Sequence record: OQ108497.1
DNA length: 64,000 nucleotides
Reading direction: 5' to 3' (one strand)
Source of the DNA: Escherichia phage EC_OE_11
Part shown: positions 1-64,000 of the stretch, one piece after another
How positions within the stretch are numbered: position 1 is the stretch's first letter
How the letters are laid out: each line of letters begins with the position of its first letter
Made by a program: the position numbers and the translations under genes
Notes under the pieces: model-generated
Told to the model about the DNA's origin: nothing
The model's database searches: none
Seen by the model: the letters and a program-made list of their open reading frames with translations, nothing else

Positions 1-101
1 ACTGTTCTTAATTCAAAATCCCAAGTTTTTTACATGGGTAACGTACCTCTGAATGTCTTTTTACAAGATACAGTATATGTTTCTTCTTAAGGATCTCTAG
101 T

Positions 102-347
102 ATGAGAAAATTTTTAATAGGTATGTTTTGTACATATCCTGATAATAAAGTCAGTTCTACTAAAGTTTGGAATGCTATTGGTATGATTGTTATGTCCAGT
201 ATGTTTATTTATTTGGGAATTGATAAAGAAATTCCTGAATGGATGGGCTGGGCTTTTGTTTTTATGATCACACCATCCAGACTAATGAAGAATTTAATAG
301 ATTTACGTTGGGGCAGATCACCTGCCCCTGATAAGGAGGATAACTAA
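102..347 (+). CDS. hypothetical small membrane protein
   Basis: 81 aa ORF, AAGGA about 8 nt upstream of ATG, two hydrophobic segments; stop overlaps next start (ATGA-type coupling). Confidence 0.3.
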   Translation: MRKFLIGMFCTYPDNKVSSTKVWNAIGMIVMSSMFIYLGIDKEIPEWMGWAFVFMITPSRLMKNLIDLRWGRSPAPDKEDN

Positions 348-1834
348 TGGCAGATTATGGTTTAACAGATGCTGGTTTTGTCATTCCAACGTTTGATGAT
401 ATTTTAAATAATTATATGACAGCATTGAAAAACACTTTTGGTGCAGATACAGCTACATCTGAAGATACTGTCTTTGGTCAACTGTTCCGTATTATTGCAT
501 ATACAGATTACACCCTTTGGGAAGGTATGCAAGGTGTTTACAATACCCAAACCTTAGATGGTGCAGAAGGTATTTACCTTGATGAAATCTTCTCTAAAAG
601 AGGTTTTTATCGTAAAGCTGCTTCTGCTGGTAGTGGTTATGCTTATGTTAAATCTAACAATAAGGCAGCTTGGACTTATGAACTAAGCACAGATGTTTAT
701 TTTAATGCCGATAACGATTTGACATATTATGTCAGTGCACCAACAATGTTGAATGCTAAGATTGGAGCATATACCATTTCTAAAGCAAACGCAACAGCTT
801 CTGGTGAAACTTCTATTACTTTCTATATTCAAAGTGCTATTGATGGTGGTCTTAACAGTAAAACACTAAGTCCTAGCAATACAAACTTTATTGTAGATCT
901 CACGAATTTCATTAAAGCTAACGTATCAACAACAGATCGTGCTTTAGTATGGAATGATGCTAGTAATGTTTACATGGGTTATAATCCAGAAGATAATGTT
1001 AACCCAATAGGTCTAGTAACACCAGTGAAATTTTACGCATCTATTGCAATAGGTACAAAATGGAGTGAAATTCCAGTTACGTGTTCAGACGTTGGTTATA
1101 ATCCAGTAGGTACAGAAAGTATTACAGGTATTTCTTCAACGTTTACAGGCTTTTTAGATACAGGTAACTTCTACCCATTCTCTCCAGGTACAGATGTTGA
1201 AACAGATGCAGAATTCCGTTCTCGTTTCAATGATAATATGGATGAAGCTAATGCTGCTACTCGTGCTGCTATTGTTAAAGCTCTATTACTGACAGATGGT
1301 GTGACAAAGGTTAAGATTTATGATAACCCTACACTACACGATCAGGAACATGCTCCAGCTATGACATTCCAGACTATTGTGTATGGTGGTACAGCAGAAG
1401 AAGTTGCACAGGTTATTTATAATACTAAGCCTATTAACACCTTAACCTATGGTACAACAGCAATTACTATCATAACAGAAGATGGCGGTCAAGAAGTAAT
1501 TCGTTTTTCTCCTGGTGACAATGCTGAATATTCACTTAAACTGGTATATCAAACTGGCAATGGTAGTGTGTTAAGTACAACAGAAAGGGAAAATATTGTT
1601 TCTGCTCTTGCAAACTTACAGGCTTATTTTGAGTTAGGGTCAACAGTAACTAACGATCAGATAAAAGGTGTAATTTATTCTGCACTTGCGTTCGGACGCT
1701 TGACTTCTCTCCGTGTTTATGTTAAACTTAATACTGAGGATGACAGTAAATATAATGAGGGAGATATCACTCCAGCGTACAATGTTGTACCATCCTTTGA
1801 CCTTGATAATATTTCCTACGAGTACGGAGTCTAA
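347..1834 (+). CDS. baseplate J-like protein (baseplate wedge subunit)
   Basis: 495 aa; GGAGG RBS; N-terminal region resembles Baseplate_J/gp6-gp47 family by eye; followed by a small partner gene as in P2/Mu baseplate modules. Not HMM-verified. Confidence 0.55.
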   Translation: MADYGLTDAGFVIPTFDDILNNYMTALKNTFGADTATSEDTVFGQLFRIIAYTDYTLWEGMQGVYNTQTLDGAEGIYLDEIFSKRGFYRKAASAGSGYAYVKSNNKAAWTYELSTDVYFNADNDLTYYVSAPTMLNAKIGAYTISKANATASGETSITFYIQSAIDGGLNSKTLSPSNTNFIVDLTNFIKANVSTTDRALVWNDASNVYMGYNPEDNVNPIGLVTPVKFYASIAIGTKWSEIPVTCSDVGYNPVGTESITGISSTFTGFLDTGNFYPFSPGTDVETDAEFRSRFNDNMDEANAATRAAIVKALLLTDGVTKVKIYDNPTLHDQEHAPAMTFQTIVYGGTAEEVAQVIYNTKPINTLTYGTTAITIITEDGGQEVIRFSPGDNAEYSLKLVYQTGNGSVLSTTERENIVSALANLQAYFELGSTVTNDQIKGVIYSALAFGRLTSLRVYVKLNTEDDSKYNEGDITPAYNVVPSFDLDNISYEYGV

Positions 1835-1836
1835 AA

Positions 1837-2466
1837 ATGGCAGTGAGTGTTGACCATGTGACAACGTGGGATAGTATCAATGAAGATGTTAAAGACCTAC
1901 TGATTGAAGATTTTAAATCTTCTCCGAACATTGTCAAACTACTCTATATCATTTCTAGCGAAAAACAAAAGATAGATCAGGCAATGATCTATCTTGCCAA
2001 ACACCGCTTAATCTCTACTGCAACTGGTAAGTATTTAGATCTTATTGGTGAAGAAATGGGGATGGAAAGAAATGGTGCTACAGATGAAGAGTATCGTACA
2101 ATATTAAAAATCAGGGCTTATCGTGTTGCGTCTTCTGGTACGCGAGATGATATCATTGATATGTTCGCTCGTTTTACAGGAACAGAAAAAGAAACGATTA
2201 ATACATACGTTGGATTAAATAAAACATTCGACGTATTCTTTTATAATTTGTGTCTACAATCCGATCAGGCAGTAGCACAGTTACTTAACGTTTTCCCGAT
2301 CCTAAGTAGTTATCGCTTAGGTGCGAAAGCGGGTTCAGCCTTTGGTTTCACTTCCTATTATGCCACAAAGCCACCTCATGGTATAGGTGGTTTAGGTTCT
2401 CTTTACACAGAGGCTGAAGGAGATGATACAGGGCGAATGACTATGCTGATAGCTCAAATAGAATAA
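1837..2466 (+). CDS. putative baseplate/tail protein (gpI-like position)
   Basis: 209 aa, tightly coupled 3 nt after the baseplate J-like gene; call is by position only. Confidence 0.3.
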   Translation: MAVSVDHVTTWDSINEDVKDLLIEDFKSSPNIVKLLYIISSEKQKIDQAMIYLAKHRLISTATGKYLDLIGEEMGMERNGATDEEYRTILKIRAYRVASSGTRDDIIDMFARFTGTEKETINTYVGLNKTFDVFFYNLCLQSDQAVAQLLNVFPILSSYRLGAKAGSAFGFTSYYATKPPHGIGGLGSLYTEAEGDDTGRMTMLIAQIE

Positions 2467-2479
2467 GGAGTTACCCTTA

Positions 2480-3463
2480 ATGGCAAAGCCACAATACTAC
2501 CCTGACTGGGCGACACAAACAGTAACCCTCCCAGGAACGGGAAACACAAACAAGATTAGACCAAAAGAAACCATCCGTAATGTTGGTATGGACTTTGGTC
2601 AGATTATGACTTGTGAAGAAATGAACTGGATCTTAAACAATATTGGGTCTTGGATTCGCTATATGCAAGATGAATTCTTCCCAACATTGCCTATGACATA
2701 TCTTCCTATAGTCGGTACTAAAATTACAATGGCAGGTGATGCTACAGGTGAAGTTACATGGAATGGTAATGCTGCTGTAACATTGTCTATTCAAGTAGTA
2801 GATAACAGCCATAATCACTTATCAGCTAACATTACAGACGCAACATCAAACCAAGTTGTAGGGAATGTCCTTGTTAAGCGTGATAATGGTGGTGCTATCT
2901 ATGCAGGTGATATTTACACTTGTGGTACAAGTGCTACAGATCCTGCAACATTATTTTTTAGAAACTATAACGGACAAACAGTAGGCAATATGTCTTCTGA
3001 ACCAGGTGCAGGTGGTCAACTCTATATTTATAGAATAAATCCAGCTACTGGAAGAACATCTTGTGGAGTCCGTTTGTATGATGCAGGTTATGTTTTAATA
3101 GATAACCCTCGTTCTAATTCTGGTCAAGATACTGGTAATGGTAATGCTCTTGTAAGATTAGATTATCTTAACTCAAGACTAAACTCATTGCAAAGCACAC
3201 TGCAAAATAATATTAACAACGTTAATAGCAACTTGCAAGGCCAAATTAATAACATTAACAATAGAGTTTCTTCTGTTGTGTCTGCTATCCGTCTAGGAGC
3301 ACGTATCCAAGCTGGTGTATCTGAGTCTCGTTTCTATGCTGGTCACGTGATCACAGGTTGGGGCTTTGGTGATAAGAAAGAACTTCGTGGTGCTTGGTAT
3401 TGGTCAGCCCCGCTACAATATTATATTAATGGTAGCTGGATAACAGTAACCAACGTTTCATAA
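2480..3463 (+). CDS. putative tail fibre or baseplate-associated protein
   Basis: 327 aa; AGGAG RBS; Asn/Gln-rich coiled-coil segment (LNSRLNSLQSTLQNNINNVNSNLQGQINNINN) typical of fibre shafts. Confidence 0.3.
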   Translation: MAKPQYYPDWATQTVTLPGTGNTNKIRPKETIRNVGMDFGQIMTCEEMNWILNNIGSWIRYMQDEFFPTLPMTYLPIVGTKITMAGDATGEVTWNGNAAVTLSIQVVDNSHNHLSANITDATSNQVVGNVLVKRDNGGAIYAGDIYTCGTSATDPATLFFRNYNGQTVGNMSSEPGAGGQLYIYRINPATGRTSCGVRLYDAGYVLIDNPRSNSGQDTGNGNALVRLDYLNSRLNSLQSTLQNNINNVNSNLQGQINNINNRVSSVVSAIRLGARIQAGVSESRFYAGHVITGWGFGDKKELRGAWYWSAPLQYYINGSWITVTNVS

Positions 3464-3472
3464 GGAGAGTCT

Positions 3473-4024
3473 ATGAAAAAAGATGTTATTTTTACAGGTT
3501 TTGAATTGTACGAACCGGAATTAACAGAGGAAAACATTCTTTATCTTTCTGTTGGCGGTGGTTTTTTGCAAGACAAGGATGGTAATGATTGGTATCAACT
3601 TCAAAAAACTTTGATGGCTGAATATCCCGACGCTTATTTTATTACCTTAGATGATAATAATATTGTACGTGGTGCTACTAAAGATGTTACTACCTATTTC
3701 CCTGCCGGACAATCTATTTTAGTTACATATAATGCACCAGATAAAATAGAAGATGAAAGTAATATTGGCTCTTGGCAATATGTTGAAGGTAAATTTGTTC
3801 CTCACAATAGTCTTGCTATTGAAGATGCTACTCTTAAGTTAGAAAAGGAGTTAACTTGGGCTACGAATCAAGTGTCTGCGATTCAAGATTTAGAGGAATT
3901 ACAAGGTTTATCTGAAGAACAAAAAGATTGGTTAGGAAAAGTTAAACTCTATCGTGCAACATTAATTCAAATTAACGTTGAAGATGCACCTAATATAACT
4001 TGGCCTACAAGACCTAAGAAATAG
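3473..4024 (+). CDS. hypothetical protein (structural module)
   Basis: 183 aa ORF with AGGAG RBS in tail gene block. Confidence 0.25.
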   Translation: MKKDVIFTGFELYEPELTEENILYLSVGGGFLQDKDGNDWYQLQKTLMAEYPDAYFITLDDNNIVRGATKDVTTYFPAGQSILVTYNAPDKIEDESNIGSWQYVEGKFVPHNSLAIEDATLKLEKELTWATNQVSAIQDLEELQGLSEEQKDWLGKVKLYRATLIQINVEDAPNITWPTRPKK

Positions 4025-4033
4025 GGGTAATGT

Positions 4034-4375
4034 ATGGAGCTAACAGAAGTATGGGATATCGCTAAAGAGGCGATTATCCCTCTTATTGGCGTAATCTGGG
4101 TGGTCTTCAAACAGAAGATAGATGATATGGCAAGTGATTTGGACAAAATGGAAGAGAAATACCGTGAACTAGAAAAGAAGTTGGTGTTTGTTGAATCCAC
4201 TTATGCTACCAAAGCAGAACTTGCTCAAATGCTTAACCAGATCAACTCTACATTAATGGCAAATAATACTGCCTTAGAACAGAAGATTGAAAAAATAATG
4301 GATTTAAAAAATGCTCCTGTTCAATTAATGCTAGAGGAGATTACAAAGCGCACACAAAGTAAGGACAAAAATTAA
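4034..4375 (+). CDS. hypothetical coiled-coil protein with N-terminal hydrophobic segment
   Basis: 113 aa; hydrophobic IIPLIGVIWVVF then charged coiled coil; stop overlaps next start. Confidence 0.25.
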   Translation: MELTEVWDIAKEAIIPLIGVIWVVFKQKIDDMASDLDKMEEKYRELEKKLVFVESTYATKAELAQMLNQINSTLMANNTALEQKIEKIMDLKNAPVQLMLEEITKRTQSKDKN

Positions 4376-6789
4376 TGGCGAATTTTCCAACATATCCTGC
4401 TACGACACTAGAACAAGGTGTTGATCTGGTTATATTCTCGTCTAACCAGATGCATGATGTTATTAATGGGGATGCTACAGCAACTGTAGAAACCGAAACA
4501 GGTTTAATACCTACACTGCGTAAAGCACTTGTTGATAACTTCTTCTTTAAGAGTCCTGTTGCTTGGTCAGCAGGATCAACTGAAACTGTATTTAACCAGT
4601 TACGTTATTTTGAAAATGGTATCTTGAGTGGGTACTATTATGCTCCATCTGCCACTACTGCGAACCCTGTACCTATGCAGGGTACACCTGTAGGAGACAG
4701 TAACTGGACTCTGTACGCTCTTAAAACTGAACAGTTAGCTTCAGATGTGTATCCTTGGTATTTTAAAGGTGCTACAGGATATGAAACAGAAATCAGTCCT
4801 CCTTATATCTTTGATAATGCTATTGTCACCATTAACGGTGTAATTCAGATTCAAGGTGAAGCATTTACTATCAAAGATAGTAAAATTATTCTGGCAGAAC
4901 CATTAGGTTTAGATCCGTCTACTGGTCTACCTAACAAATTGTTTGCTTTTATTGGTAAAACAACAGCCTCTACTTCTTACGTAGAGAAAAACCTTTTGTC
5001 ATCTACTACTGGTGCAGCAATGGTTGGTCTTCCATCTGGAGGCAACCTGTTACAAGCTCAATACTTTGTAACGCCTGAGCAGTTTGGTGCAATTGGCGAT
5101 GGAGTTACCGATGATACTCAAGCAATTTTAAAAACCATTACTTTCGCTAACACGAATAACATTCAAGTACGTGCAGATAAGAATTATAGATTCACAAGCT
5201 CAATTGCTATGTCTGGTATTCGTTGGTATGGTGGTACATTCACTGGTAACGGTGGAACAATGATTTCTACTGTATCCTGCTGGATTGAAAACGTTCGCTT
5301 TGAAAAATGTTATGTTAAGATGTTAGGTGGGGATTGCCGATTCTATCGTAATATCTTCTCCAATGCAACATCTACAGCAGCATTCTTAATGCAAGCAATG
5401 ACTAGTGAAGGTACGTTGGACTTCAGTTACAACGAAATGTATGGTTGTAAATATGCGATCCTGCAACAAGGTACTGGAGAAGTAATGACCTATGGGCGTT
5501 ACTCTAACAACTATATTCACGATATCAAAGGTGATGCTATTGAACTTAATGTAGTTCAAAGACACTACACGGAAGGTTTGATTATCGAGAATAACCACAT
5601 TGCTAACGTAGATGCTTCTGGACAAGGTGCAAACTGGGGTATTGGTATTGGTGTAGCAGGTAGTGGCCCATATGGTGTTGATGCTCCTGATTCACAATAT
5701 GTACGTAATTTCAGTATCATTGGGAATAGGGTTTACAATTGCCGTCAATGTTTACACGTTGAAATGGGTAAAAACTTCACAATACGTGATAATGAAGTTT
5801 ATCCTAACACAGCAGTTTCAACAGGTACAGGTTTAACTACTTGTGGTGTTGCATTATACGGATGCCAAGACTTTGAAGTTGATGGTTTAACTGGTTATCT
5901 GCTTAATGATCCGTCTGTTTCAACACGCATGGTCTTTATTGACTGGGGTGTTAACGGTGGAAGATATGCGGGGCCACCAATTAACTTTACAATTAAGAAT
6001 TTGGATATTCCAGAATCTTCGATTGAGATTGCAACGGCTGGATCAGACGACTGGGAAAACTCTACAATTGTTAGTAACATCAATTGTAATGATTTTAAAT
6101 GGCGTGGGCTACCATCTAGCTCTACTTTTAATAATATTCGTTGCCGTAGTATTGACTTTATTGGTCAACACGGAAGCGGAGAAGGAAGTGGTGGCGGTTT
6201 CTATGCTCGCAGCCAATTCACGTATATGAAGTGGGTAGGATGTACAGCACTTAGCGGAGATGAAACAACAGTTTCTTTTGCTAAAATCTACACGGATCGT
6301 TGCGATCAGGTTGGAAATAACTTTGGTGTTCCAACTGCTGTTGATGGTACAGGTCATCGTGGGCCAGTCTTAACCACTATTTCTGAACAATATTTTACAA
6401 CTTATGATGAATTCCCAGGTGGGCGTGAATTCCCTACTGGAACAGTTATTCATTGTGCAAGCGGTAAAAAACATGTTGTTACAGTAGGTGGTGCTTTCTT
6501 TAGTGACAACGAGAAAATAAAAGCAACTGTTACAGGTCAAACCTATCTACAGTCTAATGCTTTAAACTGGGCTAGTAATAGCTACGCTAAAGCGGCAGGT
6601 ACTAAGATTGTTATTCCAGGTGCAGGAGCAAATGGTGGCGATCTTGTGACAACTATAGCACGTGCAACATATGTGACAAATAGTTTGTACACAATAGATA
6701 TTGCAGATCCAATTGTAACACCTACAGCAGAGAATACAAAAATTAAAGCTCTGAATCCTGTTACTTTTGTCACTGTCAATAATGCTTAA
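4375..6789 (+). CDS. tailspike/tail fibre with pectate-lyase-like beta-helix (putative polysaccharide depolymerase)
   Basis: 804 aa; motif FGAIGDGVTDDTQAIL matches the N-terminal signature of the Pectate_lyase_3 family; repeated NxxG/beta-helix-like rungs (NYIHDIKGDAIEL, IENNHIANVDASGQG). Confidence 0.65.
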   Translation: MANFPTYPATTLEQGVDLVIFSSNQMHDVINGDATATVETETGLIPTLRKALVDNFFFKSPVAWSAGSTETVFNQLRYFENGILSGYYYAPSATTANPVPMQGTPVGDSNWTLYALKTEQLASDVYPWYFKGATGYETEISPPYIFDNAIVTINGVIQIQGEAFTIKDSKIILAEPLGLDPSTGLPNKLFAFIGKTTASTSYVEKNLLSSTTGAAMVGLPSGGNLLQAQYFVTPEQFGAIGDGVTDDTQAILKTITFANTNNIQVRADKNYRFTSSIAMSGIRWYGGTFTGNGGTMISTVSCWIENVRFEKCYVKMLGGDCRFYRNIFSNATSTAAFLMQAMTSEGTLDFSYNEMYGCKYAILQQGTGEVMTYGRYSNNYIHDIKGDAIELNVVQRHYTEGLIIENNHIANVDASGQGANWGIGIGVAGSGPYGVDAPDSQYVRNFSIIGNRVYNCRQCLHVEMGKNFTIRDNEVYPNTAVSTGTGLTTCGVALYGCQDFEVDGLTGYLLNDPSVSTRMVFIDWGVNGGRYAGPPINFTIKNLDIPESSIEIATAGSDDWENSTIVSNINCNDFKWRGLPSSSTFNNIRCRSIDFIGQHGSGEGSGGGFYARSQFTYMKWVGCTALSGDETTVSFAKIYTDRCDQVGNNFGVPTAVDGTGHRGPVLTTISEQYFTTYDEFPGGREFPTGTVIHCASGKKHVVTVGGAFFSDNEKIKATVTGQTYLQSNALNWASNSYAKAAGTKIVIPGAGANGGDLVTTIARATYVTNSLYTIDIADPIVTPTAENTKIKALNPVTFVTVNNA

Positions 6790-6792
6790 TTA

Positions 6793-6814
6793 AAAAGGGG
6801 CGAAAGCCCCTTTA
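6793..6814 (+). terminator. rho-independent terminator-like hairpin
   Basis: GGGGC-GAAA-GCCCC stem-loop followed by TTTATAAAA, directly after tailspike stop. Confidence 0.5.
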
Positions 6815-6830
6815 TAAAAGGAGTAGTAAA

Positions 6831-8792
6831 GTGATTTTAACACGTCCAAATAGTGCCATTGCAGACATGGTAGAGTCTCGCTATAGAAAGCGTAGAAGTT
6901 TTGCAAGTGGTTTTACCTTAAGAGATGCTCGTGAAGCATTGCTCTTTGAAGCTGACGGTAACTACTATCAGTGGAAAGGTTCTCTACCTAAAGTTGTACC
7001 TGCTAACTCTACTCCTACATCGACTGGAGGGATTTCAGATACAGCTTGGAAAAATGTGGGTAATGCAGATGACATTGCTCAAATAGAATCAGAATTAGAT
7101 GCTATTGAAGCTGAAATTGAAGATCTTAGAGAATCCATCCCAGAAGCTGGTAAATCAGCTTACCAGATTGCCGTAGACAATGGTTTCCAAGGTACTGAGA
7201 CAGAGTGGTTGGCTTCTTTAAAAGGTGATCCAGGTGCTCCATTAAAGCTATTAGGAACGCTGTCTAATACCAACCAATTACCTACAACTGGAAACAATGC
7301 AGGGGATGCATGGATTGTAGGCGAGAATATGTATGCTTGGGATGGTACTGCTTGGAGAAAAGTAAACTCACAGGGGCCAGAAGGTAAATCTGCTTATGAA
7401 GTATGGCTTGCAGCAGGAAACGAAGGTACAGAACTAGATTATCTTGCCTCAATTAAAGGTGATAAAGGGGAGCCTGGCCCAGAGGGGCCACAGGGTGTGC
7501 CAGGTAACAATGCTAATGGTTTTGATTACCAAGGTGCAGCTAATTCCGTTTCAGATCTTCCTTCTGCATCTCCTGGAAACACATCTCAAGCATGGAGTGT
7601 TGGTACATATCTATACGTGTCAAACGGTGTAGAATGGATCAATATGGGTGCTATAGTGGGGCCAAAAGGAGATAAAGGCGACAAAGGAGATAAGGGTAAC
7701 ACTGGTGATTCCGCTTATCAAGTCTGGTTAAATGCTGGTAACGTTGGTACTATTGACGAATATATTGCCTCTCTGAAAGGAGAAAAAGGTGATAAGGGAG
7801 ACAAGGGTGATCAAGGTGAGCAGGGTATACAAGGCTTGACGGGGCCAACTGGCGCAGGGTTGACCATTATTGATATTCTGACTAACACTTCTGAACTACC
7901 ACAAACTGGAGAAGATGGTGATGGTTATCTGATCAATAATGAACTTTGGGTCTGGTTGCAAGGAGCCACAGAGTGGACAAATGTTGGTCGTTTAGCTGGT
8001 ACTCCAATCACTGCAAAAGGACACGTTGCGTCTGCAAGTGCACTTCCTCCTACAGCCAATTACGGTGATGCTTATCTGACGGAAGATACAGGTCATCTTT
8101 ACATTTACACCTATGATGAACAAACTCAAACTGCTGAATATGTAGATATGGGTAGTTTGAAAGGCGATAAGGGTGAAAAAGGTGACGCTGGTACTAATGG
8201 TACAGACGGTGCAACTTGGATTGTTAAAACAACAGATCCAATCTCTAGTGATGGTAAACAAGGTGATTATGCCTTTAATATCTCCACTGGCGAGGTGTTC
8301 TTAAAAACATCTGCAACTGTCTGGACTTCTCAAGGTACACTACCTAGCATTACAGATGCACCTAGTGACGGTAAAATTTATGCTCGTAAAGATGGAGCAT
8401 GGGAAGAACTCACTAGTTCTGTAGATGGTCAAGATATAGTTCCAACAAAAGTAACAACTAATTTTATAGAGGTTACAGCATATACCAACAATTCTGTTAC
8501 AGGTGACTGGACACCTCCAGGAACACATAACATGAATGTGTTGAATCTTACTGGTAACTCTACTATAAAAGCATGGCCTGGTGTCGAAGATAGCACAAAA
8601 CCTAAACCATTCTCTGCAATAGTTTATCTTATCCAAGATGCCACTGGAGGTCGTACTGTTACTTTAGATCCATCTTATAAAGTAATTGGTTCTAGTGATA
8701 TTAATACAGATCCTAACGGAGTAACAATACTACAACTAACATATTGTGGTGTTGGCGATTACGTGGATGCTATTGTTGCTAAACGCACATAA
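6831..8792 (+). CDS. tail fibre protein with collagen-like G-X-Y repeats and phage fibre repeats
   Basis: 653 aa, GTG start after AAAGGAG; GPKGDKGDKGDKGNTGD and GEKGDKGDKGDQGEQGIQGLTGPTG collagen-like runs; three copies of KSAYxxxxxxGxxGTExxxLASLKG, the known phage tail-fibre repeat. Confidence 0.65.
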   Translation: MILTRPNSAIADMVESRYRKRRSFASGFTLRDAREALLFEADGNYYQWKGSLPKVVPANSTPTSTGGISDTAWKNVGNADDIAQIESELDAIEAEIEDLRESIPEAGKSAYQIAVDNGFQGTETEWLASLKGDPGAPLKLLGTLSNTNQLPTTGNNAGDAWIVGENMYAWDGTAWRKVNSQGPEGKSAYEVWLAAGNEGTELDYLASIKGDKGEPGPEGPQGVPGNNANGFDYQGAANSVSDLPSASPGNTSQAWSVGTYLYVSNGVEWINMGAIVGPKGDKGDKGDKGNTGDSAYQVWLNAGNVGTIDEYIASLKGEKGDKGDKGDQGEQGIQGLTGPTGAGLTIIDILTNTSELPQTGEDGDGYLINNELWVWLQGATEWTNVGRLAGTPITAKGHVASASALPPTANYGDAYLTEDTGHLYIYTYDEQTQTAEYVDMGSLKGDKGEKGDAGTNGTDGATWIVKTTDPISSDGKQGDYAFNISTGEVFLKTSATVWTSQGTLPSITDAPSDGKIYARKDGAWEELTSSVDGQDIVPTKVTTNFIEVTAYTNNSVTGDWTPPGTHNMNVLNLTGNSTIKAWPGVEDSTKPKPFSAIVYLIQDATGGRTVTLDPSYKVIGSSDINTDPNGVTILQLTYCGVGDYVDAIVAKRT

Positions 8793-8794
8793 TC

Positions 8795-8820
8795 AAAGCC
8801 CCTTCGGGGGCTTATTATTT
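8795..8820 (+). terminator. rho-independent terminator-like hairpin
   Basis: AGCCCC-TTCG-GGGGCT followed by TATTATTT. Confidence 0.5.
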
Positions 8821-8831
8821 AAGGAGATTAA

Positions 8832-11660
8832 ATGTATCCTATTCCTTTATTTATGTCAACAACATCAGCTTCAGGAGTAACAGCTACATCTATAACCACT
8901 GCCTCTATTGGTATTGCAATAGTTGGTAGTAAAAAACAACTGACATACACAGTTTCACCGGAAGATGGTGCGTTATTTGATATAGCTTTTTCATCTTCAG
9001 ATAATACCAAAATGGTTATAGATAATAGTGGTATGATGGAGTTTGTTGCTGAAGGTGGTTTTGATGCAATAATGACAGCTAAAAATAATTTAGGTGCTGT
9101 CTTAACTGATCAATCTGGTGGTTATGCTTCAGAATTAAGTGTGTACACTGAAAGTCTATCTGCTATGGATGTAGGCACTACTCAACAGTTGGTTGCTACA
9201 ATCAATCCAGAAGGTGCTAAAGACCTTCCAGATATGGTAATTACGTACACCACAACAGATCCAGAAGTAGCTACTGTAAGCCCTACAGGATTAATAACTG
9301 CTCTTAAAGATGGTAATTGCCGTATAGGTTGTACTGCAACGTATCAAGGAACAGTTGTGGCCTCTGATAGTTCTTATTTAGGTGTTAATGCTATTCCTGT
9401 TATTTCTAATGTAACAGCCGTGGCAAACAGCTATGGAGACGTTCGTGTTGCTTGGGATGTAGCTGATCCGCTAGATGGTGATACTTATACTGTAGAAGTG
9501 TTAGATTTAAGTAATAACAGTGTTCAGTGGACTACAACAACCACGAATACTCATGCTTACTTTGATATCTCTGACTCTATTCCTCTTTATGGGTTTGCTC
9601 CAACATACCTTAAAATTAGCGTTAAGAGCACCAAAGCAGCACCTGTTATCTTTAATAACTCAATAGCTACAGATGATTCGTTCATTAAAGAAGTTATTGT
9701 CTTTGCTGGACAAGATAACGTAAATGCGCACTTTACAGAACTATCTGGTGCAAATAAAGCAGCAATGAGTAGCACAACAGCCCGTAATGCATATGCTACG
9801 CAACGTGGTTTAGCAAATGCTGAAGTTCTTCCGTTAAATACAGCTTCTGGATCATCAGCAGCAGATAAATATGCTGACGATAAAGCTGGAACAGGTACAC
9901 CAGACAACTACTGGTATGATCTGGATAACACAGCAGATGGGCCATGCTTAACTAATTTTATCACTAAAGTCACACCTTATGCAAGTAAGGTTAAAGCAAT
10001 TATTTGGGGACAAGGTGAAAATGATGCTGTATCAGCATCTTCAACTGTTGCAGGTAGATACAGTAACACTACACGTTACCATGATGCTACAATAGCTATC
10101 TTTGATAAGATGCGTACAATAGTTCCTGCTTCTCAAGCAAAAATTGTTTGGCAGATCCTAGGACGTTCTTATTTATATGGTGTAGAAGTTAATGGTGTGG
10201 ATTGGCAGAAATACAGAAATGTACAAAGAGCCATCTCTACGGCACGTGATGATGTTATCATTGGTTCTTGGGTAGATGGTGCTGAACGTTACAGTGGCTA
10301 TGTTTATGAAGAAGGTATTGATGGTCGTATCCATTATGTTTCTTCTGTATACCAGACAGCAGCTACAAAACTTGCTAAATCAGCAGCAGACGGTACAGAC
10401 CTAACATCAACGTCACCTGTTTGGGTTGATATGGCTGTTCCAACTGGAGCAACAGCTACTTCCCAACCTAATCAAGATACAATTTTAGCATGGGATGCTC
10501 AAGGCTATAGTAAACACTACTTCCGTAATATTAACGTCTTAACAGCATCTGTATTAACTGAACAAACACTTAATACGAACAGCTATACGTTTACCTATGC
10601 AGATCAAGTAGCACAATATGGTTTTGCAGCAGGAACTACTATATTTGATGTTGCATATTATGACGAAGCAAATGATGTGTTATCTCCTTTAGTACGTTTT
10701 AATGTTAACGTTACAGCAGGAACCGAAGAAGATAAACCTGTCGTGATGGACTATGATTTGACGCAAGAAACTCTTCCATCAGATGTGCGCGTAAACAGGA
10801 GCAACCATTATGCTAGGGCTTCTGGAGATATCCTTGTACCGACAGAGGTTTCTGCTCCTGTAGCACCTTTAGAATATATTGGTACAACGCCACAAGGTAG
10901 ACGTGTTGTAGCAGCCAACCGTACATATATCTTTGTCAACAATAACTTGACAACAGCTTCCCCGTGGTTGAAGACGAACTTGACAGTTACAGCATCAACA
11001 ATCAACTCTCCGGTTGGAACTACAGCTAACACTTACAAGTTAACACCTTCTACAACTTCAGGACAACATATTTTATCAGCAGTGAATACAGCTTCTGATA
11101 TTACAGCAGGTAGGCAATGGGCTGCATCTGTATTCTTGAAGCCAGACGGGATCACTAAAGTGAAGCTCAAATTGACTTCAGGAGATGAGGTTAACGAAGG
11201 GACTTATGATCTTGAAGCTGGAACATTTACAGGCACAGATGCAAATATGATCGACATGGGGAATGGTTGGTATCGTGTAATCTTACATAAAGTAACGGTT
11301 GCTAAACAAGCCTCTATGACTTATGAGATTATAGCTTTGAATGCCAGTGGATCAGACACTTTTGCAGGAGATGGCACTGGAGGTCTTATTGCTTGGGTTC
11401 CACAACTTGAAATGGGCGATATGACAAACCCAGTTTGGGCGGGGACACCATTTGTTTGTACTTATGCACGAGATACAGATAGTGCTGCCACCTTCACTAT
11501 TCCTAAGAACGGACACACTGGCGTGGATATTTACCACACAGATGGAACTGTGCAAAGAGAGATTTTCACGGGCACAGCTACTACCTGGATGTTATCATTC
11601 AACGCCGCAAGTGCAGATTGGGGATCGAAATTCATCTCTGGTTTGAAATATTACGACTAA
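8832..11660 (+). CDS. tail fibre/tailspike protein with Ig-like (Big_2-like) and SGNH/esterase-like domains
   Basis: 942 aa; AAGGAG RBS; Big_2-like segment (VITYTTTDPEVATVSPTGLITALKDGNCRIGCTATYQG); central region with esterase-like motifs (VIVFAGQDNVNAHF ... IWGQGENDA). Confidence 0.45.
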   Translation: MYPIPLFMSTTSASGVTATSITTASIGIAIVGSKKQLTYTVSPEDGALFDIAFSSSDNTKMVIDNSGMMEFVAEGGFDAIMTAKNNLGAVLTDQSGGYASELSVYTESLSAMDVGTTQQLVATINPEGAKDLPDMVITYTTTDPEVATVSPTGLITALKDGNCRIGCTATYQGTVVASDSSYLGVNAIPVISNVTAVANSYGDVRVAWDVADPLDGDTYTVEVLDLSNNSVQWTTTTTNTHAYFDISDSIPLYGFAPTYLKISVKSTKAAPVIFNNSIATDDSFIKEVIVFAGQDNVNAHFTELSGANKAAMSSTTARNAYATQRGLANAEVLPLNTASGSSAADKYADDKAGTGTPDNYWYDLDNTADGPCLTNFITKVTPYASKVKAIIWGQGENDAVSASSTVAGRYSNTTRYHDATIAIFDKMRTIVPASQAKIVWQILGRSYLYGVEVNGVDWQKYRNVQRAISTARDDVIIGSWVDGAERYSGYVYEEGIDGRIHYVSSVYQTAATKLAKSAADGTDLTSTSPVWVDMAVPTGATATSQPNQDTILAWDAQGYSKHYFRNINVLTASVLTEQTLNTNSYTFTYADQVAQYGFAAGTTIFDVAYYDEANDVLSPLVRFNVNVTAGTEEDKPVVMDYDLTQETLPSDVRVNRSNHYARASGDILVPTEVSAPVAPLEYIGTTPQGRRVVAANRTYIFVNNNLTTASPWLKTNLTVTASTINSPVGTTANTYKLTPSTTSGQHILSAVNTASDITAGRQWAASVFLKPDGITKVKLKLTSGDEVNEGTYDLEAGTFTGTDANMIDMGNGWYRVILHKVTVAKQASMTYEIIALNASGSDTFAGDGTGGLIAWVPQLEMGDMTNPVWAGTPFVCTYARDTDSAATFTIPKNGHTGVDIYHTDGTVQREIFTGTATTWMLSFNAASADWGSKFISGLKYYD

Positions 11661-11663
11661 TAA

Positions 11664-11690
11664 AAAAGGAGCCATTAGGCTCCTTTTCTT
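11664..11690. terminator. bidirectional terminator hairpin between convergent genes
   Basis: AAAAGGAGCC-ATTA-GGCTCCTTTT, A-run and T-run on both sides; between plus gene stop 11660 and minus gene stop 11696. Confidence 0.6.
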
Positions 11691-11695
11691 TTATC

Positions 11696-12127
11696 TTAAT
11701 CAGTGAAAATTACGCTTACATCTTCTTTAGAAAAGAGTTTATGATCTTCACCTTTTGTCTCAAGAGTTTCATACAGGTTAAGAAGTTCTGAAACATCTTT
11801 CTCTACCAGTTTCTTCAATGTTGCAATTTTCTGTTTGCGATTCTTAATACGTTCAGCTACAACCTTACGTTGGTATCCGGCAGTACGATAACCGGAGAAA
11901 GTTACACCAGTGAGACTTGCAGTTACAGGATCGTAATGACGTTCAATCTGAAATTTATTAAAAGGTACAGCGTCATCACGAATAATCTTACCGCCATTAC
12001 TTACTTGACGAAGACCAGTAACTTGTTCCAGTCGTGCCATAGAAATCTTTGGAGACAGACCAGAGTCCAAGTTCATACCGTTGTTAATCAGTGCCTTCAG
12101 GGTGATTTTGCTGTTCAGTGTACTCAT
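11696..12127 (-). CDS. hypothetical protein co-transcribed with DNA methyltransferase
   Basis: 143 aa; start overlaps upstream MTase gene (alternative ATG about 12076); no recognisable motif. Confidence 0.35.
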   Translation of the reverse strand: MSTLNSKITLKALINNGMNLDSGLSPKISMARLEQVTGLRQVSNGGKIIRDDAVPFNKFQIERHYDPVTASLTGVTFSGYRTAGYQRKVVAERIKNRKQKIATLKKLVEKDVSELLNLYETLETKGEDHKLFSKEDVSVIFTD

Positions 12128-12815
12128 TTAGTCGTTCCTCCGCTTGCTTAAAAATATTTACATCGGCTTCACAGCCTAAGTATTCTCTACCTGTTAAAAG
12201 TGCCGCAACTTGTGTTGTTGCACTTCCAGAGAAGAAGTCTAAGACTACATCTCCTTCGTTGGTGTGTATATTAATAAGGTCACAAAACAAAGTCAAGTGT
12301 TTTTGTGTTGGATGAAAACGATCTGCTCCTTGATAGATAGGATACTCAAACACACCCTTATGGTAGGAAGCATTGAAGGTTGGCTTCGAACCTTTAACAC
12401 AAACAATAGCCATCTCTTTAGCGTTACTAAGGTAGTTAACACCACTGTTGATGGGTACAGGGTTGGTTTTAATCCATTCAATAGTACGGAACATACGAAA
12501 ACCAAGCGGTTCAAGGATTTCACGTAGTTCCTGGATCTTCCAGATATCATACCAAACTATGCAAGTACCACCTTTTCTAAGCACCCTATAGGCTTCTTTG
12601 AATACTTCTTTAAAGTAAGGAATATCTACAACATCCCAGTCACCAAAGTTGTAAGATACACGGAATCTATCCGTATCTTTTCCAGTAGGCTCTCCAGATT
12701 GAAAATTTGTGTCACGAGAAATAGCATATGGTGGGTCAGTAAGAATCAAATCTACACTGTTGCTTTCGAGGGTTTGCAGGTAGTTTAATGCGGTGTTGTT
12801 TACAAATTCGCTCAT
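12084..12815 (-). CDS. DNA methyltransferase (beta-class, N6-adenine or N4-cytosine)
   Basis: 243 aa; GAAGGAG RBS; catalytic DPPY motif (ILTDPPYAI) precedes AdoMet-binding FFSGSATT, the circularly permuted beta-class order. Confidence 0.85.
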   Translation of the reverse strand: MSEFVNNTALNYLQTLESNSVDLILTDPPYAISRDTNFQSGEPTGKDTDRFRVSYNFGDWDVVDIPYFKEVFKEAYRVLRKGGTCIVWYDIWKIQELREILEPLGFRMFRTIEWIKTNPVPINSGVNYLSNAKEMAIVCVKGSKPTFNASYHKGVFEYPIYQGADRFHPTQKHLTLFCDLINIHTNEGDVVLDFFSGSATTQVAALLTGREYLGCEADVNIFKQAEERLNEYTEQQNHPEGTD

Positions 12816-12830
12816 TATATCTCCTTCAAA

Positions 12831-12853
12831 GAAAAGGAGCCGTTAGGCTCCTT
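12831..12853 (-). terminator. terminator-like hairpin (near-identical copy of hairpin at 11664)
   Basis: GGAGCC-GTTA-GGCTCC with flanking A/T runs; lies between SSB-like stop and MTase start. Confidence 0.5.
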
Positions 12854-12875
12854 ATATTCACACAATATTTAATTA

Positions 12876-13823
12876 TTAGAAACAGTGCAGGAAGTTTCGA
12901 CCATATTGCAAACCAATAGGAGCAAATGGGATATCATCATCGAAATCTTGAACAACAGGTTCTGGTTCTTTCGGTGCTGGCTCTTTCTTCTCTACTTTCT
13001 TAGTTTCTTTCTTAACTTCTTGTACTGGGGTAGACATTCCACGGATAGCAGCAGCTACTTTATCAGACAAAGCAAGAACTTCACGAGCAGCTTCAATAAT
13101 CTCTTCTGCCGTTACAGTTTTACCTGTATGATCACGACAAGCATTAAGAATTGCGTGTCCAACTGAAGCACCAAGATCATAATCAGTCACGTCAACGCCA
13201 CGATCTTTAGCAATTTCAGCTTTCAGAGTAACAGTTGCAGATTGTACCACACCAGCCAAATCGAAAGCATCACCTTTCACACCAGCACGTAGAAGCTCCA
13301 GAGCGCCGTTTACAGCGTGTCCTGTTTCAATCCCTACGGTATCACGTTTTTTGTAGTTAGGCTTGCTACCGTCATTATTAGATGGCTTATTTCCACCTTT
13401 TGAAGAAGATTGTGCTTGCTGAACACCTTCTGTTGAAAGAATAGTGATTTTACCTTTAGAGGAATTGTAGTATGTTTTGCCATTCCATTCGGAAGGTTTA
13501 ACATCCATAGTTAGTTCTACACCTTTTTCAATAGTAACCCACTTATCACCATCTTTAACTTGCAGGTTTTCATGTTCTGGGTGCAGTTTAACTTCACCTA
13601 GACTAACCCAAACGCCTTTATCCTCAGCACCAGCACCTTTCTCTTTAATAAGCAGAGATGCTTTGTGAGTTGATTCAATTTTCTTATCTGGCTGACCTGC
13701 AACCTTAATATAAGAGACTTTCATTTCATCAAACTTATCTAGTTTGACATATTCGACAATACCTTCAGCCCAGAATGCTTCTTTTTTAGTACGGCGGTCG
13801 ATTTCAGAATTAATTACTGGCAT
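12876..13823 (-). CDS. putative ssDNA-binding protein with E. coli SSB-like acidic tail motif
   Basis: 315 aa; contains DFDDDIPF (the E. coli SSB C-terminal tip) but followed by 17 more residues; Gly/Ser/Asn-rich linker; N-terminal beta-rich region. Confidence 0.4.
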   Translation of the reverse strand: MPVINSEIDRRTKKEAFWAEGIVEYVKLDKFDEMKVSYIKVAGQPDKKIESTHKASLLIKEKGAGAEDKGVWVSLGEVKLHPEHENLQVKDGDKWVTIEKGVELTMDVKPSEWNGKTYYNSSKGKITILSTEGVQQAQSSSKGGNKPSNNDGSKPNYKKRDTVGIETGHAVNGALELLRAGVKGDAFDLAGVVQSATVTLKAEIAKDRGVDVTDYDLGASVGHAILNACRDHTGKTVTAEEIIEAAREVLALSDKVAAAIRGMSTPVQEVKKETKKVEKKEPAPKEPEPVVQDFDDDIPFAPIGLQYGRNFLHCF

Positions 13824-13839
13824 AAATTCTCCTCTATAA

Positions 13840-14238
13840 TTACATTACTTTAACACAAAACTCTCGTAAAAGAGTAGCGTCAGTTTCTTCCAACAGGTAT
13901 TTACCAAGACCAATACCAAAGCCTATTTCACCACTTTCAAAATGGAGAATTTGTATCTTTTCTCCACCAAGATTAATTACTTTTGCTTTTCCAGGATTAT
14001 CCAAAACATCTCGTATTGTATCCTGTAGTAGCATAAGCTCACGTTTTGTGATAGTGGTTTCAGATATCTCTTTGTTTTCTACTCTCACTGTTAAACGATT
14101 GTATCCACCAAAGAGACATAGTATTTGAATAAAAAAGGTATTATCTTGAGGTTCAACATCTTTTTTGGTTAGCTCAAGACGATTAGTTTCTCTGCTGTAG
14201 AACGTCTCGACTAAGATTTTAGAACGATTATCTGTCAT
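13840..14238 (-). CDS. hypothetical protein
   Basis: 132 aa ORF in replication block. Confidence 0.3.
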   Translation of the reverse strand: MTDNRSKILVETFYSRETNRLELTKKDVEPQDNTFFIQILCLFGGYNRLTVRVENKEISETTITKRELMLLQDTIRDVLDNPGKAKVINLGGEKIQILHFESGEIGFGIGLGKYLLEETDATLLREFCVKVM

Positions 14239-14281
14239 TCAAGTCCTCATAATAACACATAATTATAATGTTTGTCAACAC

Positions 14282-14875
14282 TTAAATTTTAAATTCTTCG
14301 TTGTTAAATGAATCCAGTGTACGTACTTCCGGTTCTTTGGGAATGAATACGTCTTTTACAAAGCGGAACATAGGGAAACGTTCTGCCATTTTACGGACGT
14401 GTGCTTCTTTACCTGTGTATCGGTGATTAATAGTGCAAATATTAGTCTTCAATGCAAATTCAAAATCTGGATGATATACATAGTTTTGACCATCCCAGTA
14501 ACACAGGCAAATAGCTACATCAAAGTTCCATACGATTTCACTACGTACACCTTCTTCCATGATCATAAAGTTAAACTTAAGGTCTTTATAGTATGCTTCA
14601 AATACCCATTTCAAATGTGGTAGTTCGGCATAAGTGTGTTCTGTTTGCTTAGTAAGTTGTTTCACATTACGTGCACCAACACCCAACATTAAAAATTTCT
14701 CTACTAATACGAGTGTATTGTGGTTAGGCATACGCAAGTAAATGTCAATGTCTTGTGCAGGTTTCTCTAATCGCCAATCACGTACAGCGCCGCCAGCAAC
14801 AATTGCAAACGGATCTACCAGTTGGCACATACGTAATACTTCTAAAGCTCGTACTTTTTGATCTTCAATATTCAT
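14282..14875 (-). CDS. Pol-beta superfamily nucleotidyltransferase (CCA-adding/poly(A) polymerase head-domain-like)
   Basis: 197 aa; motif AIVAGGAVRDWRL ... DIDIYL resembles the GGxVRD ... DxD head-domain signature of tRNA nucleotidyltransferases. Confidence 0.45.
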   Translation of the reverse strand: MNIEDQKVRALEVLRMCQLVDPFAIVAGGAVRDWRLEKPAQDIDIYLRMPNHNTLVLVEKFLMLGVGARNVKQLTKQTEHTYAELPHLKWVFEAYYKDLKFNFMIMEEGVRSEIVWNFDVAICLCYWDGQNYVYHPDFEFALKTNICTINHRYTGKEAHVRKMAERFPMFRFVKDVFIPKEPEVRTLDSFNNEEFKI

Positions 14876-15012
14876 ATTTTCTCCTATCTCTTATGGTCTT
14901 TGCGTTATTCTAGATGTTCAAACATCTAATTATGAAATGGTTTAAAAGTGCGGAACAACCTTGGCAATCACAGATTGTTCCACATAAAAACTCCTTTAAA
15001 ATCAAATAGATA

Positions 15013-17592
15013 CTAGTGACAACTGGCCCATGAGTTACCAACATCGTAACCAGCAGTGAGAGGTACATTAAGATTGTAATACTCACCAGCTTTATTAACA
15101 GCGATAGATGCTAATTCTCCAGCACGACTGTAGGCTGTAAACCAACCACCTTTTGGAGACTCATGTACGTTAGCCCAAATCTTGCCAGTACGTTTCTCTT
15201 CCTCTTCTTTCCAGGCATTAACTTTATCCAAACATTCTTTATCAATTTTCTTTTGTTCATCTGGATCATCAACTTGAGTCCAACCTAAAGATTCTTTAGA
15301 GAACCATTTAAAATGCACCAGATCACGAGTTACTTCAAGCTGTGCTTCATCGTGATATGCAATCATTTGTTGAACGAACGACTTATTTTTCCAGTCATCA
15401 ACAAAAAAGTCAACAGCTAATCCTTCTTCTTCGATAAGATCGTCGTAGATAACCATTGCTCTTTTTGCACAAATAACACCACCACTCTGAAACAGAGAGT
15501 TAAGTATTGCGTGTGCAGATCGTGTAGGTACTTTCCTACCATCAATACCAAGAATGTATTTCTTACCTGTTTTAACCCAAAAATCATGCAGACGTTCTTT
15601 AAGAAGAGCAAGAGGTTTTGCAGCTTCCCAGAAAGCATCGTATACAAGCTGTCCTGTATACATATCACTACCAATGGTTTTTGCTACTTTTGCAGCTTGA
15701 GCACCATAAGTAATACCATACTTAACAGATTTAGCAGGGCTTCGTTCAAACTTACGACCAATAGTATCAGAAATACGTCGAGCCATCATTGTATGAACAT
15801 CGTTAGGTTTTTCCAACAACAGAGCATTACAATATTCGTGTGGTTCCTGCTCGTACCGCCAACAGTAGTGTGATTCTATTTTTGCCTCAAGAGAATCAAA
15901 GTCATAACCAATTTGGAAGTATTTTGGAACTTCTACACCAAATAAGTTACGCATTTCATATCCGTACAGAGATGTTACACGTGGGATATTTGCTACTAAC
16001 CTGTGTTTCATACGAGACGTAGCTGCATCACACGTTGCAGCAGGAGTTGGTATACGACCATCAGCCCTTACTGCCGCCAGATAACCTTTATCATAATCCT
16101 CTTCATCTTCTTCCCAATCAGCACCACCACCTAGAATAGAGTTTCTACGATGTTTATACGTAAGATACTGCACAATCTGCGTAGCATAAGGAAACTTTTC
16201 ACCTAGTGCTTCCAAGTTAGGACAAATATCCTTCTCTTGCCCTTTTGTAAAGGAAGGGTTAGTAAGCACTTTAACACCACGACCTTTAGCTTTAGCAATA
16301 CGATCTCTTAGTTTCCATTCCAAAGTTTCTGGGGTGCACTCCAGATGATCACATCTGTCCTGGCAGAAGTTAGATGCTAATGTTTGATCAACATAGTCAC
16401 GAATAGCTTTCTCCATTTGTGCTTCATCTTTCTTAATCTTAGTGCCAGATTTAAGAGTGATATCTTTATCTTTATATTCAGATGGACTCCAACCTAAACC
16501 AACTAACCAATTTTTAATATGTGTAGTGTCGTCTAAAGTAGCAGGTACTGTAGGATCACAAATAGGTTCTTCTGCTGGAATAGGGAGTTTAAACTCTTTA
16601 CCTAATGCAAATAACCACCAACCATCTTCTTTTTGTACAAGTTCACCAGAATGTTTCTCTGCAAACTTTATCATGTTACTTGAAGGTTCACCATTCTTTT
16701 TAAACTGTAGTTTAGGTGGAATGAATGATTTCAAATAACCTTTAGTAGCAGGTTTAGGAGGTAGTACAGGTTCTGCCTCTAAACGACATGCTTCCATTCG
16801 AGCATCCAGATCACGAATATTATCTTCTGCTTGTTTCATATTGAAAGCAAAGCCACGGTGCTCTTGACGTGTAATAATATCAGCTACACGTTGTTCTAAG
16901 TTAAATGGTTCAGACCACTTACTATAATCGCCCCACTCTTCCATCAAATAACGGAACACTGCGGTGTTAGCTTTGTTATCGTAAATACAGTAATACAGCA
17001 TATCTGCTGCAAATGTTCTAAATCTTTCAGTTTCAGGGATGTTTTTTCTGAAATCAATTTTAACATCCCCTCCAGCTTTCTTAGATAACTCTGCCAGACT
17101 ATGACCACCGAAGCGATCAGGGTTTAGTGTCTTACTTAAGATCATAGTATCACAAATTTCAATGTTACTATTACCCCAAGTATTGTACTTAACACTGTAG
17201 TTGAGTTTAAAAAATAATTTAATTGCCAGTAAGTCGAAGTTAATGATGTTGTGTCCAACTACTTTGGTAATTTTATAGTTTGAATTACCTTTAAATTTAC
17301 CTGTTCCATTTACAAAATCAGGAAAATCTTTAAGAGGGAAATGGGTATATTCTAAATGCTCATATTCCTCCAGTCGGTATTCATACTTTCCGTCAGTCTC
17401 AACATACGGACGACCATCGAAAAGATATTTATCACCATCATGGAAAGCAATAATCTCTCCAGTATCATGACTTTCGCACACAATACAGTGCATTGCAAAA
17501 CTATCTTTTAAACGATATGGACTTGCCAAGTAATCTACACTTTCGTCATTAAGCAAGTTGTTACTTTCAATGTCGAAAGTAAAAGCTCCCAT
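15013..17592 (-). CDS. DNA polymerase, family A, with 3-5 exonuclease domain
   Basis: 859 aa; Exo I-like FTFDIESNN at N-terminus; motif B-like KSVKYGITYG; motif C-like IAYHDEAQLEV. Confidence 0.85.
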   Translation of the reverse strand: MGAFTFDIESNNLLNDESVDYLASPYRLKDSFAMHCIVCESHDTGEIIAFHDGDKYLFDGRPYVETDGKYEYRLEEYEHLEYTHFPLKDFPDFVNGTGKFKGNSNYKITKVVGHNIINFDLLAIKLFFKLNYSVKYNTWGNSNIEICDTMILSKTLNPDRFGGHSLAELSKKAGGDVKIDFRKNIPETERFRTFAADMLYYCIYDNKANTAVFRYLMEEWGDYSKWSEPFNLEQRVADIITRQEHRGFAFNMKQAEDNIRDLDARMEACRLEAEPVLPPKPATKGYLKSFIPPKLQFKKNGEPSSNMIKFAEKHSGELVQKEDGWWLFALGKEFKLPIPAEEPICDPTVPATLDDTTHIKNWLVGLGWSPSEYKDKDITLKSGTKIKKDEAQMEKAIRDYVDQTLASNFCQDRCDHLECTPETLEWKLRDRIAKAKGRGVKVLTNPSFTKGQEKDICPNLEALGEKFPYATQIVQYLTYKHRRNSILGGGADWEEDEEDYDKGYLAAVRADGRIPTPAATCDAATSRMKHRLVANIPRVTSLYGYEMRNLFGVEVPKYFQIGYDFDSLEAKIESHYCWRYEQEPHEYCNALLLEKPNDVHTMMARRISDTIGRKFERSPAKSVKYGITYGAQAAKVAKTIGSDMYTGQLVYDAFWEAAKPLALLKERLHDFWVKTGKKYILGIDGRKVPTRSAHAILNSLFQSGGVICAKRAMVIYDDLIEEEGLAVDFFVDDWKNKSFVQQMIAYHDEAQLEVTRDLVHFKWFSKESLGWTQVDDPDEQKKIDKECLDKVNAWKEEEEKRTGKIWANVHESPKGGWFTAYSRAGELASIAVNKAGEYYNLNVPLTAGYDVGNSWASCH

Positions 17593-17659
17593 TCTCCCTC
17601 CTTAAAATATTTCTAAAGTCTTAATTTGTTAATACTGTACCATAAATTAATTGTTTTGT

Positions 17660-17678
17660 AAAGGGGCTTTCGCCCCTT
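17660..17678. terminator. GC hairpin between DNA polymerase and upstream gene
   Basis: GGGGC-TTTC-GCCCC palindromic stem-loop with T-rich plus-strand tail. Confidence 0.4.
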
Positions 17679-17682
17679 CTTG

Positions 17683-18078
17683 TTATTTATTGTCAGCACT
17701 TAATTGTACTTTAATAAGGCAATTAGGGACACCATTGGTATTTCTCAAGCCTACACGGTCAATTTTAACTGTTCCTGTTAAGCCACTAAAAGTGGAAACA
17801 ATGTTATTAATGTTTTCATCCTTACTAGCGATATCAAGAACAACTTTATCACTAACATTTTTCAGCATACGATCTACAAGCTCTCCCACAAAACCACTGG
17901 TAGTTTGAATGAGAAGGTATAGGCAACCATCCTCAAACCACAAATGTTCACCATAAGCATAACCATATGGTTCTAACTCCGATCCATCTTGAAATTTAAA
18001 CTTAGCAACAGTTTTCGTATAATCATACCCTAACGCAGAAGGGGATACCCCATAGAGGATGTTTTCGTTGTCTTTCAT
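17683..18078 (-). CDS. hypothetical protein
   Basis: 131 aa ORF between primase-helicase and polymerase. Confidence 0.3.
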   Translation of the reverse strand: MKDNENILYGVSPSALGYDYTKTVAKFKFQDGSELEPYGYAYGEHLWFEDGCLYLLIQTTSGFVGELVDRMLKNVSDKVVLDIASKDENINNIVSTFSGLTGTVKIDRVGLRNTNGVPNCLIKVQLSADNK

Positions 18079-18087
18079 ATTTTCTCC

Positions 18088-19860
18088 TTAATAAGAACCA
18101 GCAGGAATATTCTCTGGGTTACTTGTGTATTGATCGTAATCGTGAAGTGTAGCTGTTTTAATCTCATAGAAGAAACTACCTGCTGCACCAGTCTCTGAGA
18201 ACTCACGATTCTTTAGAATGTAGCAATATGTGCGGTTACGTTCCATAGGATCTTCAGCTTGTTTATCACGCTCCAGCGCAATTGTGATACCAGCACCTTT
18301 AGCAAGGAAGCTACTACCCATTGCATCATCTTCTACAATATGTTCATTGCTATTGTTAGAAGACTTTTTAACGTGTGAAATTACAACAATGGTGATTGCG
18401 TACTCTTTCATAATGCGTTTGAGCCACGTCGCAAGTTCCTCTTGTTGTGACACGTCCATACCAGAAAGCAAGTCAGAATAAGGGTCGATAACAAGAATGG
18501 TTACTCCGAAATAAATAATCATTTCCAGAACCTTCTCTTTAATCACATCTACGTTAGCTCCACGATCATCACAAACATAGAAACGTGGTGTTCCATCTTC
18601 TCGTTCGTAAAAATCACGAATCTTTTCTTCATTATCTTTTAAAATCTTTTCCTTCTCTTCTTTCGTTTTACGGTGAAGAGGGATATGCAAGAATGAAGAC
18701 AGTAAGTTACGAGAATACTTCTTATACGTTGCCTCCAAAGATAAAATACCAAGAGTATGTTCTGGGTGTGCAAGAATAATGTGCTTCGTAATCTCGTTAA
18801 CCAACAGTGTCTTACCGATACTTGTTTTTGCAAGTATAACAGTAATTTCTTCTTCTACCAAGCCTCCACCTAACATATTAGAAGCAACACGCATGAATGG
18901 AGGAAGGGTGATCATTTTAGCTTCCAGGCATTCCAGGGCTGCTTCGTACAGTACGTTAGAAGCATAAACACCAGCAGGTGTGTACAGTTTAGCTTTGAAA
19001 AAGCGATCAATAAAGTGATCAATTTTTCCTTCTACTAACGCTTGGTTAGGATCTTTAACATCCGTTAGTTCCATCACGTAAACTTTATTACGTGGTAAGA
19101 TTTTAACACATTTCTCAACTGCTGCACGTCCAGCTTCATCATTGTCCATACATAGAACAATCTTTTTAAATTGATCTAAGAATTTATAACGATGTTGAAG
19201 CTGCTTATGCAGAGATGTTTCGCCACAAGTACCAGATACTACAGCAGGAACAGGATATTTACCACCCTTGTTATAATCTTTTAGCATCTGTGTTGCAGCC
19301 AGCATATCGTGTTCACCACCAACGATTAGAATAGTACCGCTGTGGTTACGATATTTAAACTCCCCAAAAAGATCACAATCCTTTCCTGTTTCACCGATAG
19401 GATGCGAAAAATCTTTTGGATCGATACGTTGTTTATACCCAGCAATATTGTAATCTTTAGTTGTAGGGTATAGTGTTGAAATTACTTCGCCAGTAGCTTC
19501 ATCGTACATATAGCGTACACCGAAAGGCTTAGAGATATCTTCACGAATACCACGATAACCTTTTGGATTAGTTCCAGTGCTGGCTTTTAGCTTATCATGC
19601 ACTTCTGGATTAAACTCACTACCCAAGATATCCTCCTCTTCAATTTCTTCGCCGTGTGCATTTAACCATTTTTGATCAGGGATAGTAAAGCCACAAGAAA
19701 AACAATGTGCGCCTCGATGGTCTTCATCGGCATCTAAGCCATATACCATTAAATTGTTTTGTGATCGATCACGTCCTCCTTTCATACAACGAGGACACCC
19801 AGTATGTCCTTCTTGACTTAGATCAATGTTATACCCATATTTATTTACAACATAAGACAC
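18088..19860 (-). CDS. bifunctional DNA primase/helicase (T7 gp4-like)
   Basis: 590 aa; N-terminal zinc ribbon (CPRC ... CFSCG), TOPRIM acidic motif (CMDNDEAGR), C-terminal DnaB-like helicase with Walker A (AKTSIGKT) and Walker B (LVIDPYSDL). Confidence 0.85.
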   Translation of the reverse strand: MSYVVNKYGYNIDLSQEGHTGCPRCMKGGRDRSQNNLMVYGLDADEDHRGAHCFSCGFTIPDQKWLNAHGEEIEEEDILGSEFNPEVHDKLKASTGTNPKGYRGIREDISKPFGVRYMYDEATGEVISTLYPTTKDYNIAGYKQRIDPKDFSHPIGETGKDCDLFGEFKYRNHSGTILIVGGEHDMLAATQMLKDYNKGGKYPVPAVVSGTCGETSLHKQLQHRYKFLDQFKKIVLCMDNDEAGRAAVEKCVKILPRNKVYVMELTDVKDPNQALVEGKIDHFIDRFFKAKLYTPAGVYASNVLYEAALECLEAKMITLPPFMRVASNMLGGGLVEEEITVILAKTSIGKTLLVNEITKHIILAHPEHTLGILSLEATYKKYSRNLLSSFLHIPLHRKTKEEKEKILKDNEEKIRDFYEREDGTPRFYVCDDRGANVDVIKEKVLEMIIYFGVTILVIDPYSDLLSGMDVSQQEELATWLKRIMKEYAITIVVISHVKKSSNNSNEHIVEDDAMGSSFLAKGAGITIALERDKQAEDPMERNRTYCYILKNREFSETGAAGSFFYEIKTATLHDYDQYTSNPENIPAGSY

Positions 19861-19872
19861 ATGATTCTCCTA

Positions 19873-20142
19873 CTAAAATGATTCGTTTGTCTCCATAATA
19901 TATTGCATTTCCAAATCTTCCATATGTTTCTTAAATTGGTAAACAATTTCCGATGGGGAAATATCTATATCAAAAAGTTCTTTTGTACCAGAATAAAACC
20001 TAATACCATCAACAATAAGACCACCATAATAATCCCAATCACTTTCTCGTGAGAAAGGATTAGGTTCTTCATAATAGTAATCTACTTCAACAATAATAGG
20101 TTCTTTATTATCTTGTTTATACTCAAAATCAAAAGTGTTCAT
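19873..20142 (-). CDS. hypothetical acidic protein
   Basis: 89 aa ORF. Confidence 0.3.
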   Translation of the reverse strand: MNTFDFEYKQDNKEPIIVEVDYYYEEPNPFSRESDWDYYGGLIVDGIRFYSGTKELFDIDISPSEIVYQFKKHMEDLEMQYIMETNESF

Positions 20143-21086
20143 TATAAATCCTCGATAAGCAGTCTGCGGGTTTCATTTAAATCATCAATATTGTAGTTAT
20201 CTCTTACATACTTAGCAAGAGCCAATCCTTTCTCAATACAAACATCAGGAGATTCGATTAAGTATTCTACAATATCTTTCCACTCTTTAACTGAATCAGC
20301 AAAGAAGATTAGATCTTTAAACTCTTCAGTATAATAGTTCTCTCGTGGTGAACAAACGAGTGGCAAACCTTTAGCACCAGCTTCAAGAATTTTTAAATTA
20401 CTTTTGGCATTATTAAAATGATTATTTACTAATGGAGCTATGGAGATTTGATGACCATCGTATGCTTCCATATAGCACTCATAAGGACGAATACCTTCGT
20501 AAACACAATCTGGTTGAATATCTTCTTTAATTTGCAACCATTGAGCACTACTTAACTCTTCATGATCTCTACGAAATCCACATAAAGTTAAATCTTTACC
20601 AAAACTAGGAAGAATAGCTAAATCATGTTTATGTGTTTCACTTCCCGCCCAAACCAGTGGACTTTTAGAATAACGATCTTTCGTAAGAACAAACTGTCCT
20701 TCATCAAAAGGTAGTCCATTAGGCACAATATGTACATTATCATTGTATTGGCTTAATTCAACCTTTAATGCTGGAGTTGTTGTAGTTACAAGATCGCTTC
20801 TTTCAAGGAACCATTTTAGATCATCTCGGATTTGATTTTCAAATAATCCTTCAAGCATATGTCCTTCAGGAATAATTAAAGAATCATCCAAATCCATTAC
20901 CAATTTAAACCCAAGTTGTTTAAGAGCCAGGAAACCTGGCTTTCCACGGGTTGGTACTCCATTGAACACAAAAATATTATGCTTAGGATTAATGGTCAGT
21001 TTGCGTTTATATGGCAAAATGATTCTATGAAAATCACATACACTATACTTTTCATTTCCGCGTGTGTCAAGAATAATATTAGGCAT
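20142..21086 (-). CDS. glycosyltransferase-like protein (GT-B-like), paralog A
   Basis: 314 aa; C-terminal KILEAGAKGLPLVCSP resembles the GT1 donor-binding motif; paralogous to adjacent gene. Confidence 0.4.
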   Translation of the reverse strand: MPNIILDTRGNEKYSVCDFHRIILPYKRKLTINPKHNIFVFNGVPTRGKPGFLALKQLGFKLVMDLDDSLIIPEGHMLEGLFENQIRDDLKWFLERSDLVTTTTPALKVELSQYNDNVHIVPNGLPFDEGQFVLTKDRYSKSPLVWAGSETHKHDLAILPSFGKDLTLCGFRRDHEELSSAQWLQIKEDIQPDCVYEGIRPYECYMEAYDGHQISIAPLVNNHFNNAKSNLKILEAGAKGLPLVCSPRENYYTEEFKDLIFFADSVKEWKDIVEYLIESPDVCIEKGLALAKYVRDNYNIDDLNETRRLLIEDL

Positions 21087-21097
21087 ATCGCTCCTTA

Positions 21098-22072
21098 TTA
21101 AAGACTTTCAATAACTTGACGACGCAGTTCATTGGCATCTGCAAGATTATAATTAAGACGAACGTGTTCTGCAAGCATCATACCACGATCTTCTGTGTAT
21201 CTAGGGTTTCTCATTAGCTTAACAACTTCATAATGCCAAGATGCTTTAGAGTCTGCATAGATAACAGCCTTTGCATCTACCGGATTGAAGTACGGCAGCA
21301 CAGGAGAACAGATAATAGGAAGACCCTTTGCACCTGCTTCCAAAATCTTCAAATTGCTTTTACAATTGTTGAAGTCGTTATCTACCAGAGGAGCAATTGC
21401 AATACTGTGACCGTCATACACAGACATATACTCACCTAAATTTTTAATAGCTGGTTTATACTGTGCATTTGGAATTTTACGTTTTACTTTAACCCACTCC
21501 GCAGTAGTTAGATACTGACTATTATTTCCAACAGGTGCAGAAGGATACACTTCATACCCTGCAATTGTCAATAGTGTATCATCAAATGTATTAGCTACAA
21601 GAGATAAATCAGGCTCATGGCTTGCTCCTCCAGCCCAAATAATAGGTGTGTCAGAATAACGGTCTTTTGTCAAAGTAAATTGACCTTCGTCGTAAGGTAG
21701 TGCGTTTCTAATAACGACAACATTACGATTTAAATGACGAATTTTGTAAGCTAGGTATTCTGTTGTTACTGTAACAACATCTGCTAACTTAACCATCTCT
21801 ACAATAGTCTTTGAATGATTAGTAAATACGCCAGCCATATAATGTTCAGGATTAAGTGAATAAAAGTCATCTAAATCAACAATAATCTTAACACCTTGTG
21901 CCTTCAGGCGTTTAACTTCGTCTGCCCCATGAGAATACACTCTATTAAAAACTAAAACGTCTTTCTTAGGTTTAAACGTATTTCCAGCAAATGGCATTAC
22001 AATACGATGGTAATCACAACCACTGCCTAACTTATTATCACACTTAAGTACAGGAGTATTAGGATTTACCAT
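21098..22072 (-). CDS. glycosyltransferase-like protein (GT-B-like), paralog B
   Basis: Start moved to ATG at 22072 (MVNPNT) behind GAGGAGG RBS (ORF track extends to 22111); aligns with paralog A including KILEAGAKGLPIICSP. Confidence 0.4.
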   Translation of the reverse strand: MVNPNTPVLKCDNKLGSGCDYHRIVMPFAGNTFKPKKDVLVFNRVYSHGADEVKRLKAQGVKIIVDLDDFYSLNPEHYMAGVFTNHSKTIVEMVKLADVVTVTTEYLAYKIRHLNRNVVVIRNALPYDEGQFTLTKDRYSDTPIIWAGGASHEPDLSLVANTFDDTLLTIAGYEVYPSAPVGNNSQYLTTAEWVKVKRKIPNAQYKPAIKNLGEYMSVYDGHSIAIAPLVDNDFNNCKSNLKILEAGAKGLPIICSPVLPYFNPVDAKAVIYADSKASWHYEVVKLMRNPRYTEDRGMMLAEHVRLNYNLADANELRRQVIESL

Positions 22073-22745
22073 ATTTTTGAGCCTCCTCATAAGAGATAAA
22101 AGTTTTACCATTGCGAAGATCCTCCAGTGATTGTTTATATTGTTCCCAGTTTACACCAATCCCCTGTTCTTTCTCTTCTTTTGACAGATTCGCAAAAGGT
22201 AAAGGATTGTCTCCAAACACATCGTCAGGATGGATAAACGCCATAATTCGAATAGGACATGGTACGCCTGGAATACCTCGGTTCAAACCTGCCAGCGGAA
22301 CGCGCTGAATCCACTCTGCATCTTCATACCCATAACCGTGGGTGTATGAGCGGAAATAGCCAGCTTTCTCAATAACTGCACGGGAATACATACCAAACTG
22401 GCACATCCCTAGTTCCCAAATAACCACTTCTCCTTCAATACCTTTTACTTTATCTTTAAAGTATTCAGGCATACCAAAGAAATCCCAACCATTTTCTTTT
22501 GCCTGTTTTACAAAATATGTTTCCCAACCTGGAACAACAGGATAACAATCATCATCAAAAATAAACCAGTAGTCATACCCTTCATCATAAAACTTTTTCA
22601 TCAGTTCATTACGGGCATATGCAACACCTTTTCGTTCCCGATCATACTGCACAACAAAAGTAGCATTAGGATCAGTCACAAGATAATCTTTAAGAGGACG
22701 CTTACCTACAGTAATAACACCAACACCGATTTTTGTATTTTCCAA
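22059..22745 (-). CDS. putative GT-A-like glycosyltransferase (DxD motif)
   Basis: 228 aa; WFIFDDDCYP resembles the GT-A DxD motif; low certainty. Confidence 0.3.
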   Translation of the reverse strand: MENTKIGVGVITVGKRPLKDYLVTDPNATFVVQYDRERKGVAYARNELMKKFYDEGYDYWFIFDDDCYPVVPGWETYFVKQAKENGWDFFGMPEYFKDKVKGIEGEVVIWELGMCQFGMYSRAVIEKAGYFRSYTHGYGYEDAEWIQRVPLAGLNRGIPGVPCPIRIMAFIHPDDVFGDNPLPFANLSKEEKEQGIGVNWEQYKQSLEDLRNGKTFISYEEAQKYGKS

Positions 22746-22754
22746 AATAACTCC

Positions 22755-23318
22755 TTAAATAATTTTATTCATGTCTTGACAATGTAAAAGGTGTGAAACA
22801 GCTTTCCTAGGATCATCACTACCTAAACGGTATGTGTGAAATAAATATAACCCACGTAATAAACCTAGCCTTTTGTTGTTAGCATGTAATGCTTTAGAGA
22901 AAATTATATCAAATTGTATTGACCTTTCCTCAAAAGGGATTTCATTCCACAGGCTCTTACGAAAGAGAAGAAAGAATCCTGCTAAGATAGCATCTGTAGG
23001 TACTTCCTCTATTGAGTTTCCCCATTCTAGATGTGCTCTTTTTGCAATTTCAATGTGGTGTAATATATTTGGATCTTCACTTCTTTCATTATTAAATAAT
23101 TGATATGTTGATCCCAGTCTATTACAAGATGCACCAAGAACATCAAAATCAGGATTTGAACGGACTATTGATTCCAACCAAGCAGGTTGTTCTGGAAGAA
23201 GAAACATTGTATCAATGTCTCTTAGGCAAATCCAACTATCTTCTGGTAAGACACTTATTGTGTCATTGATACCTTTTCCAATATCTCCAGAAAGATAGGG
23301 AGTTATGTGAAATATCAT
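22755..23318 (-). CDS. hypothetical protein (possible glycosyltransferase-associated)
   Basis: 187 aa; ICLRDIDTMF motif; same operon as GT-like genes. Confidence 0.25.
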   Translation of the reverse strand: MIFHITPYLSGDIGKGINDTISVLPEDSWICLRDIDTMFLLPEQPAWLESIVRSNPDFDVLGASCNRLGSTYQLFNNERSEDPNILHHIEIAKRAHLEWGNSIEEVPTDAILAGFFLLFRKSLWNEIPFEERSIQFDIIFSKALHANNKRLGLLRGLYLFHTYRLGSDDPRKAVSHLLHCQDMNKII

Positions 23319-23375
23319 ACTCCCTCCGTATTATTACTTTAGCATTTTTAGACTAAAAAGTCCAAATGGTTTTAC

Positions 23376-23570
23376 CTATTGATTACGTTTTGCGAGTTCC
23401 ATTTGGATAGCTAAACTGTGATCTCGTGCTTCCATATACTCTTTATATGTTTCATTAAGATGATCACGACAAACATCACGCAGTTTAATCAGTTTATCTG
23501 TAGGGATACCACTAAGATCATCCCAAGACTTTACAACTTCACCAGTATCATTGATCCCAATGGTTTTCAT
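23376..23570 (-). CDS. hypothetical protein
   Basis: 64 aa ORF. Confidence 0.25.
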   Translation of the reverse strand: MKTIGINDTGEVVKSWDDLSGIPTDKLIKLRDVCRDHLNETYKEYMEARDHSLAIQMELAKRNQ

Positions 23571-23826
23571 CTACAACCTCCTTAATTGCTACAGCACAGT
23601 TTTTGCAGATACACTGCCCTTTACCTTTAGAAATCTGGATGTAAGGTTCATTTTCATTTTCGCCCTTACGTGAGTCATATATTACAGAATTGAAGCACAC
23701 AACGCAAATATTTTTTAAGATTGTATACTTATCAACTTTCTTTTTTGTTTTAAAGTTAACTTCAATAACATCAGCCATCAGTGTAACACTCCCAGTATGT
23801 TGTTTTGTGACATAACCATAGAACAT
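23548..23826 (-). CDS. hypothetical Cys-rich (zinc-ribbon-like) protein
   Basis: 92 aa; CVVC ... CICKNC cysteine pairs. Confidence 0.3.
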   Translation of the reverse strand: MFYGYVTKQHTGSVTLMADVIEVNFKTKKKVDKYTILKNICVVCFNSVIYDSRKGENENEPYIQISKGKGQCICKNCAVAIKEVVDENHWDQ

Positions 23827-24056
23827 TCAACATTATCGTGACTACGTGAAAAACGTTCCCAAACATCTTCATCGACTCGTAAAGCTATACAAGGATAGAC
23901 GTTATCATTGATCATTTCAATTGAATAAACATCCACATTGTCTTCGTCTTCGATGAACATCATTGCAAACTGTTCTAAATGTTTCCTAATGTAATGTACA
24001 TCCTCTTCTGTAAGACCAATAACAAGATAACTTGCAACGATAACGCCATCTTTCAT
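23778..24056 (-). CDS. hypothetical protein
   Basis: 92 aa ORF. Confidence 0.25.
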   Translation of the reverse strand: MKDGVIVASYLVIGLTEEDVHYIRKHLEQFAMMFIEDEDNVDVYSIEMINDNVYPCIALRVDEDVWERFSRSHDNVECSMVMSQNNILGVLH

Positions 24057-24066
24057 CTATATCTCC

Positions 24067-24576
24067 TTAGCGATAGAATTGATGTTCTTTGTAGCGGTAC
24101 ACTAGAACCATATCTTTTTCCCAGTGTGCTTTTATTGTAGATTTTTTAAAGTATAATGCGCCTTTTGTAATATCTAATGCAATTCGTAATTCTGGAAAAT
24201 GGTTATCGAGATAAAGTAGACGTTCTGCTATAGCCTTAGCTTCCTTCCACTTATCGTGTTCCATAACATTGAATGTCTTCGTGTAAGAGAATTGTCCTTT
24301 TTGAAACAAAACTTCTTTTATAGTATCAGGGAAATATGAATCTCTCGCCCTATTCAATACTACATTACCAACAGCAGACATACCGCGCTTTCCTTGATTA
24401 CGACTTTCTGCATAGATTGCACAAGCTAATAGATTTTCTTTACTATCACGCTTTGTACACTTGTGAACTACTTTAGCAGTTTTTACGTTTGCAGCTTCGG
24501 CTTGCGCCACAACAGGTGTAAATGTAAAAGCAGTTAAGGATAGTAACGCAATTGCGACAAAGGTTTTTATTGACAA
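24067..24576 (-). CDS. SleB/CwlJ-like cell wall hydrolase with signal peptide
   Basis: 169 aa; N-terminal signal peptide (AIALLSLTAFTFTPVVAQA); LACAIYAESRNQGKRGMSAVGNVVLNRA resembles the Hydrolase_2 (SleB) core. Confidence 0.5.
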   Translation of the reverse strand: MSIKTFVAIALLSLTAFTFTPVVAQAEAANVKTAKVVHKCTKRDSKENLLACAIYAESRNQGKRGMSAVGNVVLNRARDSYFPDTIKEVLFQKGQFSYTKTFNVMEHDKWKEAKAIAERLLYLDNHFPELRIALDITKGALYFKKSTIKAHWEKDMVLVYRYKEHQFYR

Positions 24577-24639
24577 ACTTGCCTCCTATTTTGTTAAACG
24601 AACTTTTATTGTAACACAGAAGAGGCTGTTTTGCAAGTG

Positions 24640-24661
24640 GAGGGGGATAATCCCCCTCTTA
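24640..24661. terminator. GC hairpin
   Basis: GAGGGGG-ATAA-TCCCCCTC stem-loop in intergenic gap. Confidence 0.35.
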
Positions 24662-24668
24662 GACTCTG

Positions 24669-25283
24669 TTAGATATTGTAAACCTTTGTATGAGTTACTA
24701 CACCATCTTCTACAAAATCAATACGTTCTTGATCCGTAACTAGTGCAGACAACACTTTAAATTTAATTTTTACACGTTCAAAAGCTGGTTGACCATCTTT
24801 AAGATAATTATGTTCAGTTGTCACTGTCTTGTTTACAAAATCAACTTTTGCTTTACCGTTTTCGCGCAAATGGAATGTTTTCCCTGCTTTATACACAATT
24901 TCAACATTACCTTCAAGAGTAATTCCTTCAAAAAGTTCACCCTCGTCTTCATTTTCTTCTTCATTTTCTTCACTTTTGAACAGACGACGAAACTCTTCCA
25001 TATCAAGATAAACAACATCTTCAGAATGACTATCAGTAAGGTATGTCCTACCATCCATTAACCCGAAATATTGCCAGATTGCAGAATAAACATCACAAGT
25101 TGATCCTGCGGTTTCCTTTAGTTTAGTTCCACGGATTACTTCATAAACTTCAAAATTGAAACCAGATTGCAAAGCATTAAACAGTACATCACTAACCTCA
25201 AAAGCATAATCTTTATTGCTGTTAATATCTACAAGAAAATTGCCACTGCGAATAAGTTTTTTACCTTCTAAAGTAATACCCAT
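24669..25283 (-). CDS. hypothetical protein with acidic low-complexity stretch
   Basis: 204 aa; EENEEENEDEGE run. Confidence 0.3.
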   Translation of the reverse strand: MGITLEGKKLIRSGNFLVDINSNKDYAFEVSDVLFNALQSGFNFEVYEVIRGTKLKETAGSTCDVYSAIWQYFGLMDGRTYLTDSHSEDVVYLDMEEFRRLFKSEENEEENEDEGELFEGITLEGNVEIVYKAGKTFHLRENGKAKVDFVNKTVTTEHNYLKDGQPAFERVKIKFKVLSALVTDQERIDFVEDGVVTHTKVYNI

Positions 25284-25310
25284 TGTTTTCTCCTCTTTTA
25301 TTTCGAATAT

Positions 25311-25326
25311 GCGCCCCGAAGGGCGC
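25311..25326. terminator. GC hairpin downstream of TerD-like gene
   Basis: GCGCCC-CGAA-GGGCGC stem-loop. Confidence 0.35.
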
Positions 25327-25335
25327 TATGATTTA

Positions 25336-25932
25336 TTACTCGAACCAATCGTCGCCAGCGCCAAACGCTTTAACTACATCGTAAATGTCAAGCCCAGCTT
25401 TACCTACACCATATGCTTTCAGTTTCCATTCGCTATCTTCTCGCACCAGGGAGGCAACGTGGCAAATGGTGTTACCTGCAAGTTCTGGAGCCAAGAAGTC
25501 AAAGTCCAGCAGTTCAACATTACGTTCATCATCGAAGATTTTAAGGAAACCTTCGGTAGCGTGACCAAGGCGTTTCTTACCCGTTTCGTCATCAATAGTA
25601 ATTACGAATGCAATTTCCTGTGCTTCAGCAGAGATATTATCCAGTGTAACATCAATCTGCTCCATTTGTCCTACACCGTCACGAACATCTTCACCTGCAA
25701 AAGTAGAACGTTCAGGATCAAATTTCTGCGCGTAGCATACCAGGTGGCGAGGAGACAACAGTTCCGGCAGACCAGATGCGTTGTGTCGGCAAATCAGAGC
25801 ACTAACATCCAGATCCAGTTTTTCGTTAGATTTCCAAGAGAATTCCAGACGAATGCGTTTCAGTGCTGGTGCGATCTTTTTCAGAGAAACTTTTTCGCTA
25901 GAACCTTTTTTCAGGGAAATTTTCTGAGTCAT
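25336..25932 (-). CDS. TerD-domain protein (tellurium resistance TerD family)
   Basis: 198 aa, typical TerD size; N-terminal KISLKKG ... VSLKK; acidic Ca-binding-like segment FAGEDVRDGVGQMEQIDV; next to vWA, TelA-like and TerC-like genes. Confidence 0.6.
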   Translation of the reverse strand: MTQKISLKKGSSEKVSLKKIAPALKRIRLEFSWKSNEKLDLDVSALICRHNASGLPELLSPRHLVCYAQKFDPERSTFAGEDVRDGVGQMEQIDVTLDNISAEAQEIAFVITIDDETGKKRLGHATEGFLKIFDDERNVELLDFDFLAPELAGNTICHVASLVREDSEWKLKAYGVGKAGLDIYDVVKAFGAGDDWFE

Positions 25933-26004
25933 AATTTATTATCTCCTTTGTTGTTAATTTACGTTGTCTATTTTACTAATCTTTTCTACAAAGTCAAGCG
26001 TTTT

Positions 26005-26799
26005 TTACGCTTTTGCTCCAAATTTTTTAACCCACTCGCCAAACTCTTCGGATAACAGTTTATCGTAAAGTTCTTCATCAGACAAGGACAAATCTGCAAT
26101 ACCGATAAAATCAACATTATCGTACTCTTTTGCCAAGTCTTTCAGGAATTTAAAGTTTGCATTACCTACACCAACCATAAACCAGTAAACAGGTGTATTG
26201 CGGTGTTTGTTCAGCAAGCTACGTACTGCTGAAGTATCCATGTTCTCCCCGTCAGTTTGGAAGAAAATCATTGCAGGAGTACGATCAACTTGTGCATTAG
26301 TATCTACAACCTGTTCTACAACAGTACGTGTAACTTGTACAAGTTCTTTTTTACCAGTTAGTTTAGCAAGGAAACCTTTAGCCGGAACTTCTTCATACTC
26401 AACGACTTCGCGTGTAATATTTTTCATAGGTACACTGCCGAAGTATGTATCATAAATCTCTTGCATTACTGGAGCATAAGCTGTACCACCGTTGATGCAA
26501 ACATTAGACATGCAAGAGCCGACATAATCATCATACACATCAGCCGTTGCAGGAGGCAGTTCAAAAGAAGAACTATTGAAAGCCCACATGTCAATCTGTG
26601 CATTATCATCAAACTTCATACCAAACGGCAGCAGTTTACCTACAAAATCACTAACAGTGCCATCACGATACAGTTCACACATACTGCCCGAAATATCTAA
26701 GGCGCTACCGACACGAAGAACAACATCGTTAATCTTTTTCTTACGCAGAGATACAGTAAGAGTTTCTTGACGTTTTTTAAGACTGATTTTATTGGACAT
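26005..26799 (-). CDS. von Willebrand factor A (vWA) domain protein, TerY-like
   Basis: 264 aa; MIDAS motif LDISGSM; vWA-size domain; adjacent to TerD-like gene. Confidence 0.6.
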   Translation of the reverse strand: MSNKISLKKRQETLTVSLRKKKINDVVLRVGSALDISGSMCELYRDGTVSDFVGKLLPFGMKFDDNAQIDMWAFNSSSFELPPATADVYDDYVGSCMSNVCINGGTAYAPVMQEIYDTYFGSVPMKNITREVVEYEEVPAKGFLAKLTGKKELVQVTRTVVEQVVDTNAQVDRTPAMIFFQTDGENMDTSAVRSLLNKHRNTPVYWFMVGVGNANFKFLKDLAKEYDNVDFIGIADLSLSDEELYDKLLSEEFGEWVKKFGAKA

Positions 26800-26800
26800 A

Positions 26801-27070
26801 TTATTTCTCCTTTCTGAGTGTAATGTTAGTAACTTCTAAATCCACTTCTACTACTTCTGTATCATATAAAATACAGTTAAGTTGACCTCTTTGTGAACCA
26901 TTCAGACACATTGCTTGGTTTGTATTAACCTTAATAAACACTAAGTTTCTGAACGTATCTAAACCAGCATCTTGATAGGCAACATAATATACGAATGTAT
27001 CACCTGCGTCAAGTTCTCCAAAAGATTTAGGTTCATCTGATTTGTCGTCTTTGATATTAAATTTAAGCAC
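26801..27070 (-). CDS. hypothetical protein
   Basis: 89 aa ORF, 1 nt after vWA gene start. Confidence 0.3.
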   Translation of the reverse strand: MLKFNIKDDKSDEPKSFGELDAGDTFVYYVAYQDAGLDTFRNLVFIKVNTNQAMCLNGSQRGQLNCILYDTEVVEVDLEVTNITLRKEK

Positions 27071-27626
27071 TGTCTTCTCCTTTACCTGCTCTCAAGCCTA
27101 AATAGAAAGCCTCTCTGGTGATCTTTTGCAACTCGTTTAAAGAGATAGTTACAACTAAATCATCTTCAATTTCTAGCCTTGAGTCTTCTTCTGTCTCAAT
27201 GCAAGTATTATGCACTTTGTGGTAAGGATTGTCAACACGTTTAAATTTATTATTTTCAGTGCTGAAGAAGCAATCTGGATCTTCTTCTCCATCACCCCAG
27301 CCCTGGTTAGGGTCTTCTTCAGATCTTTCTGTTGGGATCTCACCTGTAAAGTGCTCTTCTAATACCAGAGCAATACCATCCCCAAGATCGGAAGAGAACA
27401 TCAAATTACAAACTTCTTCCCAAGGCATAGACCACTTGAATCTTTTACGATTGCCATGTTTATCTTCTTCGTTAGAGAAAACACCACCATAGCTATCATA
27501 ATTGCCATACATCTCTTCAACAACTTTACCACCTTTCAAAAGAAATAGGTAGCAAGGAGAGCCATCGAAAGAGGTAGAAAGAGCAGCATTACCAGACTCT
27601 TTGCACAAGAAACTAAAGCACCCCAT
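27063..27626 (-). CDS. hypothetical acidic protein
   Basis: 187 aa ORF. Confidence 0.3.
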   Translation of the reverse strand: MGCFSFLCKESGNAALSTSFDGSPCYLFLLKGGKVVEEMYGNYDSYGGVFSNEEDKHGNRKRFKWSMPWEEVCNLMFSSDLGDGIALVLEEHFTGEIPTERSEEDPNQGWGDGEEDPDCFFSTENNKFKRVDNPYHKVHNTCIETEEDSRLEIEDDLVVTISLNELQKITREAFYLGLRAGKGEDSA

Positions 27627-27826
27627 TATACACCAGCCTTAAGATCAATTAAAGCCAAAGTTGTTTCAGAATGTGTTTGCTCGTCTACAGGTGCAGTCAT
27701 ATGATAATACAAAAAGTCTTCGGCATCATACCAATCTGACTCTTGACCTTGTTTCCAACCATCAATGAAAGCATCTTCCATGATGGTTTGTAACTCTTCA
27801 CGAGTTAAGTGAATATCTTTACTCAT
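27626..27826 (-). CDS. hypothetical protein
   Basis: 66 aa ORF, translationally coupled. Confidence 0.25.
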   Translation of the reverse strand: MSKDIHLTREELQTIMEDAFIDGWKQGQESDWYDAEDFLYYHMTAPVDEQTHSETTLALIDLKAGV

Positions 27827-28059
27827 TACACATTCTCCTCTTTTACCAATTCCATCGTTGAACTATCAAAACCATCTTTAGAAGAATAGGTATAGACAGG
27901 ACGTAGTTCTCGCAGGACAGTGAATACATTAGGATCATCTAACCAAGCATCCTGGAGGAGAACATAACGATCTTCATTGTCGTACTGGACAGCAATCATA
28001 GAACCAGACAGTTTGTAAATTTTAATATTCATAATATATTTCTCCTTAAAGTAGACCAC
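27826..28059 (-). CDS. hypothetical protein
   Basis: 77 aa ORF, translationally coupled. Confidence 0.25.
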   Translation of the reverse strand: MVYFKEKYIMNIKIYKLSGSMIAVQYDNEDRYVLLQDAWLDDPNVFTVLRELRPVYTYSSKDGFDSSTMELVKEENV

Positions 28060-29149
28060 GTTTAACAGTTTGAATCATACCATCTTCAAGAGATTGTACT
28101 TCTTGGATGTAATCAATACGAGCAGCACGGGCTTCAGTGTTGATTCGGTTAGTTTCTTCCAACATTTTAACTAAGTTTTCTTGATCGCGACGTAGTGTTT
28201 CAATATCCAATACTTGACGATTAGCAAGTTGTGTAGCTTCAATTTGGTTTTGTGCAGCCAGATCACTACCCATTGCAATAGCAGCATTAAATTCATTCAG
28301 TACATTGTTCTGTGTATCGGCTGCTTTCTTCTGGCGTAGACTTTCAATATACATAGAAAAGTTTGCAGAGTAAGCAGGGATAACATTATTCACAATGTTA
28401 CGTGCTGATCGCATCAAACTTGCAGATACTTTCTGCATACTTTGTACACGTGGCCCCATCTGAACACACAGTAAACGCAAGGCTTTCAGGTCTGCAATAC
28501 GAATTTCAAGCAGATCCATAGTATCACGAGTACGTTGACGCTCTTCTACTTCATTTTCAGGTAGAGTATTAAGGCGAACTTCTTCTTTTTCATAAGTAGC
28601 TGTTAGAAGCTCTATATCCCTGTTTAAGCTAAGAGCATATTTTGCAATAGCCTCTTCTAAACGTTGCAGATATCGTAAAGAATCTTCTTCTTTTTTCAAG
28701 TCTGTTTGGAGTGTCTTTACCAAACCTTCAATACGATTATTGATGGTGTCAAACTCTCCAAACAAATCTTCTTTCATACCTAACACTTTCTTAACTAGCT
28801 TACCTAAACCTTTAGATTGTTTAATAGAATTAGGATCAAGTTGCTTTGCTTGCTTAATAAGTGCAGTTAAACGTTCACTCATTTCATCTCCCTGGGATGA
28901 ACGCTGGTGTTTAAGCACTTCAGCATTAAGGTTACGAAGAGTAAGTCCTGCATCAGCACCAACTTGTTCAATCTCTTCACGAGACATTGGAGGCAGCATT
29001 TGTACAGGTCGTGCAACAGCAGGTGCATATACAGGGCTTGCATCCATAGCACTTGGAGCAAACAAAGACTTACTCTTTTCTGTTGTTGCCGTGAATACAC
29101 TCATTTCAGACGGTTTGCTTTTTACGGCACTGATAAAAGGACTGGACAT
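28046..29149 (-). CDS. TelA-like (toxic anion resistance/KlaB-like) protein
   Basis: 367 aa, mostly helical/coiled-coil, size and composition like the TelA family; within TerD/TerC neighbourhood. Assigned by context and composition, not alignment. Confidence 0.4.
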   Translation of the reverse strand: MSSPFISAVKSKPSEMSVFTATTEKSKSLFAPSAMDASPVYAPAVARPVQMLPPMSREEIEQVGADAGLTLRNLNAEVLKHQRSSQGDEMSERLTALIKQAKQLDPNSIKQSKGLGKLVKKVLGMKEDLFGEFDTINNRIEGLVKTLQTDLKKEEDSLRYLQRLEEAIAKYALSLNRDIELLTATYEKEEVRLNTLPENEVEERQRTRDTMDLLEIRIADLKALRLLCVQMGPRVQSMQKVSASLMRSARNIVNNVIPAYSANFSMYIESLRQKKAADTQNNVLNEFNAAIAMGSDLAAQNQIEATQLANRQVLDIETLRRDQENLVKMLEETNRINTEARAARIDYIQEVQSLEDGMIQTVKRGLL

Positions 29150-29217
29150 TCAATTTCCTCCATATTCTTTAGTAGATGGTGATACCTCTGTACCACCATC
29201 ATAACACAAATTAAGTA

Positions 29218-30069
29218 TTAAACAAACATATCTAAATAATTTGTAGTAATAAATGCTCCATCTGCTTCCAGATTAACATAACCAGTAGCATTAGTGGTTA
29301 AGAAATCCAGATCGAAGGACTCTTTAACACCCCGTACCTCAACACGAGAGATATCGAATACAGGTAGTGTAACAGCCTCTTCGTGCAATACCGTACCTTT
29401 GTAGGTTGCCTTAATGATAAACTTGATATTACCCGTTCCAGCATCATACAAAACACTTTCAAACCCTTTGAGAGTATATTTATCACCAGAAGTGAAGTGC
29501 AAAGTTGCTTTGTTTACAGTACGTTTTTTACGAGGAGTTCCTTTCACACGTTTATGATCACTACGTTTTTTGTATTTAGGAATGAATACAAACGATACAC
29601 TCTCAAGAAAGGTATCAACATCAAGGATTTTAATATCCTCTGTTGCAGCAAATTTTGAAGTCGTTGCATCAAAATGCTTTCCCCTGCGATCATACATAAA
29701 GATATCAAACCGATCTTCTAAATCAAACAAATTATGTATCTTAATTTCAGAATGCTTGCACATTGCAGCAACCTTAAACTCTTCAAAACGTGGGTGTTCT
29801 ACCAGTTCTTCAAGTTTTACACCAAAGACAGTATATGGTTTCGAAGTTTTTTCTGGTGTTGGCATTACAGAAGCATAATCACCGATTGCGCTCTTAAAGC
29901 AAAATTGTTCTTGACCTGTATTTTTACCAACGAATTTACAGTATTCGTCATCGTGCATGCTTTCCTTGGTAGTACCAACAAACTCAAAACCATCTTTATT
30001 CTTCTCAAGAATTTCTTGATTAAAGATCCAACCTTCCAGGCGATACACTTTACCAACTTCTAGTTTCAT
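29218..30069 (-). CDS. hypothetical protein
   Basis: 283 aa ORF between TelA-like and lipoprotein genes. Confidence 0.3.
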   Translation of the reverse strand: MKLEVGKVYRLEGWIFNQEILEKNKDGFEFVGTTKESMHDDEYCKFVGKNTGQEQFCFKSAIGDYASVMPTPEKTSKPYTVFGVKLEELVEHPRFEEFKVAAMCKHSEIKIHNLFDLEDRFDIFMYDRRGKHFDATTSKFAATEDIKILDVDTFLESVSFVFIPKYKKRSDHKRVKGTPRKKRTVNKATLHFTSGDKYTLKGFESVLYDAGTGNIKFIIKATYKGTVLHEEAVTLPVFDISRVEVRGVKESFDLDFLTTNATGYVNLEADGAFITTNYLDMFV

Positions 30070-30104
30070 CTGTTTCTCCTTCTTGTTTAATCTGTATTAA
30101 ATTA

Positions 30105-30695
30105 TTAACGACGACGTGAGCTACTAAAACTACGTTTCGACGAAGAATAACTTTTCGAAGACTTACTATAAGAGCTAATAGGACTTGAGTAAGACTTACG
30201 AGCAGAGTAATCACTATTCACTTTTGTTGTTGATGGGCGTGAATACGTTTGTACACTTTGCTGCTTAATTGTGTTTTGTTTAGTGGTTGTATATGTATTT
30301 ACAGGTTTATCATAAAAACTACGCTTTTGTGTTGTATATGATTTACTGTTAGTTGTAGGAGCAGCATTGTTATTAATAATGGTTGTATTGCTACCACCAT
30401 CTCTATAACCACCACCGCCACTATTACCACTCAACATATGACCAAGAAGCATACCTGTAGCAAATTCACCTACACCAGAAGAACTACTACCGCCTCCTTG
30501 CACAACAACTGTTGAAGGTTGTGCAGGTGCTGCTTGAACAACTTGAGGTGCAGGTTGATTTACATATTGTTCATCTACCATCTGATTTGGTGTTTGTTGG
30601 TAACGTTGATTTTGTACATTTTCAGAATCATCACAACCTACCAGCAATACACTACCTAATACAACTGCAACAATAAAAGATTTAATGTTTTTCAT
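30105..30695 (-). CDS. lipoprotein with Ser/Gln/Tyr-rich low-complexity region
   Basis: Start set at ATG 30695 behind GAGAGGG RBS; signal peptide plus lipobox (SVLLVGC); long Q/S/Y/T-rich tail. Confidence 0.45.
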   Translation of the reverse strand: MKNIKSFIVAVVLGSVLLVGCDDSENVQNQRYQQTPNQMVDEQYVNQPAPQVVQAAPAQPSTVVVQGGGSSSSGVGEFATGMLLGHMLSGNSGGGGYRDGGSNTTIINNNAAPTTNSKSYTTQKRSFYDKPVNTYTTTKQNTIKQQSVQTYSRPSTTKVNSDYSARKSYSSPISSYSKSSKSYSSSKRSFSSSRRR

Positions 30696-30888
30696 TTGTA
30701 ACCCTCTCATTTAAAGTCTCAACACAATTTTTAAAATCCCTAGAGAAACAATACATCTGTTCTCCGTTCCTGTTGATAGTAATTGTATGATTATCAATGT
30801 ATGTTGTCAAGATAAAAATCAAACAAAATAACCCTAAAGCAAAACAAATATTTTCAAACAGAATCCAAAGAACACGTAAAACCACCAT
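30682..30888 (-). CDS. small membrane protein
   Basis: 68 aa with hydrophobic FALGLFCLIFILTTYI segment. Confidence 0.3.
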   Translation of the reverse strand: MVVLRVLWILFENICFALGLFCLIFILTTYIDNHTITINRNGEQMYCFSRDFKNCVETLNERVTNEKH

Positions 30889-30904
30889 CAGATCACCTCA
30901 ACAA

Positions 30905-30922
30905 AGCCCCCGAAGGGGCTTA
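30905..30922 (-). terminator. GC hairpin downstream of TerC-like gene
   Basis: AGCCCC-CGAA-GGGGCT stem-loop. Confidence 0.4.
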
Positions 30923-30927
30923 ATGAA

Positions 30928-31905
30928 TTAAGCAACAGCCTGGTCTTCTTTTTCAGGGAAGATTAAACTTGCAATGACACCCAGCCCCAGAGTACCTAAC
31001 ACAATATACATACTGATCGTCGGATCAATGTGTGCTGGCAGGAAACTCACTTTTGCGTGCAGAGTTTCTGCAAACGGGTGATACATCAGTTTTACACCCA
31101 CAAATACCAGGACTACGATAACTGCTTTCTCCAGATGAACCAAATATTTCAGTGCAACACTAAGGACAAAGAACAGAGCACGTAGACCTAAAATTGCACA
31201 CAGCATTGAAGAAAATACAAGCAGAGGTTCTTGTGTCACTGCAATTACTGCTGGAACAGAGTCTACTGCAAAGATTACGTCAACCATTTCCATTACAAAC
31301 ACACAAACCAGAGCCGGAGTTGCTACACGAACACCATTTTTGATTGTGAAGAACTTCTCACCATCCATCTGATCAGATACAGGGAACAGCTTACGAACAA
31401 TGCGAGTAGCCCAGTGTTTAGAGTAATCAACTTCTGCGTCATTATCTCCAGCGAATACCATTTTAGCTGCACAGAAAAGGATGACCGCACCGAAGAAGAT
31501 ATTAACATACCAGCCCAAACTCAACAAATAAGTGCCTACTGCTACAAACACACCTCGGAAGACAATCGCACCTGCAATACCCCAAAGTAGAATCTTGTGT
31601 TGCAAGTGTGTGCTTTTAATACCAAAACTTGCGAATACTGCCACAAATACTACTAAGTTATCTACAGAAAGAGATTTCTCCAACACATATCCACTCAAGA
31701 ACAAGCTCGCAAAATCAGCACCGTGCTGGAAGTATACAAAACCATAGTAGGCTAATGATACCCCAATCCAGAAAATTGACCAACCAATTGCAGATTTAAA
31801 TGAAATTTCTTTGTTTTCTCTGTGTCCAAAGAAATCAATACAAATCGACAACACTAAAATACCCACTAAAACAACCACATCAATAATTGGGAAACCCAGT
31901 TGCAT
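30928..31905 (-). CDS. TerC-family integral membrane protein
   Basis: 325 aa, multiple TM helices; duplicated TerC signature (LEKSLSVDNLVVF and EMVDVIFAVDSVPAVIAVT). Confidence 0.7.
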   Translation of the reverse strand: MQLGFPIIDVVVLVGILVLSICIDFFGHRENKEISFKSAIGWSIFWIGVSLAYYGFVYFQHGADFASLFLSGYVLEKSLSVDNLVVFVAVFASFGIKSTHLQHKILLWGIAGAIVFRGVFVAVGTYLLSLGWYVNIFFGAVILFCAAKMVFAGDNDAEVDYSKHWATRIVRKLFPVSDQMDGEKFFTIKNGVRVATPALVCVFVMEMVDVIFAVDSVPAVIAVTQEPLLVFSSMLCAILGLRALFFVLSVALKYLVHLEKAVIVVLVFVGVKLMYHPFAETLHAKVSFLPAHIDPTISMYIVLGTLGLGVIASLIFPEKEDQAVA

Positions 31906-31982
31906 TCTTATCTCCTCTTTAATGCGGAGGACAATCCTCCGCTCTATGTCTTATACTATAAACTGTTTTTAAAGAAAGTCAA

Positions 31983-32231
31983 CTAGTTCAGTTCTGTAAT
32001 TTTAAGTTTATCTTCTTTGTTAATGATAGGGAAAGCTACAGCATCACCTACGTCATCAATAAAGCAAATAGCAAGACCACCTTCCACTTTACTAATCTGA
32101 CCCTTAAAGGCGCGATACGGGGCAGGAACTTTATCTCCATCTTCAAGGATAATAGCCTCGTAAACCTTGCCGATAGTACAATCACGAGTGTTTCTAAATT
32201 TTTCAAGCACTTCAACATTTACTTTACGCAT
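31983..32231 (-). CDS. hypothetical protein
   Basis: 82 aa ORF. Confidence 0.3.
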   Translation of the reverse strand: MRKVNVEVLEKFRNTRDCTIGKVYEAIILEDGDKVPAPYRAFKGQISKVEGGLAICFIDDVGDAVAFPIINKEDKLKITELN

Positions 32232-32246
32232 ATAAAAAATCCTCTC

Positions 32247-32453
32247 TTATTTGTTAGATTGAAAGATACCACGAAGTACCGCAAGAATGAACGTCACACA
32301 GACTACACTCCAAAACGTTACAGGAACATGATGCCAGTCTAAACCGATAATGTCAATCATATAGTTGTATGCTAAAAGCAGCAGCCAACTAGGGATTAAC
32401 ACAATCAAAAACACAACAATAAAACAACCTAATACTGCTAAAACACCTGCCAT
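32247..32453 (-). CDS. small membrane protein
   Basis: 68 aa, two hydrophobic helices. Confidence 0.3.
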   Translation of the reverse strand: MAGVLAVLGCFIVVFLIVLIPSWLLLLAYNYMIDIIGLDWHHVPVTFWSVVCVTFILAVLRGIFQSNK

Positions 32454-32462
32454 ACTTTCTCC

Positions 32463-33179
32463 TTATTTCAGTTTGTAAACAATTACATTTAAACCTTTGT
32501 TTACTAGAGTTTCTTCGATCATAAGTTTTACAATATTCCAAGAACCTCCAGCCAAACCACAACCAAGCATTGGTAAACCTACAATTTTACCGCCTGAAGA
32601 TACAACATCGTCTCCCATACTATCTAGCGCATTGTAGATAGCTTCATAATTCAGATCACGCTTACCTTCCTCACGACTACTATAACCATATTGTCCATAT
32701 AAATTATAAATTGTCAAATTGTTTTCTGTATATTTGGTAAACGTACCTAATTTTTTATAATCACCACGTTTAGTGGCACAATCTGCTTTAAACGCACCAG
32801 GCCACTTGCTTTTAATTTTTGGTGCAATACCACTACCCATAGTGCAAAAACAGTTACAGCAGTGTGCTATAGCGTCTATATCGCCTCTCTCGGCTGCTGC
32901 TAAAAGATCACCGTATACCTCAACGATACCTGCTGGATAACTTGTTACAATTTCATCTTCCCAGTACATTTTCTCTACACCACCGATCAGTGCAAAGTTT
33001 TGTGTAATGCGATCATCAATATAGTTAAGACCTGAAACATACACAGCGTATTCATCCTGTGCTGTAATACCTTGCACACGAATTCTTAAGACACCATCTT
33101 TATCTGTTGCTACACGCCCAAAATCTTTTTCTGTAATATTGGTGATAGGATCTCCGAAAGTCATTACTTTATTAGACAT
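32463..33179 (-). CDS. macro-domain-like protein (ADP-ribose binding/processing)
   Basis: Start set at ATG 33179 (MSNKVM), 2 nt after PRTase stop; motif GDLLAAAERGDIDAIAHCCNCFCTMGSGIA resembles the macro-domain N-terminal core (DAIVNAAN ... GGGV). Confidence 0.45.
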   Translation of the reverse strand: MSNKVMTFGDPITNITEKDFGRVATDKDGVLRIRVQGITAQDEYAVYVSGLNYIDDRITQNFALIGGVEKMYWEDEIVTSYPAGIVEVYGDLLAAAERGDIDAIAHCCNCFCTMGSGIAPKIKSKWPGAFKADCATKRGDYKKLGTFTKYTENNLTIYNLYGQYGYSSREEGKRDLNYEAIYNALDSMGDDVVSSGGKIVGLPMLGCGLAGGSWNIVKLMIEETLVNKGLNVIVYKLK

Positions 33180-34029
33180 AATAATCCCCTTTAACATTAG
33201 ATTTGTTGATAATGTTGCTTTCAAAAAATTGACGTAGGAAATCAAAGTTCTCTTTGTATTTTTCAATGTTATTGTAGCCTTCTGCAAGGCAACCAAAGAA
33301 CAGTTGTTCTACATAATACAAAGGAAGCTGTGAAAGTGCAATTTTAAAATCAACTTCGCTTTGACTCATTAGATACTTAATAGGACGAACCAAACATTTA
33401 GCATCAGTTTCTTGCTTAATCATTTTAATAAAAGCTGCCAGGTTATTGATATAGTTGAAGTTAAGTGCAGCTTCGGTGTTGGCTTCTGTACCTTCATACT
33501 TTGCAAAGTACAGGAAAAACGTATCGTTTTCAACACCTTCTTTGTCTAAAATTTCAATAAGTTTTTCTTCGTGTGTTCCTGTAATATTAACATCATCAAT
33601 GAAAATCAGAGTTTTATTACCCCAGAAATCACGATTGATAGAGAAAGTGTCACCATCGATCAAAGCCTTACGATCTTCTTTGCTAAGAAATCCATAATCA
33701 TTGATATAGCTCACTTTACGATGAACGATATCCCACTCCACTGGTTTACCACCTTTGATAGAGATTAGGTAGTTGAGGTGATCTACAAAATGTTCAGATA
33801 ACACTGTAGCTGCATTTTTCACATAGTTATATGGAGATGGAATAACAACAAAACTTTCATTTACCAGTCGTTCTTCATACTTAGAAAAGAAACTTTCAGC
33901 CAGAATGCGCCCCATTCTTTTTGCTGCCTGGTTACTACCAAACTTTAGTTTGGAATAATCTGCAATGTTAAATTTTGCTTCCTTCAGGTTAGTAAAAGTA
34001 TTAGCAAAATGTTGAATTTGATTACGCAT
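33172..34029 (-). CDS. type I phosphoribosyltransferase-like protein
   Basis: 285 aa; PRPP-binding-like motif LIFIDDVNITGTHEE (hydrophobic run, DD, then T-G-T). Confidence 0.5.
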   Translation of the reverse strand: MRNQIQHFANTFTNLKEAKFNIADYSKLKFGSNQAAKRMGRILAESFFSKYEERLVNESFVVIPSPYNYVKNAATVLSEHFVDHLNYLISIKGGKPVEWDIVHRKVSYINDYGFLSKEDRKALIDGDTFSINRDFWGNKTLIFIDDVNITGTHEEKLIEILDKEGVENDTFFLYFAKYEGTEANTEAALNFNYINNLAAFIKMIKQETDAKCLVRPIKYLMSQSEVDFKIALSQLPLYYVEQLFFGCLAEGYNNIEKYKENFDFLRQFFESNIINKSNVKGDYYV

Positions 34030-34696
34030 TAATAAGTTCCTCTTTTTTAAGTTTAGCCAACAAGTTTTCTGGATTAATAATATGACAGAACTTCATCCCT
34101 ATGTCAACAGCTTTTCCATCATAGATCAAACTATCTCCAACGTGTAAGATCTCCTCTGGTGCGAGATCAAACGTTACCATTTCATCAAAAGAGAGTTTAA
34201 AAAACCTAGGATCTGGTTTACACAAGCAAAACTCATCAGAAAAATGCATAAAGTCGAATGGTAATTTTGTCAAGCCAGAATATACAGCTAAGAAACTACC
34301 AGGTACAAAATTGGTATTGCTCTTAATACTCAAAGAATAGGTTGAACTTAGCTCTTCCAACTTCTTGCAAAGTTCAGGGTTTAATGTTGGAGGATGTTTT
34401 ATAAACATTGCTAAACAGTCTCTTTTTAACCCATCCACCTTATCAAGATCAATGTTCAAATGAGCAGAAAGTGTTTCCCAAGCATTTCTAGATGTTCCAC
34501 AAATGCCTTTTTCTGCTTTTAAATCCAAGAGAGTTTTTACCTCTTTATATACGGTAGCTGCTTCTACCTCAGAACAAGAGGCATACTCGGCAATAACCTT
34601 GTTGCGTTCTTCTGCATACAAAGGATTAGCAGTAATAAGAGTATTCCATACATCAAAAGAAATATGCTTAACAGTCATTTTTAATCCTCCGTCCAA
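34022..34696 (-). CDS. HAD-superfamily hydrolase-like protein
   Basis: 224 aa in ORF track (true start probably the internal ATG at MTVKH); motif ISFDVWNTL resembles HAD motif I (DxDxT); C-terminal HVGDSLIYDGK resembles motif IV. Confidence 0.45.
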   Translation of the reverse strand: MDGGLKMTVKHISFDVWNTLITANPLYAEERNKVIAEYASCSEVEAATVYKEVKTLLDLKAEKGICGTSRNAWETLSAHLNIDLDKVDGLKRDCLAMFIKHPPTLNPELCKKLEELSSTYSLSIKSNTNFVPGSFLAVYSGLTKLPFDFMHFSDEFCLCKPDPRFFKLSFDEMVTFDLAPEEILHVGDSLIYDGKAVDIGMKFCHIINPENLLAKLKKEELINA

Positions 34697-34836
34697 AAGA
34701 ATATCATCTGCTTAATTTTATTGATCTCTTGATGTAGTAACTTTCCAGCATGTAATTGATCTTTAATATTGACAGCAAGAATTTCAAGCTCCGTCAGTTT
34801 TTCTTGGATAGCTTTATATTCATCATCTGTAAGCAT
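34681..34836 (-). CDS. hypothetical small protein
   Basis: 51 aa ORF (below ORF-track cutoff), AAGGGGAAGAAA upstream of ATG. Confidence 0.25.
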   Translation of the reverse strand: MLTDDEYKAIQEKLTELEILAVNIKDQLHAGKLLHQEINKIKQMIFFWTED

Positions 34837-34847
34837 TTTCTTCCCCT

Positions 34848-35051
34848 TTAGAATGGTAATCTTTGTATGTCACTTGTCCCCACACCAAGAAGTCTAGCAA
34901 TATCCTTATCTAAAAGCAACTCTTTTTGTTCTAAAATGTTAATCAGATCTCCTAATACTTCTTTAATGTCACGATCATTTTTAGCAACGTGACCACCTGC
35001 GGTATCAACTTTATCTTTAAAAATAAAATAATGATCCATAATACCCTCCAT
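34848..35051 (-). CDS. hypothetical protein
   Basis: 67 aa ORF. Confidence 0.25.
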   Translation of the reverse strand: MEGIMDHYFIFKDKVDTAGGHVAKNDRDIKEVLGDLINILEQKELLLDKDIARLLGVGTSDIQRLPF

Positions 35052-35058
35052 ATAAATA

Positions 35059-35080
35059 AAGGAGGCTTTCGCCTCCTTTT
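35059..35080 (-). terminator. rho-independent terminator-like hairpin after AAA ATPase gene
   Basis: AGGAGGC-TTTC-GCCTCCT, followed on minus strand by TTTATTTAT. Confidence 0.5.
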
Positions 35081-35085
35081 ATCAC

Positions 35086-36246
35086 TTAGTAAGAACGACC
35101 ACCAAACACATACTCTGTGTAGTTTTTACGTTCTTTGTTTTTAATAACAACTTCAATGTTGTTACCTTTATCATCGGTGAACATAAAGTGATAACCGTCA
35201 CCACCCATTGTACGGATGTGTTTTTCATCATACGTTAGCAAGATACGGTCTACACCCCAGTAGTAGTCACCTTCTTCATCTTTATCTTCTACGGTAACGA
35301 TCCCTTCCATTTCAGGAAGATGCTCTTCACCTAGTTTATGGTCTACAGCTACAACATAACGATTACCACTAAACAAACCTTGTGCTGTCATACCGTCAAT
35401 ATCGGTATCTGCCGAAACATCTCCTGTACGATCTACACCGTTAACTTTCAGAAGTTTAACCTCTTTTGCAGCATAGCGGTGTTCAGTAATACTGATACCC
35501 ATTAGTGCAAGTGCATCAGAGAATTTGTCATTAGGGTAACGGTTAAGTTCTTCTACTAATGACTGAACAATATCAAAGTTCAAATCCACGGAGAGATTAT
35601 AAAGCGTTTCAAAGTCTGGTAAGAAGGCTTTGTTCTCCAGATTTTTAGCCAGATAATCATCCATAGTAGCTTTAGGTAGTTTCTTATAGCTAAAACTGTA
35701 GAAAATACGGCTAGGACGATTACGCAAAAATTCTGATACATAACCATCATTTTTAGTCAATACAAACAGTTTGTCGTAGCCACCAACACCATCCAGCAGG
35801 GTAAGCAAACCATCTTGTGCATCTTTTTCAGCATACAGTTTATCAAATTCATCGATCATAATCATTACAGGTTGTGTGATTTTAGACATAAAATTGATAA
35901 AGCCTTCACCATTAAAAGCACTGCCGATAGAAATAGTAGGAATACCCATTTCACGAAGAGCAGAAGACAGCATTTTAGCTTGCAAAGTTTTACCGCTACC
36001 TTTCGTACCTTCAAGGAGAACACCTGTGTTTTTACCTTTGCGGCTAAGGAACGTTTTGATAATACGTTCTGATTTATCATCAGTATCACCGTATGTTACT
36101 GAAGGGACTTCCATATCGTTTTTAGGATACAGGAAGAACTCACCACTTTGAGTAACACCTACACCAAAAGTTCCTGCTGGAATTTCTTCAATATCTGTAC
36201 CAGATTTCTGACGCAGGAAGATTTGATTGCCGAATACTGTAAACAT
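35086..36246 (-). CDS. AAA-type ATPase (paralog 1)
   Basis: 386 aa; Walker A GTKGSGKT; Walker B-like IMIDEFDK; paralogous to 49973..51100 along most of the length. Confidence 0.5.
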   Translation of the reverse strand: MFTVFGNQIFLRQKSGTDIEEIPAGTFGVGVTQSGEFFLYPKNDMEVPSVTYGDTDDKSERIIKTFLSRKGKNTGVLLEGTKGSGKTLQAKMLSSALREMGIPTISIGSAFNGEGFINFMSKITQPVMIMIDEFDKLYAEKDAQDGLLTLLDGVGGYDKLFVLTKNDGYVSEFLRNRPSRIFYSFSYKKLPKATMDDYLAKNLENKAFLPDFETLYNLSVDLNFDIVQSLVEELNRYPNDKFSDALALMGISITEHRYAAKEVKLLKVNGVDRTGDVSADTDIDGMTAQGLFSGNRYVVAVDHKLGEEHLPEMEGIVTVEDKDEEGDYYWGVDRILLTYDEKHIRTMGGDGYHFMFTDDKGNNIEVVIKNKERKNYTEYVFGGRSY

Positions 36247-36266
36247 AGTTTTCTCCTCTATTTAAT

Positions 36267-36737
36267 TTAGTCAGATTCCCAAATGTTGTCTTTCTTAACC
36301 CACATTCGTTGATTATCTGAACCTCTATAACGTTTCGTTGTTGGTTGATTCATATCATACTTACCATCTATCACTATGTCAACCAGTTTTTTAATTTTTT
36401 CTGGAATTTCTTCAAAAAGATATCCTGTATATAAAACAATATCTTTTTTGTTTCCAAAACAATCTCTTACCTTCTCAAGAACATACTCTACAGTGTCAAT
36501 GTTCTCTTTGTCAAGAGGTTCACCACCTAAAACTGTTAATCCTTTAATGAAAGGTCGAGATAAATCTTCCAAGATAAGATCTAATGTTTCAGCAGTGAAC
36601 TCTTGTCCGTAGTTATACGACCAGGCTTTCTGGTTAAAGCAGCCACGGCAACCGTGGCTGCAACCGCTCACCCACAAAGAGCATCTTACACCGTCACCGT
36701 TGAGCATGTCAACAGGTTCATATCCGGCGTAATTCAA
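36267..36737 (-). CDS. nrdG: anaerobic ribonucleoside-triphosphate reductase activating protein
   Basis: 156 aa; radical-SAM cluster motif CSHGCRGCFN; directly downstream of nrdD with 4 nt overlap. Confidence 0.8.
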   Translation of the reverse strand: MNYAGYEPVDMLNGDGVRCSLWVSGCSHGCRGCFNQKAWSYNYGQEFTAETLDLILEDLSRPFIKGLTVLGGEPLDKENIDTVEYVLEKVRDCFGNKKDIVLYTGYLFEEIPEKIKKLVDIVIDGKYDMNQPTTKRYRGSDNQRMWVKKDNIWESD

Positions 36738-38533
36738 AAGTGTTTCTCCCTTTCTAGTACCTCTTGCATTTTACCTTTATTATAAGGGCGAGAGTTAGGG
36801 GCAGAAAGGTATCCTGACACTCTTCTGATCACAGATATGGATTCTTCTTCATGATTACCGCAACTTGGACACTCGAAGCCTTTAGCCGTTGCTTTAAATT
36901 CACCATGAAAACCACATTTGAAACACTGATCTACAGGTTGGTTCACGCCAAAATAAGGAATTTTGTTGTAGGCATAATCTACAAGAGTTTCCAGTGCTTG
37001 CAAGTTATTTTTAAGGTTTGGTGTTTCTACATAACCTATGTTCCCACCATTACTAATTTGTGCAAAACCTTCCTCATAATCCCATTTTTGGAACGGGGTA
37101 GTGTGCATCCATACAGGTTGATGGAAAGAGTTTGTCAAGTAGTCACGATCAATAGAACCAGGATAGCGATCATTTAACGCTTTGGCAAATTTATAGCACA
37201 AGGATTCTGCTGGTGTTCCATACAAACTAAAAGCTAAACCAGAACGTTCTTTAAATGTGCAACAGATATCCTTCATATATTGAAGGATGTTTTTACCCAT
37301 TGCTTTTGGATTGGTGTTATTTGGGTATAAAATTTCCATAGCTTCTGCTAAACCTACATAACCGATACTAATAGAGGCATAACCACCCTCAAATAGTTTA
37401 CCAATCTCTTCATTAGCTTCTAGTCGAGCTAAAGCCCCTTCCATAAACAATGTAGGGTTTTGAGATGCTTTGGTATGTCTAATACGGTTAACACGTAGCA
37501 TATGTGCCTTATACGCCATCTCCATATGTTGTTCCAACAGTTCAGTAAATAAGATGCCCTTTTCACGGGACTCTGCTGCAATGATAGGTAAGTTTAAAGA
37601 AACCACGCCTAAGTTGAAACGACCATCATATTTTTCACCTTGCTCTGTTGCATAATATGACAAGAAACTACGGCAACCCATGCTTGTGACGCGACCATCT
37701 GAAGATCCTGTAACTTCTTTGTTTAAAGGTACAGAGATAAAATCAGGATAAATGCGTTCAGCACAACACTCCATTGCCAGTTGCTTCAAATCATAGTTTG
37801 GATCGCCAGCTTTCATGTTAACACCATCTTCCAAGAAGAAGATAACTTTAGGAAACACAGGAGTTACCCTATCTTTTCCTAATCCTTGTTTGTGCACCAT
37901 TAGGTAGTTTTTAGTGATCATTCTACCAAAAGCAGAGGTATCCAAGCCTAAACTAATTGTTATAAAAGGTGACTGACCATTTACACTCATCAAGGTGTTC
38001 ACCTGGTAGATTAAAGTTTGCATTGCATCGTAAACCTGTTTATCTACCATACGCATAGCAATATCATAATCGCCAACATCGGCATAGATTTTATTAAAAC
38101 TTGCTTTAACGTATTGACTAAGCCCAGTATCAATATGTGCACAAGTTTGTCCACCATATTGGCTAGAAGCTACTGCTTGAATAATTTGAGTTAGGACAGT
38201 AGTTGCTACACCGATAGATTTTGGTTTTTCAATATGTGCATTACCAATACGGAAACCGTTCTCAAGCATATCTTGGTAATTTACCAGGCAACAATTAGTT
38301 AGAGGTGAGAGTAAATAATCTAAATCGTGAATATGACCATACCCACTTTTATGCCATTCTGCCAGATCTTCCGGTAAAATATGGGTCATTGCCATGTGCT
38401 TGCTTAGGATACCTGCTAGTAAGTCTCGGTGAGTATTAACAATCATTGCAGGTTTGTTTGCATTTTCACGAGTAAATTCTTCGGATGTTTGTTCGAGGAA
38501 TCCGATTACATCCTCATATAGTTTTTGGGTCAT
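36734..38533 (-). CDS. nrdD: anaerobic ribonucleoside-triphosphate reductase (class III)
   Basis: Start set at ATG 38533 (MTQKLYEDV) behind GGAGG RBS; C-terminal Zn-ribbon (CFKCGFHGEF ... CPSCGNHEE) and glycyl-radical motif RRVSGYL. Confidence 0.85.
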   Translation of the reverse strand: MTQKLYEDVIGFLEQTSEEFTRENANKPAMIVNTHRDLLAGILSKHMAMTHILPEDLAEWHKSGYGHIHDLDYLLSPLTNCCLVNYQDMLENGFRIGNAHIEKPKSIGVATTVLTQIIQAVASSQYGGQTCAHIDTGLSQYVKASFNKIYADVGDYDIAMRMVDKQVYDAMQTLIYQVNTLMSVNGQSPFITISLGLDTSAFGRMITKNYLMVHKQGLGKDRVTPVFPKVIFFLEDGVNMKAGDPNYDLKQLAMECCAERIYPDFISVPLNKEVTGSSDGRVTSMGCRSFLSYYATEQGEKYDGRFNLGVVSLNLPIIAAESREKGILFTELLEQHMEMAYKAHMLRVNRIRHTKASQNPTLFMEGALARLEANEEIGKLFEGGYASISIGYVGLAEAMEILYPNNTNPKAMGKNILQYMKDICCTFKERSGLAFSLYGTPAESLCYKFAKALNDRYPGSIDRDYLTNSFHQPVWMHTTPFQKWDYEEGFAQISNGGNIGYVETPNLKNNLQALETLVDYAYNKIPYFGVNQPVDQCFKCGFHGEFKATAKGFECPSCGNHEEESISVIRRVSGYLSAPNSRPYNKGKMQEVLEREKHF

Positions 38534-38553
38534 TAATCCTCCGTGGAAAATAA

Positions 38554-38576
38554 AAGCCAGCATTAAGCTGGCTTTA
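38554..38576 (-). terminator. rho-independent terminator-like hairpin
   Basis: AAGCCAGC-ATTA-AGCTGGCTTT; on minus strand followed by TTTTATTTTCC; between 38623 stop and nrdD RBS. Confidence 0.5.
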
Positions 38577-38622
38577 GGGTGGATCTTTATTTTAAATCTT
38601 TTTCGTAAGATTGTCCTTGATC

Positions 38623-39573
38623 TTAGTCAAGGTTTTTGGTAATACGTGTACAACCGTCAGAAGTCAAACCGTCAACTTGAGTTTCCCAAGTACCATGAAT
38701 ATTTCGGAACAATGTTGTTACACCTTTTGGTTCATTAATAATGATTGCCATAACAAGTTTAGGATCGATAACAGACATAATCTTTTCCTCAATACCCTCT
38801 GTAATAACGTTATTGCGCACAATATTAATTGCATCTTCTTGTACAGTAAGAACACTTACGTTCTTAAGAGTATATACCTGCTGTGTAGTGTAAATGATAC
38901 GAACATAACTTACAGAACGAGTAGGCACAGGTTTACGCGGTCGGCGAAAACGTGGTTTTGGTGAAGATTCAGTTTTACTTTCATCTTTTGAATAATACTC
39001 CTCAAACAGTTTAGTAAATGTTTTTACATCAACTACAAACCGATCTTTCCGATATGGAGAATTCTTATGTGCACCATTAATACCACTGTTTTCATCGAAG
39101 AAAGTAATGTTTTCTTCAGTTGAATACATTAGATAATGATCTGCATTGTTCCAATGTGGTTGTGGACAACGAGAATTACAAACGGAAAGCAGATAATTAA
39201 TATTTTCTTTCGTGGCCTCAGTATCCAGGAAACACGTATTATGCACAGTCAGTTGTACTTTTTCAGCCATATCCTTTTCTTTATCCCCATTGGTAAGATA
39301 TTCAGTACGAAGAATTTCCAGAAAATTTTCAGGTGTTACTTCCATAAATGTATATTCAGGATGAAGTTCCATATATTCAAATCCACAACCATCTAATTGC
39401 TGTAGAAAGTTAGGGTAGAAGAACAAATCATTAACACTGTGAATCAGATCATTGATTTCTGCTTCAGTTGTGTAACCAAAACTTTTGTGAATTGCCTCGT
39501 TAAGAGTATGCAGGATACCCATCTCTTCTGCTGCTTTTTTAACTTCCAGTTTATTAGCGTAAAATGCAATCAT
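38623..39573 (-). CDS. hypothetical protein
   Basis: 316 aa ORF; no recognisable motif. Confidence 0.35.
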   Translation of the reverse strand: MIAFYANKLEVKKAAEEMGILHTLNEAIHKSFGYTTEAEINDLIHSVNDLFFYPNFLQQLDGCGFEYMELHPEYTFMEVTPENFLEILRTEYLTNGDKEKDMAEKVQLTVHNTCFLDTEATKENINYLLSVCNSRCPQPHWNNADHYLMYSTEENITFFDENSGINGAHKNSPYRKDRFVVDVKTFTKLFEEYYSKDESKTESSPKPRFRRPRKPVPTRSVSYVRIIYTTQQVYTLKNVSVLTVQEDAINIVRNNVITEGIEEKIMSVIDPKLVMAIIINEPKGVTTLFRNIHGTWETQVDGLTSDGCTRITKNLD

Positions 39574-39590
39574 TATGTTCTCCTTCTAAA

Positions 39591-40025
39591 TTAGTTTAAA
39601 ATTTCTTTTGCAATGGTAGAAGCAAGTTTTCCATCATATTGATTCGGATACTCTGCTTTAAGGTGTTTCATCATATCTGGCATTTTCTTGCCTGTCAAGG
39701 CAAATTCTTCAGCAATAGCTCGAAGATCATCTTCAGATAGCATTTCTGGCAAATATTTTTCCAGAGCGGTGATATCACGCATAGCTCGCTCACATTTGCT
39801 AATGGAGGCATTAACTTTCTTAAGTGAGTCTAGTTCCTCTTTAGCGTGTGCAATACCAATCTTAACAATGTTAATCATAATATCGTCTTCTGATTTGTTT
39901 AGATTTGCCTTTTGAGTACGAGCAAGGTCAAACTCACCAATAATATTAGTTAACAAAGCAAAAGCACCCTTATCGGTTGTACGTGCTAAGATACGATCTG
40001 CTTTCATTTGTGTCACAATAGACAT
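39591..40025 (-). CDS. GatB/YqeY-domain protein
   Basis: 144 aa; pattern LEKYLPEMLSEDDLRAIAEEFALTGKKMPDMMKHLKAEYPNQYDGKLASTIAKEILN matches the YqeY family consensus. Confidence 0.55.
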   Translation of the reverse strand: MSIVTQMKADRILARTTDKGAFALLTNIIGEFDLARTQKANLNKSEDDIMINIVKIGIAHAKEELDSLKKVNASISKCERAMRDITALEKYLPEMLSEDDLRAIAEEFALTGKKMPDMMKHLKAEYPNQYDGKLASTIAKEILN

Positions 40026-40037
40026 TCTATTCTCCTC

Positions 40038-40610
40038 TTATTTGCTAATGCTTTGAGTTTTGTTTACAACACGGTTTATTGCCAGTGAAGCCCTAGGCTC
40101 TGCAATACCTGTTGCATAGATATAAGGATGACCTTTTGGAGACTCCCTCATACCGAATGAACCTAATTCTAAACCATATTCATCCTCTACGTCAACCCCA
40201 ATATTAGTGGGTACTAAATATGTTTTAACTCCATAATAAGTAGAGAAGAAACAGCGCATAGCGTTAGCATACTCTTCAATTGTAGCATCAGGGTAGAACT
40301 CAATCAACTCCAATTTCAAGAAAATATTAAAATGGGTATCATCTAAATTTTCTTCTGTACGGTAACATGGTGTTAGTGCCATATACGGATTACCTGCTGC
40401 AAATTCAAAACCATCCTTCTCCATTTGCAGGAAAGATTGTTCTGCACTAGCTACATAGTATTTACCGTTAGGATGCCCTAATGGGCGATCCTCTTTATTT
40501 TCTGGTAGTGTGTACGCCAGTATATCAGTATCCACGAGATATGGAACTTCTAACATTTGTGCAAATCGACCATAGTAATCAATAGCTTGAGCTATTACTG
40601 CAACATTCAT
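40038..40610 (-). CDS. hypothetical protein (possible class II aaRS-like core motifs)
   Basis: 190 aa; LTPCYRTEE (fRxE-like) and ATGIAEPR (GxGxxxR-like) are weakly reminiscent of class II aminoacyl-tRNA synthetase motifs 2 and 3; tentative. Confidence 0.25.
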   Translation of the reverse strand: MNVAVIAQAIDYYGRFAQMLEVPYLVDTDILAYTLPENKEDRPLGHPNGKYYVASAEQSFLQMEKDGFEFAAGNPYMALTPCYRTEENLDDTHFNIFLKLELIEFYPDATIEEYANAMRCFFSTYYGVKTYLVPTNIGVDVEDEYGLELGSFGMRESPKGHPYIYATGIAEPRASLAINRVVNKTQSISK

Positions 40611-40858
40611 GATCGACCTCCGTTGCGGAATGCACGTTTAGTAATGTTTGACATAGTGATCAAATCTTGAAGCGTCATATCAGGAAAATGCTGTTCAAGA
40701 ACACCCTCAACAGCGCCTACAATATCTGATAACTCAATAAGTTGCATCAGCTTGCAATCTTGATCAATAGCATCTTGAAGTTCATAAAGCTCTTCTTGAA
40801 TCTTAGCAACAGAACCATATTCCTCTTTGCTAATCTCCTTCAAATGATACCCTGCCAC
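40607..40858 (-). CDS. hypothetical protein
   Basis: 83 aa ORF overlapping next start by 4 nt. Confidence 0.3.
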   Translation of the reverse strand: MAGYHLKEISKEEYGSVAKIQEELYELQDAIDQDCKLMQLIELSDIVGAVEGVLEQHFPDMTLQDLITMSNITKRAFRNGGRS

Positions 40859-40868
40859 TTTAACCCCC

Positions 40869-42605
40869 TTAGTTTACCAGTTTATTTATGTCTGGTAAAA
40901 GATTTATTTCACCTAAAAAATCACCTTCACCTTCCTCTAGCCAACTCTCATATGCTTGTGCATGATTATAGTTACCATCAAAAGACTCTGCAACAAATTT
41001 TTCTACAGTTTTTCGAGATGTGCCAGCGCCAAATACACCAAGTTTAATACCATTGATCGGTAAAGTGGTGCTTGTAGGTACTTTCTCTGTTGCAACACGG
41101 TTGATATCTATAATCTCCTGTACGGTTGTGTTCCATTGTAAGCATTTAACACAACGGGTATGCGCTACATACAGTAGGTTTCGCTCTGCCTCTTCTAGTC
41201 CTACCCACTCACCAGTCTTTTTATCATAGTTGGAAGGAAAATCATTAGCAACAATAACCTGATCCCACTCCAAACCTTTAGACTTATGTGCTGTAGTCAA
41301 TGTGACTTTTGCTGTAGGAGAATTTCTATGCGTTCTAAGTGTATGTGCTATAGTGTTTGCCTTACCAGAAACTACAATGTTTAACAAGCGTTTAGCATCT
41401 GGATCAGCCTCTGCACACTCGACAAATTCATTCCAGTCTGCGTAAGGTAATACAGTTTCATGTTTTACTTTCTCAATATCTCCTCTCCGAAGAGCATTAA
41501 CACTATCTACCATAGAGATAAAATCCCTGGTATCTACGTTAATAATAATTTCTTCCCCATCTGCAATACGATCCATTGCCTCCATAAGCAAGGTTAAATT
41601 CTTGCGAAAGATGATGGTGTAAGGTTTTGTATAGTCTACAACATCTGATTTGTAGCTACCTACTACAGTATCAAAGCCTTTACCAACCAAAGGATGACGC
41701 AAAGGTTCTTTATCACTTAAAATCATATTCGCAATGTTTGCCACTTTGGGGCCAAAACGGAAGCAAGCAGTTAATGGAAGCTCTGCCCCATATGTAGAGG
41801 TTTCCTTCATCATATTTTGGCTTCCACGGAACTGGTAGATGCTCTGATATTCATCCCCCACCACCACTACTTGTTTTGCAGATTTAGCATTTCGCAGAAT
41901 AGACAAGAATGCAGGGTTAACATCCTGGAATTCATCCCCAAAAATAATGTCATAACCAAGATCAGCACCTGATAACTCAAACAATTTTACATAGGTGTCA
42001 TGAGTCATCAAAGTATCTGTGTTAGGATCAATGCGCTCTCGCCACAATTGTTTTGCATACTTAACTACTTCTGTAATTAGTTTGTGTTCGTTAATACCTT
42101 TTCTTTTAATATCTGCAAGATGTACACTAGGAAAATGTTTACGGCTGATAAAAGGATCATCCGAAAATTCAAACTTACCTACGGTTTGCTTGATCATTAA
42201 ACCAATCATAGCACGAGTTAAAAGTGTTTTCCCTCGTTTATCAATAAGATTATTAATCTTGAATTTCTTTGCTATCTCGCTACCTGTACCTGCAACGTTA
42301 ACATACTGTCCTTCTGGTCGTGACAGTTTTGCACGTAAACGATGATCCAGGAATTGATAGCAAATGGAATGCAATGTACGGCATTCTACATTTGGTGGCA
42401 TCTTACGCCGTGCTTCTTCTGCCATGCTTTTATTGAAAGCTAAGTAAAGAATGCGATCTTCTGTACTGTTAGCCAGCAAATAAAGTGTTGACGTTTTGCC
42501 TGACCCAGATTTAGCTTGGATAGTTAAAAAGCGATGATCTGGAAAAGCCTCCTTAATAGCTGTTTGCTCTTCTGTTGGAGTAAAACTCAACTCTTTCTTA
42601 GCCAT
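40869..42605 (-). CDS. UvrD/Rep-family (SF1) DNA helicase
   Basis: Start set at ATG 42605 (MAKKELSF) behind AGAGAGG RBS; Walker A AKSGSGKTST; motif II IFGDEFQDVNP; UvrD-like arrangement. Confidence 0.7.
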   Translation of the reverse strand: MAKKELSFTPTEEQTAIKEAFPDHRFLTIQAKSGSGKTSTLYLLANSTEDRILYLAFNKSMAEEARRKMPPNVECRTLHSICYQFLDHRLRAKLSRPEGQYVNVAGTGSEIAKKFKINNLIDKRGKTLLTRAMIGLMIKQTVGKFEFSDDPFISRKHFPSVHLADIKRKGINEHKLITEVVKYAKQLWRERIDPNTDTLMTHDTYVKLFELSGADLGYDIIFGDEFQDVNPAFLSILRNAKSAKQVVVVGDEYQSIYQFRGSQNMMKETSTYGAELPLTACFRFGPKVANIANMILSDKEPLRHPLVGKGFDTVVGSYKSDVVDYTKPYTIIFRKNLTLLMEAMDRIADGEEIIINVDTRDFISMVDSVNALRRGDIEKVKHETVLPYADWNEFVECAEADPDAKRLLNIVVSGKANTIAHTLRTHRNSPTAKVTLTTAHKSKGLEWDQVIVANDFPSNYDKKTGEWVGLEEAERNLLYVAHTRCVKCLQWNTTVQEIIDINRVATEKVPTSTTLPINGIKLGVFGAGTSRKTVEKFVAESFDGNYNHAQAYESWLEEGEGDFLGEINLLPDINKLVN

Positions 42606-42606
42606 T

Positions 42607-43083
42607 TCAACCTCTCTTAATTTGTTTAACAAGCATAGGAACAAAATCTCGTTTTAAAATTTGTTCAATAATGTGATCAGGTAGCTGTTGGAAATTATAA
42701 TTAAAAGCTACTGTTTCACCTTTAGGTGTTTCTACTCGCACATATAACATGTTGCGAAGTTTATCCACTTGTGCTGTATATTCTAAACCACGTAATTGAT
42801 GCATTGCAAACATCAAATCATCAGTTTCAGTTTGGAATCTATCCCTTGTCTGCATCAAGGATAAGGCAAAAGGTAGATTTTCCCTAAGAGCCACCTTCTT
42901 AGGCACTAGTGAAGGGAAATACTCCCCAATAACTTCCTGTGTAAGCTGAATACACTCTTTTTCAAGCTGGTTTTGTTCCTTGAGTTCACAAACACTTTTT
43001 TGTAAAGTGTTAACCTCTTTTTGCAAAGCTGCTAGTTGAGCACTTAACTTTCTTTTTTGATTACGACCAAAACGTTTAGACAT
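42607..43083 (-). CDS. hypothetical coiled-coil protein
   Basis: 158 aa. Confidence 0.3.
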   Translation of the reverse strand: MSKRFGRNQKRKLSAQLAALQKEVNTLQKSVCELKEQNQLEKECIQLTQEVIGEYFPSLVPKKVALRENLPFALSLMQTRDRFQTETDDLMFAMHQLRGLEYTAQVDKLRNMLYVRVETPKGETVAFNYNFQQLPDHIIEQILKRDFVPMLVKQIKRG

Positions 43084-43091
43084 ATTTCCCC

Positions 43092-43607
43092 CTAGTAAAA
43101 CCCCTTAACAATTTGTATTAACTCGGCACAACGGTTGACCAACTTTTCCTCGTACAATACACGTTGTGGCATATGTTGTATAATATACTCCATTTGCTCA
43201 TGCCATGTCCACTTTTCTTTTTTGTCTGGGATAACATCACTAGCACGAGAATTATCTTTTAATGTTTGTATAATCCAATTGCTTGGAAAGTGCTCTCCAC
43301 CTTTCTTAAATGGTTTATAGTGGCCTAGAGTGAATTGAGAATCCCCTGTTAGAGCACCCAATTTATTTAGATGGATAATCAAACTACGAAACACGTAGTA
43401 TTCATAGATGTTATCCACCGTATAGCAAGCATAATATTTCAAGATGCCCTTATCTCGCGGATACTTACCAACATCCAGATTACACCAGTTGACATTTTCT
43501 GGATCATAGTGGTGTTCCTTAAGCCATATTTCTCTTTCATCAAAGTCTGGATATATTACCGCCCTGCTTACAGAGTCAACAAGTGGAGATTGAGCATCAA
43601 AAAACAT
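43092..43607 (-). CDS. hypothetical protein
   Basis: 171 aa. Confidence 0.3.
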   Translation of the reverse strand: MFFDAQSPLVDSVSRAVIYPDFDEREIWLKEHHYDPENVNWCNLDVGKYPRDKGILKYYACYTVDNIYEYYVFRSLIIHLNKLGALTGDSQFTLGHYKPFKKGGEHFPSNWIIQTLKDNSRASDVIPDKKEKWTWHEQMEYIIQHMPQRVLYEEKLVNRCAELIQIVKGFY

Positions 43608-43628
43608 TATATTTTCCTTATTGGTTTG

Positions 43629-43994
43629 TTAAACGTTTTCTAAATCTTTTAAGGCATTACCCAACGTTAGAACAATAACATCGTTTGCTGCCTCTTCCCC
43701 ATTGATATTGGTGAAATTTGGTGTGACAAAAGTAACCATATAAAACTCGTCCACCTGGAAGATAGCAATAACACCATCCATCTTAACATCTTGACGAAAG
43801 GAAAAACCAATCATCTTCTCTTGCAAAGGCATATCCCCTTCCTTCATTACCGCCAGGGAGTTTTCAGGAATGTTATATTTATCTGCTCCGATGTAGATGT
43901 ACGTAATGTTATCTTTATCGTGATGATACAGGGTTGCTTTTTCCATGTCTAAACCTGACAGATCAAATACGTTAATTTCTTGTGTAGTCTTCAT
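43629..43994 (-). CDS. hypothetical protein
   Basis: Start set at ATG 43994 behind GGGAGGA RBS (ORF track extends to 44069). Confidence 0.3.
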   Translation of the reverse strand: MKTTQEINVFDLSGLDMEKATLYHHDKDNITYIYIGADKYNIPENSLAVMKEGDMPLQEKMIGFSFRQDVKMDGVIAIFQVDEFYMVTFVTPNFTNINGEEAANDVIVLTLGNALKDLENV

Positions 43995-44358
43995 AAATAT
44001 CCTCCCAAATCCAATAATCATCTGTGTAAGTAGGATGCCTTTTATCCCACTCTGTTCTAGCCCAAGCAACCGCTGCTACCAACACATCACCATGACAAGG
44101 TTGAGGTGAGCAGAAGCAAACTAAGTCTTTCCCTTCTAATTCTAACAAATCTTCAAGAGTGATTTTACCACAACGAATTTGCTCCCACAACCACTCTTTA
44201 TATCTTTGTATAGTTGATCCTCGTGGTTCATCATCCTTTAACTTGAAAGGATTTGCAAACTTTGAGGCTTTTAACCCCATATGAGGCATAGCTCTACCAA
44301 TGTACACTGCACCTTCAGGTATTACTTTACCTAAGTGGTAAAAATTTAATACTTTCAT
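43972..44358 (-). CDS. hypothetical protein (DUF4326-like Cys/His motif)
   Basis: 128 aa; motif CFCSPQPCHGDVL resembles the DUF4326 signature; tentative. Confidence 0.3.
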   Translation of the reverse strand: MKVLNFYHLGKVIPEGAVYIGRAMPHMGLKASKFANPFKLKDDEPRGSTIQRYKEWLWEQIRCGKITLEDLLELEGKDLVCFCSPQPCHGDVLVAAVAWARTEWDKRHPTYTDDYWIWEDIYEDYTRN

Positions 44359-44359
44359 A

Positions 44360-44710
44360 TTAACCCAAACACATCCGCGCGATCAAGCCTTGTATAAATT
44401 TATTAGCTTCTTTACTGTCGTAGTCAGTCTCTTCTGGATATCCATCTTCATCGTACACAACTGTACCTTCAATATACCCTGCCTCAATTAAGGCGCGGAT
44501 CATATCAAATTGCCAGCATGAGTTACCAAATGGACGTTTACCATTAAAACACTCTTCTTCTCTCCATAACGTAGAGAGTAGTTGTCGGAAATATTCCCGT
44601 ACAGTGACAGTACCAAGATCTGAATCCTCAAACATAACATCCAGAGCATCAGGATTGCTTTTCTCTACGTAAGGAATATATTTAACACCATTAATAGTTA
44701 CATCAAGCAT
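44360..44710 (-). CDS. hypothetical protein
   Basis: 116 aa. Confidence 0.3.
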   Translation of the reverse strand: MLDVTINGVKYIPYVEKSNPDALDVMFEDSDLGTVTVREYFRQLLSTLWREEECFNGKRPFGNSCWQFDMIRALIEAGYIEGTVVYDEDGYPEETDYDSKEANKFIQGLIARMCLG

Positions 44711-45073
44711 TTATTTCTCCTTATCATCATATTCTAGGAACATATCTGCACGATATGCTTTACGCTCTTCAAACTTAGCAGGATTTACAACAATAAGCAA
44801 TACAAGGTTAACATCTAAATACTTCTTAACAAATAGAAATAAATCTTTTCCACAGTTAAAACCTACACCAGTATAGGCATCCCCATATTGATCTACTGAT
44901 TTAATCTTCTTACTAACCGTACACTCTATGCTATTCTTTTCTTCTTGGTATAAGGCTTTCCCACCCCAATATGTAAAGAATTTAGTACCGTCAGCACCAA
45001 GTTTAAAACCTTCTGTTGCATGTCCAGCAAATGAAAGTAAACATAACCAAGTAATCATCAGGTACTTTAGCAT
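44711..45073 (-). CDS. hypothetical secreted protein
   Basis: Start set at ATG 45073 (MLKYLMITWLCLLSFAGHA signal peptide). Confidence 0.3.
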   Translation of the reverse strand: MLKYLMITWLCLLSFAGHATEGFKLGADGTKFFTYWGGKALYQEEKNSIECTVSKKIKSVDQYGDAYTGVGFNCGKDLFLFVKKYLDVNLVLLIVVNPAKFEERKAYRADMFLEYDDKEK

Positions 45074-45074
45074 T

Positions 45075-45557
45075 TTAACCACCCAATTGCAAATGTTTAG
45101 AAAGAACAATATCCCATTGATCACCACAACCGTTATCTATGCGGAACATAATGTACGTATCATCTTCTTCTACAACATACCGTACCTCATAGGAGTTACA
45201 ACAGCCTTCCCAATTTTTAACGGCTTCTGGTGTATGATGTGTAAGAATTTCATTACCATCATATGACCAAAACAAAGGGGTAAGGTTTTCGAAGGTCAGT
45301 GAAGTAGGGTTTACTTCATCTTTAACTGCTTCCTCATATTCCTTATGCGTTTGTACTGCTTTAGTTAGTGTACTCATGTCTATCTCCTTTTCTCCTTCTT
45401 GACTATGGAGGATAGCGAACTCTCTAAACTCCACCTCACGCCATGTTTTCAGGTAGTGCTTTATAATTTGATCAACATCTGCCTGTTCAACGTTACTTTT
45501 CAAGCAATAGTAGTCATGGTCTTCACCCATTCTACCCCATATGCTATACATTGTCAT
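45075..45557 (-). CDS. hypothetical protein
   Basis: 160 aa. Confidence 0.3.
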   Translation of the reverse strand: MTMYSIWGRMGEDHDYYCLKSNVEQADVDQIIKHYLKTWREVEFREFAILHSQEGEKEIDMSTLTKAVQTHKEYEEAVKDEVNPTSLTFENLTPLFWSYDGNEILTHHTPEAVKNWEGCCNSYEVRYVVEEDDTYIMFRIDNGCGDQWDIVLSKHLQLGG

Positions 45558-45825
45558 CTGATTGATCCTTCACATTGTTCTTGGCATACACAGGAATAAC
45601 ATCATGGTGATCTTTATTACTTTCGTCTGTTAAAGCCCAAAACAACTTACCTGCCGGATGTTTAAAGATGTAAGCAATAGGTTCCTCTTCCTGTGCTTCT
45701 TTGCTACGGATGCCATCCCGCCAGGCAAGCCAAGTGTAGATCATCATCTCTTGACGTTCTTCTTCATTAGGCCACAGATGGGGTAGAAAGTTTTTATCAA
45801 ACCATTGCTTAAACTCTTCAGTCAT
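45544..45825 (-). CDS. hypothetical protein
   Basis: 93 aa; AAGGAG RBS. Confidence 0.3.
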   Translation of the reverse strand: MTEEFKQWFDKNFLPHLWPNEEERQEMMIYTWLAWRDGIRSKEAQEEEPIAYIFKHPAGKLFWALTDESNKDHHDVIPVYAKNNVKDQSDDNV

Positions 45826-45835
45826 AGTCTACTCC

Positions 45836-46000
45836 TTAGCGTACAAAGTTAACTTCTGCTTCTTTCAGCTTTGACACTTCTACATAACCACCATGATCAT
45901 CTTTAATCCATTCTTTTCCTTTACGGATGATAACAGGATATGTAGAGTGAGTAAGTTTAGGTACAGATCTTTTTGTTTTAGTGATAGAAATGTTTTGCAT
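45836..46000 (-). CDS. hypothetical small protein
   Basis: 54 aa ORF (below track cutoff) with AAGGAG RBS. Confidence 0.25.
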   Translation of the reverse strand: MQNISITKTKRSVPKLTHSTYPVIIRKGKEWIKDDHGGYVEVSKLKEAEVNFVR

Positions 46001-46060
46001 AGTAATCTCCTTAGTAAATTTTACATAGAGTCTAGATTATTTAGTAGGTAGAGTCAATAA

Positions 46061-46327
46061 CTAATTACTGTTAGATCTGTACTCTGTCTTCCATTCACAA
46101 TGGTAAACTTCAACAGGTTCTAACTTCCAGTGTTCAGGAACTAGTTCAGGACAATATCTACAAAAGAGAAATAGATAGATAACTAAGACAGGTATTAAAT
46201 AGTAAAATGGTATACGATCATAACCATACTTACGAGATAACATGTAGACATATAGATAGGGTATAACAATTAATCCTATAACTATAAGTAAGAAGAGAAG
46301 TATAAACCTTAGTGTAGTAACATCCAT
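46061..46327 (-). CDS. small membrane protein
   Basis: 88 aa, two TM helices. Confidence 0.3.
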   Translation of the reverse strand: MDVTTLRFILLFLLIVIGLIVIPYLYVYMLSRKYGYDRIPFYYLIPVLVIYLFLFCRYCPELVPEHWKLEPVEVYHCEWKTEYRSNSN

Positions 46328-46491
46328 AGTATTCTCCTATACAGTAATATACTCTGTTCCTGCCCCTCCATGAGTGACAGGAACAATATCTATAGAGAAT
46401 ACTAACTCGCTTCGCTCGTCACCTTTCAGGTTTAGGGTAGCATGTTTTTCTGAAAAAGTCAATACTCTCCACAAAACTTTACAAAATACTT

Positions 46492-46764
46492 TTACATAGG
46501 TACAACAGAGTCTGTTTTGAAGTCGTACATATGATTTACACCTGTGATTTTTGACATAGAGATTGCACGTTTAACACCTGCAATTACCTGGTCTGTCTTC
46601 TTAATCTCTTCACGGAACTTACGCACAGTTAGAGAGAAGAAACGATGATCCATCCATTGACGATTCACACGATCACGCTTGAAGTGACGGAAATCTTCAA
46701 TCTGTTTATTGCGCAATCGGCGCAGTACATGCAATAATTTATAGTAAGGGTGTTTATTTTTCAT
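46492..46764 (-). CDS. hypothetical basic protein
   Basis: 90 aa. Confidence 0.3.
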   Translation of the reverse strand: MKNKHPYYKLLHVLRRLRNKQIEDFRHFKRDRVNRQWMDHRFFSLTVRKFREEIKKTDQVIAGVKRAISMSKITGVNHMYDFKTDSVVPM

Positions 46765-46767
46765 AAT

Positions 46768-47196
46768 TTATTCTCCAAATCGAAAATCGTCAATATCATC
46801 AAACCATACACAATGGTGAGTCCTTTCTTTTTCTGTTGCAGACATTGTTTCAACAGCTTTAGGACTAAGCACAACAGGAATGTAACGAATAGGTCGTTCA
46901 TAATAGTAGCCATACTTTTCTGTATTAGCTGCCTCAAAGACTTTACGGCGTTCTTCAAGATCTTCTATGGTGAATCCTACCATATAACCATCATATTTGC
47001 TACCCCATCCTTCCTCACTTTCAACAATCGGGATATAAAAGCCGTTACGCGTCCCTGACGCTGGTTCTTCTTGAGCCTGAAGGCAAGCCTCCCATCCTGC
47101 TTTAAAGACGTTATAGAGCGATTTACGCACGTTATGAGTGCCGCTTTCGCTTGCTGGATAGAGTTCATTAAATTTATCTTGGATTTGTTGTGTCAT
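46768..47196 (-). CDS. hypothetical protein
   Basis: 142 aa. Confidence 0.3.
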   Translation of the reverse strand: MTQQIQDKFNELYPASESGTHNVRKSLYNVFKAGWEACLQAQEEPASGTRNGFYIPIVESEEGWGSKYDGYMVGFTIEDLEERRKVFEAANTEKYGYYYERPIRYIPVVLSPKAVETMSATEKERTHHCVWFDDIDDFRFGE

Positions 47197-47339
47197 ACTC
47201 GCCCCTTAGTGATTATTTGACCAGCTAAACAAATAGCTTGTAGTACAATAAAGAAGTAGCCTAATTTTACACTACCCAATACCCAGAATGCAATGTTTGC
47301 AAACAAACAAAAAGCAATATTAAGTCTAAAGAATAACAT

Positions 47340-47606
47340 TTAATCCCCTTCATATTTAGGTAAAGGCATATATGCCACAATAGGAGGGTAATCAAAGTGA
47401 AAATGATGGTTCACCACAATAATCTTACCAGACATACTTTTATGCACTTCACAATACCCTTTTTCACCATCTTCCATTACCACCACATACTCACCTAGTG
47501 GGATATCGTATGGATCTTCTACTTTTACCCATTCTGTCATTTTGTAAACTCCTCGTAGTAAGGTAAAGCCTTGACCAGTTGTTCTGAAGTGCCATTTTGC
47601 ACCCAC
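47340..47606 (-). CDS. hypothetical protein
   Basis: 88 aa. Confidence 0.3.
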   Translation of the reverse strand: MGAKWHFRTTGQGFTLLRGVYKMTEWVKVEDPYDIPLGEYVVVMEDGEKGYCEVHKSMSGKIIVVNHHFHFDYPPIVAYMPLPKYEGD

Positions 47607-47685
47607 GTAACACCATTGTCAACAGAAACATACCCTTTTTTGTCAATAAATTTACGCAGACAGCCAGTGAACTTATTTTTGTAGA

Positions 47686-47853
47686 TCATTTCTTCTTTCC
47701 TTTTTGATTACAGCCCCCATCACTCTCTTGCCAAACTTCCGATCTGAATTCCATCTCAAACCACTCACCACCGCAAAAACGGTTATGTTCAACACGTCTA
47801 TCTTCCTTCATTGCTTCTTTAGCTTCGATAGAAGTTAGTTCGATGTTTTGCAT
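47686..47853 (-). CDS. hypothetical small Cys-containing protein (first gene of leftward block)
   Basis: Start set at ATG 47853 behind AAAGGAG (ORF track version runs into the divergent region). Confidence 0.3.
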   Translation of the reverse strand: MQNIELTSIEAKEAMKEDRRVEHNRFCGGEWFEMEFRSEVWQESDGGCNQKGKKK

Positions 47854-47905
47854 TTGTTTTTCTCCTTTCATTTGGTATGCGCTAATCTTAACAAAATAAA
47901 AATGT

Positions 47906-47927
47906 ATGTCAATACTTGATTTGACAT
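47906..47927. promoter_or_regulatory. palindromic element in divergent promoter region
   Basis: ATGTCAA-N8-TTGACAT inverted repeat containing a TTGACA -35 hexamer, between leftward and rightward gene blocks. Confidence 0.35.
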
Positions 47928-47971
47928 TAGTTTCTGGTACTCTGTGGGTATCGTAACAAAAGAGGTTAGAT

Positions 47972-48262
47972 ATGAACATCACACTAGCAACTAAGAATAT
48001 TACAGAAACTTTTGATGGTTTTGGCATTATTATTGCTGTTCATGGGCATAACGAAAAATGGTTAGCCTCTTTTGAAGAGGACAAAGAACGTAATGTACGT
48101 TTGAATGCACCAATCAAAGTTTTACACCAGGTAAGTGAGAATAAGAAACAATGGAGATCATACAAAGAGTGGAACATTACGAACGAGTTAATACACAAAC
48201 TTGACAAAGTGATAAACATGTTCGACAATGCACCAAGCAGTGCAAAACGTGTTTTACTATAA
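47972..48262 (+). CDS. hypothetical protein
   Basis: 96 aa; AGAGG RBS. Confidence 0.3.
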   Translation: MNITLATKNITETFDGFGIIIAVHGHNEKWLASFEEDKERNVRLNAPIKVLHQVSENKKQWRSYKEWNITNELIHKLDKVINMFDNAPSSAKRVLL

Positions 48263-48273
48263 AGGAGAGTGAT

Positions 48274-48627
48274 ATGAAAATTGTACACGATGAAATTCAA
48301 TTTGAAGAGAGTGATCTTCTTGATCTGGATGTGACACTAAGTAAACTGATCTACAACGCACTTTCTGCATATCGTGCAAAAGTGATAGCCACAAACAATG
48401 TTAAAATTCCTAGTGGGTTACTTCGTCGGATGTACCCACACGCTAAAGGTGACTATCTACCTTATATGGAAGAACGAGCAGCAGAACACTGGTTAGAAAT
48501 TCTTGAAAAAATGGAGTCCTCTTTTAAAGATTCAACTCCACCTGAAGAAGTTAATGAAAAACAACGGCAAGAGCGTTTAGAAGGTCGTATTTTGTTTGCT
48601 AAGTATTTCCATAATTTGTGGAGCTAA
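48274..48627 (+). CDS. hypothetical protein
   Basis: 117 aa; AAGGAG RBS. Confidence 0.3.
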   Translation: MKIVHDEIQFEESDLLDLDVTLSKLIYNALSAYRAKVIATNNVKIPSGLLRRMYPHAKGDYLPYMEERAAEHWLEILEKMESSFKDSTPPEEVNEKQRQERLEGRILFAKYFHNLWS

Positions 48628-48725
48628 ACATATCTGGTAAAATCACTTATATGTTCTTAGTATACTTGTGTAAAGAAGTTATCTAATAGGTGTTGAGTGG
48701 ACTATTAAATTAGGAGGGCTTTAAT

Positions 48726-49064
48726 ATGTTTAGTAAAGAAATGAGAGAAGTAATTGCCACTTTGGTAGTTGATCATGGTGTTGAAGTTGAGCGTCACGTT
48801 TGGAACGATGAACCTCCTTTCTTCGATTTGGCATCACGAGCTAAAAGTCATATGCACCTGCTGGAAGACGGTAATGAGTTTGTTCTCCGTATGCGTTATG
48901 ATCGAGAGTTTCGAATTCCGCTTGACACTGAACCAGATGGTGTAGTAATGTGGTTGGCAGAACATTTCGCATACGATGCACTACATGGAAGAAGTTTTGG
49001 TAATGAGCGTTGGGATGCCATTTGTCGTAAGCATAATATTGAACCAGAGTACGGAGTTTTATAA
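48726..49064 (+). CDS. hypothetical protein
   Basis: 112 aa; AGGAGGG RBS. Confidence 0.3.
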   Translation: MFSKEMREVIATLVVDHGVEVERHVWNDEPPFFDLASRAKSHMHLLEDGNEFVLRMRYDREFRIPLDTEPDGVVMWLAEHFAYDALHGRSFGNERWDAICRKHNIEPEYGVL

Positions 49065-49315
49065 TGTTAAGTATCAAACCTAAAATGATAACAGCAGATG
49101 AAGCAGACTTTATTTTCAAATGTGGACGTGTATGGAGAGAATTCACAAAAGGGAATGAAGTGGTTGTTGTTGTCGAACACAAGATATCTATCCAGGATCT
49201 GTTTGGACAATATGTTGATGTTATTAAATTAGGTATTGACAAGGGTTTAGTTGAGGTGTTAACATTAGATCAAGTTGAAGCAGAGCACCTCGATAAAGTG
49301 GTGGTTGAATTTTAA
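49064..49315 (+). CDS. hypothetical protein
   Basis: 83 aa, overlapping start/stop. Confidence 0.3.
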   Translation: MLSIKPKMITADEADFIFKCGRVWREFTKGNEVVVVVEHKISIQDLFGQYVDVIKLGIDKGLVEVLTLDQVEAEHLDKVVVEF

Positions 49316-49335
49316 AATACAGACGGGAGAAAGGT

Positions 49336-49509
49336 ATGAGTTTCTTTGTTACAGTATTTATGGCTATCTGGATTGTAGTCTCACTCGTTCTTTTCCTGGT
49401 GGGTTGTCTGGAAGAGATTAAGAAAGCAGTTATTTGCGGTTTCTTTGGCTTTATTATCTCTCCTGCCTGGATGTGGTTCTTCATTATGATTGGTTTCCTT
49501 AAAAGGTAA
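49336..49509 (+). CDS. small membrane protein
   Basis: 57 aa (below track cutoff), GGGAGAAAGG RBS, two hydrophobic helices. Confidence 0.3.
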   Translation: MSFFVTVFMAIWIVVSLVLFLVGCLEEIKKAVICGFFGFIISPAWMWFFIMIGFLKR

Positions 49510-49523
49510 GTGAGGAATAAAGA

Positions 49524-49961
49524 ATGAGTAAAACAAACGCAATCGCAGATAAAGCAACGGATGTACTTCTGAACATGGTTAACGTCACTATTCAAACAAT
49601 GAGTGATGTTGTGGAGTTTGGAAAACAACAAATTCCAGAAGTAATCCATCAATTACTAGTGTGGAAAGCAGTATCCGCAGGTTTATGGCAACTTTTTAGT
49701 ATTTGCTTTATGTTTATTACTTTTATTGCTGTGCGGAACCTCGTAAAAGCAATTAAAGATAAAGAATGCCTGTGGTCACGAGATCGCTATGGTGAAGTAT
49801 CTGCTTTACCTATTGTTGGTCTTGTTGTCTGTGCTTTCTTTTTCTTTTTAGGATTTGTTATTTTCTTTTCGAATTTTGATTGGCTAAAAATCATTATTGC
49901 ACCAAAAGTGTATCTGATTGAATTTGCTGCTGATTTAATTCGTTCATCTCAACAAAAATAA
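49524..49961 (+). CDS. membrane protein
   Basis: 145 aa with two long hydrophobic helices; function unknown. Confidence 0.3.
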   Translation: MSKTNAIADKATDVLLNMVNVTIQTMSDVVEFGKQQIPEVIHQLLVWKAVSAGLWQLFSICFMFITFIAVRNLVKAIKDKECLWSRDRYGEVSALPIVGLVVCAFFFFLGFVIFFSNFDWLKIIIAPKVYLIEFAADLIRSSQQK

Positions 49962-49972
49962 AAGGGGTTAAA

Positions 49973-51100
49973 ATGAAATACACGATTTATGGTGATATTG
50001 TAAGTGTAAATAAAGATATGGGTGTGGAATCTAATTATCTTCCACCTGGATTCTATACTGTTAGTCGTGATCCCCTTGGCAATTATTTTTTAAGCCGTGG
50101 TAATCTAACAGGTGTACCGGATGTTCTGTATGGTGAAACAGAAAAACGAGCAAATCACGTTATCCGTACATTCCATCGCCGGAGTGCACAAGGTAAAAAT
50201 ACAGGTTTGCTTCTGACAGGAACTAAGGGCAGTGGTAAAACTATGTTAGCCAAGCTCATTAGTCGTGACCTTGTAGAAGAAGGTATTCCAACTATTATGG
50301 TTACTCAAGCCTACAGTGATGCTAATTTCATTGAACTTATTAGCAAGATCACCGACAAAGCAGTGATTATTTTTGACGAGTTTGATAAAGTATATGAGAA
50401 GAAACAAGATCAAGAAGCACTTCTCACTTTGTTAGATGGTACTGGCAGTGGTAATAAACTGTTTATTCTAACTAAAAACAGTGGCTTTATCTCTGAATTC
50501 TTTCTAAATCGTCCTAGTCGTGTGTTTTATAATTTTAATTATGATAAAATCTCACTAGAAACTATGATTGACTATTTAGATAAAAACCTGGATAACAAAG
50601 CACACTTTGATAATTTCCAAAGACTTTGGGATGTAAGTTTAGAGTTGTCCTTTGATGTGATCCAAGGTATAGTAGAAGAACTTAATTTCTACCCTGATTT
50701 ATCCTTTAAAGAATGCATCTCTATGATGGGCGTTTCTTTGGGTGGTGGTAATAAATGGGATATCAGTAGCGTTATTATTAATGGAAAACTTCAGAAAGTT
50801 AGCTGGGTATCTAGTTGGCATAACTTTACACCTGCAATCTTTTTAGGTGGCTCGTGCACACTAGACGTGTACTTGTCATCTCCAAGTGATGCAGATTCTA
50901 AAGAAGCCCTTGCTAATAGCTCTTACGTGGTTTTTGATGATGAAGGCGATGCTCGAATTCCGTTGAATGCGACAAAAATGAAAGCAGACCTTATCACAGG
51001 CGGTAAAATCGTTGTGTTTAGTGATGATCCAGAAGATTCTTTCCGTATTGTTCTGGAACCAACTATCACCAATGGTGCAACTTTGGCAAGTGTGTTTTAA
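49973..51100 (+). CDS. AAA-type ATPase (paralog 2)
   Basis: 375 aa; Walker A GTKGSGKT; Walker B-like IIFDEFDK; colinear similarity to 35086..36246. Confidence 0.5.
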   Translation: MKYTIYGDIVSVNKDMGVESNYLPPGFYTVSRDPLGNYFLSRGNLTGVPDVLYGETEKRANHVIRTFHRRSAQGKNTGLLLTGTKGSGKTMLAKLISRDLVEEGIPTIMVTQAYSDANFIELISKITDKAVIIFDEFDKVYEKKQDQEALLTLLDGTGSGNKLFILTKNSGFISEFFLNRPSRVFYNFNYDKISLETMIDYLDKNLDNKAHFDNFQRLWDVSLELSFDVIQGIVEELNFYPDLSFKECISMMGVSLGGGNKWDISSVIINGKLQKVSWVSSWHNFTPAIFLGGSCTLDVYLSSPSDADSKEALANSSYVVFDDEGDARIPLNATKMKADLITGGKIVVFSDDPEDSFRIVLEPTITNGATLASVF

Positions 51101-51115
51101 GTAAGCCAGCAAATA

Positions 51116-51140
51116 AAAACCCGCTTCGGCGGGTTTTCTT
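51116..51140 (+). terminator. rho-independent terminator
   Basis: AAAACCCGC-TTCG-GCGGGTTTTCTT. Confidence 0.6.
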
Positions 51141-51174
51141 GTATTGATGCCAGATTTAATAAAAGGAGTAGTAG

Positions 51175-52347
51175 ATGGTAGCACTAAAATCATGGGAACA
51201 ATATAAAGAAGAATTAATACCCCTTGCTAAAAATCACAATATTCAAATCTTGGGTTATGTTGGTGAATGGAAAGGGAACAAGACTAAACTTAAGCTATCT
51301 TGCCCTAAACATGGAGAGTGGAACACCACGAACATTAATGATTTTAAGAAGGGACGTGGTTGTCCTATCTGTTCTGGTAAGAAGCCGTTAACATGGGAAA
51401 CAGAATTGCCGATCTTGGAAGAGATAGCACAGAAGAGGGGGTATCAGGTGTTAGGGTACGTGGGAGAATGGAAAGGGAATAAAACAAAACTTGATTTGTT
51501 GTGTCATTGTGGTAATAAATGGGATACTACAAGTATTAACAATTTTAAACGTGGTAGCGGTTGTCCACAATGTAAGAGGGAGAGACAAACAATGTCCGAC
51601 GATCAACATATTGCAGATTTCTTTTCTACAGGGGAATTTAAGGAAGGCACTATCTTCACCAATACAGGGAAACGTAACAAGCGTGATGCAGTATGGATGG
51701 TTGAGTGTCCTGTTTGCTCCCATGATGAATATGTTCAAGCAGGTGTTTGTGATGGTAAATTTTACTCTGCAGGACATAACCTTAAACAAGGGTATATTCC
51801 GTGTCGTTGTGGGAACTATCAGTATACAGAAGACCAGATCACCTATAGGGTAAAAAAGGAAGTAGAAGGGAAAGGGTATGTCTGGGTAGATTGGATTACC
51901 AAACCCTCTTCTATAGGTAAGTTTAAATATCTTTGTCTTGTGCATGGTGAGCAGATAGGGAGTGCTCGTAATTTATTAAGCCTCGGTCAAGGTTGTCCAC
52001 AGTGTGCTGGTCATAATCAACAGCAATTATATATTAATATTGTTAAAGATAATGATATTATAGTTGCTCTTAAGTTTGGCATAGCTAAAGATAGTGACAG
52101 GCGATTAAACAATCAAAATAGGCGTAATATGTTTTTTATGGAGCGTATTTGTTTATATGATTTTAGTACAGTGAAACAGTGTAAGGCTGCTGAAAGAGCT
52201 ATAAAGAAAAAACTAAAAACTGGTATTTTAACAGCAAGAGAGTTGAAAGATGGTTATACAGAAACAGTAAGTGTTTCTGATTTGGAAAATCTTCAAAAAA
52301 TTATTACACAATATGGTGGCAAGTTAGTATACAGTAAGGAGGTGTAA
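51175..52347 (+). CDS. zinc-ribbon repeat protein with C-terminal T5orf172/GIY-YIG-like domain
   Basis: 390 aa; two near-identical modules (GYVGEWKGNKTKLxLxC ... GxGCPxC) plus more CxxC pairs; C-terminal LKFGIAKDSDRRL resembles the T5orf172 family. Confidence 0.35.
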   Translation: MVALKSWEQYKEELIPLAKNHNIQILGYVGEWKGNKTKLKLSCPKHGEWNTTNINDFKKGRGCPICSGKKPLTWETELPILEEIAQKRGYQVLGYVGEWKGNKTKLDLLCHCGNKWDTTSINNFKRGSGCPQCKRERQTMSDDQHIADFFSTGEFKEGTIFTNTGKRNKRDAVWMVECPVCSHDEYVQAGVCDGKFYSAGHNLKQGYIPCRCGNYQYTEDQITYRVKKEVEGKGYVWVDWITKPSSIGKFKYLCLVHGEQIGSARNLLSLGQGCPQCAGHNQQQLYINIVKDNDIIVALKFGIAKDSDRRLNNQNRRNMFFMERICLYDFSTVKQCKAAERAIKKKLKTGILTARELKDGYTETVSVSDLENLQKIITQYGGKLVYSKEV

Positions 52348-52899
52348 ATGCGGATTACTGATAAGTATGTGTTCTTCTTCTCGGCAAAAGATGAATTTAG
52401 CAACTGGTATCTATCATCTTTTATTGAACCTTTAGCTCCCAAGTATAATAATTCTATTACAAGTTCTGTTGAATTTACTTGTGTGGAACAATATATGATG
52501 TGGAGAAAAGCATGTTTGTTTTATGATTACAACATTGCATCTTCTATTTTAACCGGAGATCTAAGATATACAGGAGAAAAAGAACAGGCATATTATAAGC
52601 GACTAGGTAGATTAGTTAAAGATTACGATGAAGCTACTTGGACTTCTTTACGGGAGAAGATTGTCAAGCGTGGTTTGTATCTTAAATACACACAAAATGA
52701 AGATCTCAAAAATAAACTTATAGCTTACGCAGATAAGGAGTTTGTAGAGGCAAGTCCTTATGATTCTATTTATGGTATCAAAATGGGGATGTGGGATCGG
52801 GACGTGGAAAATAAGGATTGTTGGAAAGGACAAAATCTTTTAGGAAAATGGCATACAGACCTTGCTGTTTATCTAAAATCACAATCTGATATTTCCTGA
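52348..52899 (+). CDS. NADAR-domain protein (YbiA-like, DUF1768)
   Basis: 183 aa; motifs FFFSAKDEFSNWY, EQYMMWRKA, LGR and YDSIYGI match conserved NADAR blocks (compare E. coli YbiA FYS ... FSNF, EHYFQAQKF). Confidence 0.65.
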   Translation: MRITDKYVFFFSAKDEFSNWYLSSFIEPLAPKYNNSITSSVEFTCVEQYMMWRKACLFYDYNIASSILTGDLRYTGEKEQAYYKRLGRLVKDYDEATWTSLREKIVKRGLYLKYTQNEDLKNKLIAYADKEFVEASPYDSIYGIKMGMWDRDVENKDCWKGQNLLGKWHTDLAVYLKSQSDIS

Positions 52900-53110
52900 T
52901 ATTTTGAAAATTTTTACTTTTATAAAAAGGGGTGTGGGTTTCATGTACGGAAATCCACCCTCTGAATAATATATCCAGAGTAAATATTATTCTGTACTCT
53001 GTTAATAAAGTATTTAATTTGTTTGTTGGACTATGGTATCTGATCTTTAAAAGGCATACTATCTCTTAACTACTATTTATAACAGAACAGTAAAATCATT
53101 TTTATAAAAA

Positions 53111-53320
53111 GGACAAAATTATTTAAAGTTTTTACAGATTTTTGGATACAAATTTTGAAAATGAAAAGTTCAAGTTTGGTCAAAATTATTTAAAGTTTTT
53201 GTACGTATTTCTATCCAGATTTTGAAAATGAAAACTTCAATTTTTTAAAAATTCCCCAGTTTATTTAAAGTTTTTTTGCCTTTTTCCGTAGAAAAATCAA
53301 AAATGAAAAGTTCAATTTCG
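53111..53320. repeat. three tandem ~70 bp AT-rich direct repeats (iteron-like)
   Basis: Each unit has ATTATTTAAAGTTTTT (at about 53118, 53184, 53260) and TTTGAAAATGAAAAGTTCAA (at about 53152, 53220, 53296); no ORF across 52900-53340. Confidence 0.6.
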
Positions 53321-53335
53321 TGTTTTTATAGGTGT

Positions 53336-53460
53336 GCGTATGATAATCATTCTCATTTGTAAATGAGAATCATTATCATTTAATTATGTAAGTGATAATC
53401 ATTCTCAGTAAGAGAATGAGAATCATTAGCAAATGAGAATTTTTCTCATTTAGAGAATAA
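53336..53460. promoter_or_regulatory. cluster of Fur-box-like palindromic operator sites
   Basis: TGATAATCATTCTCATT, AATGAGAATCATTATCATT, GTGATAATCATTCTCA, GAATGAGAATCATTAGC and the perfect palindrome AAATGAGAATTTTTCTCATTT; close to the enterobacterial Fur consensus GATAATGATAATCATTATC. Confidence 0.45.
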
Positions 53461-53684
53461 CGCGCAGGGGTGGTGTTTGTCTCGCGCTCCCGTGTCCCTC
53501 GCCATACAATAAGAATAGCATAACCAACAACAAAAGCAAGCGATTATTTTTATCTTTACATTTCTTTACAAATTTATTTTAGACGAGCTACCGGCGATCA
53601 ACCTTCCAACCAGTGCCCCTGGTATGTTAGCCCCGCCTTTACGCCGTGGGGGTGGCGCTTCCTCTTCTGTATGTAAAACAGTAT

Positions 53685-53724
53685 AAGCCCGATCCCTGGG
53701 CTTGTCAAGATTATTTTTTGTTTT
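53685..53724 (+). terminator. candidate rho-independent terminator in GC-rich island
   Basis: AAGCCCGATCCCTGGGCTT hairpin followed by TTATTTTTTGTTTT. Confidence 0.35.
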
Positions 53725-54087
53725 CTTGCCAGGAAAGGACACCTAACCAAAAATACATATCGCCCCGCGCCCCTGGCGGGATCTTGCTTTCCCCGCCGCC
53801 ACTGCAAGCCCATAAATAACCATCAGCGAACGGATCAAAATGTTCTATCTCTTCCACCTTATGATCGCCCAGGTTGAGAACGGTTTCAACCTTTAAGCCC
53901 GTTGCGCTTGCTACCTGGTGCACCGTGCCGCCTTGCCAGCCCAATGAGTGCATGAGATGTAAAGGAGTATTTGTCATGGTATCGCCCTTTCTTTGATGTG
54001 CGCCCTGGTTGGCGCGGTAGAAAGATAATAGCCGTTTCCTTTATAGATAGCAAGCAAAAAGAAATGAAAAAAAGATTAAAAAATGGT

Positions 54088-54116
54088 TGACGTTCCTCAC
54101 CTGGTAGCGTAGTATT
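54088..54116 (+). promoter_or_regulatory. sigma70-like promoter
   Basis: TTGACG - 17 nt - TAGTAT. Confidence 0.4.
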
Positions 54117-54242
54117 CATCTTGTCGAGGGGGGCAAGGCACAACGACAATAAACAATAGGCGGGTGCAATGCAGGACGGGCAAAGGTGAGGATCTCCACA
54201 ATCCACCGTCACAATAACATTACTTATAAAAGGTTGATAACG

Positions 54243-54338
54243 ATGATCAAGAAAGAAAACAGCTTGACGGTTGGAACGATTAACGCTATCATTCTAGCCG
54301 TTCCATTTTGGATTGTAGTAGCGGTTGTTATTTTCTAA
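54243..54338 (+). CDS. small hydrophobic peptide (31 aa)
   Basis: MIKKENSLTVGTINAIILAVPFWIVVAVVIF; AAAAGG upstream; about 120 nt structured leader from promoter at 54088. Confidence 0.3.
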   Translation: MIKKENSLTVGTINAIILAVPFWIVVAVVIF

Positions 54339-54347
54339 AAAATATTC

Positions 54348-54405
54348 TTGACAACGTTTTTTAATCTGATAAGATGTATCACATAGGGCGGCAATAGTGC
54401 CGCTC
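54348..54405 (+). promoter_or_regulatory. early promoter with leader hairpin
   Basis: TTGACA (54348) - 16/17 nt - TAAGAT, then CATAGGGCGGCAATAGTGCCGC hairpin about 25 nt before ATG. Confidence 0.5.
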
Positions 54406-54427
54406 ATAACAGAAGAGAGAAATAATC

Positions 54428-54700
54428 ATGGCATCATATAGCGCATCAATGATCGTAACGGGCATGACTGGTAAACCTATGCGCGGTGGCGGATCTTTCG
54501 CTAACATCAATATTGATGGGCGTTTATCCCTGGATGCAGCGATCACCGTGGCACGGGAAACATTTAAAAAAGAATGTAATTTCAATAAACAAGATTATCT
54601 CGGCTTCGTTATTGAAAAAACCGCGCGCTTTGTTGATTATAAAAGCCCGAAAATGATCGACACTACACTAAAAGCGCAAGATGTAGCATTTTTGCTTTAA
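54428..54700 (+). CDS. hypothetical early protein
   Basis: 90 aa ORF behind promoter-hairpin and AGAAGAGAGA RBS. Confidence 0.4.
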   Translation: MASYSASMIVTGMTGKPMRGGGSFANINIDGRLSLDAAITVARETFKKECNFNKQDYLGFVIEKTARFVDYKSPKMIDTTLKAQDVAFLL

Positions 54701-54703
54701 GGC

Positions 54704-54763
54704 TTGACACTGAAAAATAATTTAGTAATATATACCACATAGGGCGGGAAATGGTTTCCCGCC
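54704..54763 (+). promoter_or_regulatory. early promoter with leader hairpin
   Basis: TTGACA - 16 nt - TAATAT, then GGCGGGAAATGGTTTCCCGCC hairpin. Confidence 0.5.
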
Positions 54764-54785
54764 AAATCAAAGAAAGGGTAACACA

Positions 54786-55148
54786 ATGAGCAAGCAAATC
54801 AATACTATCATGTTAAACCTGGTATCTTTCCGCGATGACGTGAAAAATCTTTCGCGTGATGCAGTGGATGCACGGATCGAAAGCTATCGCACACAGATCG
54901 CGACATTACCGTTAAAACGTGATCAACATGCCGCTAATATGATGCTTGATGCTATGATTAAAAAGATGATTCAATGTGATCTTACCCTGGCTTATGAATA
55001 TGCTGGCGATCTTTTTGTAACGTATAATAAACCCGTTCCAGGTATGAGCACCACGGAAGAATTGCATGCCTTAAATCTGCGACAAGATGCATGGGATAAC
55101 ATGCGCCGTGTTATGGTATGGGTAGAAAGCGGTAAAATTTACGAATAA
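54786..55148 (+). CDS. hypothetical early protein
   Basis: 120 aa ORF behind promoter-hairpin. Confidence 0.4.
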   Translation: MSKQINTIMLNLVSFRDDVKNLSRDAVDARIESYRTQIATLPLKRDQHAANMMLDAMIKKMIQCDLTLAYEYAGDLFVTYNKPVPGMSTTEELHALNLRQDAWDNMRRVMVWVESGKIYE

Positions 55149-55154
55149 AAACGG

Positions 55155-55208
55155 TTGACATTGCACGAAAACCTGATAAGCTATCTTAAAGCGGGAATTG
55201 TTCCCGCT
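55155..55208 (+). promoter_or_regulatory. early promoter with leader hairpin
   Basis: TTGACA - 16 nt - TAAGCT, then AGCGGGAATTGTTCCCGCT hairpin. Confidence 0.5.
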
Positions 55209-55226
55209 TACATAGGATAAAACTTT

Positions 55227-55373
55227 ATGAAACAATATGTAATGAGTATCCACACCAAAAACGGCGCTACTGTTACGACTCCGGCACGGTTTGCACTTGT
55301 AAACCGTTGCAAGAGACTAAAACGAGAGTTAAAAAATAACCGTGCAACGGGCTTTAAACGCTGGGGAGGATAA
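55227..55373 (+). CDS. hypothetical small basic early protein
   Basis: 48 aa ORF (below track cutoff) directly behind promoter-hairpin. Confidence 0.3.
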   Translation: MKQYVMSIHTKNGATVTTPARFALVNRCKRLKRELKNNRATGFKRWGG

Positions 55374-55375
55374 TC

Positions 55376-55636
55376 TTGTTTTTTCTAAAAGTTTGTGATA
55401 ATGTGATCGCTTTTGAACATGCTACAACGTTCGACCTGGCGAGATACGCTATCAGGTTTAAAGATAATGTTTATCCCCGTGCTGGCGGCGGTTACACTAT
55501 TTTTAATCACCGTAACGCTCAATTAACGGATATAACTAATCCAGATCCTGGAGTGTATCGCATAGGCTGGCTACCGTCAAAAGACGCTGCAAGCATGTTT
55601 AAGGTGTGCAAACTACTAACAGAAGAGGCGAACTAA
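55376..55636 (+). CDS. hypothetical early protein
   Basis: 86 aa; TTG start in ORF track, GGAGG 6 nt upstream; an in-frame GTG downstream is an alternative start. Confidence 0.3.
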   Translation: MFFLKVCDNVIAFEHATTFDLARYAIRFKDNVYPRAGGGYTIFNHRNAQLTDITNPDPGVYRIGWLPSKDAASMFKVCKLLTEEAN

Positions 55637-55637
55637 C

Positions 55638-56192
55638 ATGGGGCGTGAATATGTGATCCAGTCCTGGGTAAAGCATGATGCTAATGATCCGCGCATAATA
55701 CCAGATGACATGATCGATCACATGGTAGGGTATAGCGGGGAGCAGATAGGAAATCGAGCGGCAAAGAGCAACGGCAACACCAGGACGCGATCCGTTCGCC
55801 CTGGATGGCTGGCGAATGGTAACGCTGACATTGCAAGCGCCGCAGATCCAAGCGATGACGCTAAAAATAATCCCTTATACAGCATTGATCCGGCTTTTAA
55901 GGTGTTAGAAGAGTATCCCGCTAAATTAGCCGCACTAGATAAGGCATACGAAGAAAAGCGCATGGCATGGACTGTATACAACACCGCTAAAATGGTGCTA
56001 GATGCAAAATTGATTAAAGCCCAGGAGAAGATCAATAAACTTGTTACCATAGCGCAAGAGGAAGACCAGGACTACCAGGAGGAAGCGGAAGAAATCATGC
56101 CTACTCTGGAAGAGGAAGAGATCCAGCCATACATGCCGACGGAAGAGGAAAAAAGACAAGCCCTAAAAAATTATGAAAATTGCATTGTGTAA
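55638..56192 (+). CDS. hypothetical early protein with acidic C-terminal region
   Basis: 184 aa; start overlaps upstream stop; Glu-rich tail. Confidence 0.4.
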   Translation: MGREYVIQSWVKHDANDPRIIPDDMIDHMVGYSGEQIGNRAAKSNGNTRTRSVRPGWLANGNADIASAADPSDDAKNNPLYSIDPAFKVLEEYPAKLAALDKAYEEKRMAWTVYNTAKMVLDAKLIKAQEKINKLVTIAQEEDQDYQEEAEEIMPTLEEEEIQPYMPTEEEKRQALKNYENCIV

Positions 56193-56195
56193 GGC

Positions 56196-56251
56196 TTGAC
56201 ATAGGCAAACAAGCCCCGTAATATGTACCACATAAAGCGGGGCAACGCCCC
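56196..56251 (+). promoter_or_regulatory. early promoter with leader hairpin
   Basis: TTGACA - 17 nt - TAATAT, then GCGGGGC-AAC-GCCCC hairpin. Confidence 0.45.
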
Positions 56252-56273
56252 ATAAGGTGAAATAAAAAATCAC

Positions 56274-56301
56274 TTGACACCTGAAATCAGTAAGCTATAA
56301 T
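56274..56301 (+). promoter_or_regulatory. early promoter (no hairpin)
   Basis: TTGACA - 16 nt - TATAAT consensus. Confidence 0.5.
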
Positions 56302-56338
56302 GCTTATATAGATTGAAACATTACTAAGGAATAAAAGC

Positions 56339-56518
56339 ATGGCTATTATTGCAAAGACTGAGATCGTAGGTTTAGATTCTATCATCCTGGCATATGAGGA
56401 AGCTATAGAAATGTATGTGGTTTCCTATGGTGATTATATCCGTGAATATAAATCTATTGATCTAGCTTTTGAATGCTATATTCGCCAGGTCAATAAAGCA
56501 TATGATGATTATCGTTAA
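56339..56518 (+). CDS. hypothetical small early protein
   Basis: 59 aa ORF (below track cutoff) behind tandem promoters. Confidence 0.3.
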   Translation: MAIIAKTEIVGLDSIILAYEEAIEMYVVSYGDYIREYKSIDLAFECYIRQVNKAYDDYR

Positions 56519-56537
56519 AAGTTTTAGTCTTGTGCTA

Positions 56538-56566
56538 TTGACAACGAACGATAGTACAAGCATAAT
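56538..56566 (+). promoter_or_regulatory. early promoter
   Basis: TTGACA - 17 nt - CATAAT. Confidence 0.45.
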
Positions 56567-56613
56567 AACTTTTATCGGGAATACTCCTAACTAATCAAAA
56601 GAGATTAAAGACT

Positions 56614-56979
56614 ATGGCTAAAAATATCAATGTTTCTGCTTATGCTACCCTGGCTAACACTGCTAAAATTGAACTATCCAGCATTGAAGCGGTACATATT
56701 AGCGCCCGTCGCTGGTTTCAAAAGTCTTATGGTAATACTTATTTCTCTTTGATGGTTGACGTTGAGATCGGCGGTAAACTGATCGAAGTAGTTAACGTTC
56801 CGTTTCAATATGGTTATGGGGATCATTTTGATACCGTTGCCCTAGAAGAGTTTAGCAAGGTTATCAACCTGGAAGGTAAAGACTTTTCAAATTATGCTTA
56901 CCTTTCCCGCTTTTGCCGTGATAATGGGATCGCTGTATACAGTCATGCAAGCGATGTAAAACGTAAAAAAGATTTATAA
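56614..56979 (+). CDS. hypothetical early protein
   Basis: 121 aa. Confidence 0.4.
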   Translation: MAKNINVSAYATLANTAKIELSSIEAVHISARRWFQKSYGNTYFSLMVDVEIGGKLIEVVNVPFQYGYGDHFDTVALEEFSKVINLEGKDFSNYAYLSRFCRDNGIAVYSHASDVKRKKDL

Positions 56980-56985
56980 AAAGCA

Positions 56986-57044
56986 TTGACAGCACGAATA
57001 AAAAGCATATAATACTTATATCGAGAGCGGGAATAGTTCCCGCC
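56986..57044 (+). promoter_or_regulatory. early promoter with leader hairpin
   Basis: TTGACA - 16 nt - TATAAT, then AGCGGGAATAGTTCCCGCC hairpin. Confidence 0.55.
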
Positions 57045-57067
57045 TCACTGAAAAAGAGATTAACATC

Positions 57068-57307
57068 ATGGCTAAATCTAAAATGTACAACGGTCACAAA
57101 AATAAAACTCATTGGAATGTAAGCCTTTGGATTAATAATGATGAATCGTTATACTTATACGCTGTAGGTTTAATAAATGAGTGCGGCAATAAAGATAAAG
57201 CGGCGGATCTGATGTGCTACAGATTAAAACAGGATGGAATCACTCATACACCTGATGGTTTCAAGTATAGTAAAACTGCAATCCGTGCCGCTATGGTAGG
57301 AATGTAA
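57068..57307 (+). CDS. hypothetical early protein
   Basis: 79 aa. Confidence 0.4.
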   Translation: MAKSKMYNGHKNKTHWNVSLWINNDESLYLYAVGLINECGNKDKAADLMCYRLKQDGITHTPDGFKYSKTAIRAAMVGM

Positions 57308-57316
57308 TAAAAGCAG

Positions 57317-57376
57317 TTGACAACGTTTTTTAATCTGGTATAGTTTATCGCATAGGGCGGGAAATGGTTTCCCGCC
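57317..57376 (+). promoter_or_regulatory. early promoter with leader hairpin
   Basis: TTGACA - 16 nt - TATAGT, then GGCGGGAAATGGTTTCCCGCC hairpin. Confidence 0.55.
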
Positions 57377-57398
57377 AAATCAAAGAAAGGTTATCATT

Positions 57399-57626
57399 AT
57401 GGCTATCGTTATTGTTCGCGTATCCGGCACGGTTGGAATCTCCCAGGTAGTAGCAGTTATCACCGAGAAGAAAGGGGATGATCTTCACTCCTCATTGAAT
57501 AGCTGGGCGGTCGCTAACTTTGGGCAATGGTCGAGCGTTGAGTACATCGAATCCTACCAGGTGCCAACGATTAGCCTGACCGATCTCAACGTTGATCGTC
57601 TGTTATGCCTGGATCAATTAAACTAA
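57399..57626 (+). CDS. hypothetical early protein
   Basis: 75 aa. Confidence 0.4.
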   Translation: MAIVIVRVSGTVGISQVVAVITEKKGDDLHSSLNSWAVANFGQWSSVEYIESYQVPTISLTDLNVDRLLCLDQLN

Positions 57627-57635
57627 AAATAATAT

Positions 57636-57692
57636 TGACAAGACAACTAAAATTAGTAAAATGTAATTCATAGGGCGGCAATAGTGCCGCCC
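57636..57692 (+). promoter_or_regulatory. early promoter with leader hairpin
   Basis: TTGACA - 16 nt - TAAAAT, then GGCGGCAATAGTGCCGCC hairpin. Confidence 0.55.
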
Positions 57693-57713
57693 CTAGTAAG
57701 AGAGATTATCAAA

Positions 57714-57929
57714 ATGGCTAATATCCGCACCTTGTTAAAAAATGCAAAGCAAGTTTTATTTTCAGATGACGAGTATTTCAACAAAGACATTACAGGCGTG
57801 AAAAATTTAAAAGACGTGAAGGATGTTATCGGTATCCGTGGATCTTTACGTAAAGGTGACATATACGGTAACAAGGTGCAATATAAACTGTCAAAAGATT
57901 ATGATTTTACTTTGACAATTATTTCATAA
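57714..57929 (+). CDS. hypothetical early protein
   Basis: Start set at ATG 57714 (MANIRTLL); ORF-track start 57684 lies inside the leader hairpin. Confidence 0.4.
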   Translation: MANIRTLLKNAKQVLFSDDEYFNKDITGVKNLKDVKDVIGIRGSLRKGDIYGNKVQYKLSKDYDFTLTIIS

Positions 57930-57974
57930 AACTACTTGTAAACCTGGTAAAATAAAGTAAACTATATTCATCAA

Positions 57975-57996
57975 GGCGGTGGAATAGCCCACCGCC
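57975..57996 (+). promoter_or_regulatory. leader hairpin (promoter unclear, possible extended -10)
   Basis: GGCGGTGG-AATAG-CCCACCGCC; upstream TGGTAAAAT may be an extended -10; no clean -35. Confidence 0.35.
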
Positions 57997-58020
57997 TAAC
58001 AAAGAGAAGAGGAAAATATC

Positions 58021-58191
58021 ATGATCACTTTCGCTACCCGTGAAGCCGCTCGCAACGTTGCACGTAAAGTTAACGCCGCAAACCTGGGCGCTACGCTTAA
58101 AGCCCCGGTGAAAGATGAATCAGGAAAATGGATCTTTCCTGGTCTGCGTCACGCTGATAAGCTGGGAACATTAACGTTAAAAAATAAATAA
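58021..58191 (+). CDS. hypothetical small early protein
   Basis: 56 aa ORF (below track cutoff). Confidence 0.3.
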   Translation: MITFATREAARNVARKVNAANLGATLKAPVKDESGKWIFPGLRHADKLGTLTLKNK

Positions 58192-58198
58192 TATCCGC

Positions 58199-58257
58199 TT
58201 GACAGTAGCATCATTTATAAGTAAAGTAACAACAACGGCGGGAAATGGTTTCCCGCC
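58199..58257 (+). promoter_or_regulatory. early promoter with leader hairpin
   Basis: TTGACA - 17 nt - TAAAGT, then GGCGGGAAATGGTTTCCCGCC hairpin. Confidence 0.55.
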
Positions 58258-58277
58258 ATCAATAAAGAGATAAGATT

Positions 58278-58637
58278 ATGAAATCAGTAAAAGCAATTAA
58301 AACTTACATTGTGTCGGCTATTTCTTTTGATGGTACTACAACCGAAAAAGAAAAAATCACCGAACTGATGCGCCGTTTTAACTCTGAATACTGGTATCAA
58401 TCTAATCGTGATCGTTATAATAACAATATGGTACAAGCTGTTAAAAGCTGGTTGCAAGGTTTACCGTCAGATATCAATATCGCTTTTAATTATAACGAGA
58501 TCGATCAATTATTAATTGAATGGAAGTACATAAAAGAAACAAGCAAAGAAACAACCGTTACCCGTGAGCGGGAAAATTATTGGTTATATATTGCAAGCAT
58601 GATCGTAACTTTGGCAAAATATCATAACGTAGCGTAA
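58278..58637 (+). CDS. hypothetical early protein
   Basis: 119 aa. Confidence 0.4.
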   Translation: MKSVKAIKTYIVSAISFDGTTTEKEKITELMRRFNSEYWYQSNRDRYNNNMVQAVKSWLQGLPSDINIAFNYNEIDQLLIEWKYIKETSKETTVTRERENYWLYIASMIVTLAKYHNVA

Positions 58638-58651
58638 TCGAGAGGAAAAAC

Positions 58652-58789
58652 ATGAACGCATCACAGCAGATCGAAAAATTCAACCGCAACAAAGCGCGTA
58701 AAGATTGGAACGAAGAGATCACCAAGAAAGGCGACAAGCGGAACAAAACAAAGAGAGATCGCAGCAGCAAAAGATACTGGAACGAATAA
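58652..58789 (+). CDS. hypothetical small basic protein
   Basis: 45 aa Lys/Arg-rich ORF, GAGAGG RBS, followed by terminator. Confidence 0.3.
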   Translation: MNASQQIEKFNRNKARKDWNEEITKKGDKRNKTKRDRSSKRYWNE

Positions 58790-58791
58790 CA

Positions 58792-58817
58792 AAAAAGGGC
58801 GCAATAAGCGCCCTTTT
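58792..58817 (+). terminator. rho-independent terminator
   Basis: GGGCGC-AATAA-GCGCCC then TTTT. Confidence 0.6.
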
Positions 58818-58907
58818 AGCTTATATAGGGGCTTGTTAGTTATAGGCAATGGTAACGCCAGGATAAGCCTATAAACCACGTTAGACAGCTTTACAGGAGC
58901 TTTAAAA

Positions 58908-59090
58908 ATGAAATTAGACGAAATAAGCAAGGCACTAGCCCAGGGGCAAAGGTTATGCGCCCGATATCGTGATCAATATGGCTTTATAACTAGCGGCGTG
59001 ATCCTGGGGATTGAAGACAATAAAATTTTTATTGACACGTGGAAAAACGTTGTATATAGTGACAATATAATCTCAATAAAACATATATGA
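58908..59090 (+). CDS. hypothetical early protein
   Basis: 60 aa; AGGAG RBS. Confidence 0.3.
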   Translation: MKLDEISKALAQGQRLCARYRDQYGFITSGVILGIEDNKIFIDTWKNVVYSDNIISIKHI

Positions 59091-59098
59091 GGCAAGAA

Positions 59099-59500
59099 AT
59101 GAAAAAATTATTGATCGCTGGTTTACTCTCTTTTGGTATGGTTGGAACATCTAGCGCGGCGATATCCTCCACAGTAGCAGAATTAAGCGCCGTTGATGCA
59201 ATGGAAAACGTCATGATCATTAATAATGCGATCCCCGATGAAATCATGGAGGATTCACACATGATCGCTTATGGTGCTATTACACAACTGACGGCAAAAA
59301 TAGATAAATCTATTGTTAATGGCTTAAATGAAGATGTACCATGCGAAATTATTACCAGTGTGCTCACTACTCAAAATTTTACGCCGTGGTTAAAAAGTAT
59401 TCAAAAAGTACACAGTACAGCCGCAGATCGTAGCAATGAAAAACTAGTGTCAGCACTTGCAACGTATACCCTAGCAAAATGTACTGAAATAAAAGATTGA
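59099..59500 (+). CDS. hypothetical secreted protein
   Basis: Start set at ATG 59099 (MKKLLIAGLLSFGMVGTSSAA signal peptide). Confidence 0.4.
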   Translation: MKKLLIAGLLSFGMVGTSSAAISSTVAELSAVDAMENVMIINNAIPDEIMEDSHMIAYGAITQLTAKIDKSIVNGLNEDVPCEIITSVLTTQNFTPWLKSIQKVHSTAADRSNEKLVSALATYTLAKCTEIKD

Positions 59501-59525
59501 CAACATAGAAAGCACGTTATAAGAT
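59497..59525 (+). promoter_or_regulatory. early promoter
   Basis: TTGACA - 17 nt - TAAGAT. Confidence 0.45.
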
Positions 59526-59547
59526 ACACACAACAAAGGAGAACTAC

Positions 59548-59850
59548 ATGAACGGCATAGCTAAAACGTTTTTTCTTTTTTCTGGTGTAAATGATCCATC
59601 AATAAAAGTCGATAGCGTAAAAGAAAACAATACTATCACCGCTAAATTATTTCAAGATGAAACAAATAACGTGCTAATCATTAATCTTAAAGAAATAACA
59701 AAAGGTTATTATACTATTGCTTACCATGCGATCTATAATGCTGATACTAGTGAGGAAGTGCAAACAAGCAACAACGAAAGCGCGGCGCTACCTGGTGATC
59801 TGGTGCTGGGCGTTATCAGTTTAATTGTCAATGATTTTTTTAAGGAGTAA
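59548..59850 (+). CDS. hypothetical early protein
   Basis: 100 aa; AAAGGAG RBS. Confidence 0.4.
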   Translation: MNGIAKTFFLFSGVNDPSIKVDSVKENNTITAKLFQDETNNVLIINLKEITKGYYTIAYHAIYNADTSEEVQTSNNESAALPGDLVLGVISLIVNDFFKE

Positions 59851-59854
59851 AACC

Positions 59855-59950
59855 ATGCCCTATTTACATTTATTTTTCGGTATCTTATTGACAGGATCTT
59901 TTTTCTTCTGTATGCTTGTTTCTATTGTAAACCACGTTTTAAGACATTAA
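59855..59950 (+). CDS. small hydrophobic peptide (31 aa)
   Basis: MPYLHLFFGILLTGSFFFCMLVSIVNHVLRH with GGAG RBS; below track cutoff. Confidence 0.3.
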   Translation: MPYLHLFFGILLTGSFFFCMLVSIVNHVLRH

Positions 59951-59959
59951 GGAAACAGC

Positions 59960-60079
59960 ATGAAAATTATTCCCGTACAGTATAGCGTAATAAATCCAGC
60001 ATATGAGGAAGGAAGGAAAACAAGCATGGCTTTATGTTGTATTGCTACTATAACCATGTTGTTATACATTGTGTTTTAA
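59960..60079 (+). CDS. small peptide with hydrophobic C-terminus (39 aa)
   Basis: MKIIPVQYSVINPAYEEGRKTSMALCCIATITMLLYIVF; AAGGAAAC upstream. Confidence 0.25.
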   Translation: MKIIPVQYSVINPAYEEGRKTSMALCCIATITMLLYIVF

Positions 60080-60108
60080 TAGGTTTTATAGTTGTACGCT
60101 TTAAAGGC

Positions 60109-60136
60109 TTGACAATTTTTTGTTATGCTTTAAAAT
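60109..60136 (+). promoter_or_regulatory. early promoter
   Basis: TTGACA - 16 nt - TAAAAT. Confidence 0.5.
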
Positions 60137-60179
60137 ATATCTTGAAAACGGCAAAGGCCGCAAACAAAAGGGTAAAATT

Positions 60180-60503
60180 ATGAAATCTGTGATCGGTGTT
60201 TATTTGGATAACTCTGATTTTTTCTATCATCGCGCTCGTTTCCTTGATGCGATTGAAATGATAGAATCAGGCTTTAAAGAGTATCGCCTTGCACATGATG
60301 ACCTGGAAGCATTACAGGACAATAGTGTTTTTACATTGCAAGCTAAAGCACTATGCAAAAGCCGGATCGACATTGCAAGCAAAAAGATAGAACGCGGCAT
60401 GTCCTGGTTGCGCACCGCAGAAATCAACATGGGGCAATGGTACGGCGAAAACTTAGAAAATAAACACACTTTTGTAAATGTAGAAAATATTAAAGATTAT
60501 TGA
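60180..60503 (+). CDS. hypothetical early protein
   Basis: Start set at ATG 60180 (MKSVIGVYL). Confidence 0.4.
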   Translation: MKSVIGVYLDNSDFFYHRARFLDAIEMIESGFKEYRLAHDDLEALQDNSVFTLQAKALCKSRIDIASKKIERGMSWLRTAEINMGQWYGENLENKHTFVNVENIKDY

Positions 60504-60566
60504 TTGACAGCACACCTGATAAGTAATATATTGTATCTCATAGAGCGGGGAAATGGTTTCCCCGCC
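60504..60566 (+). promoter_or_regulatory. early promoter with leader hairpin
   Basis: TTGACA - 17 nt - TATATT, then GCGGGGAAATGGTTTCCCCGC hairpin. Confidence 0.55.
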
Positions 60567-60585
60567 TTAACAGAAGAGATAAGAT

Positions 60586-60870
60586 ATGAAGATCACAAAA
60601 GCACTTTCCAACTATGCAGCACGTCGCGGCTTATGTTTAACCGTTGAAAACCTGGGGAAAGAAGATTTTTTGTGCTTTTGGGAGCTTGAGAATGATAATG
60701 AGTGGATCTTCTCTTATTCTATCTGCGAAGATCAAAACGGTTGTTTATTAACCTGGCGCGGTAATATCTATTTACCGCAAGAAATCAAAGAGGAACTACC
60801 AGGCACGATCATGACTGAGAAACAGCTTAAGGAAGTGATCAATTTTGTAGGGCAAAACATTAAAAAATAA
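60586..60870 (+). CDS. hypothetical early protein
   Basis: 94 aa. Confidence 0.4.
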   Translation: MKITKALSNYAARRGLCLTVENLGKEDFLCFWELENDNEWIFSYSICEDQNGCLLTWRGNIYLPQEIKEELPGTIMTEKQLKEVINFVGQNIKK

Positions 60871-60871
60871 T

Positions 60872-60931
60872 TTGACACTAGGCAAACAACGTAGTAAAGT
60901 TTATCACATAGGGCGGGAAATGGTTTCCCGC
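60872..60931 (+). promoter_or_regulatory. early promoter with leader hairpin
   Basis: TTGACA - 17 nt - TAAAGT, then GGGCGGGAAATGGTTTCCCGCTC hairpin. Confidence 0.55.
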
Positions 60932-60954
60932 TCACAGTAGAAGAGAAACAAATC

Positions 60955-61125
60955 ATGATCCCAACTATGTTTTATGTATCGCGCAAAGGTCACAATATTT
61001 TTTGGTCTGAAGATTTAAATGAAGCCATGACGTTTGCCCGTGATCGTGTTGCTATTGGTGGCGTTAATATCACTGTAACCGATGAAAATGGCATTGAATA
61101 CTATAACGGCGACGATGAAGAGTAA
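60955..61125 (+). CDS. hypothetical small early protein
   Basis: 56 aa ORF (below track cutoff). Confidence 0.3.
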   Translation: MIPTMFYVSRKGHNIFWSEDLNEAMTFARDRVAIGGVNITVTDENGIEYYNGDDEE

Positions 61126-61132
61126 TTAATGA

Positions 61133-61154
61133 GGCGGGGGGAGTATTCCCCGCC
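61133..61154 (+). promoter_or_regulatory. leader hairpin without recognisable promoter
   Basis: GGCGGGGGGAGTATTCCCCGCC directly upstream of RBS of ORF 61174; no TTGACA/TATAAT pair. Confidence 0.4.
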
Positions 61155-61173
61155 GTCAATAAAGAGATAAATC

Positions 61174-61443
61174 ATGAAAATATCATTAGACGTTGCAATC
61201 AAGGCCATCGAATCCGGTTACATCCTGGTAAAAGATGATAAGGCTAAAACCGTGCACCACGTTAACAAGGAAACAGGCGAAAGCATGATCACATATAAAG
61301 CCGCCTACTTTCTCCAATCAGTAGCAGATCCGCGCGTACAACGCCAGGTTACAGCGGCTATTGCTAAAAAATTATGTGCTTTACAGGGCACAAGTTTTAA
61401 CGAGATCGCCCCGTGTTTTGACTGGTCGAGCTTGAAAAAATAG
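61174..61443 (+). CDS. hypothetical early protein
   Basis: 89 aa. Confidence 0.4.
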   Translation: MKISLDVAIKAIESGYILVKDDKAKTVHHVNKETGESMITYKAAYFLQSVADPRVQRQVTAAIAKKLCALQGTSFNEIAPCFDWSSLKK

Positions 61444-61444
61444 T

Positions 61445-61500
61445 TTGACAACAATTATAAATCGGGTAGAATGTATTTCGTAGGGCGGCAATAGTGCCGC
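61445..61500 (+). promoter_or_regulatory. early promoter with leader hairpin
   Basis: TTGACA - 16 nt - TAGAAT, then GGCGGCAATAGTGCCGC hairpin. Confidence 0.55.
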
Positions 61501-61523
61501 TCACAACTAAAAGAGAAATCATC

Positions 61524-61718
61524 ATGGCGCTTAAAAAATTAACAAGCAATACTCGTTGGGATGAAATCGACGGGGAAGTATACATTTTCGCCCGTAAACC
61601 AGGTGATCAAAAATGGTCAAAGGCTTTTACTTGCCACCCTGCAACAATAGATCTAATAAAAAGTAAAGGTTTACGTGAAGCAGTAGCAAGGAGCTTACTG
61701 ATCCCTTATAAAAAATAG
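61524..61718 (+). CDS. hypothetical early protein
   Basis: Start set at ATG 61524 (MALKKLTSN). Confidence 0.4.
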   Translation: MALKKLTSNTRWDEIDGEVYIFARKPGDQKWSKAFTCHPATIDLIKSKGLREAVARSLLIPYKK

Positions 61719-61719
61719 T

Positions 61720-61781
61720 TTGACAATACGCGGTTATCTGGTAAAGTGTACGACATAGGGCGGGGCAATAAGGCAACGCCC
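61720..61781 (+). promoter_or_regulatory. early promoter with leader hairpin
   Basis: TTGACA - 16 nt - TAAAGT, then GGGCG-GGGCAATAAGGCAA-CGCCC hairpin. Confidence 0.5.
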
Positions 61782-61799
61782 ACTAATGAGGGTAAAATC

Positions 61800-61904
61800 A
61801 TGTTAGAGAAAATTTTCACGGTTGTAGTAGTGGGCCTGGCGTTATCGGTTGGAGTGATTGCAACTATGGCTAACATGATCCTATCTTCCCACGGTATTGG
61901 ATAA
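61800..61904 (+). CDS. small hydrophobic peptide (34 aa)
   Basis: MLEKIFTVVVVGLALSVGVIATMANMILSSHGIG, single predicted TM helix. Confidence 0.3.
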   Translation: MLEKIFTVVVVGLALSVGVIATMANMILSSHGIG

Positions 61905-61914
61905 GGTGAATCAA

Positions 61915-62130
61915 ATGATCACGAATAAGACAGGTAAAACAGAATTTTTACGCGGCTTGCAAATAGGTAAACCTGAAATCTGGCATTGCACTAAAACACC
62001 ACGTGACGAAATGAAAGATTTCACCGCTACTTTACAACGTGTTAAAATATCTATCACACAGAAAAAAGCCTTGTTAGTAGTAGAAAACGAGATCCCGCAA
62101 ACCATTATTATTGTTGAGCGTACAGCATGA
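61915..62130 (+). CDS. hypothetical early protein
   Basis: Start set at ATG 61915 (MITNKTGK) behind AAGGTGA. Confidence 0.35.
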   Translation: MITNKTGKTEFLRGLQIGKPEIWHCTKTPRDEMKDFTATLQRVKISITQKKALLVVENEIPQTIIIVERTA

Positions 62131-62513
62131 AAACAGAAATCATTATTGAAATCATCAACGGTTATAAAGAAGCCTTTATTTTTGCTGAATCCGCCAGGGA
62201 TCATGAAGGTAATTTTATTGATAACTTAGACGATTATGATTTTTCAGATCAAGCCCATCAGCGGATTATACGTGACGTGGCGGCGTTTTGTGATGCCAAT
62301 GATGCCGCTATCTCTGAGGCAATGAGCGACGGCGCAACAGCCAACCAGATCGGGAATGATTTACATTTTACCCGTAATAGTCACGGCGTAGGCTTTTGGG
62401 ATCGCCCTGAAATATACACTACTAACACCGCCAACCGCTTAACTAATGCAGCTAAATTGATGCCATCGGTGCATGCTTACATTGGTGAAGATAATTTGAT
62501 TTATATTGAATAA
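62127..62513 (+). CDS. hypothetical early protein (acidic)
   Basis: 128 aa; ATGA overlap with upstream gene. Confidence 0.4.
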   Translation: MKTEIIIEIINGYKEAFIFAESARDHEGNFIDNLDDYDFSDQAHQRIIRDVAAFCDANDAAISEAMSDGATANQIGNDLHFTRNSHGVGFWDRPEIYTTNTANRLTNAAKLMPSVHAYIGEDNLIYIE

Positions 62514-62519
62514 AAAGTA

Positions 62520-62578
62520 TTGACACCGATCCCCAATATGGTATGATTTACCACGTAGGCGGGAAATGGTTTCCCGCC
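62520..62578 (+). promoter_or_regulatory. early promoter with leader hairpin
   Basis: TTGACA - 16 nt - TATGAT, then GGCGGGAAATGGTTTCCCGCC hairpin. Confidence 0.55.
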
Positions 62579-62601
62579 AGGTAATCAAAAAGGTAAATAC
62601 T

Positions 62602-62991
62602 ATGCGCAACCTGGTTTCTGTTTCTAACGTTGAAAAATTTCAATCCTTGCAGGGTATCGTTAACAACGTAGCGCCTTTTTTAGTCAATGGCTTGATTGCA
62701 AAGATGAAGAATAAACATCATGCGGCATGGTCTGCTTACTGCTTTGATAATGATGAAAAAGCGGCTGAAATGATGTTAAATATGCTGTTAGATAGTGTAG
62801 AATCATCTTTACCGGAAAACATCGCAGAAGAGATCACCTATCGTTATAATATGGCGATCACTTACCAGGAAGTGGCGCAATTTAATATGATGGATGATGA
62901 CGAACAACAGGATCAGGAAATTTTCTGGGAGTATGCAGATCGTCAATCAGCTTTTGATGAAAAATTAGCGATGTATTATAACGAATATTAA
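62602..62991 (+). CDS. hypothetical early protein
   Basis: Start set at ATG 62602 (MRNLVSVS); ORF-track start 62566 lies inside the hairpin. Confidence 0.4.
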   Translation: MRNLVSVSNVEKFQSLQGIVNNVAPFLVNGLIAKMKNKHHAAWSAYCFDNDEKAAEMMLNMLLDSVESSLPENIAEEITYRYNMAITYQEVAQFNMMDDDEQQDQEIFWEYADRQSAFDEKLAMYYNEY

Positions 62992-63005
62992 TACACGGTA
63001 AAAGA

Positions 63006-63031
63006 AAGGGGCGCACTAAGCGCCCTTTTTT
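63006..63031 (+). terminator. rho-independent terminator
   Basis: GGGCGC-ACTAA-GCGCCC then TTTTTT. Confidence 0.65.
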
Positions 63032-63377
63032 GTATTCTTTTTTTCACGATGGAAACAACACGTAAAGAATAGGCGTAAAGGTGGCGTAAAACCATCTAAA
63101 ACCGACTGTAACCGCTTAAACAAGGTAGGAATGATTAATCACCTTACCAGGATGAAAAAGCTGTTAGAGAGCTATTCAGAGCGTTTAAAGCACATAGGAA
63201 ATAATTTGCTTTTTATCTTGCCTTTTATCCTGCTTTTGATTATTATTATGGAACGGGCGGCACCTGGGGACAGGGGAAGATAATCACCGGAAGATCCCGC
63301 TATATATTAATAGCTAATACCTATTAAACAACAAAACATCAAAGGTATAAACTATCAAATCTTTACAATTCTACCTA

Positions 63378-63406
63378 TTGACACCGGATCACGCTTACAC
63401 TATTAT
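63378..63406 (+). promoter_or_regulatory. early promoter (degenerate hairpin)
   Basis: TTGACA - 17 nt - TATTAT, then CACGTAGGGC remnant of the leader motif. Confidence 0.45.
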
Positions 63407-63452
63407 TTATCACGTAGGGCAAATCATTTTAAACGGTAAACGAGGAATCACC

Positions 63453-63836
63453 ATGAGCAATATCATCAACCTGGCAGCGACTGTAAACGGTAAAGACTTT
63501 AACGGCGCTGTAGACCGTGATCCTATGTGGTGCTTGTCAGTGTTTAAAGGCGATCTGGTTGAAGTTAGAACAACCGAAGGTTATAGCGACGATTATAAAT
63601 GCGAGATCCATTTACATAACTGGTACACGGGGAAAACTTATGCGCTGAATCACGCGTTTATCGGGAAAATTGAATATCGCGAGATGATCGACGAAGAAAC
63701 GGGGCAAGATTTTAGCGATTATGTTTATATCCGTTCAGAAACATTAGCCGAACGTTTGATCGAGAAAATGAAAGCAAAAAATAAAATTAATTTATCTCAT
63801 TGGATTGATATAACAAACGATCCTGCTTATCAGTAA
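63453..63836 (+). CDS. hypothetical early protein
   Basis: Start set at ATG 63453 (MSNIINLAA); ORF-track start 63378 is the TTGACA hexamer itself. Confidence 0.4.
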   Translation: MSNIINLAATVNGKDFNGAVDRDPMWCLSVFKGDLVEVRTTEGYSDDYKCEIHLHNWYTGKTYALNHAFIGKIEYREMIDEETGQDFSDYVYIRSETLAERLIEKMKAKNKINLSHWIDITNDPAYQ

Positions 63837-63851
63837 ATAACATTTCATACC

Positions 63852-63879
63852 AGGGCGCACAAAGCGCCCTTTCTTTTTA
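63852..63879 (+). terminator. rho-independent terminator
   Basis: GGGCGC-ACAAA-GCGCCC then TTTCTTTTT. Confidence 0.6.
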
Positions 63880-64000
63880 CCTAAATAAAGATGATAGCTT
63901 TTACCTATCAAAAACGTTCACCGAAAAAAGTGAATAGATCGCGGTATCGAGCTAATCAAGGAGCAGATGAACAACCATACCATGAAGATCATAAGGCGCT

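Follow-up and report, generated by a model that had tools for sequence, protein, structure and literature searches.

Two old paralogs of a phage-specific AAA family, probable soluble ring remodellers, in a phi92-like coliphage

Why does a coliphage carry two related AAA-type ATPases on opposite strands, and on what might they act? This question is raised by the window analysed here, a 64,000-nucleotide stretch of Escherichia phage EC_OE_11 (OQ108497.1), which belongs to Justusliebigvirus, the phi92-like coliphages, and shares about 98% identity with vB_EcoM_PHB05. One gene, A1, lies at 35086..36246 on the minus strand and encodes 386 amino acids; the other, A2, lies at 49973..51100 on the plus strand and encodes 375. 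An earlier note on this DNA, made from the sequence alone, had reported both, and the open reading frames and their translations agree with it in position and strand. Their counterparts are gp184 (YP_009984552.1) and gp214 (YP_009984582.1) in PHB05, both labelled 'ATPase', and bas61_0073 and bas61_0105, respectively, in Bas61 (EmilieFrey). The proposal that the two are colinear paralogs was borne out by BLASTP, which aligned residues 2-253 of A1 with 3-256 of A2 with 119/254 identities (47%) and 70% positives (E = 1e-81). The motifs GTKGSGKT, LLTLLDG and KLF(V/I)LTKN are exactly as quoted earlier in both proteins. The Walker B quotation (I/V)(M/I)IDEFDK is slightly wrong for A2, which reads IIFDEFDK, and so is SEF(L/F)RNRPSR for the same protein, which reads SEFFLNRPSRVFY.

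The note had also stated that the pair matches no standard phage ATPase. This has to be revised, since both proteins fall cleanly into the widespread family PHROG 2376, annotated as 'ATPase' in dozens of GenBank/RefSeq records: A1 matches with E = 5.7e-104 (residues 1-376, profile positions 2-359 of 363) and A2 with E of about 1e-107 to 1e-108 (residues 1-367, profile positions 1-357). They are thus the annotated ATPase of a known family and not a new kind of system. An assignment to a well-known phage ATPase family was nevertheless not found, as PHROG 2376 is itself uncharacterised, and our literature searches found no functional study or experiment on any member. The family is present in 302 phage records, from enterobacterial myophages, jumbo phages, Gram-positive phages and crAss-like phages, and in hundreds of 50%-identity clusters in metagenomes. 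Its other members, such as GAP32_367, Lactococcus phage 949 ORF82 and Brochothrix A9 gp41, have the same layout and the same invariant residues as A1 and A2, and differ from them in nothing apart from copy number. A second copy is confined to Justusliebigvirus and related Klebsiella phages, apart from Lactobacillus phage SAC12B, where the gene likewise occupies two places.

In both proteins an N-terminal beta domain of about 50 residues precedes a compact AAA core, which bears a helical lid and is followed by a C-terminal domain that is acidic, rich in beta strands and variable. The AlphaFold2 (AF2) model of A1, a single-chain prediction with a pLDDT of 87.7, has five strands in the family-specific N domain (residues 1-50; 36097..36246, minus strand) and four helices in the lid (residues 191-250; 35497..35676, minus strand), whose conserved residues come from column statistics; the alpha/beta core between them (residues 56-190; 35677..36081, minus strand) was placed by its conserved residues and by profile alignment to PDB chains. 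The N domain carries the pattern LPxGxY...G(F/Y)(Y/F)L...P...YG and has no recognisable relatives: when its profile was searched against 1.84 billion representatives, giant SprB-repeat proteins came out on top, and otherwise only proteins of the same architecture were recovered. The SprB-repeat proteins were rejected as relatives, because their matches cover no more than profile positions ~14-38 and recur many times within each protein, which indicates similarity of a beta-hairpin motif. Searched in isolation against Pfam at E up to 10, neither the N nor the C domain gave anything usable. The C domain of A1 (residues 251-386; 35089..35496, minus strand) has diverged greatly from that of A2 (residues ~254-375; 50732..51097, plus strand), and the last ~125-135 residues of the two gave no pairwise alignment by BLASTP. 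Profile-profile comparison with hhalign nevertheless relates the C domains of the two clades with 70% probability (E = 4e-5, 103 columns), and they link better to an intermediate clade (96.8% and 90.9%); the joint clade alignment is colinear, with NG, F..G, an acidic patch and a C-terminal aromatic residue in common.

The catalytic residues of the AAA core are intact. In A1, Walker A spans G80-T87, Walker B provides D132 and E133, sensor 1 is N166, and the arginines of the second region of homology (SRH) are R177 and R180. Walker A, D132, E133, N166, R177, P178 and R180 are invariant in 118/118 homologs. The lid has invariant F224 D225 and E232 E233 N235, with the motif F224-D225-(V/I/M)-(I/V/L)-Q, and a sensor-2 Arg at the GDxR-equivalent position occurs in none of the 118 sequences. 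Strand beta2 (104-107) is joined to helix alpha2 (114-121) in the AF2 model of A1 by a 6-residue loop without a helix, and position 111 in this loop is aromatic (F/Y) in 115 of the 118 homologs. E133 is separated from L147 of LLTLLDG by 13 residues only, and HMMER alignments to p97/Cdc48 leave gaps of 9-12 residues. Owing to the short loop and the short spacing, the core looks as minimal as a clamp-loader subunit. This minimality speaks against a remodeller, as does the loop motif itself, which is F-N-G in A1 and Y-S-D in A2, an Asp replacing the Gly of F-x-G throughout the A2 clade.

With respect to the AAA clades, the AAA type claimed in the earlier note is supported by PF00004, which scores 29.4 bits with A1 and 38.9 with A2 (gathering cutoff 21.2 bits), and the core lies nearest to the classical AAA clade (p97/Cdc48, Bcs1, FtsH, Rpt, NSF). 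The family profile matched Cdc48/p97 D1 and D2 in the PDB at E = 1e-12, with LLTLLDG paired with LLTxMDG and NRPSR with LRPGR of p97 (D2 for the SRH; HMMER). In Foldseek, Bcs1 was the best match (E = 4e-8), followed by Rpt, YjoB, FtsH, p97 and NSF. Walker A, the Walker B DE pair, the sensor-1 Asn, two SRH arginines (R-x-x-R) and the lack of a sensor-2 Arg are all as in classical AAA proteins, whereas the helical beta2-alpha2 insert with an Ar-Phi-Gly pore loop 1 and the pore-loop-2 segment before the LLTxMDG helix are missing. The best sequence-profile matches (p97/Cdc48/VAT, NVL/Rix7, AFG2, PEX1 and NSF) have LLTxxDG, the sensor-1 Asn, the R-P-x-R arginines and a D...E lid motif without sensor-2 Arg in common with A1 and A2. 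Unlike p97-type segregases, the phage proteins have a single AAA module lacking that pore loop 1 on a helical insert and the pore-loop-2 insertion, an N domain that is neither a double-psi barrel nor a recognised OB fold, and an extra C-terminal beta domain. Bcs1, the mitochondrial AAA translocase of folded Rieske protein, is only 15-20% identical, and its TM anchor, BCS1_N domain and long Walker B-SRH segment are absent from them. Kinship with bacterial Trip13/Pch2, the CBASS-associated HORMA remodeller, and with B. subtilis YjoB is limited in sequence to the AAA core; there is no HORMA or CD-NTase partner gene near A1 or A2, and the PADLOC defence models gave no more than P-loop noise, the best hit being mad8 (E = 1e-3, 16-17 bits).

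Several GenBank records on relatives call the gene a 'putative ATPase or Zn metalloprotease' or an 'FtsH-like protease', and FtsH chains do appear among the fold matches of the AAA core. A protease of either kind is nevertheless hardly credible, and an FtsH-like AAA protease is refuted at the sequence level: the N-terminal TM helices and the C-terminal M41 peptidase domain with HEXXH are both missing (hydropathy and motif checks of A1 and A2), and the ~130-residue C-terminal beta domain has neither a protease-like fold match nor a known fold relative. A replication or recombination accessory ATPase, that is, an ATP switch or loader of the clamp-loader, DnaC or Hda kind acting on DNA or the replisome rather than on proteins, deserves more attention, even if we regard it as unlikely. 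A1 and A2 resemble clamp-loader subunits (T4 gp44, RFC, gamma/delta') and the DnaC/Hda loaders in their compact core and loop lengths and carry a Ser-Arg where the SRC motif would stand, and A1 is on the same strand as the DNA polymerase, primase-helicase, UvrD and RNR genes. There are also sub-threshold matches to PHROG clamp loaders and DnaC-like loaders, and to NCBIfam Hda, DnaC-like PRK08116 and IstB. However, the PHROG matches (E = 1e-5 to 1e-8) compare with 1e-104 and 1e-108 for the proteins' own family, in line with the exclusion of terminases, packaging ATPases and clamp loaders in the earlier note, and the Hda and PRK08116 scores (29.8 bits against a cutoff of 194.8, and 27.5 against 189) are far below threshold. 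When Walker A was left out, the Walker-B-to-lid profile matched only classical AAA chains in the PDB (p97, Cdc48, AFG2, PEX1 and NSF; best E = 7e-4), and no clamp loader, DnaC or ORC chain up to E = 1. In contrast to clamp loaders, A1 and A2 have a second invariant Arg (R177 besides S179-R180), no sensor-2 Arg, a lid motif as in classical AAA proteins and a beta-rich C domain instead of a helical collar, and the AF2 model has no extra helix between beta2 and beta3 beyond alpha2, where an initiator-specific helix would stand. Moreover, this phage has a T7-like PolA and a gp4-like primase-helicase, without clamp or DnaB, and for replication of the T7 type neither a clamp nor a loader of the DnaC kind is required. 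The gene lies outside replication modules except in crAss-like phages, where an AAA+ ATPase belongs to a set of four genes conserved in the replication block (bioRxiv 10.1101/2020.07.20.212944). In crAss-like phage cr115_1 the distant homolog is found between a RuvC-like resolvase and Mre11, next to the primase, a location that counts against a remodeller.

The two copies have different histories. The term "duplicated pair" does not hold in the sense of a recent duplication: the A1-A2 split is as deep as the split from the jumbo-phage homologs, A1 groups weakly with a third clade (61%), and a recent tandem duplication was rejected because A1 and A2 formed an exclusive clade in none of 200 bootstraps. 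The A2 position is common to Stephanstirmvirinae. A1, which Phapecoctavirus lacks, is limited as an additional copy to Justusliebigvirus and related Klebsiella phages, and an A2-type gene always accompanies it there. The extra copy, A1, goes back to an old split, and the shared position is that of A2. The companionship of the two (among the records listed, the A1 type never occurs without the A2 type) would also suit the assembly of both proteins into a single hetero-oligomeric ring (compare Pex1/Pex6, Rpt1-6 or Yta10/Yta12) in place of two independent machines; both types appear to share metagenomic contigs, judging from equal sizes (P0037/P0088, 151,530 bp; P0026/P0103, 154,881 bp), and the trans-acting arginines are kept in both cores, which are 47% identical. 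We consider a mixed ring quite improbable, given the old split, the 14 kb between the genes and their location on opposite strands in different transcription units. Besides, most lineages, Phapecoctavirus included, have a single copy, and so the ancestral state was homomeric.

As reported earlier, two small proteins are encoded just ahead of A2, each with hydrophobic stretches that resemble TM segments by hydropathy (49336..49509, 57 aa, and 49524..49961, 145 aa, both on the plus strand), which we regard as context only; the longer one matches phrog_3054, a family of unknown function. A2 belongs to a run of small ORFs that starts at a divergent intergenic region, and a terminator-like hairpin, a pattern match from a consensus scan, is placed 16 nt past its stop codon (51116..51137, plus strand; 9 bp stem, 5 GC). 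The locus is conserved, with the same place and a CapR/T5orf172 gene after it in Phapecoctavirus and in Pseudomonas phage PsgM04F. A1, which like A2 has non-structural neighbours, stands among nucleotide-metabolism genes. Its description as lying between the HAD/PRTase_3/Macro genes and nrdG is correct in plus-strand coordinates; in the order of transcription on the minus strand, A1 comes after nrdD-nrdG and ahead of HAD/PRTase/Macro. A candidate sigma-70-like promoter was matched within nrdG, ~110 nt upstream of A1 (36354..36382, minus strand; TTGACA-17-TATGAT, 11/12 in the consensus scan). Adjacency to HAD/PRTase/Macro in Justusliebigvirus and Klebsiella phage KP13-26, together with a homolog near TerD, NAMPT and RtcB genes in Proteus phage Privateer, could suggest that A1 is a working part of a Ter-like nucleotide-metabolite module. 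The earlier link of A1 to this module is weak, and we find such a role very improbable: the corresponding block of Phapecoctavirus, with nrdG, two small genes and HAD/PRTase/Macro-TerC-TelA, contains no ATPase gene, and in every other lineage the neighbours are different. Furthermore, between A1 and the genes downstream of it lies a terminator-like hairpin, 7 nt past the A1 stop codon (35058..35079, minus strand; 9 bp stem, 5 GC, T-rich tail), although this is a pattern match from the consensus scan and the region around A1 as a whole was not enriched over shuffles. Comparison of neighbours in nine lineages yielded no common partner gene; elsewhere the gene is found within runs of small early-type ORFs. 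An SPFH/band-7 neighbour in Privateer, suggestive of FtsH-HflK/C, was dropped as it was found in one lineage only.

Taken together with their classical-AAA affinities, to which the remodelling or chaperone role suggested in the earlier note is the best fit, it is rather probable that A1 and A2 are soluble ring remodellers of a protein or nucleoprotein target, a role that we infer from sequence. Since R177 and R180 are invariant and would act in trans, hydrolysis would need an oligomeric ring, hexameric or heptameric as in Bcs1. In such a ring, the aromatic residue conserved in the short loop between beta2 and alpha2 would point towards the axis, and the choice of target would fall to the N domain and the divergent C domain. 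Given the shortened pore loop 1 and the lack of a pore-loop-2 insertion, the gripping or prying apart of folded partners, by analogy with Bcs1 or Trip13, seems likelier than processive unfolding. Both genes would be expressed from non-structural (early/middle) genome arms, and their products would work as ATP-driven remodellers or segregases on host or phage complexes, each paralog being specialised for a different target through its C domain.

AAA remodellers are central machines in cells, and those of phages outside replication and packaging are almost unstudied. As PHROG 2376 is widespread, keeps its catalytic residues intact throughout and has two orphan flanking domains, identification of its substrate could bring to light a step that lytic infections have in common. 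The two paralogs of the phi92-like phages are a natural experiment in target specialisation, and Bas61, which belongs to these phages, grows on E. coli K-12. As a more speculative and rather doubtful extension, the family would be a phage-specific, stripped-down classical-AAA remodeller that virulent phages of widely differing kinds have retained (enterobacterial 150-kb and jumbo myophages, Grimontviridae, Herelleviridae, Lactococcus 949-like and crAss-like phages). The orphan N domain and the acidic, fast-evolving C domain would enable it to seize and dismantle a conserved host complex early in infection, with the second copy of Justusliebigvirus retargeted via its C domain. The targets may be nucleoid-associated or immune complexes. 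If this were true, the family would represent a general engine of host takeover or counter-defence that has so far not been described.

Two AAA-type ATPase genes, A1 (35086-36246, minus strand, 386 aa) and A2 (49973-51100, plus strand, 375 aa), were recovered by ORF listing and translation at the coordinates given in the earlier note. The paralogy proposed there is far beyond chance, since BLASTP aligned residues 2-253 of A1 with residues 3-256 of A2 with 119/254 identities (47%), 70% positives and an E-value of 1e-81. The motifs described for the pair are present, but with two small slips for A2, which in fact reads IIFDEFDK and SEFFLNRPSRVFY. The C-terminal 125-135 residues (35089-35496, minus strand, in A1; 50732-51097, plus strand, in A2) gave no pairwise alignment by BLASTP; nevertheless, comparison of clade alignments indicates that these parts are still homologous despite their divergence. 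With hhalign, the A1 and A2 clades matched each other in this part with 70% probability (E 4e-5, 103 columns), and an intermediate clade (proteins P0041-46) matched them with 96.8% and 90.9%, respectively. The joint alignment is colinear, with an N-G motif, an acidic patch (EDKDEEGDYYW in A1, FDDEGD in A2) and a C-terminal aromatic residue in common. An acidic patch is found in every C-terminal region, however divergent, of A1, A2 and the homologs at loci L004-L007 and L011-L013 of other phages, and three clades share one invariant Asp.

Both proteins match PHROG 2376, labelled 'ATPase', over their whole length (E 5.7e-104 for A1 and 1e-107 for A2), whereas the next-ranked PHROGs, a clamp loader and a DnaC-like loader, reached only 1e-5 to 1e-8. 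PF00004 (AAA) was the sole Pfam family above the gathering score, and searches of NCBIfam and PADLOC gave nothing close to threshold. The claim that the pair matches no standard phage ATPase therefore holds in that the clamp-loader matches are weak, but the genes and their family are already catalogued under the 'ATPase' annotation. Homologs were detected by tblastn in 302 of 50,697 phage records. Justusliebigvirus and related Klebsiella phages have them in two places per genome and Phapecoctavirus in one; the family is also present in GAP32-like jumbo phages, Salmonella 7-11-like and Proteus phages (Grimontviridae), Aeromonas and Pseudomonas phages, Bastillevirinae, Brochothrix A9, Lactococcus 949-like phages, Lactobacillus phages, 90-kb Staphylococcus phages and crAss-like phages. 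No homolog was found in a clearly cellular context, the lone 'Salmonella' protein lying on a 371-kb contig of jumbo-phage size. In the literature searched there was no functional work on the family.

An AlphaFold2 model built from a 36-sequence alignment was confident (pLDDT 87.7) and comprises, in A1 numbering, a five-stranded beta domain (residues 1-45), a helix (56-68), the AAA alpha/beta core (74-190), a four-helix lid (192-248) and a beta-rich domain (260-386). Nine distant members, once aligned, keep the N domain, the entire core and the lid but differ in the C-terminal part, which in the crAss-like member is an acidic tail alone, DEDEDEYDEDDNNEEYDNEDG in homolog cr115_1. Among 118 near-full-length homologs, the Walker A glycines and lysine, D132, E133, N166, R177, P178 and R180 are invariant, as are F224, D225, E232, E233 and N235 in the lid, and position 111, in the beta2-alpha2 loop, is Phe or Tyr in 115. 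Hydrophobic segments and HEXXH motifs are absent from both A1 and A2. Both are thus predicted to be soluble, with intact catalytic residues and conserved trans-acting arginines.

A profile built from just the N domain, searched against 1.84 billion representative proteins, matched many proteins of 350-430 aa at their N terminus. It also matched giant SprB-repeat proteins, many times each, through just a ~25-residue hairpin motif, LPxGxYxV...G(F/Y)(Y/F)L, which in A1 spans residues ~14-40 (window ~36127-36207, minus strand). SprB repeats (PF13573) gave dozens of such matches in adhesin-like proteins of 1.2-7 kaa (P0121-P0138), scoring above true family members. As the match is confined to this motif, the relation was judged to be motif-level resemblance.

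Searched against all PDB sequences, the family profile placed Cdc48/p97 D1 and D2 on top (E about 1e-12), LLTLLDG aligning with LLTxMDG and NRPSR with LRPGR. In Foldseek the best match was Bcs1 (E 4e-8), ahead of proteasomal Rpt subunits, YjoB, FtsH, p97 and NSF. As in classical AAA proteins, A1 and A2 have two arginines in the second region of homology and lack a sensor-2 arginine. However, the helical insert bearing the Ar-Phi-Gly pore loop is missing, beta2-alpha2 being a 6-residue loop (F-N-G in A1, Y-S-D in A2), and no pore-loop-2 segment lies between Walker B and the SRH helix. The classical matches, with two hallmarks missing or reduced, describe a stripped-down classical-type AAA module.

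The main alternative is an accessory role in replication or recombination, which we consider unlikely. The minimal AAA core, the weak loader-like matches and the genomic context of the crAss-like homolog speak for it. However, a Walker-B-to-lid profile, with Walker A removed, retrieved classical AAA proteins only (p97 D2 at 7e-4, then Cdc48, AFG2, VAT, paraplegin, PEX1, NSF and NVL) and no clamp loader, DnaC or ORC chain up to E 1. Moreover, the EC_OE_11 replisome is T7-type, and such a replisome works without a clamp or DnaC-type loader. Both points weaken a replication role in this phage, and the clamp-loader label was rejected. Labels in other genomes, 'FtsH-like protease' (bas61_0105, the A2 counterpart in Bas61 EmilieFrey) and 'putative ATPase or Zn metalloprotease', are unsupported as regards protease function, given the lack of HEXXH and of a hydrophobic segment.

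An 18-kb region is ~98% identical to genomes of Justusliebigvirus, phi92-like E. coli myophages of the subfamily Stephanstirmvirinae (vB_EcoM_PHB05, ESCO8, outra and Bas61). In PHB05 the counterparts of A1 and A2, gp184 and gp214, are both labelled 'ATPase', and the A1 counterpart in Bas61 (bas61_0073) is 'hypothetical'. A1 lies in a long minus-strand arm with a T7-like DNA polymerase, a gp4-like primase-helicase, UvrD and a class III RNR. The UvrD-type helicase (40869-42644, minus strand, 591 aa) has 579 aa in Bas61 and 925 aa in PHB05 (gp191), and its annotation in phage ZYD is 'intein-containing UvrD', which looks like a polymorphism of intein presence; NrdD is in 2-3 pieces in several relatives. 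A2 is gene 6 or 7 of a plus-strand unit beginning at a divergent intergenic region near 47.9 kb. The small membrane protein pair reported before it agrees with the predicted TM-like segments: two hydrophobic segments in a 57-aa ORF (49336-49509, plus strand), below the 60-aa ORF cutoff, and two in a 145-aa protein (49524-49961, plus strand; phrog_3054). The gene directly 3' of A2 (51175-52347, plus strand; phrog_681 'endonuclease') encodes 390 aa with three CapR-homology domains and T5orf172; it is followed by the gene for a NADAR-domain protein (52348-52899, plus strand; PF08719, E 2e-36), whose Bas61 annotation is 'YbiA-like N-glycosidase'. The latter and the Macro-domain gene (32463-33296) point to ADP-ribose-related chemistry in EC_OE_11.

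When the homologs were clustered by identity over residues 1-253, 40 cluster representatives fell in an A1 clade, 35 in a jumbo-phage clade and 21 in an A2 clade, the one Phapecoctavirus gene among them; several further clades are smaller. A1 and A2 (46-47% identity) are about equally distant from each other and from the jumbo-phage clade (47-48%). In a neighbor-joining tree with 200 bootstraps, the A1 and A2 clades received 100% and 93%; A2 grouped with cluster 9 (98.5%), A1 weakly with cluster 7 (61%), and an exclusive A1+A2 group never appeared. The ATPase gene with the CapR/T5orf172 gene after it occupies the equivalent place in Phapecoctavirus (tuntematon) and Pseudomonas phage PsgM04F. 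At A1 the transcription order is nrdD-nrdG, A1, two small genes, HAD, PRTase_3 and Macro; in Phapecoctavirus, nrdG, a pair of small genes and HAD/PRTase/Macro make up a block that lacks an ATPase, and Klebsiella phage KP13-26 has an A1-type gene just upstream of the matching small genes and HAD/PRTase. This synteny indicates that A2 is the resident copy and A1 an old addition, from either ancient duplication or acquisition from a related phage. Among the records listed by tblastn, A1 never occurs without A2.

A functional tie of A1 to the adjacent Ter-associated block (29218-34696, minus strand; HAD hydrolase, ComF-like PRTase_3 and Macro, then TerC-like and TelA-like 'tellurite resistance' genes) is unlikely, since that block is conserved in Phapecoctavirus without the ATPase and a candidate terminator hairpin follows A1 (35058-35079, minus strand). 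A similar hairpin follows A2 (51116-51137, plus strand), each having a 9-bp stem with 5 GC and a T-rich tail, 7-16 nt past the gene. These are pattern matches only, and the scan as a whole showed no enrichment over shuffles; still, each gene may end a transcription unit.

Across nine lineages the family gene lies in non-structural regions, most often within a series of short ORFs of early type or among genes for auxiliary metabolism and tRNAs, and no partner gene is conserved between them, which suggests that the enzyme is autonomous and has a host factor or a conserved phage factor as its target. In Proteus phage Privateer the family member (L005, 7147-8085) is directly followed by an SPFH/band-7 membrane protein, recalling FtsH-HflK/C in this one lineage only, and lies near NAMPT, TerD and RtcB genes. 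A1 and A2 would form rings, with the conserved aromatic residue on the loop that lines the axis in relatives, and their targets would be chosen by the N domain, which is specific to the family, and by the acidic C domain, which diverges rapidly; that A1 and A2 co-assemble seems unlikely. As the pore loops are shortened, Bcs1- or Trip13-like action on folded partners is favoured over processive unfolding. A1 and A2 are real, uncharacterised genes. The present analysis places them in a clade, describes pore-loop elements as lost and the two flanking domains as orphans, rejects the labels of protease and clamp loader, and relates A2 to A1 as resident to accessory copy.

Follow-up and report, generated by a model that had tools for sequence, protein, structure and literature searches.

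The window, by which we mean the whole 64-kb stretch of DNA that was analysed, derives from a lytic phi92-like phage of E. coli and carries a gene for a stand-alone NADAR protein on its plus strand. The gene follows directly on a gene for an endonuclease-like protein and is itself followed by about 1.5 kb (52900-54400) of mostly non-coding DNA, which holds several unannotated conserved elements. The locus contains the following features:

51175-52347, plus strand: endonuclease-like gene with three CapR repeats and a T5orf172 domain
52336-52343, plus strand: Shine-Dalgarno sequence AAGGAGGT of the NADAR gene, read from the sequence
52348-52899, plus strand: adfN-type gene, an ORF from ATG to TGA coding for a 183-amino acid stand-alone NADAR, predicted DNA ADP-ribosylglycohydrolase
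53098-53318: three AT-rich direct repeats of 67-75 bp with a GC content of about 21-25%, directly downstream of the NADAR gene
53338-53452: four overlapping Fur-box-like palindromes, for instance TGATAATCATTCTCA and TGAGAATCATTATCA
53455-53720, minus strand: candidate unannotated structured RNA with its core at 53582-53671, proposed from conservation and covariation
53708-53680, minus strand: sigma-70 promoter, TTGACA-17-TATACT, with an A-tract UP element
53711-53977, minus strand: small ORF of 88 amino acids, a CDS also in phages Bas60-62 and ESCO13

The TAA stop codon of the upstream gene (52345-52347) abuts the ATG of the NADAR gene, and the two genes are therefore probably co-transcribed and translationally coupled. 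The upstream product matches the PHROG 'endonuclease' family, and its gene varies in length between related phages, with 1404 nt in Bas60, 978 nt in Bas61 and 1173 nt in both Bas62 and the window, which suggests either variation in repeat number or a mobile endonuclease-like gene. With this gene on one side and the non-coding region on the other, the NADAR gene is an orphan that lacks a DarT neighbour. No tRNA or tmRNA genes were found in the window.

The preliminary description of this DNA had placed an ORF with the conserved NADAR (YbiA-like) blocks at 52348-52899, and both the boundaries of the ORF and the family proved to be exact. The protein matches Pfam NADAR (PF08719) over residues 13 to 168 with an E-value of 2.3e-36 and 126 bits, compared to a cut-off of 35.1, a match far beyond chance, and it also matches PHROG 1017 (4.8e-50). 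It passes the cut-off of the YbiA-type NCBIfam model TIGR02464 (109.8 bits, cut-off 73.7) and stays below that of NF053876, the model of the DS-32 NADAR anti-phage protein (26.1 bits, cut-off 240). PADLOC returned a candidate-family match only, PDC-M42C. An AlphaFold2 model, for which an alignment of 50 homologues served as input, shows the NADAR alpha+beta fold with a mean pLDDT of 96.4 and a pTM of 0.91. When this model was compared with the PDB using Foldseek, significant fold matches were limited to two structures, 8BAU, which is the NADAR of Phytophthora nicotianae (PnNADAR) in complex with ADP-ribose (TM 0.78), and 2B3W, which is E. coli YbiA (TM 0.64), and a search of the PDB with a profile of the clade ranked them likewise, with E-values of 1.3e-34 and 6e-17, respectively. 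No DarG1-NADAR structure was matched by the sequence search (E<=0.01) or by the clade profile (E<=1).

The phage is closely related to members of the BASEL collection. [quoted passage not shown] Bas60-62 are assigned to the Vequintavirinae by Johannesman et al. (PMC11825919) and to the Stephanstirmvirinae in GenBank. A tblastn search with the NADAR protein retrieved 716 phage records: 55 with at least 95% identity, which are Justusliebigvirus, a few with 56-60% identity (Phapecoctavirus and one Klebsiella relative), and the remainder below 60%, in many myoviruses. Throughout Justusliebigvirus and Phapecoctavirus, the position of the gene is conserved, and the Phapecoctavirus ESCO13 has the gene order of the window, namely an AAA ATPase, an endonuclease-like gene, the NADAR gene, a long gap and a small minus-strand ORF, which argues for vertical inheritance of the NADAR within the subfamily. 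The orthologues of Bas60, Bas61 and Bas62 are labelled 'putative YbiA-like N-glycosidase' in GenBank; elsewhere, the gene is mostly a 'hypothetical protein' and in some relatives a 'GTP cyclohydrolase II'. Several records that are nearly identical to these E. coli phages bear the name 'Campylobacter phage' (for instance A150, with 96% identity across the non-coding element), and another, PsgM04F, bears the name 'Pseudomonas phage', which suggests that their host labels are doubtful.

To identify the residues of the putative active site, the protein was aligned to 8BAU with HMMER and residue roles were taken from Schuller et al. 2023 (PMC11543638). The chain index of 8BAU is offset by two relative to the numbering of that study, a shift that agrees with each of the nine residues named there and listed here. 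The PnNADAR residues and their equivalents in the phage protein are:

PnNADAR E43: E47 in the phage protein
PnNADAR K50: K54 in the phage protein
PnNADAR K75: K84 in the phage protein
PnNADAR R79: R88 in the phage protein
PnNADAR Y84: Y93 in the phage protein
PnNADAR W89: W98 in the phage protein
PnNADAR R93: R102 in the phage protein
PnNADAR E125: E134 in the phage protein
PnNADAR D130: D139 in the phage protein

Thus, every one of the nine listed PnNADAR residues that contact ADP-ribose or are needed according to mutagenesis has an equivalent in the phage protein, and six of these equivalents (E47, K54, K84, W98, E134 and D139) are invariant in the alignment of 50 homologues. The positions of E47, K54 and E134 are taken by E88, K95 and D171 in DarG1 of E. 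coli C7, and PnNADAR K75 corresponds to K115 of E. coli C7, which is needed for rescue from DarT1 in vivo (PMC11543638).

These residues help to place the protein among the known NADARs. PnNADAR, with which it shares 28% sequence identity and all ADP-ribose-binding residues, is its closest relative of solved structure; however, PnNADAR is eukaryotic, and the phage protein has additional short insertions at around residues 27-40 and 69-80 as well as a short C-terminal tail. With DarG1, the antitoxin of DarTG1 studied in E. coli C7 and G. lovleyi (Schuller et al. 2023), it shares fold and chemistry, including the equivalents of E88, K95 and K115. DarG1, however, possesses an N-terminal extension and a catalytic aspartate, D171, whereas the phage protein has the glutamate of the general type, E134, and lacks the extension, as is evident from the position of its catalytic Glu/Lys pair at residues 47/54 compared to 88/95 in E. 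coli C7. A DarG1-type antitoxin was therefore rejected: DarT is missing from the neighbouring genes, the extension is absent, the catalytic residue is Glu rather than Asp, and DarG1 structures remained unmatched at E<=1. AdfN^T4 (T4 gp30.3) of the T-even clade is likewise an orphan phage NADAR, which takes ADP-ribose off guanine and thus overcomes DarTG1. In this clade, the conserved glutamate (E125 in PnNADAR) is replaced by a histidine, whereas the protein described here retains it as E134, and a T4-type 'phage NADAR' was ruled out on this ground. E. coli YbiA has the NADAR fold in common with the phage protein but is more distant than PnNADAR, both in fold and in profile E-value.

The function of a nearly identical protein has already been investigated. 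Johannesman et al. (Nat Commun 2025; PMC11825919) named the NADAR of Bas60 AdfN^Bas60, and the protein of the window is 98-99% identical to the NADARs of Bas60 (PaulScherrer), Bas61 (EmilieFrey) and Bas62 (JohannJBalmer) over all 183 residues, with the same locus, phage genus and flanking genes. It differs from each of these alleles by two or three substitutions at positions 62, 96 and 178, and from Bas60 by N62S, A96D and S178T only; none of them affects a predicted active-site residue. AdfN^Bas60 neutralizes the toxicity of DarT1 in uninfected E. coli and brings three unrelated phages, RB69, T5 and Bas25, back to full titre on hosts carrying DarTG1, whereas on DarTG2, which is specific for thymine, it fails to rescue T5 (PMC11825919). 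In the discussion of the same study, the Bas60 and Bas32 representatives are said to have DNA ADP-ribosylglycohydrolase activity, and the published tree groups AdfN^Bas60 with bacterial NADARs that are neither YbiA-like nor linked to DarT and suggests that AdfN^T4 and AdfN^Bas60 were acquired independently. The two also differ in their requirements, since the T4 clade needs the context of a T-even infection for full activity, whereas AdfN^Bas60 works alone in uninfected cells. DarG1 and other NADARs hydrolyse the bond between ADP-ribose and the N2 of guanine (PMC11125620, PMC11543638).

Taken together, the gene very probably codes for an orphan NADAR of the AdfN type, which reverses DarT1-dependent guanine ADP-ribosylation in a lytic E. 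coli Justusliebigvirus. Infection triggers the DarTG1 system of the host, whose toxin DarT1 then ADP-ribosylates the N2 of guanine in phage DNA, thereby blocking replication. The phage NADAR would cut the N-glycosidic bond between guanine and ADP-ribose and so restore replicable DNA; its target would be the product of the toxin rather than DarT1 itself, and other phage factors would not be needed. The published tests were performed by ectopic expression, and the strain list of that study contains T4 knock-outs and none of Bas60-62 (PMC11825919), so that the role of the gene in the native phage is something we infer. The allele of the window is likewise expected, by its likeness to AdfN^Bas60, to act in the same way and to have the same role in its own phage. 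The preliminary description had proposed that the gene removes ADP-ribose from guanine and thereby counters DarT toxins, which is borne out by the neutralization of DarT1 and the rescue of phages on DarTG1 by AdfN^Bas60 (PMC11825919); the idea was thus correct, but it is not new. Its further suggestion of a role against NAD-based immunity found no support, as the tested activity is specific to defence by guanine ADP-ribosylation.

Reversal of DarT1 modification could also be one activity among several, with other ADP-ribose adducts as the main natural targets of the enzyme. Such adducts might be guanine or cytosine modified by toxins that resemble pierisin/ScARP or YarT; RNA carrying ADP-ribose and small signalling molecules derived from ADP-ribose are further candidates. 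The profile of the clade is indeed nearest to the general NADAR type, with 8BAU ahead of YbiA and DarG1 unmatched, and the glutamate at the position of E125 is retained. Enzymes of the NADAR and YbiA types also strip ADP-ribose from cytidine in vitro, in DNA as well as in RNA, which DarG1 and the T4 NADAR do not (PMC12945103), so that DarT1-modified DNA need not be the sole or main substrate of an enzyme of the general type, and Iyer et al. predicted soluble ADP-ribose derivatives as substrates of phage NADARs. However, the functional data on the orthologue of this protein concern DarT1 only (PMC11825919), and no E. coli defence acting by cytosine ADP-ribosylation was found in the literature searched; we therefore consider it improbable that other adducts are the main targets. 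A YbiA-like N-glycosidase that acts on reactive intermediates of the riboflavin pathway would give the gene an auxiliary role in metabolism instead of one in counter-defence. The score against TIGR02464, the GenBank labels 'putative YbiA-like N-glycosidase' and 'GTP cyclohydrolase II' and the second-best fold match to 2B3W point in this direction; however, E. coli YbiA gives no protection from DarT1 in vivo (PMC11125620), whereas AdfN^Bas60 does (PMC11825919), sequence and fold are nearer to PnNADAR than to YbiA, and AdfN^Bas60 falls among non-YbiA bacterial NADARs in the published tree. Moreover, riboflavin genes are absent nearby, as is the LexA-operon context from the phage, and a metabolic role of this kind is very unlikely. 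Binding of ADP-ribose or of a defence protein without catalysis, for which a phage NADAR reported to inhibit Retron-Eco1 non-enzymatically provides a precedent (Carabias 2024, cited by Johannesman et al.), is the least probable explanation of all, given the full and invariant catalytic set, the loss of most rescue in catalytic mutants of AdfN^T4 and the glycohydrolase activity stated for the Bas60 and Bas32 representatives.

The reversal of guanine ADP-ribosylation might not be the sole activity of this kind in the phage. A separate macro-domain protein at 32463-33179 had been pointed out as a possible partner in counter-defence, and this gene is real and lies on the minus strand, where it is part of a Ter-type gene set (28049-34696) carried by this lytic phage:

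28049-29149, minus strand: TelA
30931-31905, minus strand: TerC
32463-33179, minus strand: 238-amino acid protein with a macrodomain of the TARG1/SCO6735/DarG class (residues ~85-237), candidate companion of the NADAR
33175-34029, minus strand: ComF-like phosphoribosyltransferase (PRTase_3, 1.5e-41), which overlaps the macrodomain gene
34025-34696, minus strand: HAD hydrolase, which precedes the phosphoribosyltransferase gene

The product of the macrodomain gene matches Pfam Macro with an E-value of 1.9e-7 and 31.5 bits (cut-off 22) and the DarG model of PADLOC with 5.7e-14. Its closest matches in the PDB are Streptomyces SCO6735 (5E3B, 2e-15), BT1257 and human TARG1 (3e-10), the macrodomain of DarG (5M31) being a more distant match (7e-4), and its N-terminal ~85 amino acids are confined to close relatives in this phage group. 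SCO6735, TARG1 and DarG2 are listed as enzymes that reverse thymine ADP-ribosylation (PMC12945103). With T4 Tk.4, which was named AdfM and is required for growth of T4 on DarTG2 (preprint 10.1101/2025.11.20.689424), the macrodomain shares 30% sequence identity (E 9e-18), a homology that favours the proposed partnership. The location of the gene in a cluster with phosphoribosyltransferase, HAD, TerC and TelA genes, however, makes a role as companion less certain. Anantharaman, Iyer and Aravind (2012) reportedly described Ter-associated sets of such composition, which are linked to the synthesis of a phosphoribosyl-derived metabolite. It is plausible, judging from its homologies, that the macrodomain protein acts as a second de-ADP-ribosylating enzyme beside the NADAR. 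The published NAD+ pathway NARP3 was considered for the phosphoribosyltransferase and macrodomain genes and rejected, as NARP3 consists of a PnuC-like transporter and a NadR-like enzyme.

The region downstream of the NADAR gene deserves a description of its own. A few related records label the direct repeats at 53098-53318 just as 'repeat_region'; they might serve as iterons, as an unwinding element or as several promoters. A replication origin at the repeats was considered and found no support, because the cumulative GC skew reaches its minimum at ~48 kb, at a switch in gene orientation, and not near 53.3 kb. The repeats are followed by the Fur-box-like palindromes. The motif TGATAATNATTATCA, which we take to be the 7-1-7 Fur consensus, occurs with up to two mismatches at five sites in the 64 kb, where 0.94 would be expected; a stretch of 91 bp (53341-53431) holds four of these sites, and the fifth lies at 54235-54249. 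The palindrome AATGAGAATCATTCTCATT is kept at the same place in the Phapecoctavirus ESCO13, in Klebsiella phage 05F01 and in Vequintavirinae. Phage transcription under the control of iron and Fur, or titration of Fur, are possible functions of this cluster. When the literature on these groups of phages was searched for Fur boxes, only an unrelated mention of the lambda sit operons came up. Smaller minus-strand ORFs are present in Vequintavirinae at the position of the 88-amino acid ORF. The stretch from 53450 to 54200 has a GC content of 45-53%, compared to 32-40% in its flanks; a megablast search of E. coli genomes with 53300-54400 gave no match, and this GC-richer intergenic stretch is thus not a recent capture from the host.

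Sequences similar to 53330-53720 were found in 252 phage records, and those examined span the Stephanstirmvirinae and Vequintavirinae. The position of the minus-strand sigma-70 promoter is conserved while the sequence of its spacer varies, and indels in the conserved core exclude that it is coding. An RNA structure was set by hand and then counted on 22 distinct sequences, in which 94% of cells are paired. Compensatory changes occur at four pairs of a hairpin, five pairs are changed on both sides, and a small pseudoknot may be formed by CGCC/GGCG and CCCC/GGGG. The covariation score of 0.151 lies well above all slid controls and compares to 0.056 in shuffles, none of 500 of which reached 0.151. 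RNAalifold gave a weak consensus on the raw MAFFT alignment, and single-sequence folding of the conserved region was no stabler than shuffles on either strand (z -0.23 and +1.23). No Rfam family reached its gathering score over the whole window, and a permissive Rfam scan of 53250-54450 produced chance miRNA-like matches on the palindromes only. The conserved element is probably a non-coding RNA transcribed from the minus strand, at the far end of which lies an element that is possibly under the control of Fur. An alternative to an RNA is an origin-type arrangement of a promoter and an unwinding element, which finds no support in the GC skew.

The scientific gain from the NADAR gene itself is small, because its function has already been demonstrated; the case nevertheless illustrates that a reading of sequence alone is able to pick a genuine counter-defence gene. 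Most public records of the phage group retain the labels 'hypothetical protein', 'YbiA-like N-glycosidase' or 'GTP cyclohydrolase II' despite the published function. For phi92-like phages and other Justusliebigvirus considered as candidates for phage therapy, the gene predicts resistance to hosts that carry DarTG1. It is tempting to speculate, even if we regard it as rather unlikely, that the Glu-type stand-alone AdfN clade acts as a broad de-ADP-ribosylase of nucleic acids, which removes ADP-ribose from guanine and cytosine in DNA and RNA irrespective of the toxin, and that it forms, together with the AdfM-like macrodomain, a two-enzyme kit of phi92-like phages against all known base-ADP-ribosylating defences. 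If this were true, the breadth of the two enzymes could add to the unusually broad host range of phi92-like phages.

Follow-up and report, generated by a model that had tools for sequence, protein, structure and literature searches.

A conserved non-coding repeat array of rV5-like and phi92-like phages as a candidate origin of replication

Introduction

What is the function of a tandem array of long direct repeats in non-coding DNA of Escherichia phage EC_OE_11? The DNA analysed here (sequence record OQ108497.1, a stretch of 64,000 nucleotides, in the following referred to as the window) belongs to a phi92-like Justusliebigvirus, and the original prediction had described the repeats at 52900-53335 as iteron-like and as a candidate origin of replication. 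A literature search brought up no description of the locus, apart from a "repeat_region" annotation that gives no explanation. The annotation is present in the records of the phages alia (NC_052655.1, 76984-77109) and inny (MN850601.1, 126161-126286), where it covers the same DNA as units 1 and 2 of the array. It is given there without name, function or comparative context, and the third unit and the surrounding block are unannotated.

Anatomy of the repeat array

The array consists of three tandem units, which start at positions 53114, 53181 and 53256. Tandem Repeats Finder reported the segment 53114-53244 (period 67, 2.0 copies, 82% matches, score 185), and a repeat search added the third copy (53098-53176, 53165-53243 and 53240-53318; start-to-start distances of 67 and 75 bp). 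Both programs thus confirmed that the predicted tandem direct repeats are real. Their predicted length of about 70 bp was only partly correct, because the three units are not uniform: they are 67-75 nt long, with a spacing of 67 and then 75 bp, and are 71-73% alike.

On the plus strand, unit 1 (53114-53180) contains box A at 53119-53133 and box B at 53154-53173, unit 2 (53181-53255) contains them at 53186-53200 and 53221-53240 (one mismatch), and unit 3 (53256-53330) at 53261-53275 and 53296-53315. The sequence of box A (TTATTTAAAGTTTTT) is present in exact copies at 53119, 53186 and 53261. The sequence of box B (AAAATGAAAAGTTCAA) is exact at 53158 and 53300 and shows one mismatch at 53225; in unit 3, the 5' part of this box deviates (ATCAAAAATG...). 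Box B follows box A at a distance of 39 nt in all three units, as expected from the predicted fixed spacing. By chance, 0.33 matches to box B are expected, and three or more were reached in none of 100 shuffles. Elsewhere in the 64 kb, box A was found with up to two mismatches at a single site (21100, two mismatches). Apart from this site both boxes are confined to the array in the window, and they were likewise found nowhere else in one complete related genome. An apparent second array locus in each record turned out to be the array aligned to itself at an offset.

In unit 2, box B is followed by a T6A5 element on the plus strand (TTTTTTAAAAATT, 53241-53253). At scales of 60, 100 and 230 bp, no other DNA of the 64 kb is as rich in AT (GC 0.18-0.21) or as unstable as the array. 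The region had been described as free of open reading frames, which agrees with the finding of just two mechanical ORFs (45 and 36 aa) and with unit spacings that are not multiples of three; no coding potential was detected in the units. A fourth partial copy, which had been proposed near 52909, was not confirmed. Only the 11-mer ATTTTGAAAAT (52901-52911) is common to this site and to units 1 and 2, and it lies within a separate element, a GATATTT direct repeat on the plus strand (52886-52911, copies at 52888 and 52898).

Conservation of the array

Among seven close genomes, none of the 108 box positions was variable in comparison to 6 of the 109 non-box positions (Fisher p = 0.03), and 24 of the 151 columns varied in the adjacent spacer in comparison to 6 of the 217 columns of the array. 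As judged by these comparisons, the boxes are under purifying selection. In five lineages of the Stephanstirmvirinae the same architecture was found, with unit spacings of 66-67 and 72-76 bp throughout, and the information profile of the aligned units showed two conserved boxes and an uninformative spacer. The boxes kept across the lineages include the DNA palindromes TTTAAA and CTCGATCGAG. Inspection of the aligned units by eye showed that unit 3 is closer to unit 3 of other phages than to units 1 and 2 of the same phage. Unit 3 is preceded by a T/A palindrome and then a short C-rich run (CCCCAG in the EC_OE_11 phage and in Tr1), which are kept with variations in the five Stephanstirmvirinae lineages.

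In the Vequintavirinae, three units occur at the same place and with the same Tandem Repeats Finder period of 67, and the first box is different. It reads TTATTTAAAG in the Stephanstirmvirinae, GGTTCTCGATCG in PVP-SE1, BIS47, 4MG and Av-05, GGGTCTCGATCG in CR9 and phiTE, and GACTTGAGRGG in Hena1; a TTTTTCAAAAT-type box and an A6T5 element are kept in the Vequintavirinae. Altogether, three units at the same place and with the same spacings were present in about 20 lineages of two subfamilies despite the divergence of the unit sequences. A fixed architecture combined with a lineage-specific box is the pattern expected when binding sites evolve together with a protein encoded by the phage. The term iteron-like is therefore well supported: the boxes are constrained, and the three-unit architecture is kept across two subfamilies, with one box changing by lineage. 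It is very probable that the three units constitute a functional array that binds protein at the DNA level. In a broad sense they would be iterons with two boxes each, that is, six predicted sites for a phage-encoded, lineage-specific DNA-binding protein.

The AT-richness of the original prediction applies to the EC_OE_11 phage but is not a conserved property. The homologous arrays of the Vequintavirinae have a GC content of 32-52%, and only short A/T elements are kept. These arrays are enriched in GATC (3-7 per ~205 bp in comparison to 2-7 per ~1270 bp of flank), and such GATC clustering recalls oriC and P1 oriR. When box A alone served as a probe against IMG/VR, only chance single matches of an AT-rich 15-mer were obtained, which were uninformative. 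In plasmids and E. coli chromosomes no homologues of the region were found, except for Fur palindromes matching Moraxella plasmids.

The surrounding non-coding block

The array belongs to a non-coding block of about 0.8 kb, which is kept in every lineage of the Stephanstirmvirinae and Vequintavirinae examined and consists of GATATTT repeats, the three ~67 bp units, Fur-like boxes, a GC-rich core and two predicted leftward sigma-70 promoters. At the left end, nearly every lineage of the two subfamilies has 2-5 copies of GATATTT, and their relative position does not change; the exceptions are KP2025 with one copy and L086 with none in the stretch analysed. On the plus strand, sequence and DNA fold revealed the motif AAAGGGGTGTG followed by an imperfect hairpin (GGGTGTGGGTTTC / GAAATCCACCC) at 52926-52960. 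A variable AT-rich spacer (52963-53113), which is not alignable between genera, leads to the units.

The GC-rich core (53461-53680) was found in 245 phage records. It is 80-86% identical across the subfamilies, and its alignment contains frame-breaking indels. Within the core, the direct repeat CTTTACAnnTCTTTACAAA is invariant; its reverse complement reads GTAAA-N5-GTAAA (53555-53569). A 15-mer of the core detected 86 stretches in IMG/VR, and 16 IMG/VR loci were true homologues after BLAST filtering. RNAalifold predicted weak and similar structures for both strands of the core and favoured neither of them as the strand of an RNA.

The flanking genes change between lineages and the block stays. 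This turnover around a constant block fits an indispensable cis element. The array is one module of a conserved, putatively cis-acting control region of all rV5-like and phi92-like phages examined.

Fur-like boxes and predicted promoters

As had been predicted, Fur-box-like palindromes adjoin the array. Five of them (7-1-7, TGAnAATnATTnTCA) are located at 53336-53448, and they are spaced by 29 bp in relatives. Four sites within 53336-53430 match the E. coli Fur consensus (GATAATGATAATCATTATC) at 15-16 of 19 positions, and no other site of the 64 kb reaches 15; at least 14 positions were matched by 10 sites in comparison to a shuffle mean of 3.2. In almost all lineages the last Fur box keeps a constant position with respect to the core. 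In the Vequintavirinae this box lies exactly between TTGAAT and CAGAAT, an arrangement which by its sequence is the classical geometry of a Fur-repressed promoter. With 5-6 of 12 consensus positions, a corresponding plus-strand promoter overlapping the Fur boxes is weak or absent in the EC_OE_11 phage and in the phages nearest to it. The near-invariance of the Fur-like boxes and of the core would fit a constraint by host factors or by structure.

Two promoter-like sequences are located on the minus strand. P1 (53680-53708, TTGACA-17-TATACT, 11 of 12 consensus positions) is directed leftward through the core toward the array. It was found with 9-12 of 12 positions at the same place in all 15 lineages compared, while the spacer sequence diverges. 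P2 (53512-53539, TTGCTT-16-TATTCT, 7 of 12) points leftward toward the Fur boxes and the array, and 12 of the 15 lineages have 9 of 12 consensus positions at this place. The invariant GTAAA-N5-GTAAA sits 8 nt upstream of the -35 hexamer of P2 and resembles the CpxR consensus. In total, 18 promoter-like sites were found in 52300-54800 in comparison to 7.8 expected.

A possible origin of replication

The best single reading, which should be held tentatively, is that the conserved region acts as the origin of replication of the phage. It contains three direct repeats with regular spacing in non-coding DNA, the sequence of the repeats is lineage-specific and their architecture conserved, and P1 and P2 are directed, at the level of consensus and conservation, into the AT-rich array. 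The phage encodes a T7-type primase-helicase and a Pol I-type polymerase and has neither an annotated initiator nor a mapped origin.

Early in infection, host RNA polymerase would start at the minus-strand sigma-70 promoters P1 (53708 to 53680) and P2 (53539 to 53512) and would proceed leftward into the array, after passing through the GC-rich core and the Fur-box cluster. A phage protein bound to the repeats might, together with this transcription, open the easily melted DNA. The opening would let the T7-type primase-helicase and the family A polymerase load, or the transcript could supply an RNA primer. Host Fur on the five boxes between the promoters and the array would gate the leftward transcription. 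In this scheme we infer the binding of the phage protein, the firing of the promoters, the binding of Fur and the initiation of replication as the outcome.

Transcription-activated or transcript-primed origins are represented by T4 oriF and oriG, RNA II of ColE1 and the transcriptional activation of ori-lambda, and the primary origin of T7 consists of the promoters 1.1A and 1.1B followed by an AT-rich region. The locus resembles origins of the T7, T4 and ColE1 type in that strong predicted promoters aim into an AT-rich region from a few hundred bp, that a GC-rich segment precedes the AT-rich target, and that a T7-type primase-helicase and a family A polymerase are present. Unlike in those systems, the promoters are of the host sigma-70 type and a Fur-like cluster lies between promoter and target; in contrast to the T7 and T4 origins, the repeat array suggests an additional specific binding protein.

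With the iteron origins of phages and theta plasmids, such as ori-lambda, P1 oriR and plasmid oriV (reviewed by Rajewska et al. 2012, cited in PMC7145576), the array shares fixed-spacing direct repeats in non-coding DNA, lineage-specific repeats with conserved architecture, small palindromes, and meltable A/T elements in or next to the array. Ori-lambda has four 19-bp O-binding repeats and an AT-rich region. Unlike classical iterons, which measure 17-22 bp, the units are bipartite with a much longer period (67-75 bp), no initiator gene lies within or adjoining the array, and DnaA boxes are lacking. The crr/ori of P4 and the origin of the Vibrio cholerae satellite PLE are likewise long non-coding regions with large direct repeats that contain short sites (PMC7145576). 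In both, the repeats hold initiator-binding sites, and function depends on a dedicated phage or satellite protein (PMC7145576). In contrast to the array, however, the initiators (alpha of P4 and RepA of PLE) are identified there, and their genes are linked to the repeats (PMC7145576).

The prediction of a candidate origin is thus plausible, with evidence on both sides. No DNA of the window is richer in AT than the array, and conserved promoters point into it, but an adjacent initiator gene and DnaA boxes are missing, and the arrays of the Vequintavirinae are not AT-rich. No DnaA box (TTATNCACA, up to one mismatch) was detected in 53098-53335, and the whole window contained 71 matches in comparison to 100 expected. 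Domains of the Rep, O or DnaA type were absent from the products of the neighbouring genes, which are an AAA ATPase, a CapR/T5orf172 endonuclease and a NADAR protein. The ATPase was rejected as initiator because it is of the classical p97/FtsH type; its single-sequence AlphaFold model (pLDDT 39.6) was unusable. The endonuclease was rejected because it is absent from Klebsiella and Citrobacter lineages having the same boxes, and the genes upstream of the block in the Vequintavirinae because they are related neither to one another nor to the neighbours in the EC_OE_11 phage.

A cumulative GC-skew, which had been proposed as a check, was uninformative, with the minimum at the transcription switch 5 kb from the array. 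Near the locus, GC and AT skew follow the gene class and do not show the change in direction expected of a bidirectional origin. For rV5, skew could likewise not place the origin, and GC skew follows the direction of transcription (PMC3606486). The same dependence on transcription direction was seen for the GC skew of the window. The supposed position of the array at a boundary between transcription blocks was also incorrect, since the large genes on both sides are on the plus strand and the strand switch is at ~47.7-48.0 kb.

Control of transcription as an alternative

The density of host-factor-like sites and promoters would fit a transcription-control region equally well. A serious rival to the origin is an array that controls transcription and has no role in replication, a function which we regard as possible but, on the whole, doubtful. 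Its units would be sites, upstream or downstream, for a phage regulator, possibly together with host nucleoid proteins. This regulator would switch P1, P2 or the Fur-overlapping plus-strand promoter and thereby affect the expression of the core or of neighbouring early genes, and information on iron and on the state of the envelope in the host would enter this control through Fur and the CpxR-like site. Such a function is suggested by the excess of promoter-like sites in the block, the two conserved leftward promoters, the placement of the last Fur box in the Vequintavirinae and the invariant GTAAA-N5-GTAAA upstream of P2. The variable base composition of the array and the missing initiator gene point in the same direction. 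However, the Fur-overlapping promoter is poor in EC_OE_11 itself and in the phages closest to it, and three 67 bp units over 200 bp would be an unusual geometry for an activator or repressor. Furthermore, no regulator gene is linked to the block, and it is the block itself that is conserved and not any regulated gene, as the flanking genes turn over.

Does the array act as RNA?

It seems improbable that the repeats act as RNA. In this case, a leftward non-coding transcript from P1 or P2 would run through the Fur boxes and the units and end at 52960-52920, and its modules would serve as binding sites or as a sponge for an RNA-binding protein of the host or of the phage, or would imitate an RNA antitoxin, as pseudo-ToxI does in phiTE. 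The conserved leftward promoters are consistent with such a transcript, and so is the left end of the block: read on the minus strand, the hairpin at 52960-52920 is followed by CTTTTTAT, which may represent a terminator for leftward transcripts. The hairpin was not called by a terminator scan, however, and the terminator-like left end is not conserved in the Vequintavirinae. In addition, phiTE belongs to the same supergroup and carries the same block, and this phage evolves tandem non-coding RNA repeats as an anti-defence device (PMC3475682). In the homologous block of phiTE, though, no repeat resembling ToxI was seen. The repeats of type III antitoxins (ToxI and pseudo-ToxI) are near-identical units of 34-45 nt that form a pseudoknot, in contrast to the longer, less similar units of the array, which have no conserved structure. 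For neither strand did RNAalifold detect a structure in an alignment of 15 units, and the array folded no better than shuffled sequences (MFE z-scores of +0.7 and -0.7). Boxes with DNA palindromes and freely diverging spacers are typical of protein-DNA sites. A search of the window against Rfam 15 gave no match at the gathering score and only chance-level microRNA matches on the Fur palindromes, and a tRNA scan found nothing.

Packaging, partition or a neutral remnant

Tandem repeats with embedded palindromes are typical of binding sites of the terminase small subunit and of ParB/SopB. The array resembles such sites, but we consider it very improbable that it serves in packaging (as a pac or terminase-binding site) or, like the sopC and parS arrays, in centromere-like partition or anchoring. 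The motif AAAGGGGTGTG (52926) beside the array occurs in three copies in the whole alia genome, and the other two are at the edge of the reported terminal repeat. Moreover, the non-coding regions of the array and of the terminus both carry Fur-like boxes and GATATTTG. However, the position of the terminus disfavours a packaging site, which had also been suggested originally. Justusliebigvirus BME3 is reported to have a direct terminal repeat of 342 bp (PMC12210895), annotated in its record. In alia this repeat maps to 89280-89620, which places it about 12 kb rightward of the array and slightly outside the window. In the same way, a second, linear record of Klebsiella phage phi1_175008 begins about 13 kb rightward of the array in that phage. 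About 70 kb separate the array from the terminase gene, the unit boxes are absent from the terminus region, and no ParA or ParB genes are annotated nearby. Records starting near the array (PP357458.1, EC.P2) were rejected as an indication of the terminus: PP357458.1 is a circular assembly opened arbitrarily and thus provides no evidence for it.

AT-rich intergenic DNA often shows similarity of low complexity, and 15-mers similar to box A occur by chance in many unrelated viral contigs, but it is hardly conceivable that the array is a neutral, functionless remnant of a local duplication in the AT-rich spacer, as this is already contradicted by the comparative data, in which three units are kept in place and spacing over two subfamilies, boxes are invariant while spacers vary, and units at the same position are more alike between phages than within one phage.

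Significance for rV5-like and phi92-like phages

As an essential cis element of the rV5-like and phi92-like phages, this locus is the clearest candidate, being conserved where the surrounding genes are not. A more far-reaching proposal, which we regard as rather unlikely, is that the whole rV5/phi92 supergroup (virulent phages of Enterobacterales, at least 245 of them sequenced) possesses one master cis locus, in which Fur boxes and the CpxR-like GTAAA-N5-GTAAA are wired between host-type promoters and phage-specific iterons. If this were true, a strictly lytic phage would tie either the onset of its DNA replication or its principal developmental switch to the state of iron and of the envelope in the host, and the coupling would act via the putative initiator or regulator protein. 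The lineage-specific boxes offer a direct handle for finding their binding protein, and the region may be useful for engineering, for example of safe insertion sites or of replicons that depend on the phage. Among the candidates for therapy against E. coli, Klebsiella, Salmonella and Cronobacter, rV5-like and phi92-like phages belong to those isolated most often. Given the Fur-like boxes, the outcome of infection may depend on the availability of iron, which would be relevant in the gut and in infected tissue.

Repeat units and genomic context

The AT-rich non-coding region at 52900-53335 contains three tandem repeats, which were confirmed with Tandem Repeats Finder (period 67, score 185, 53114-53244) and by a repeat search. 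The units start at 53114, 53181 and 53256; the three copies postulated in the original prediction are thus present, but their start-to-start spacing is 67 and 75 bp and not uniformly 70 bp. Each unit of this array comprises box A (TTATTTAAAGTTTTT), which occurs exactly in three places and is otherwise matched in the 64 kb only by one site with 2 mismatches, and box B (AAAATGAAAAGTTCAA), which starts 39 nt after the start of box A in all three units. Box B was found in three copies, none with more than one mismatch (0.33 expected by chance; no shuffle gave three), and neither box occurs elsewhere in the complete genome of the related Escherichia phage alia (NC_052655.1). As predicted, the region lacks an ORF; only two mechanical ORFs (45 and 36 codons) were detected, and the unit spacings are not divisible by three. 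The supposed fourth partial copy near 52909 is the 11-mer ATTTTGAAAAT at 52901, which is common to units 1 and 2 and is part of a separate conserved element, not of the array. A GATATTT direct repeat (52888-52904) directly follows the NADAR gene, and 2-5 copies occur at the matching relative position in both subfamilies considered below. The assumed location at a boundary between transcription blocks was not borne out, because large genes on the plus strand flank the array on both sides and the strand switch is located at ~47.7-48 kb. At this point of divergent transcription, the segment 47752-48622 is inverted in comparison to alia 71101-72257.

With a 2.5 kb query around the region 145 phage records were matched, the best of which (97-98% identity) were Escherichia phages JohannJBalmer, PaulScherrer and alia. 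Judged by sequence, the phage belongs to Justusliebigvirus (phi92-like) in the subfamily Stephanstirmvirinae, and alia 23.0-88.3 kb is collinear with the window except for the small inverted segment. For alia and inny, GenBank lists part of the region as an unexplained "repeat_region"; in other records it is unannotated or was given tiny hypothetical ORFs. No published description of the locus was found in the literature searched.

To the left, 51175-52347 encodes a protein of 390 aa that is annotated as 'endonuclease' and contains three CapR-homology zinc modules as well as a T5orf172 domain. The protein is missing from the Citrobacter and Klebsiella relatives and is therefore probably a mobile insertion. 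To the right, an 88-aa ORF on the minus strand (53711-53977, phrog_19316, without Pfam domain) separates the non-coding block from the early genes; which gene occupies this position varies by lineage, and there is none in CR9. Promoters of the TTGACA type, close to consensus, precede the early genes and are followed in the 5' leader by a GC-rich hairpin (54348-54410, also 54087-54140; 2440-2500 in the phAPEC8 locus L010). In the phAPEC8 record, these early-gene promoters are labeled as PHIRE 'promoters'.

Conservation in two phage subfamilies

Used as query in a sensitive search, the 441 bp sequence of the region yielded 55 near-identical Justusliebigvirus records and, with ~70% identity in the repeats only, Citrobacter phage Tr1 and Klebsiella phages KP2025 and phi1_175008. 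In the loci of these three phages and of phAPEC8, as read, the order of elements is identical: the end of the upstream gene, GATATTT direct repeats, the motif AAAGGGG(T/C)G (AAAGGTG in phAPEC8), a variable stretch of ~150 nt, the three units, several Fur-like palindromes, a conserved GC-rich stretch and, on the minus strand, a consensus promoter and a small variable gene. Alignment of 15 units from five Stephanstirmvirinae lineages gave the profile TTATTTAAAgtTTTT, ~20 uninformative positions and AAAA.cAAAAtTTAAA.TTt, with spacings of 66-67 and 72-76 bp in all five lineages. By eye, unit 3 is closer to unit 3 of other phages than to units 1 and 2 of the same array; hence the triplication is old, and every unit is maintained individually. 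In lineages other than Justusliebigvirus, the box A core (ATTTAAAGTTT) recurs at the end of box B, 46 bp after its first occurrence, so that the array really consists of six related sites.

The GC-rich sequence right of the Fur-like boxes (53440-53720) matches 245 phage records; over the central 125 nt, identity is 80-86% in Vequintavirinae, namely in phages of Salmonella, Klebsiella, Cronobacter, Pectobacterium, Proteus, Enterobacter and Erwinia. The loci of PVP-SE1, BIS47, CR9, phiTE and Hena1 as well as filtered IMG/VR hits were compared. All of them have one to four Fur-like boxes with 29 bp spacing upstream of this core, preceded by three tandem units (Tandem Repeats Finder period 67 in most). 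The unit box is GGTTCTCGATCG, a palindrome centered on GATC, in Seunavirus, Mydovirus and Vequintavirus, GGGTCTCGATCG with extra copies in Certrevirus, and GACTTGAGRGG in Henunavirus. After each box stands TTTTTCAAAAT(C)GAAAAC, a sequence similar to box B of the window phage (TTTTGAAAATGAAAAG), and then GAAAAAATTTTT. Since the arrangement of three units occurs in both subfamilies, the architecture is older than their split.

Possible functions of the array

The array may tentatively be regarded as a phage replication origin with transcriptional activation. Nowhere else in the window is the DNA as AT-rich or as unstable as here; at the 100-bp scale the three lowest GC values all lie within 53071-53392, and the 230-bp GC minimum is 0.21 at the array vs 0.28 at the next locus. 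The AT-richness is, however, not a conserved feature, the arrays of Vequintavirinae having a GC content of 32-52%. No DnaA box was found inside the array and no initiator-like protein among its neighbors. An AAA ATPase encoded 2 kb upstream was rejected as initiator, its sequence being that of the p97/FtsH type. GATC is enriched in the Vequintavirinae arrays (L011-L014, L051, L056), with 3-7 sites per ~205 bp vs 2-7 per ~1270 bp of flank; Stephanstirmvirinae arrays contain 0-1. GC skew does not point to the array either, because it follows transcription and has its minimum at ~47.7-48 kb. The same was reported for rV5, for which the origin could not be placed by skew (PMC3606486).

A function as transcription-control array is somewhat less likely but a serious alternative. 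Several neighboring elements are relevant to the mechanism. Of the 19 positions of the E. coli Fur consensus, 15-16 are matched by each of four sites in 53336-53430, and nowhere else in the window are 15 reached. With a fifth site of the 7-1-7 type at 53434 these sites form a cluster of palindromes (53336-53448; 29 bp spacing in relatives). In nearly all lineages examined, the last box has a fixed distance to the core (53461-53680). The core is non-coding, since indels of 7, 8 and 10 nt between lineages break the frame, and it has no match in Rfam. A core hairpin shows compensatory changes (CAACCAG..CTGGTATG to CGACCTG..CCGGTACG), which occur even when BIS47 is compared with its close relative L085; consensus folding favored neither strand. 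The core also contains the invariant direct repeat CTTTACAnnTCTTTACAAA, whose reverse complement GTAAA-N5-GTAAA (53555-53569, minus strand) is conserved in 14 of 14 aligned lineages. This equals the CpxR consensus and is, as a lead only, a candidate CpxR site.

Two sigma-70-type promoter-like sequences on the minus strand, P1 (53708 to 53680; 11/12 here, 9-12/12 in all 15 lineages) and P2 (53539 to 53512; 7/12 here, 9/12 in 12 lineages), keep their positions in 15 lineages with diverging spacers. In most lineages the P1 spacer (17-18 nt) consists of a GC-rich palindrome, and the P2 -35 hexamer begins 8 nt past the GTAAA repeat. Both promoter-like sequences are directed leftward at the array via the Fur-like boxes. 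A promoter-like sequence on the plus strand, TTGAAT-18-CAGAAT, overlaps the last Fur-like box and is convincing in Vequintavirinae but weak in the window phage. At the left end, a hairpin (52930-52960) followed by CTTTTTAT on the minus strand resembles a terminator for leftward transcripts; it was not called by the scanner and is not conserved in Vequintavirinae.

An action at the RNA level is improbable. RNAalifold of the 15 aligned units gave zero pairs on both strands, the whole array folded no better than shuffled sequence (z-scores +0.7 and -0.7), nothing matched in Rfam, and the conserved boxes hold the DNA palindromes TTTAAA and CTCGATCGAG. These results point to protein sites on double-stranded DNA. 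Among seven Justusliebigvirus sequences, 0 of 108 positions vary in the boxes vs 6 of 109 in the rest of the array (Fisher p = 0.03); variable columns amount to 24/151 in the adjacent spacer (52963-53113) and 6/220 in the core. The units are very probably a functional protein-binding array at the DNA level. As one box varies with the phage lineage and the nucleoid proteins of the hosts are the same, the binding protein is most likely phage-encoded.

A packaging or partition element is highly improbable. For BME3, direct terminal repeats of 342 bp were reported from a PhageTerm analysis (PMC12210895); the annotated repeat maps to alia 89280-89620, within another long non-coding region that lies ~12 kb to the right of the array and just past the window end. 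A linear record of phi1_175008 begins ~13 kb right of its array. The array, where a packaging site had been suggested, is hence not the genome terminus. A record beginning at the array was discarded as evidence, because it is a circular assembly opened arbitrarily. The second non-coding region (alia 88120-89941, 1.8 kb) starts ~100 bp past the window end and carries several Fur-like boxes and GATATTTG; since the reported terminal repeat lies inside, the physical genome ends are located there. The sequence AAAGGGGTGTG adjoining the array (52926-52936) has only three copies in alia, the other two at the right edge of the 342-bp repeat (39615 and 39693 in the alia stretch L005). That the array has no function at all is hardly credible, given the invariant boxes.

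The region is part of a larger conserved, modular, non-coding control block of ~0.8 kb, common to two phage subfamilies. One box follows the phage lineage, the Fur-like boxes and the core are nearly unchanged, and the protein genes on either side change from lineage to lineage. On the basis of these alignments the block represents a syntenic anchor, and the three repeats are in all likelihood its lineage-specific protein-binding module.
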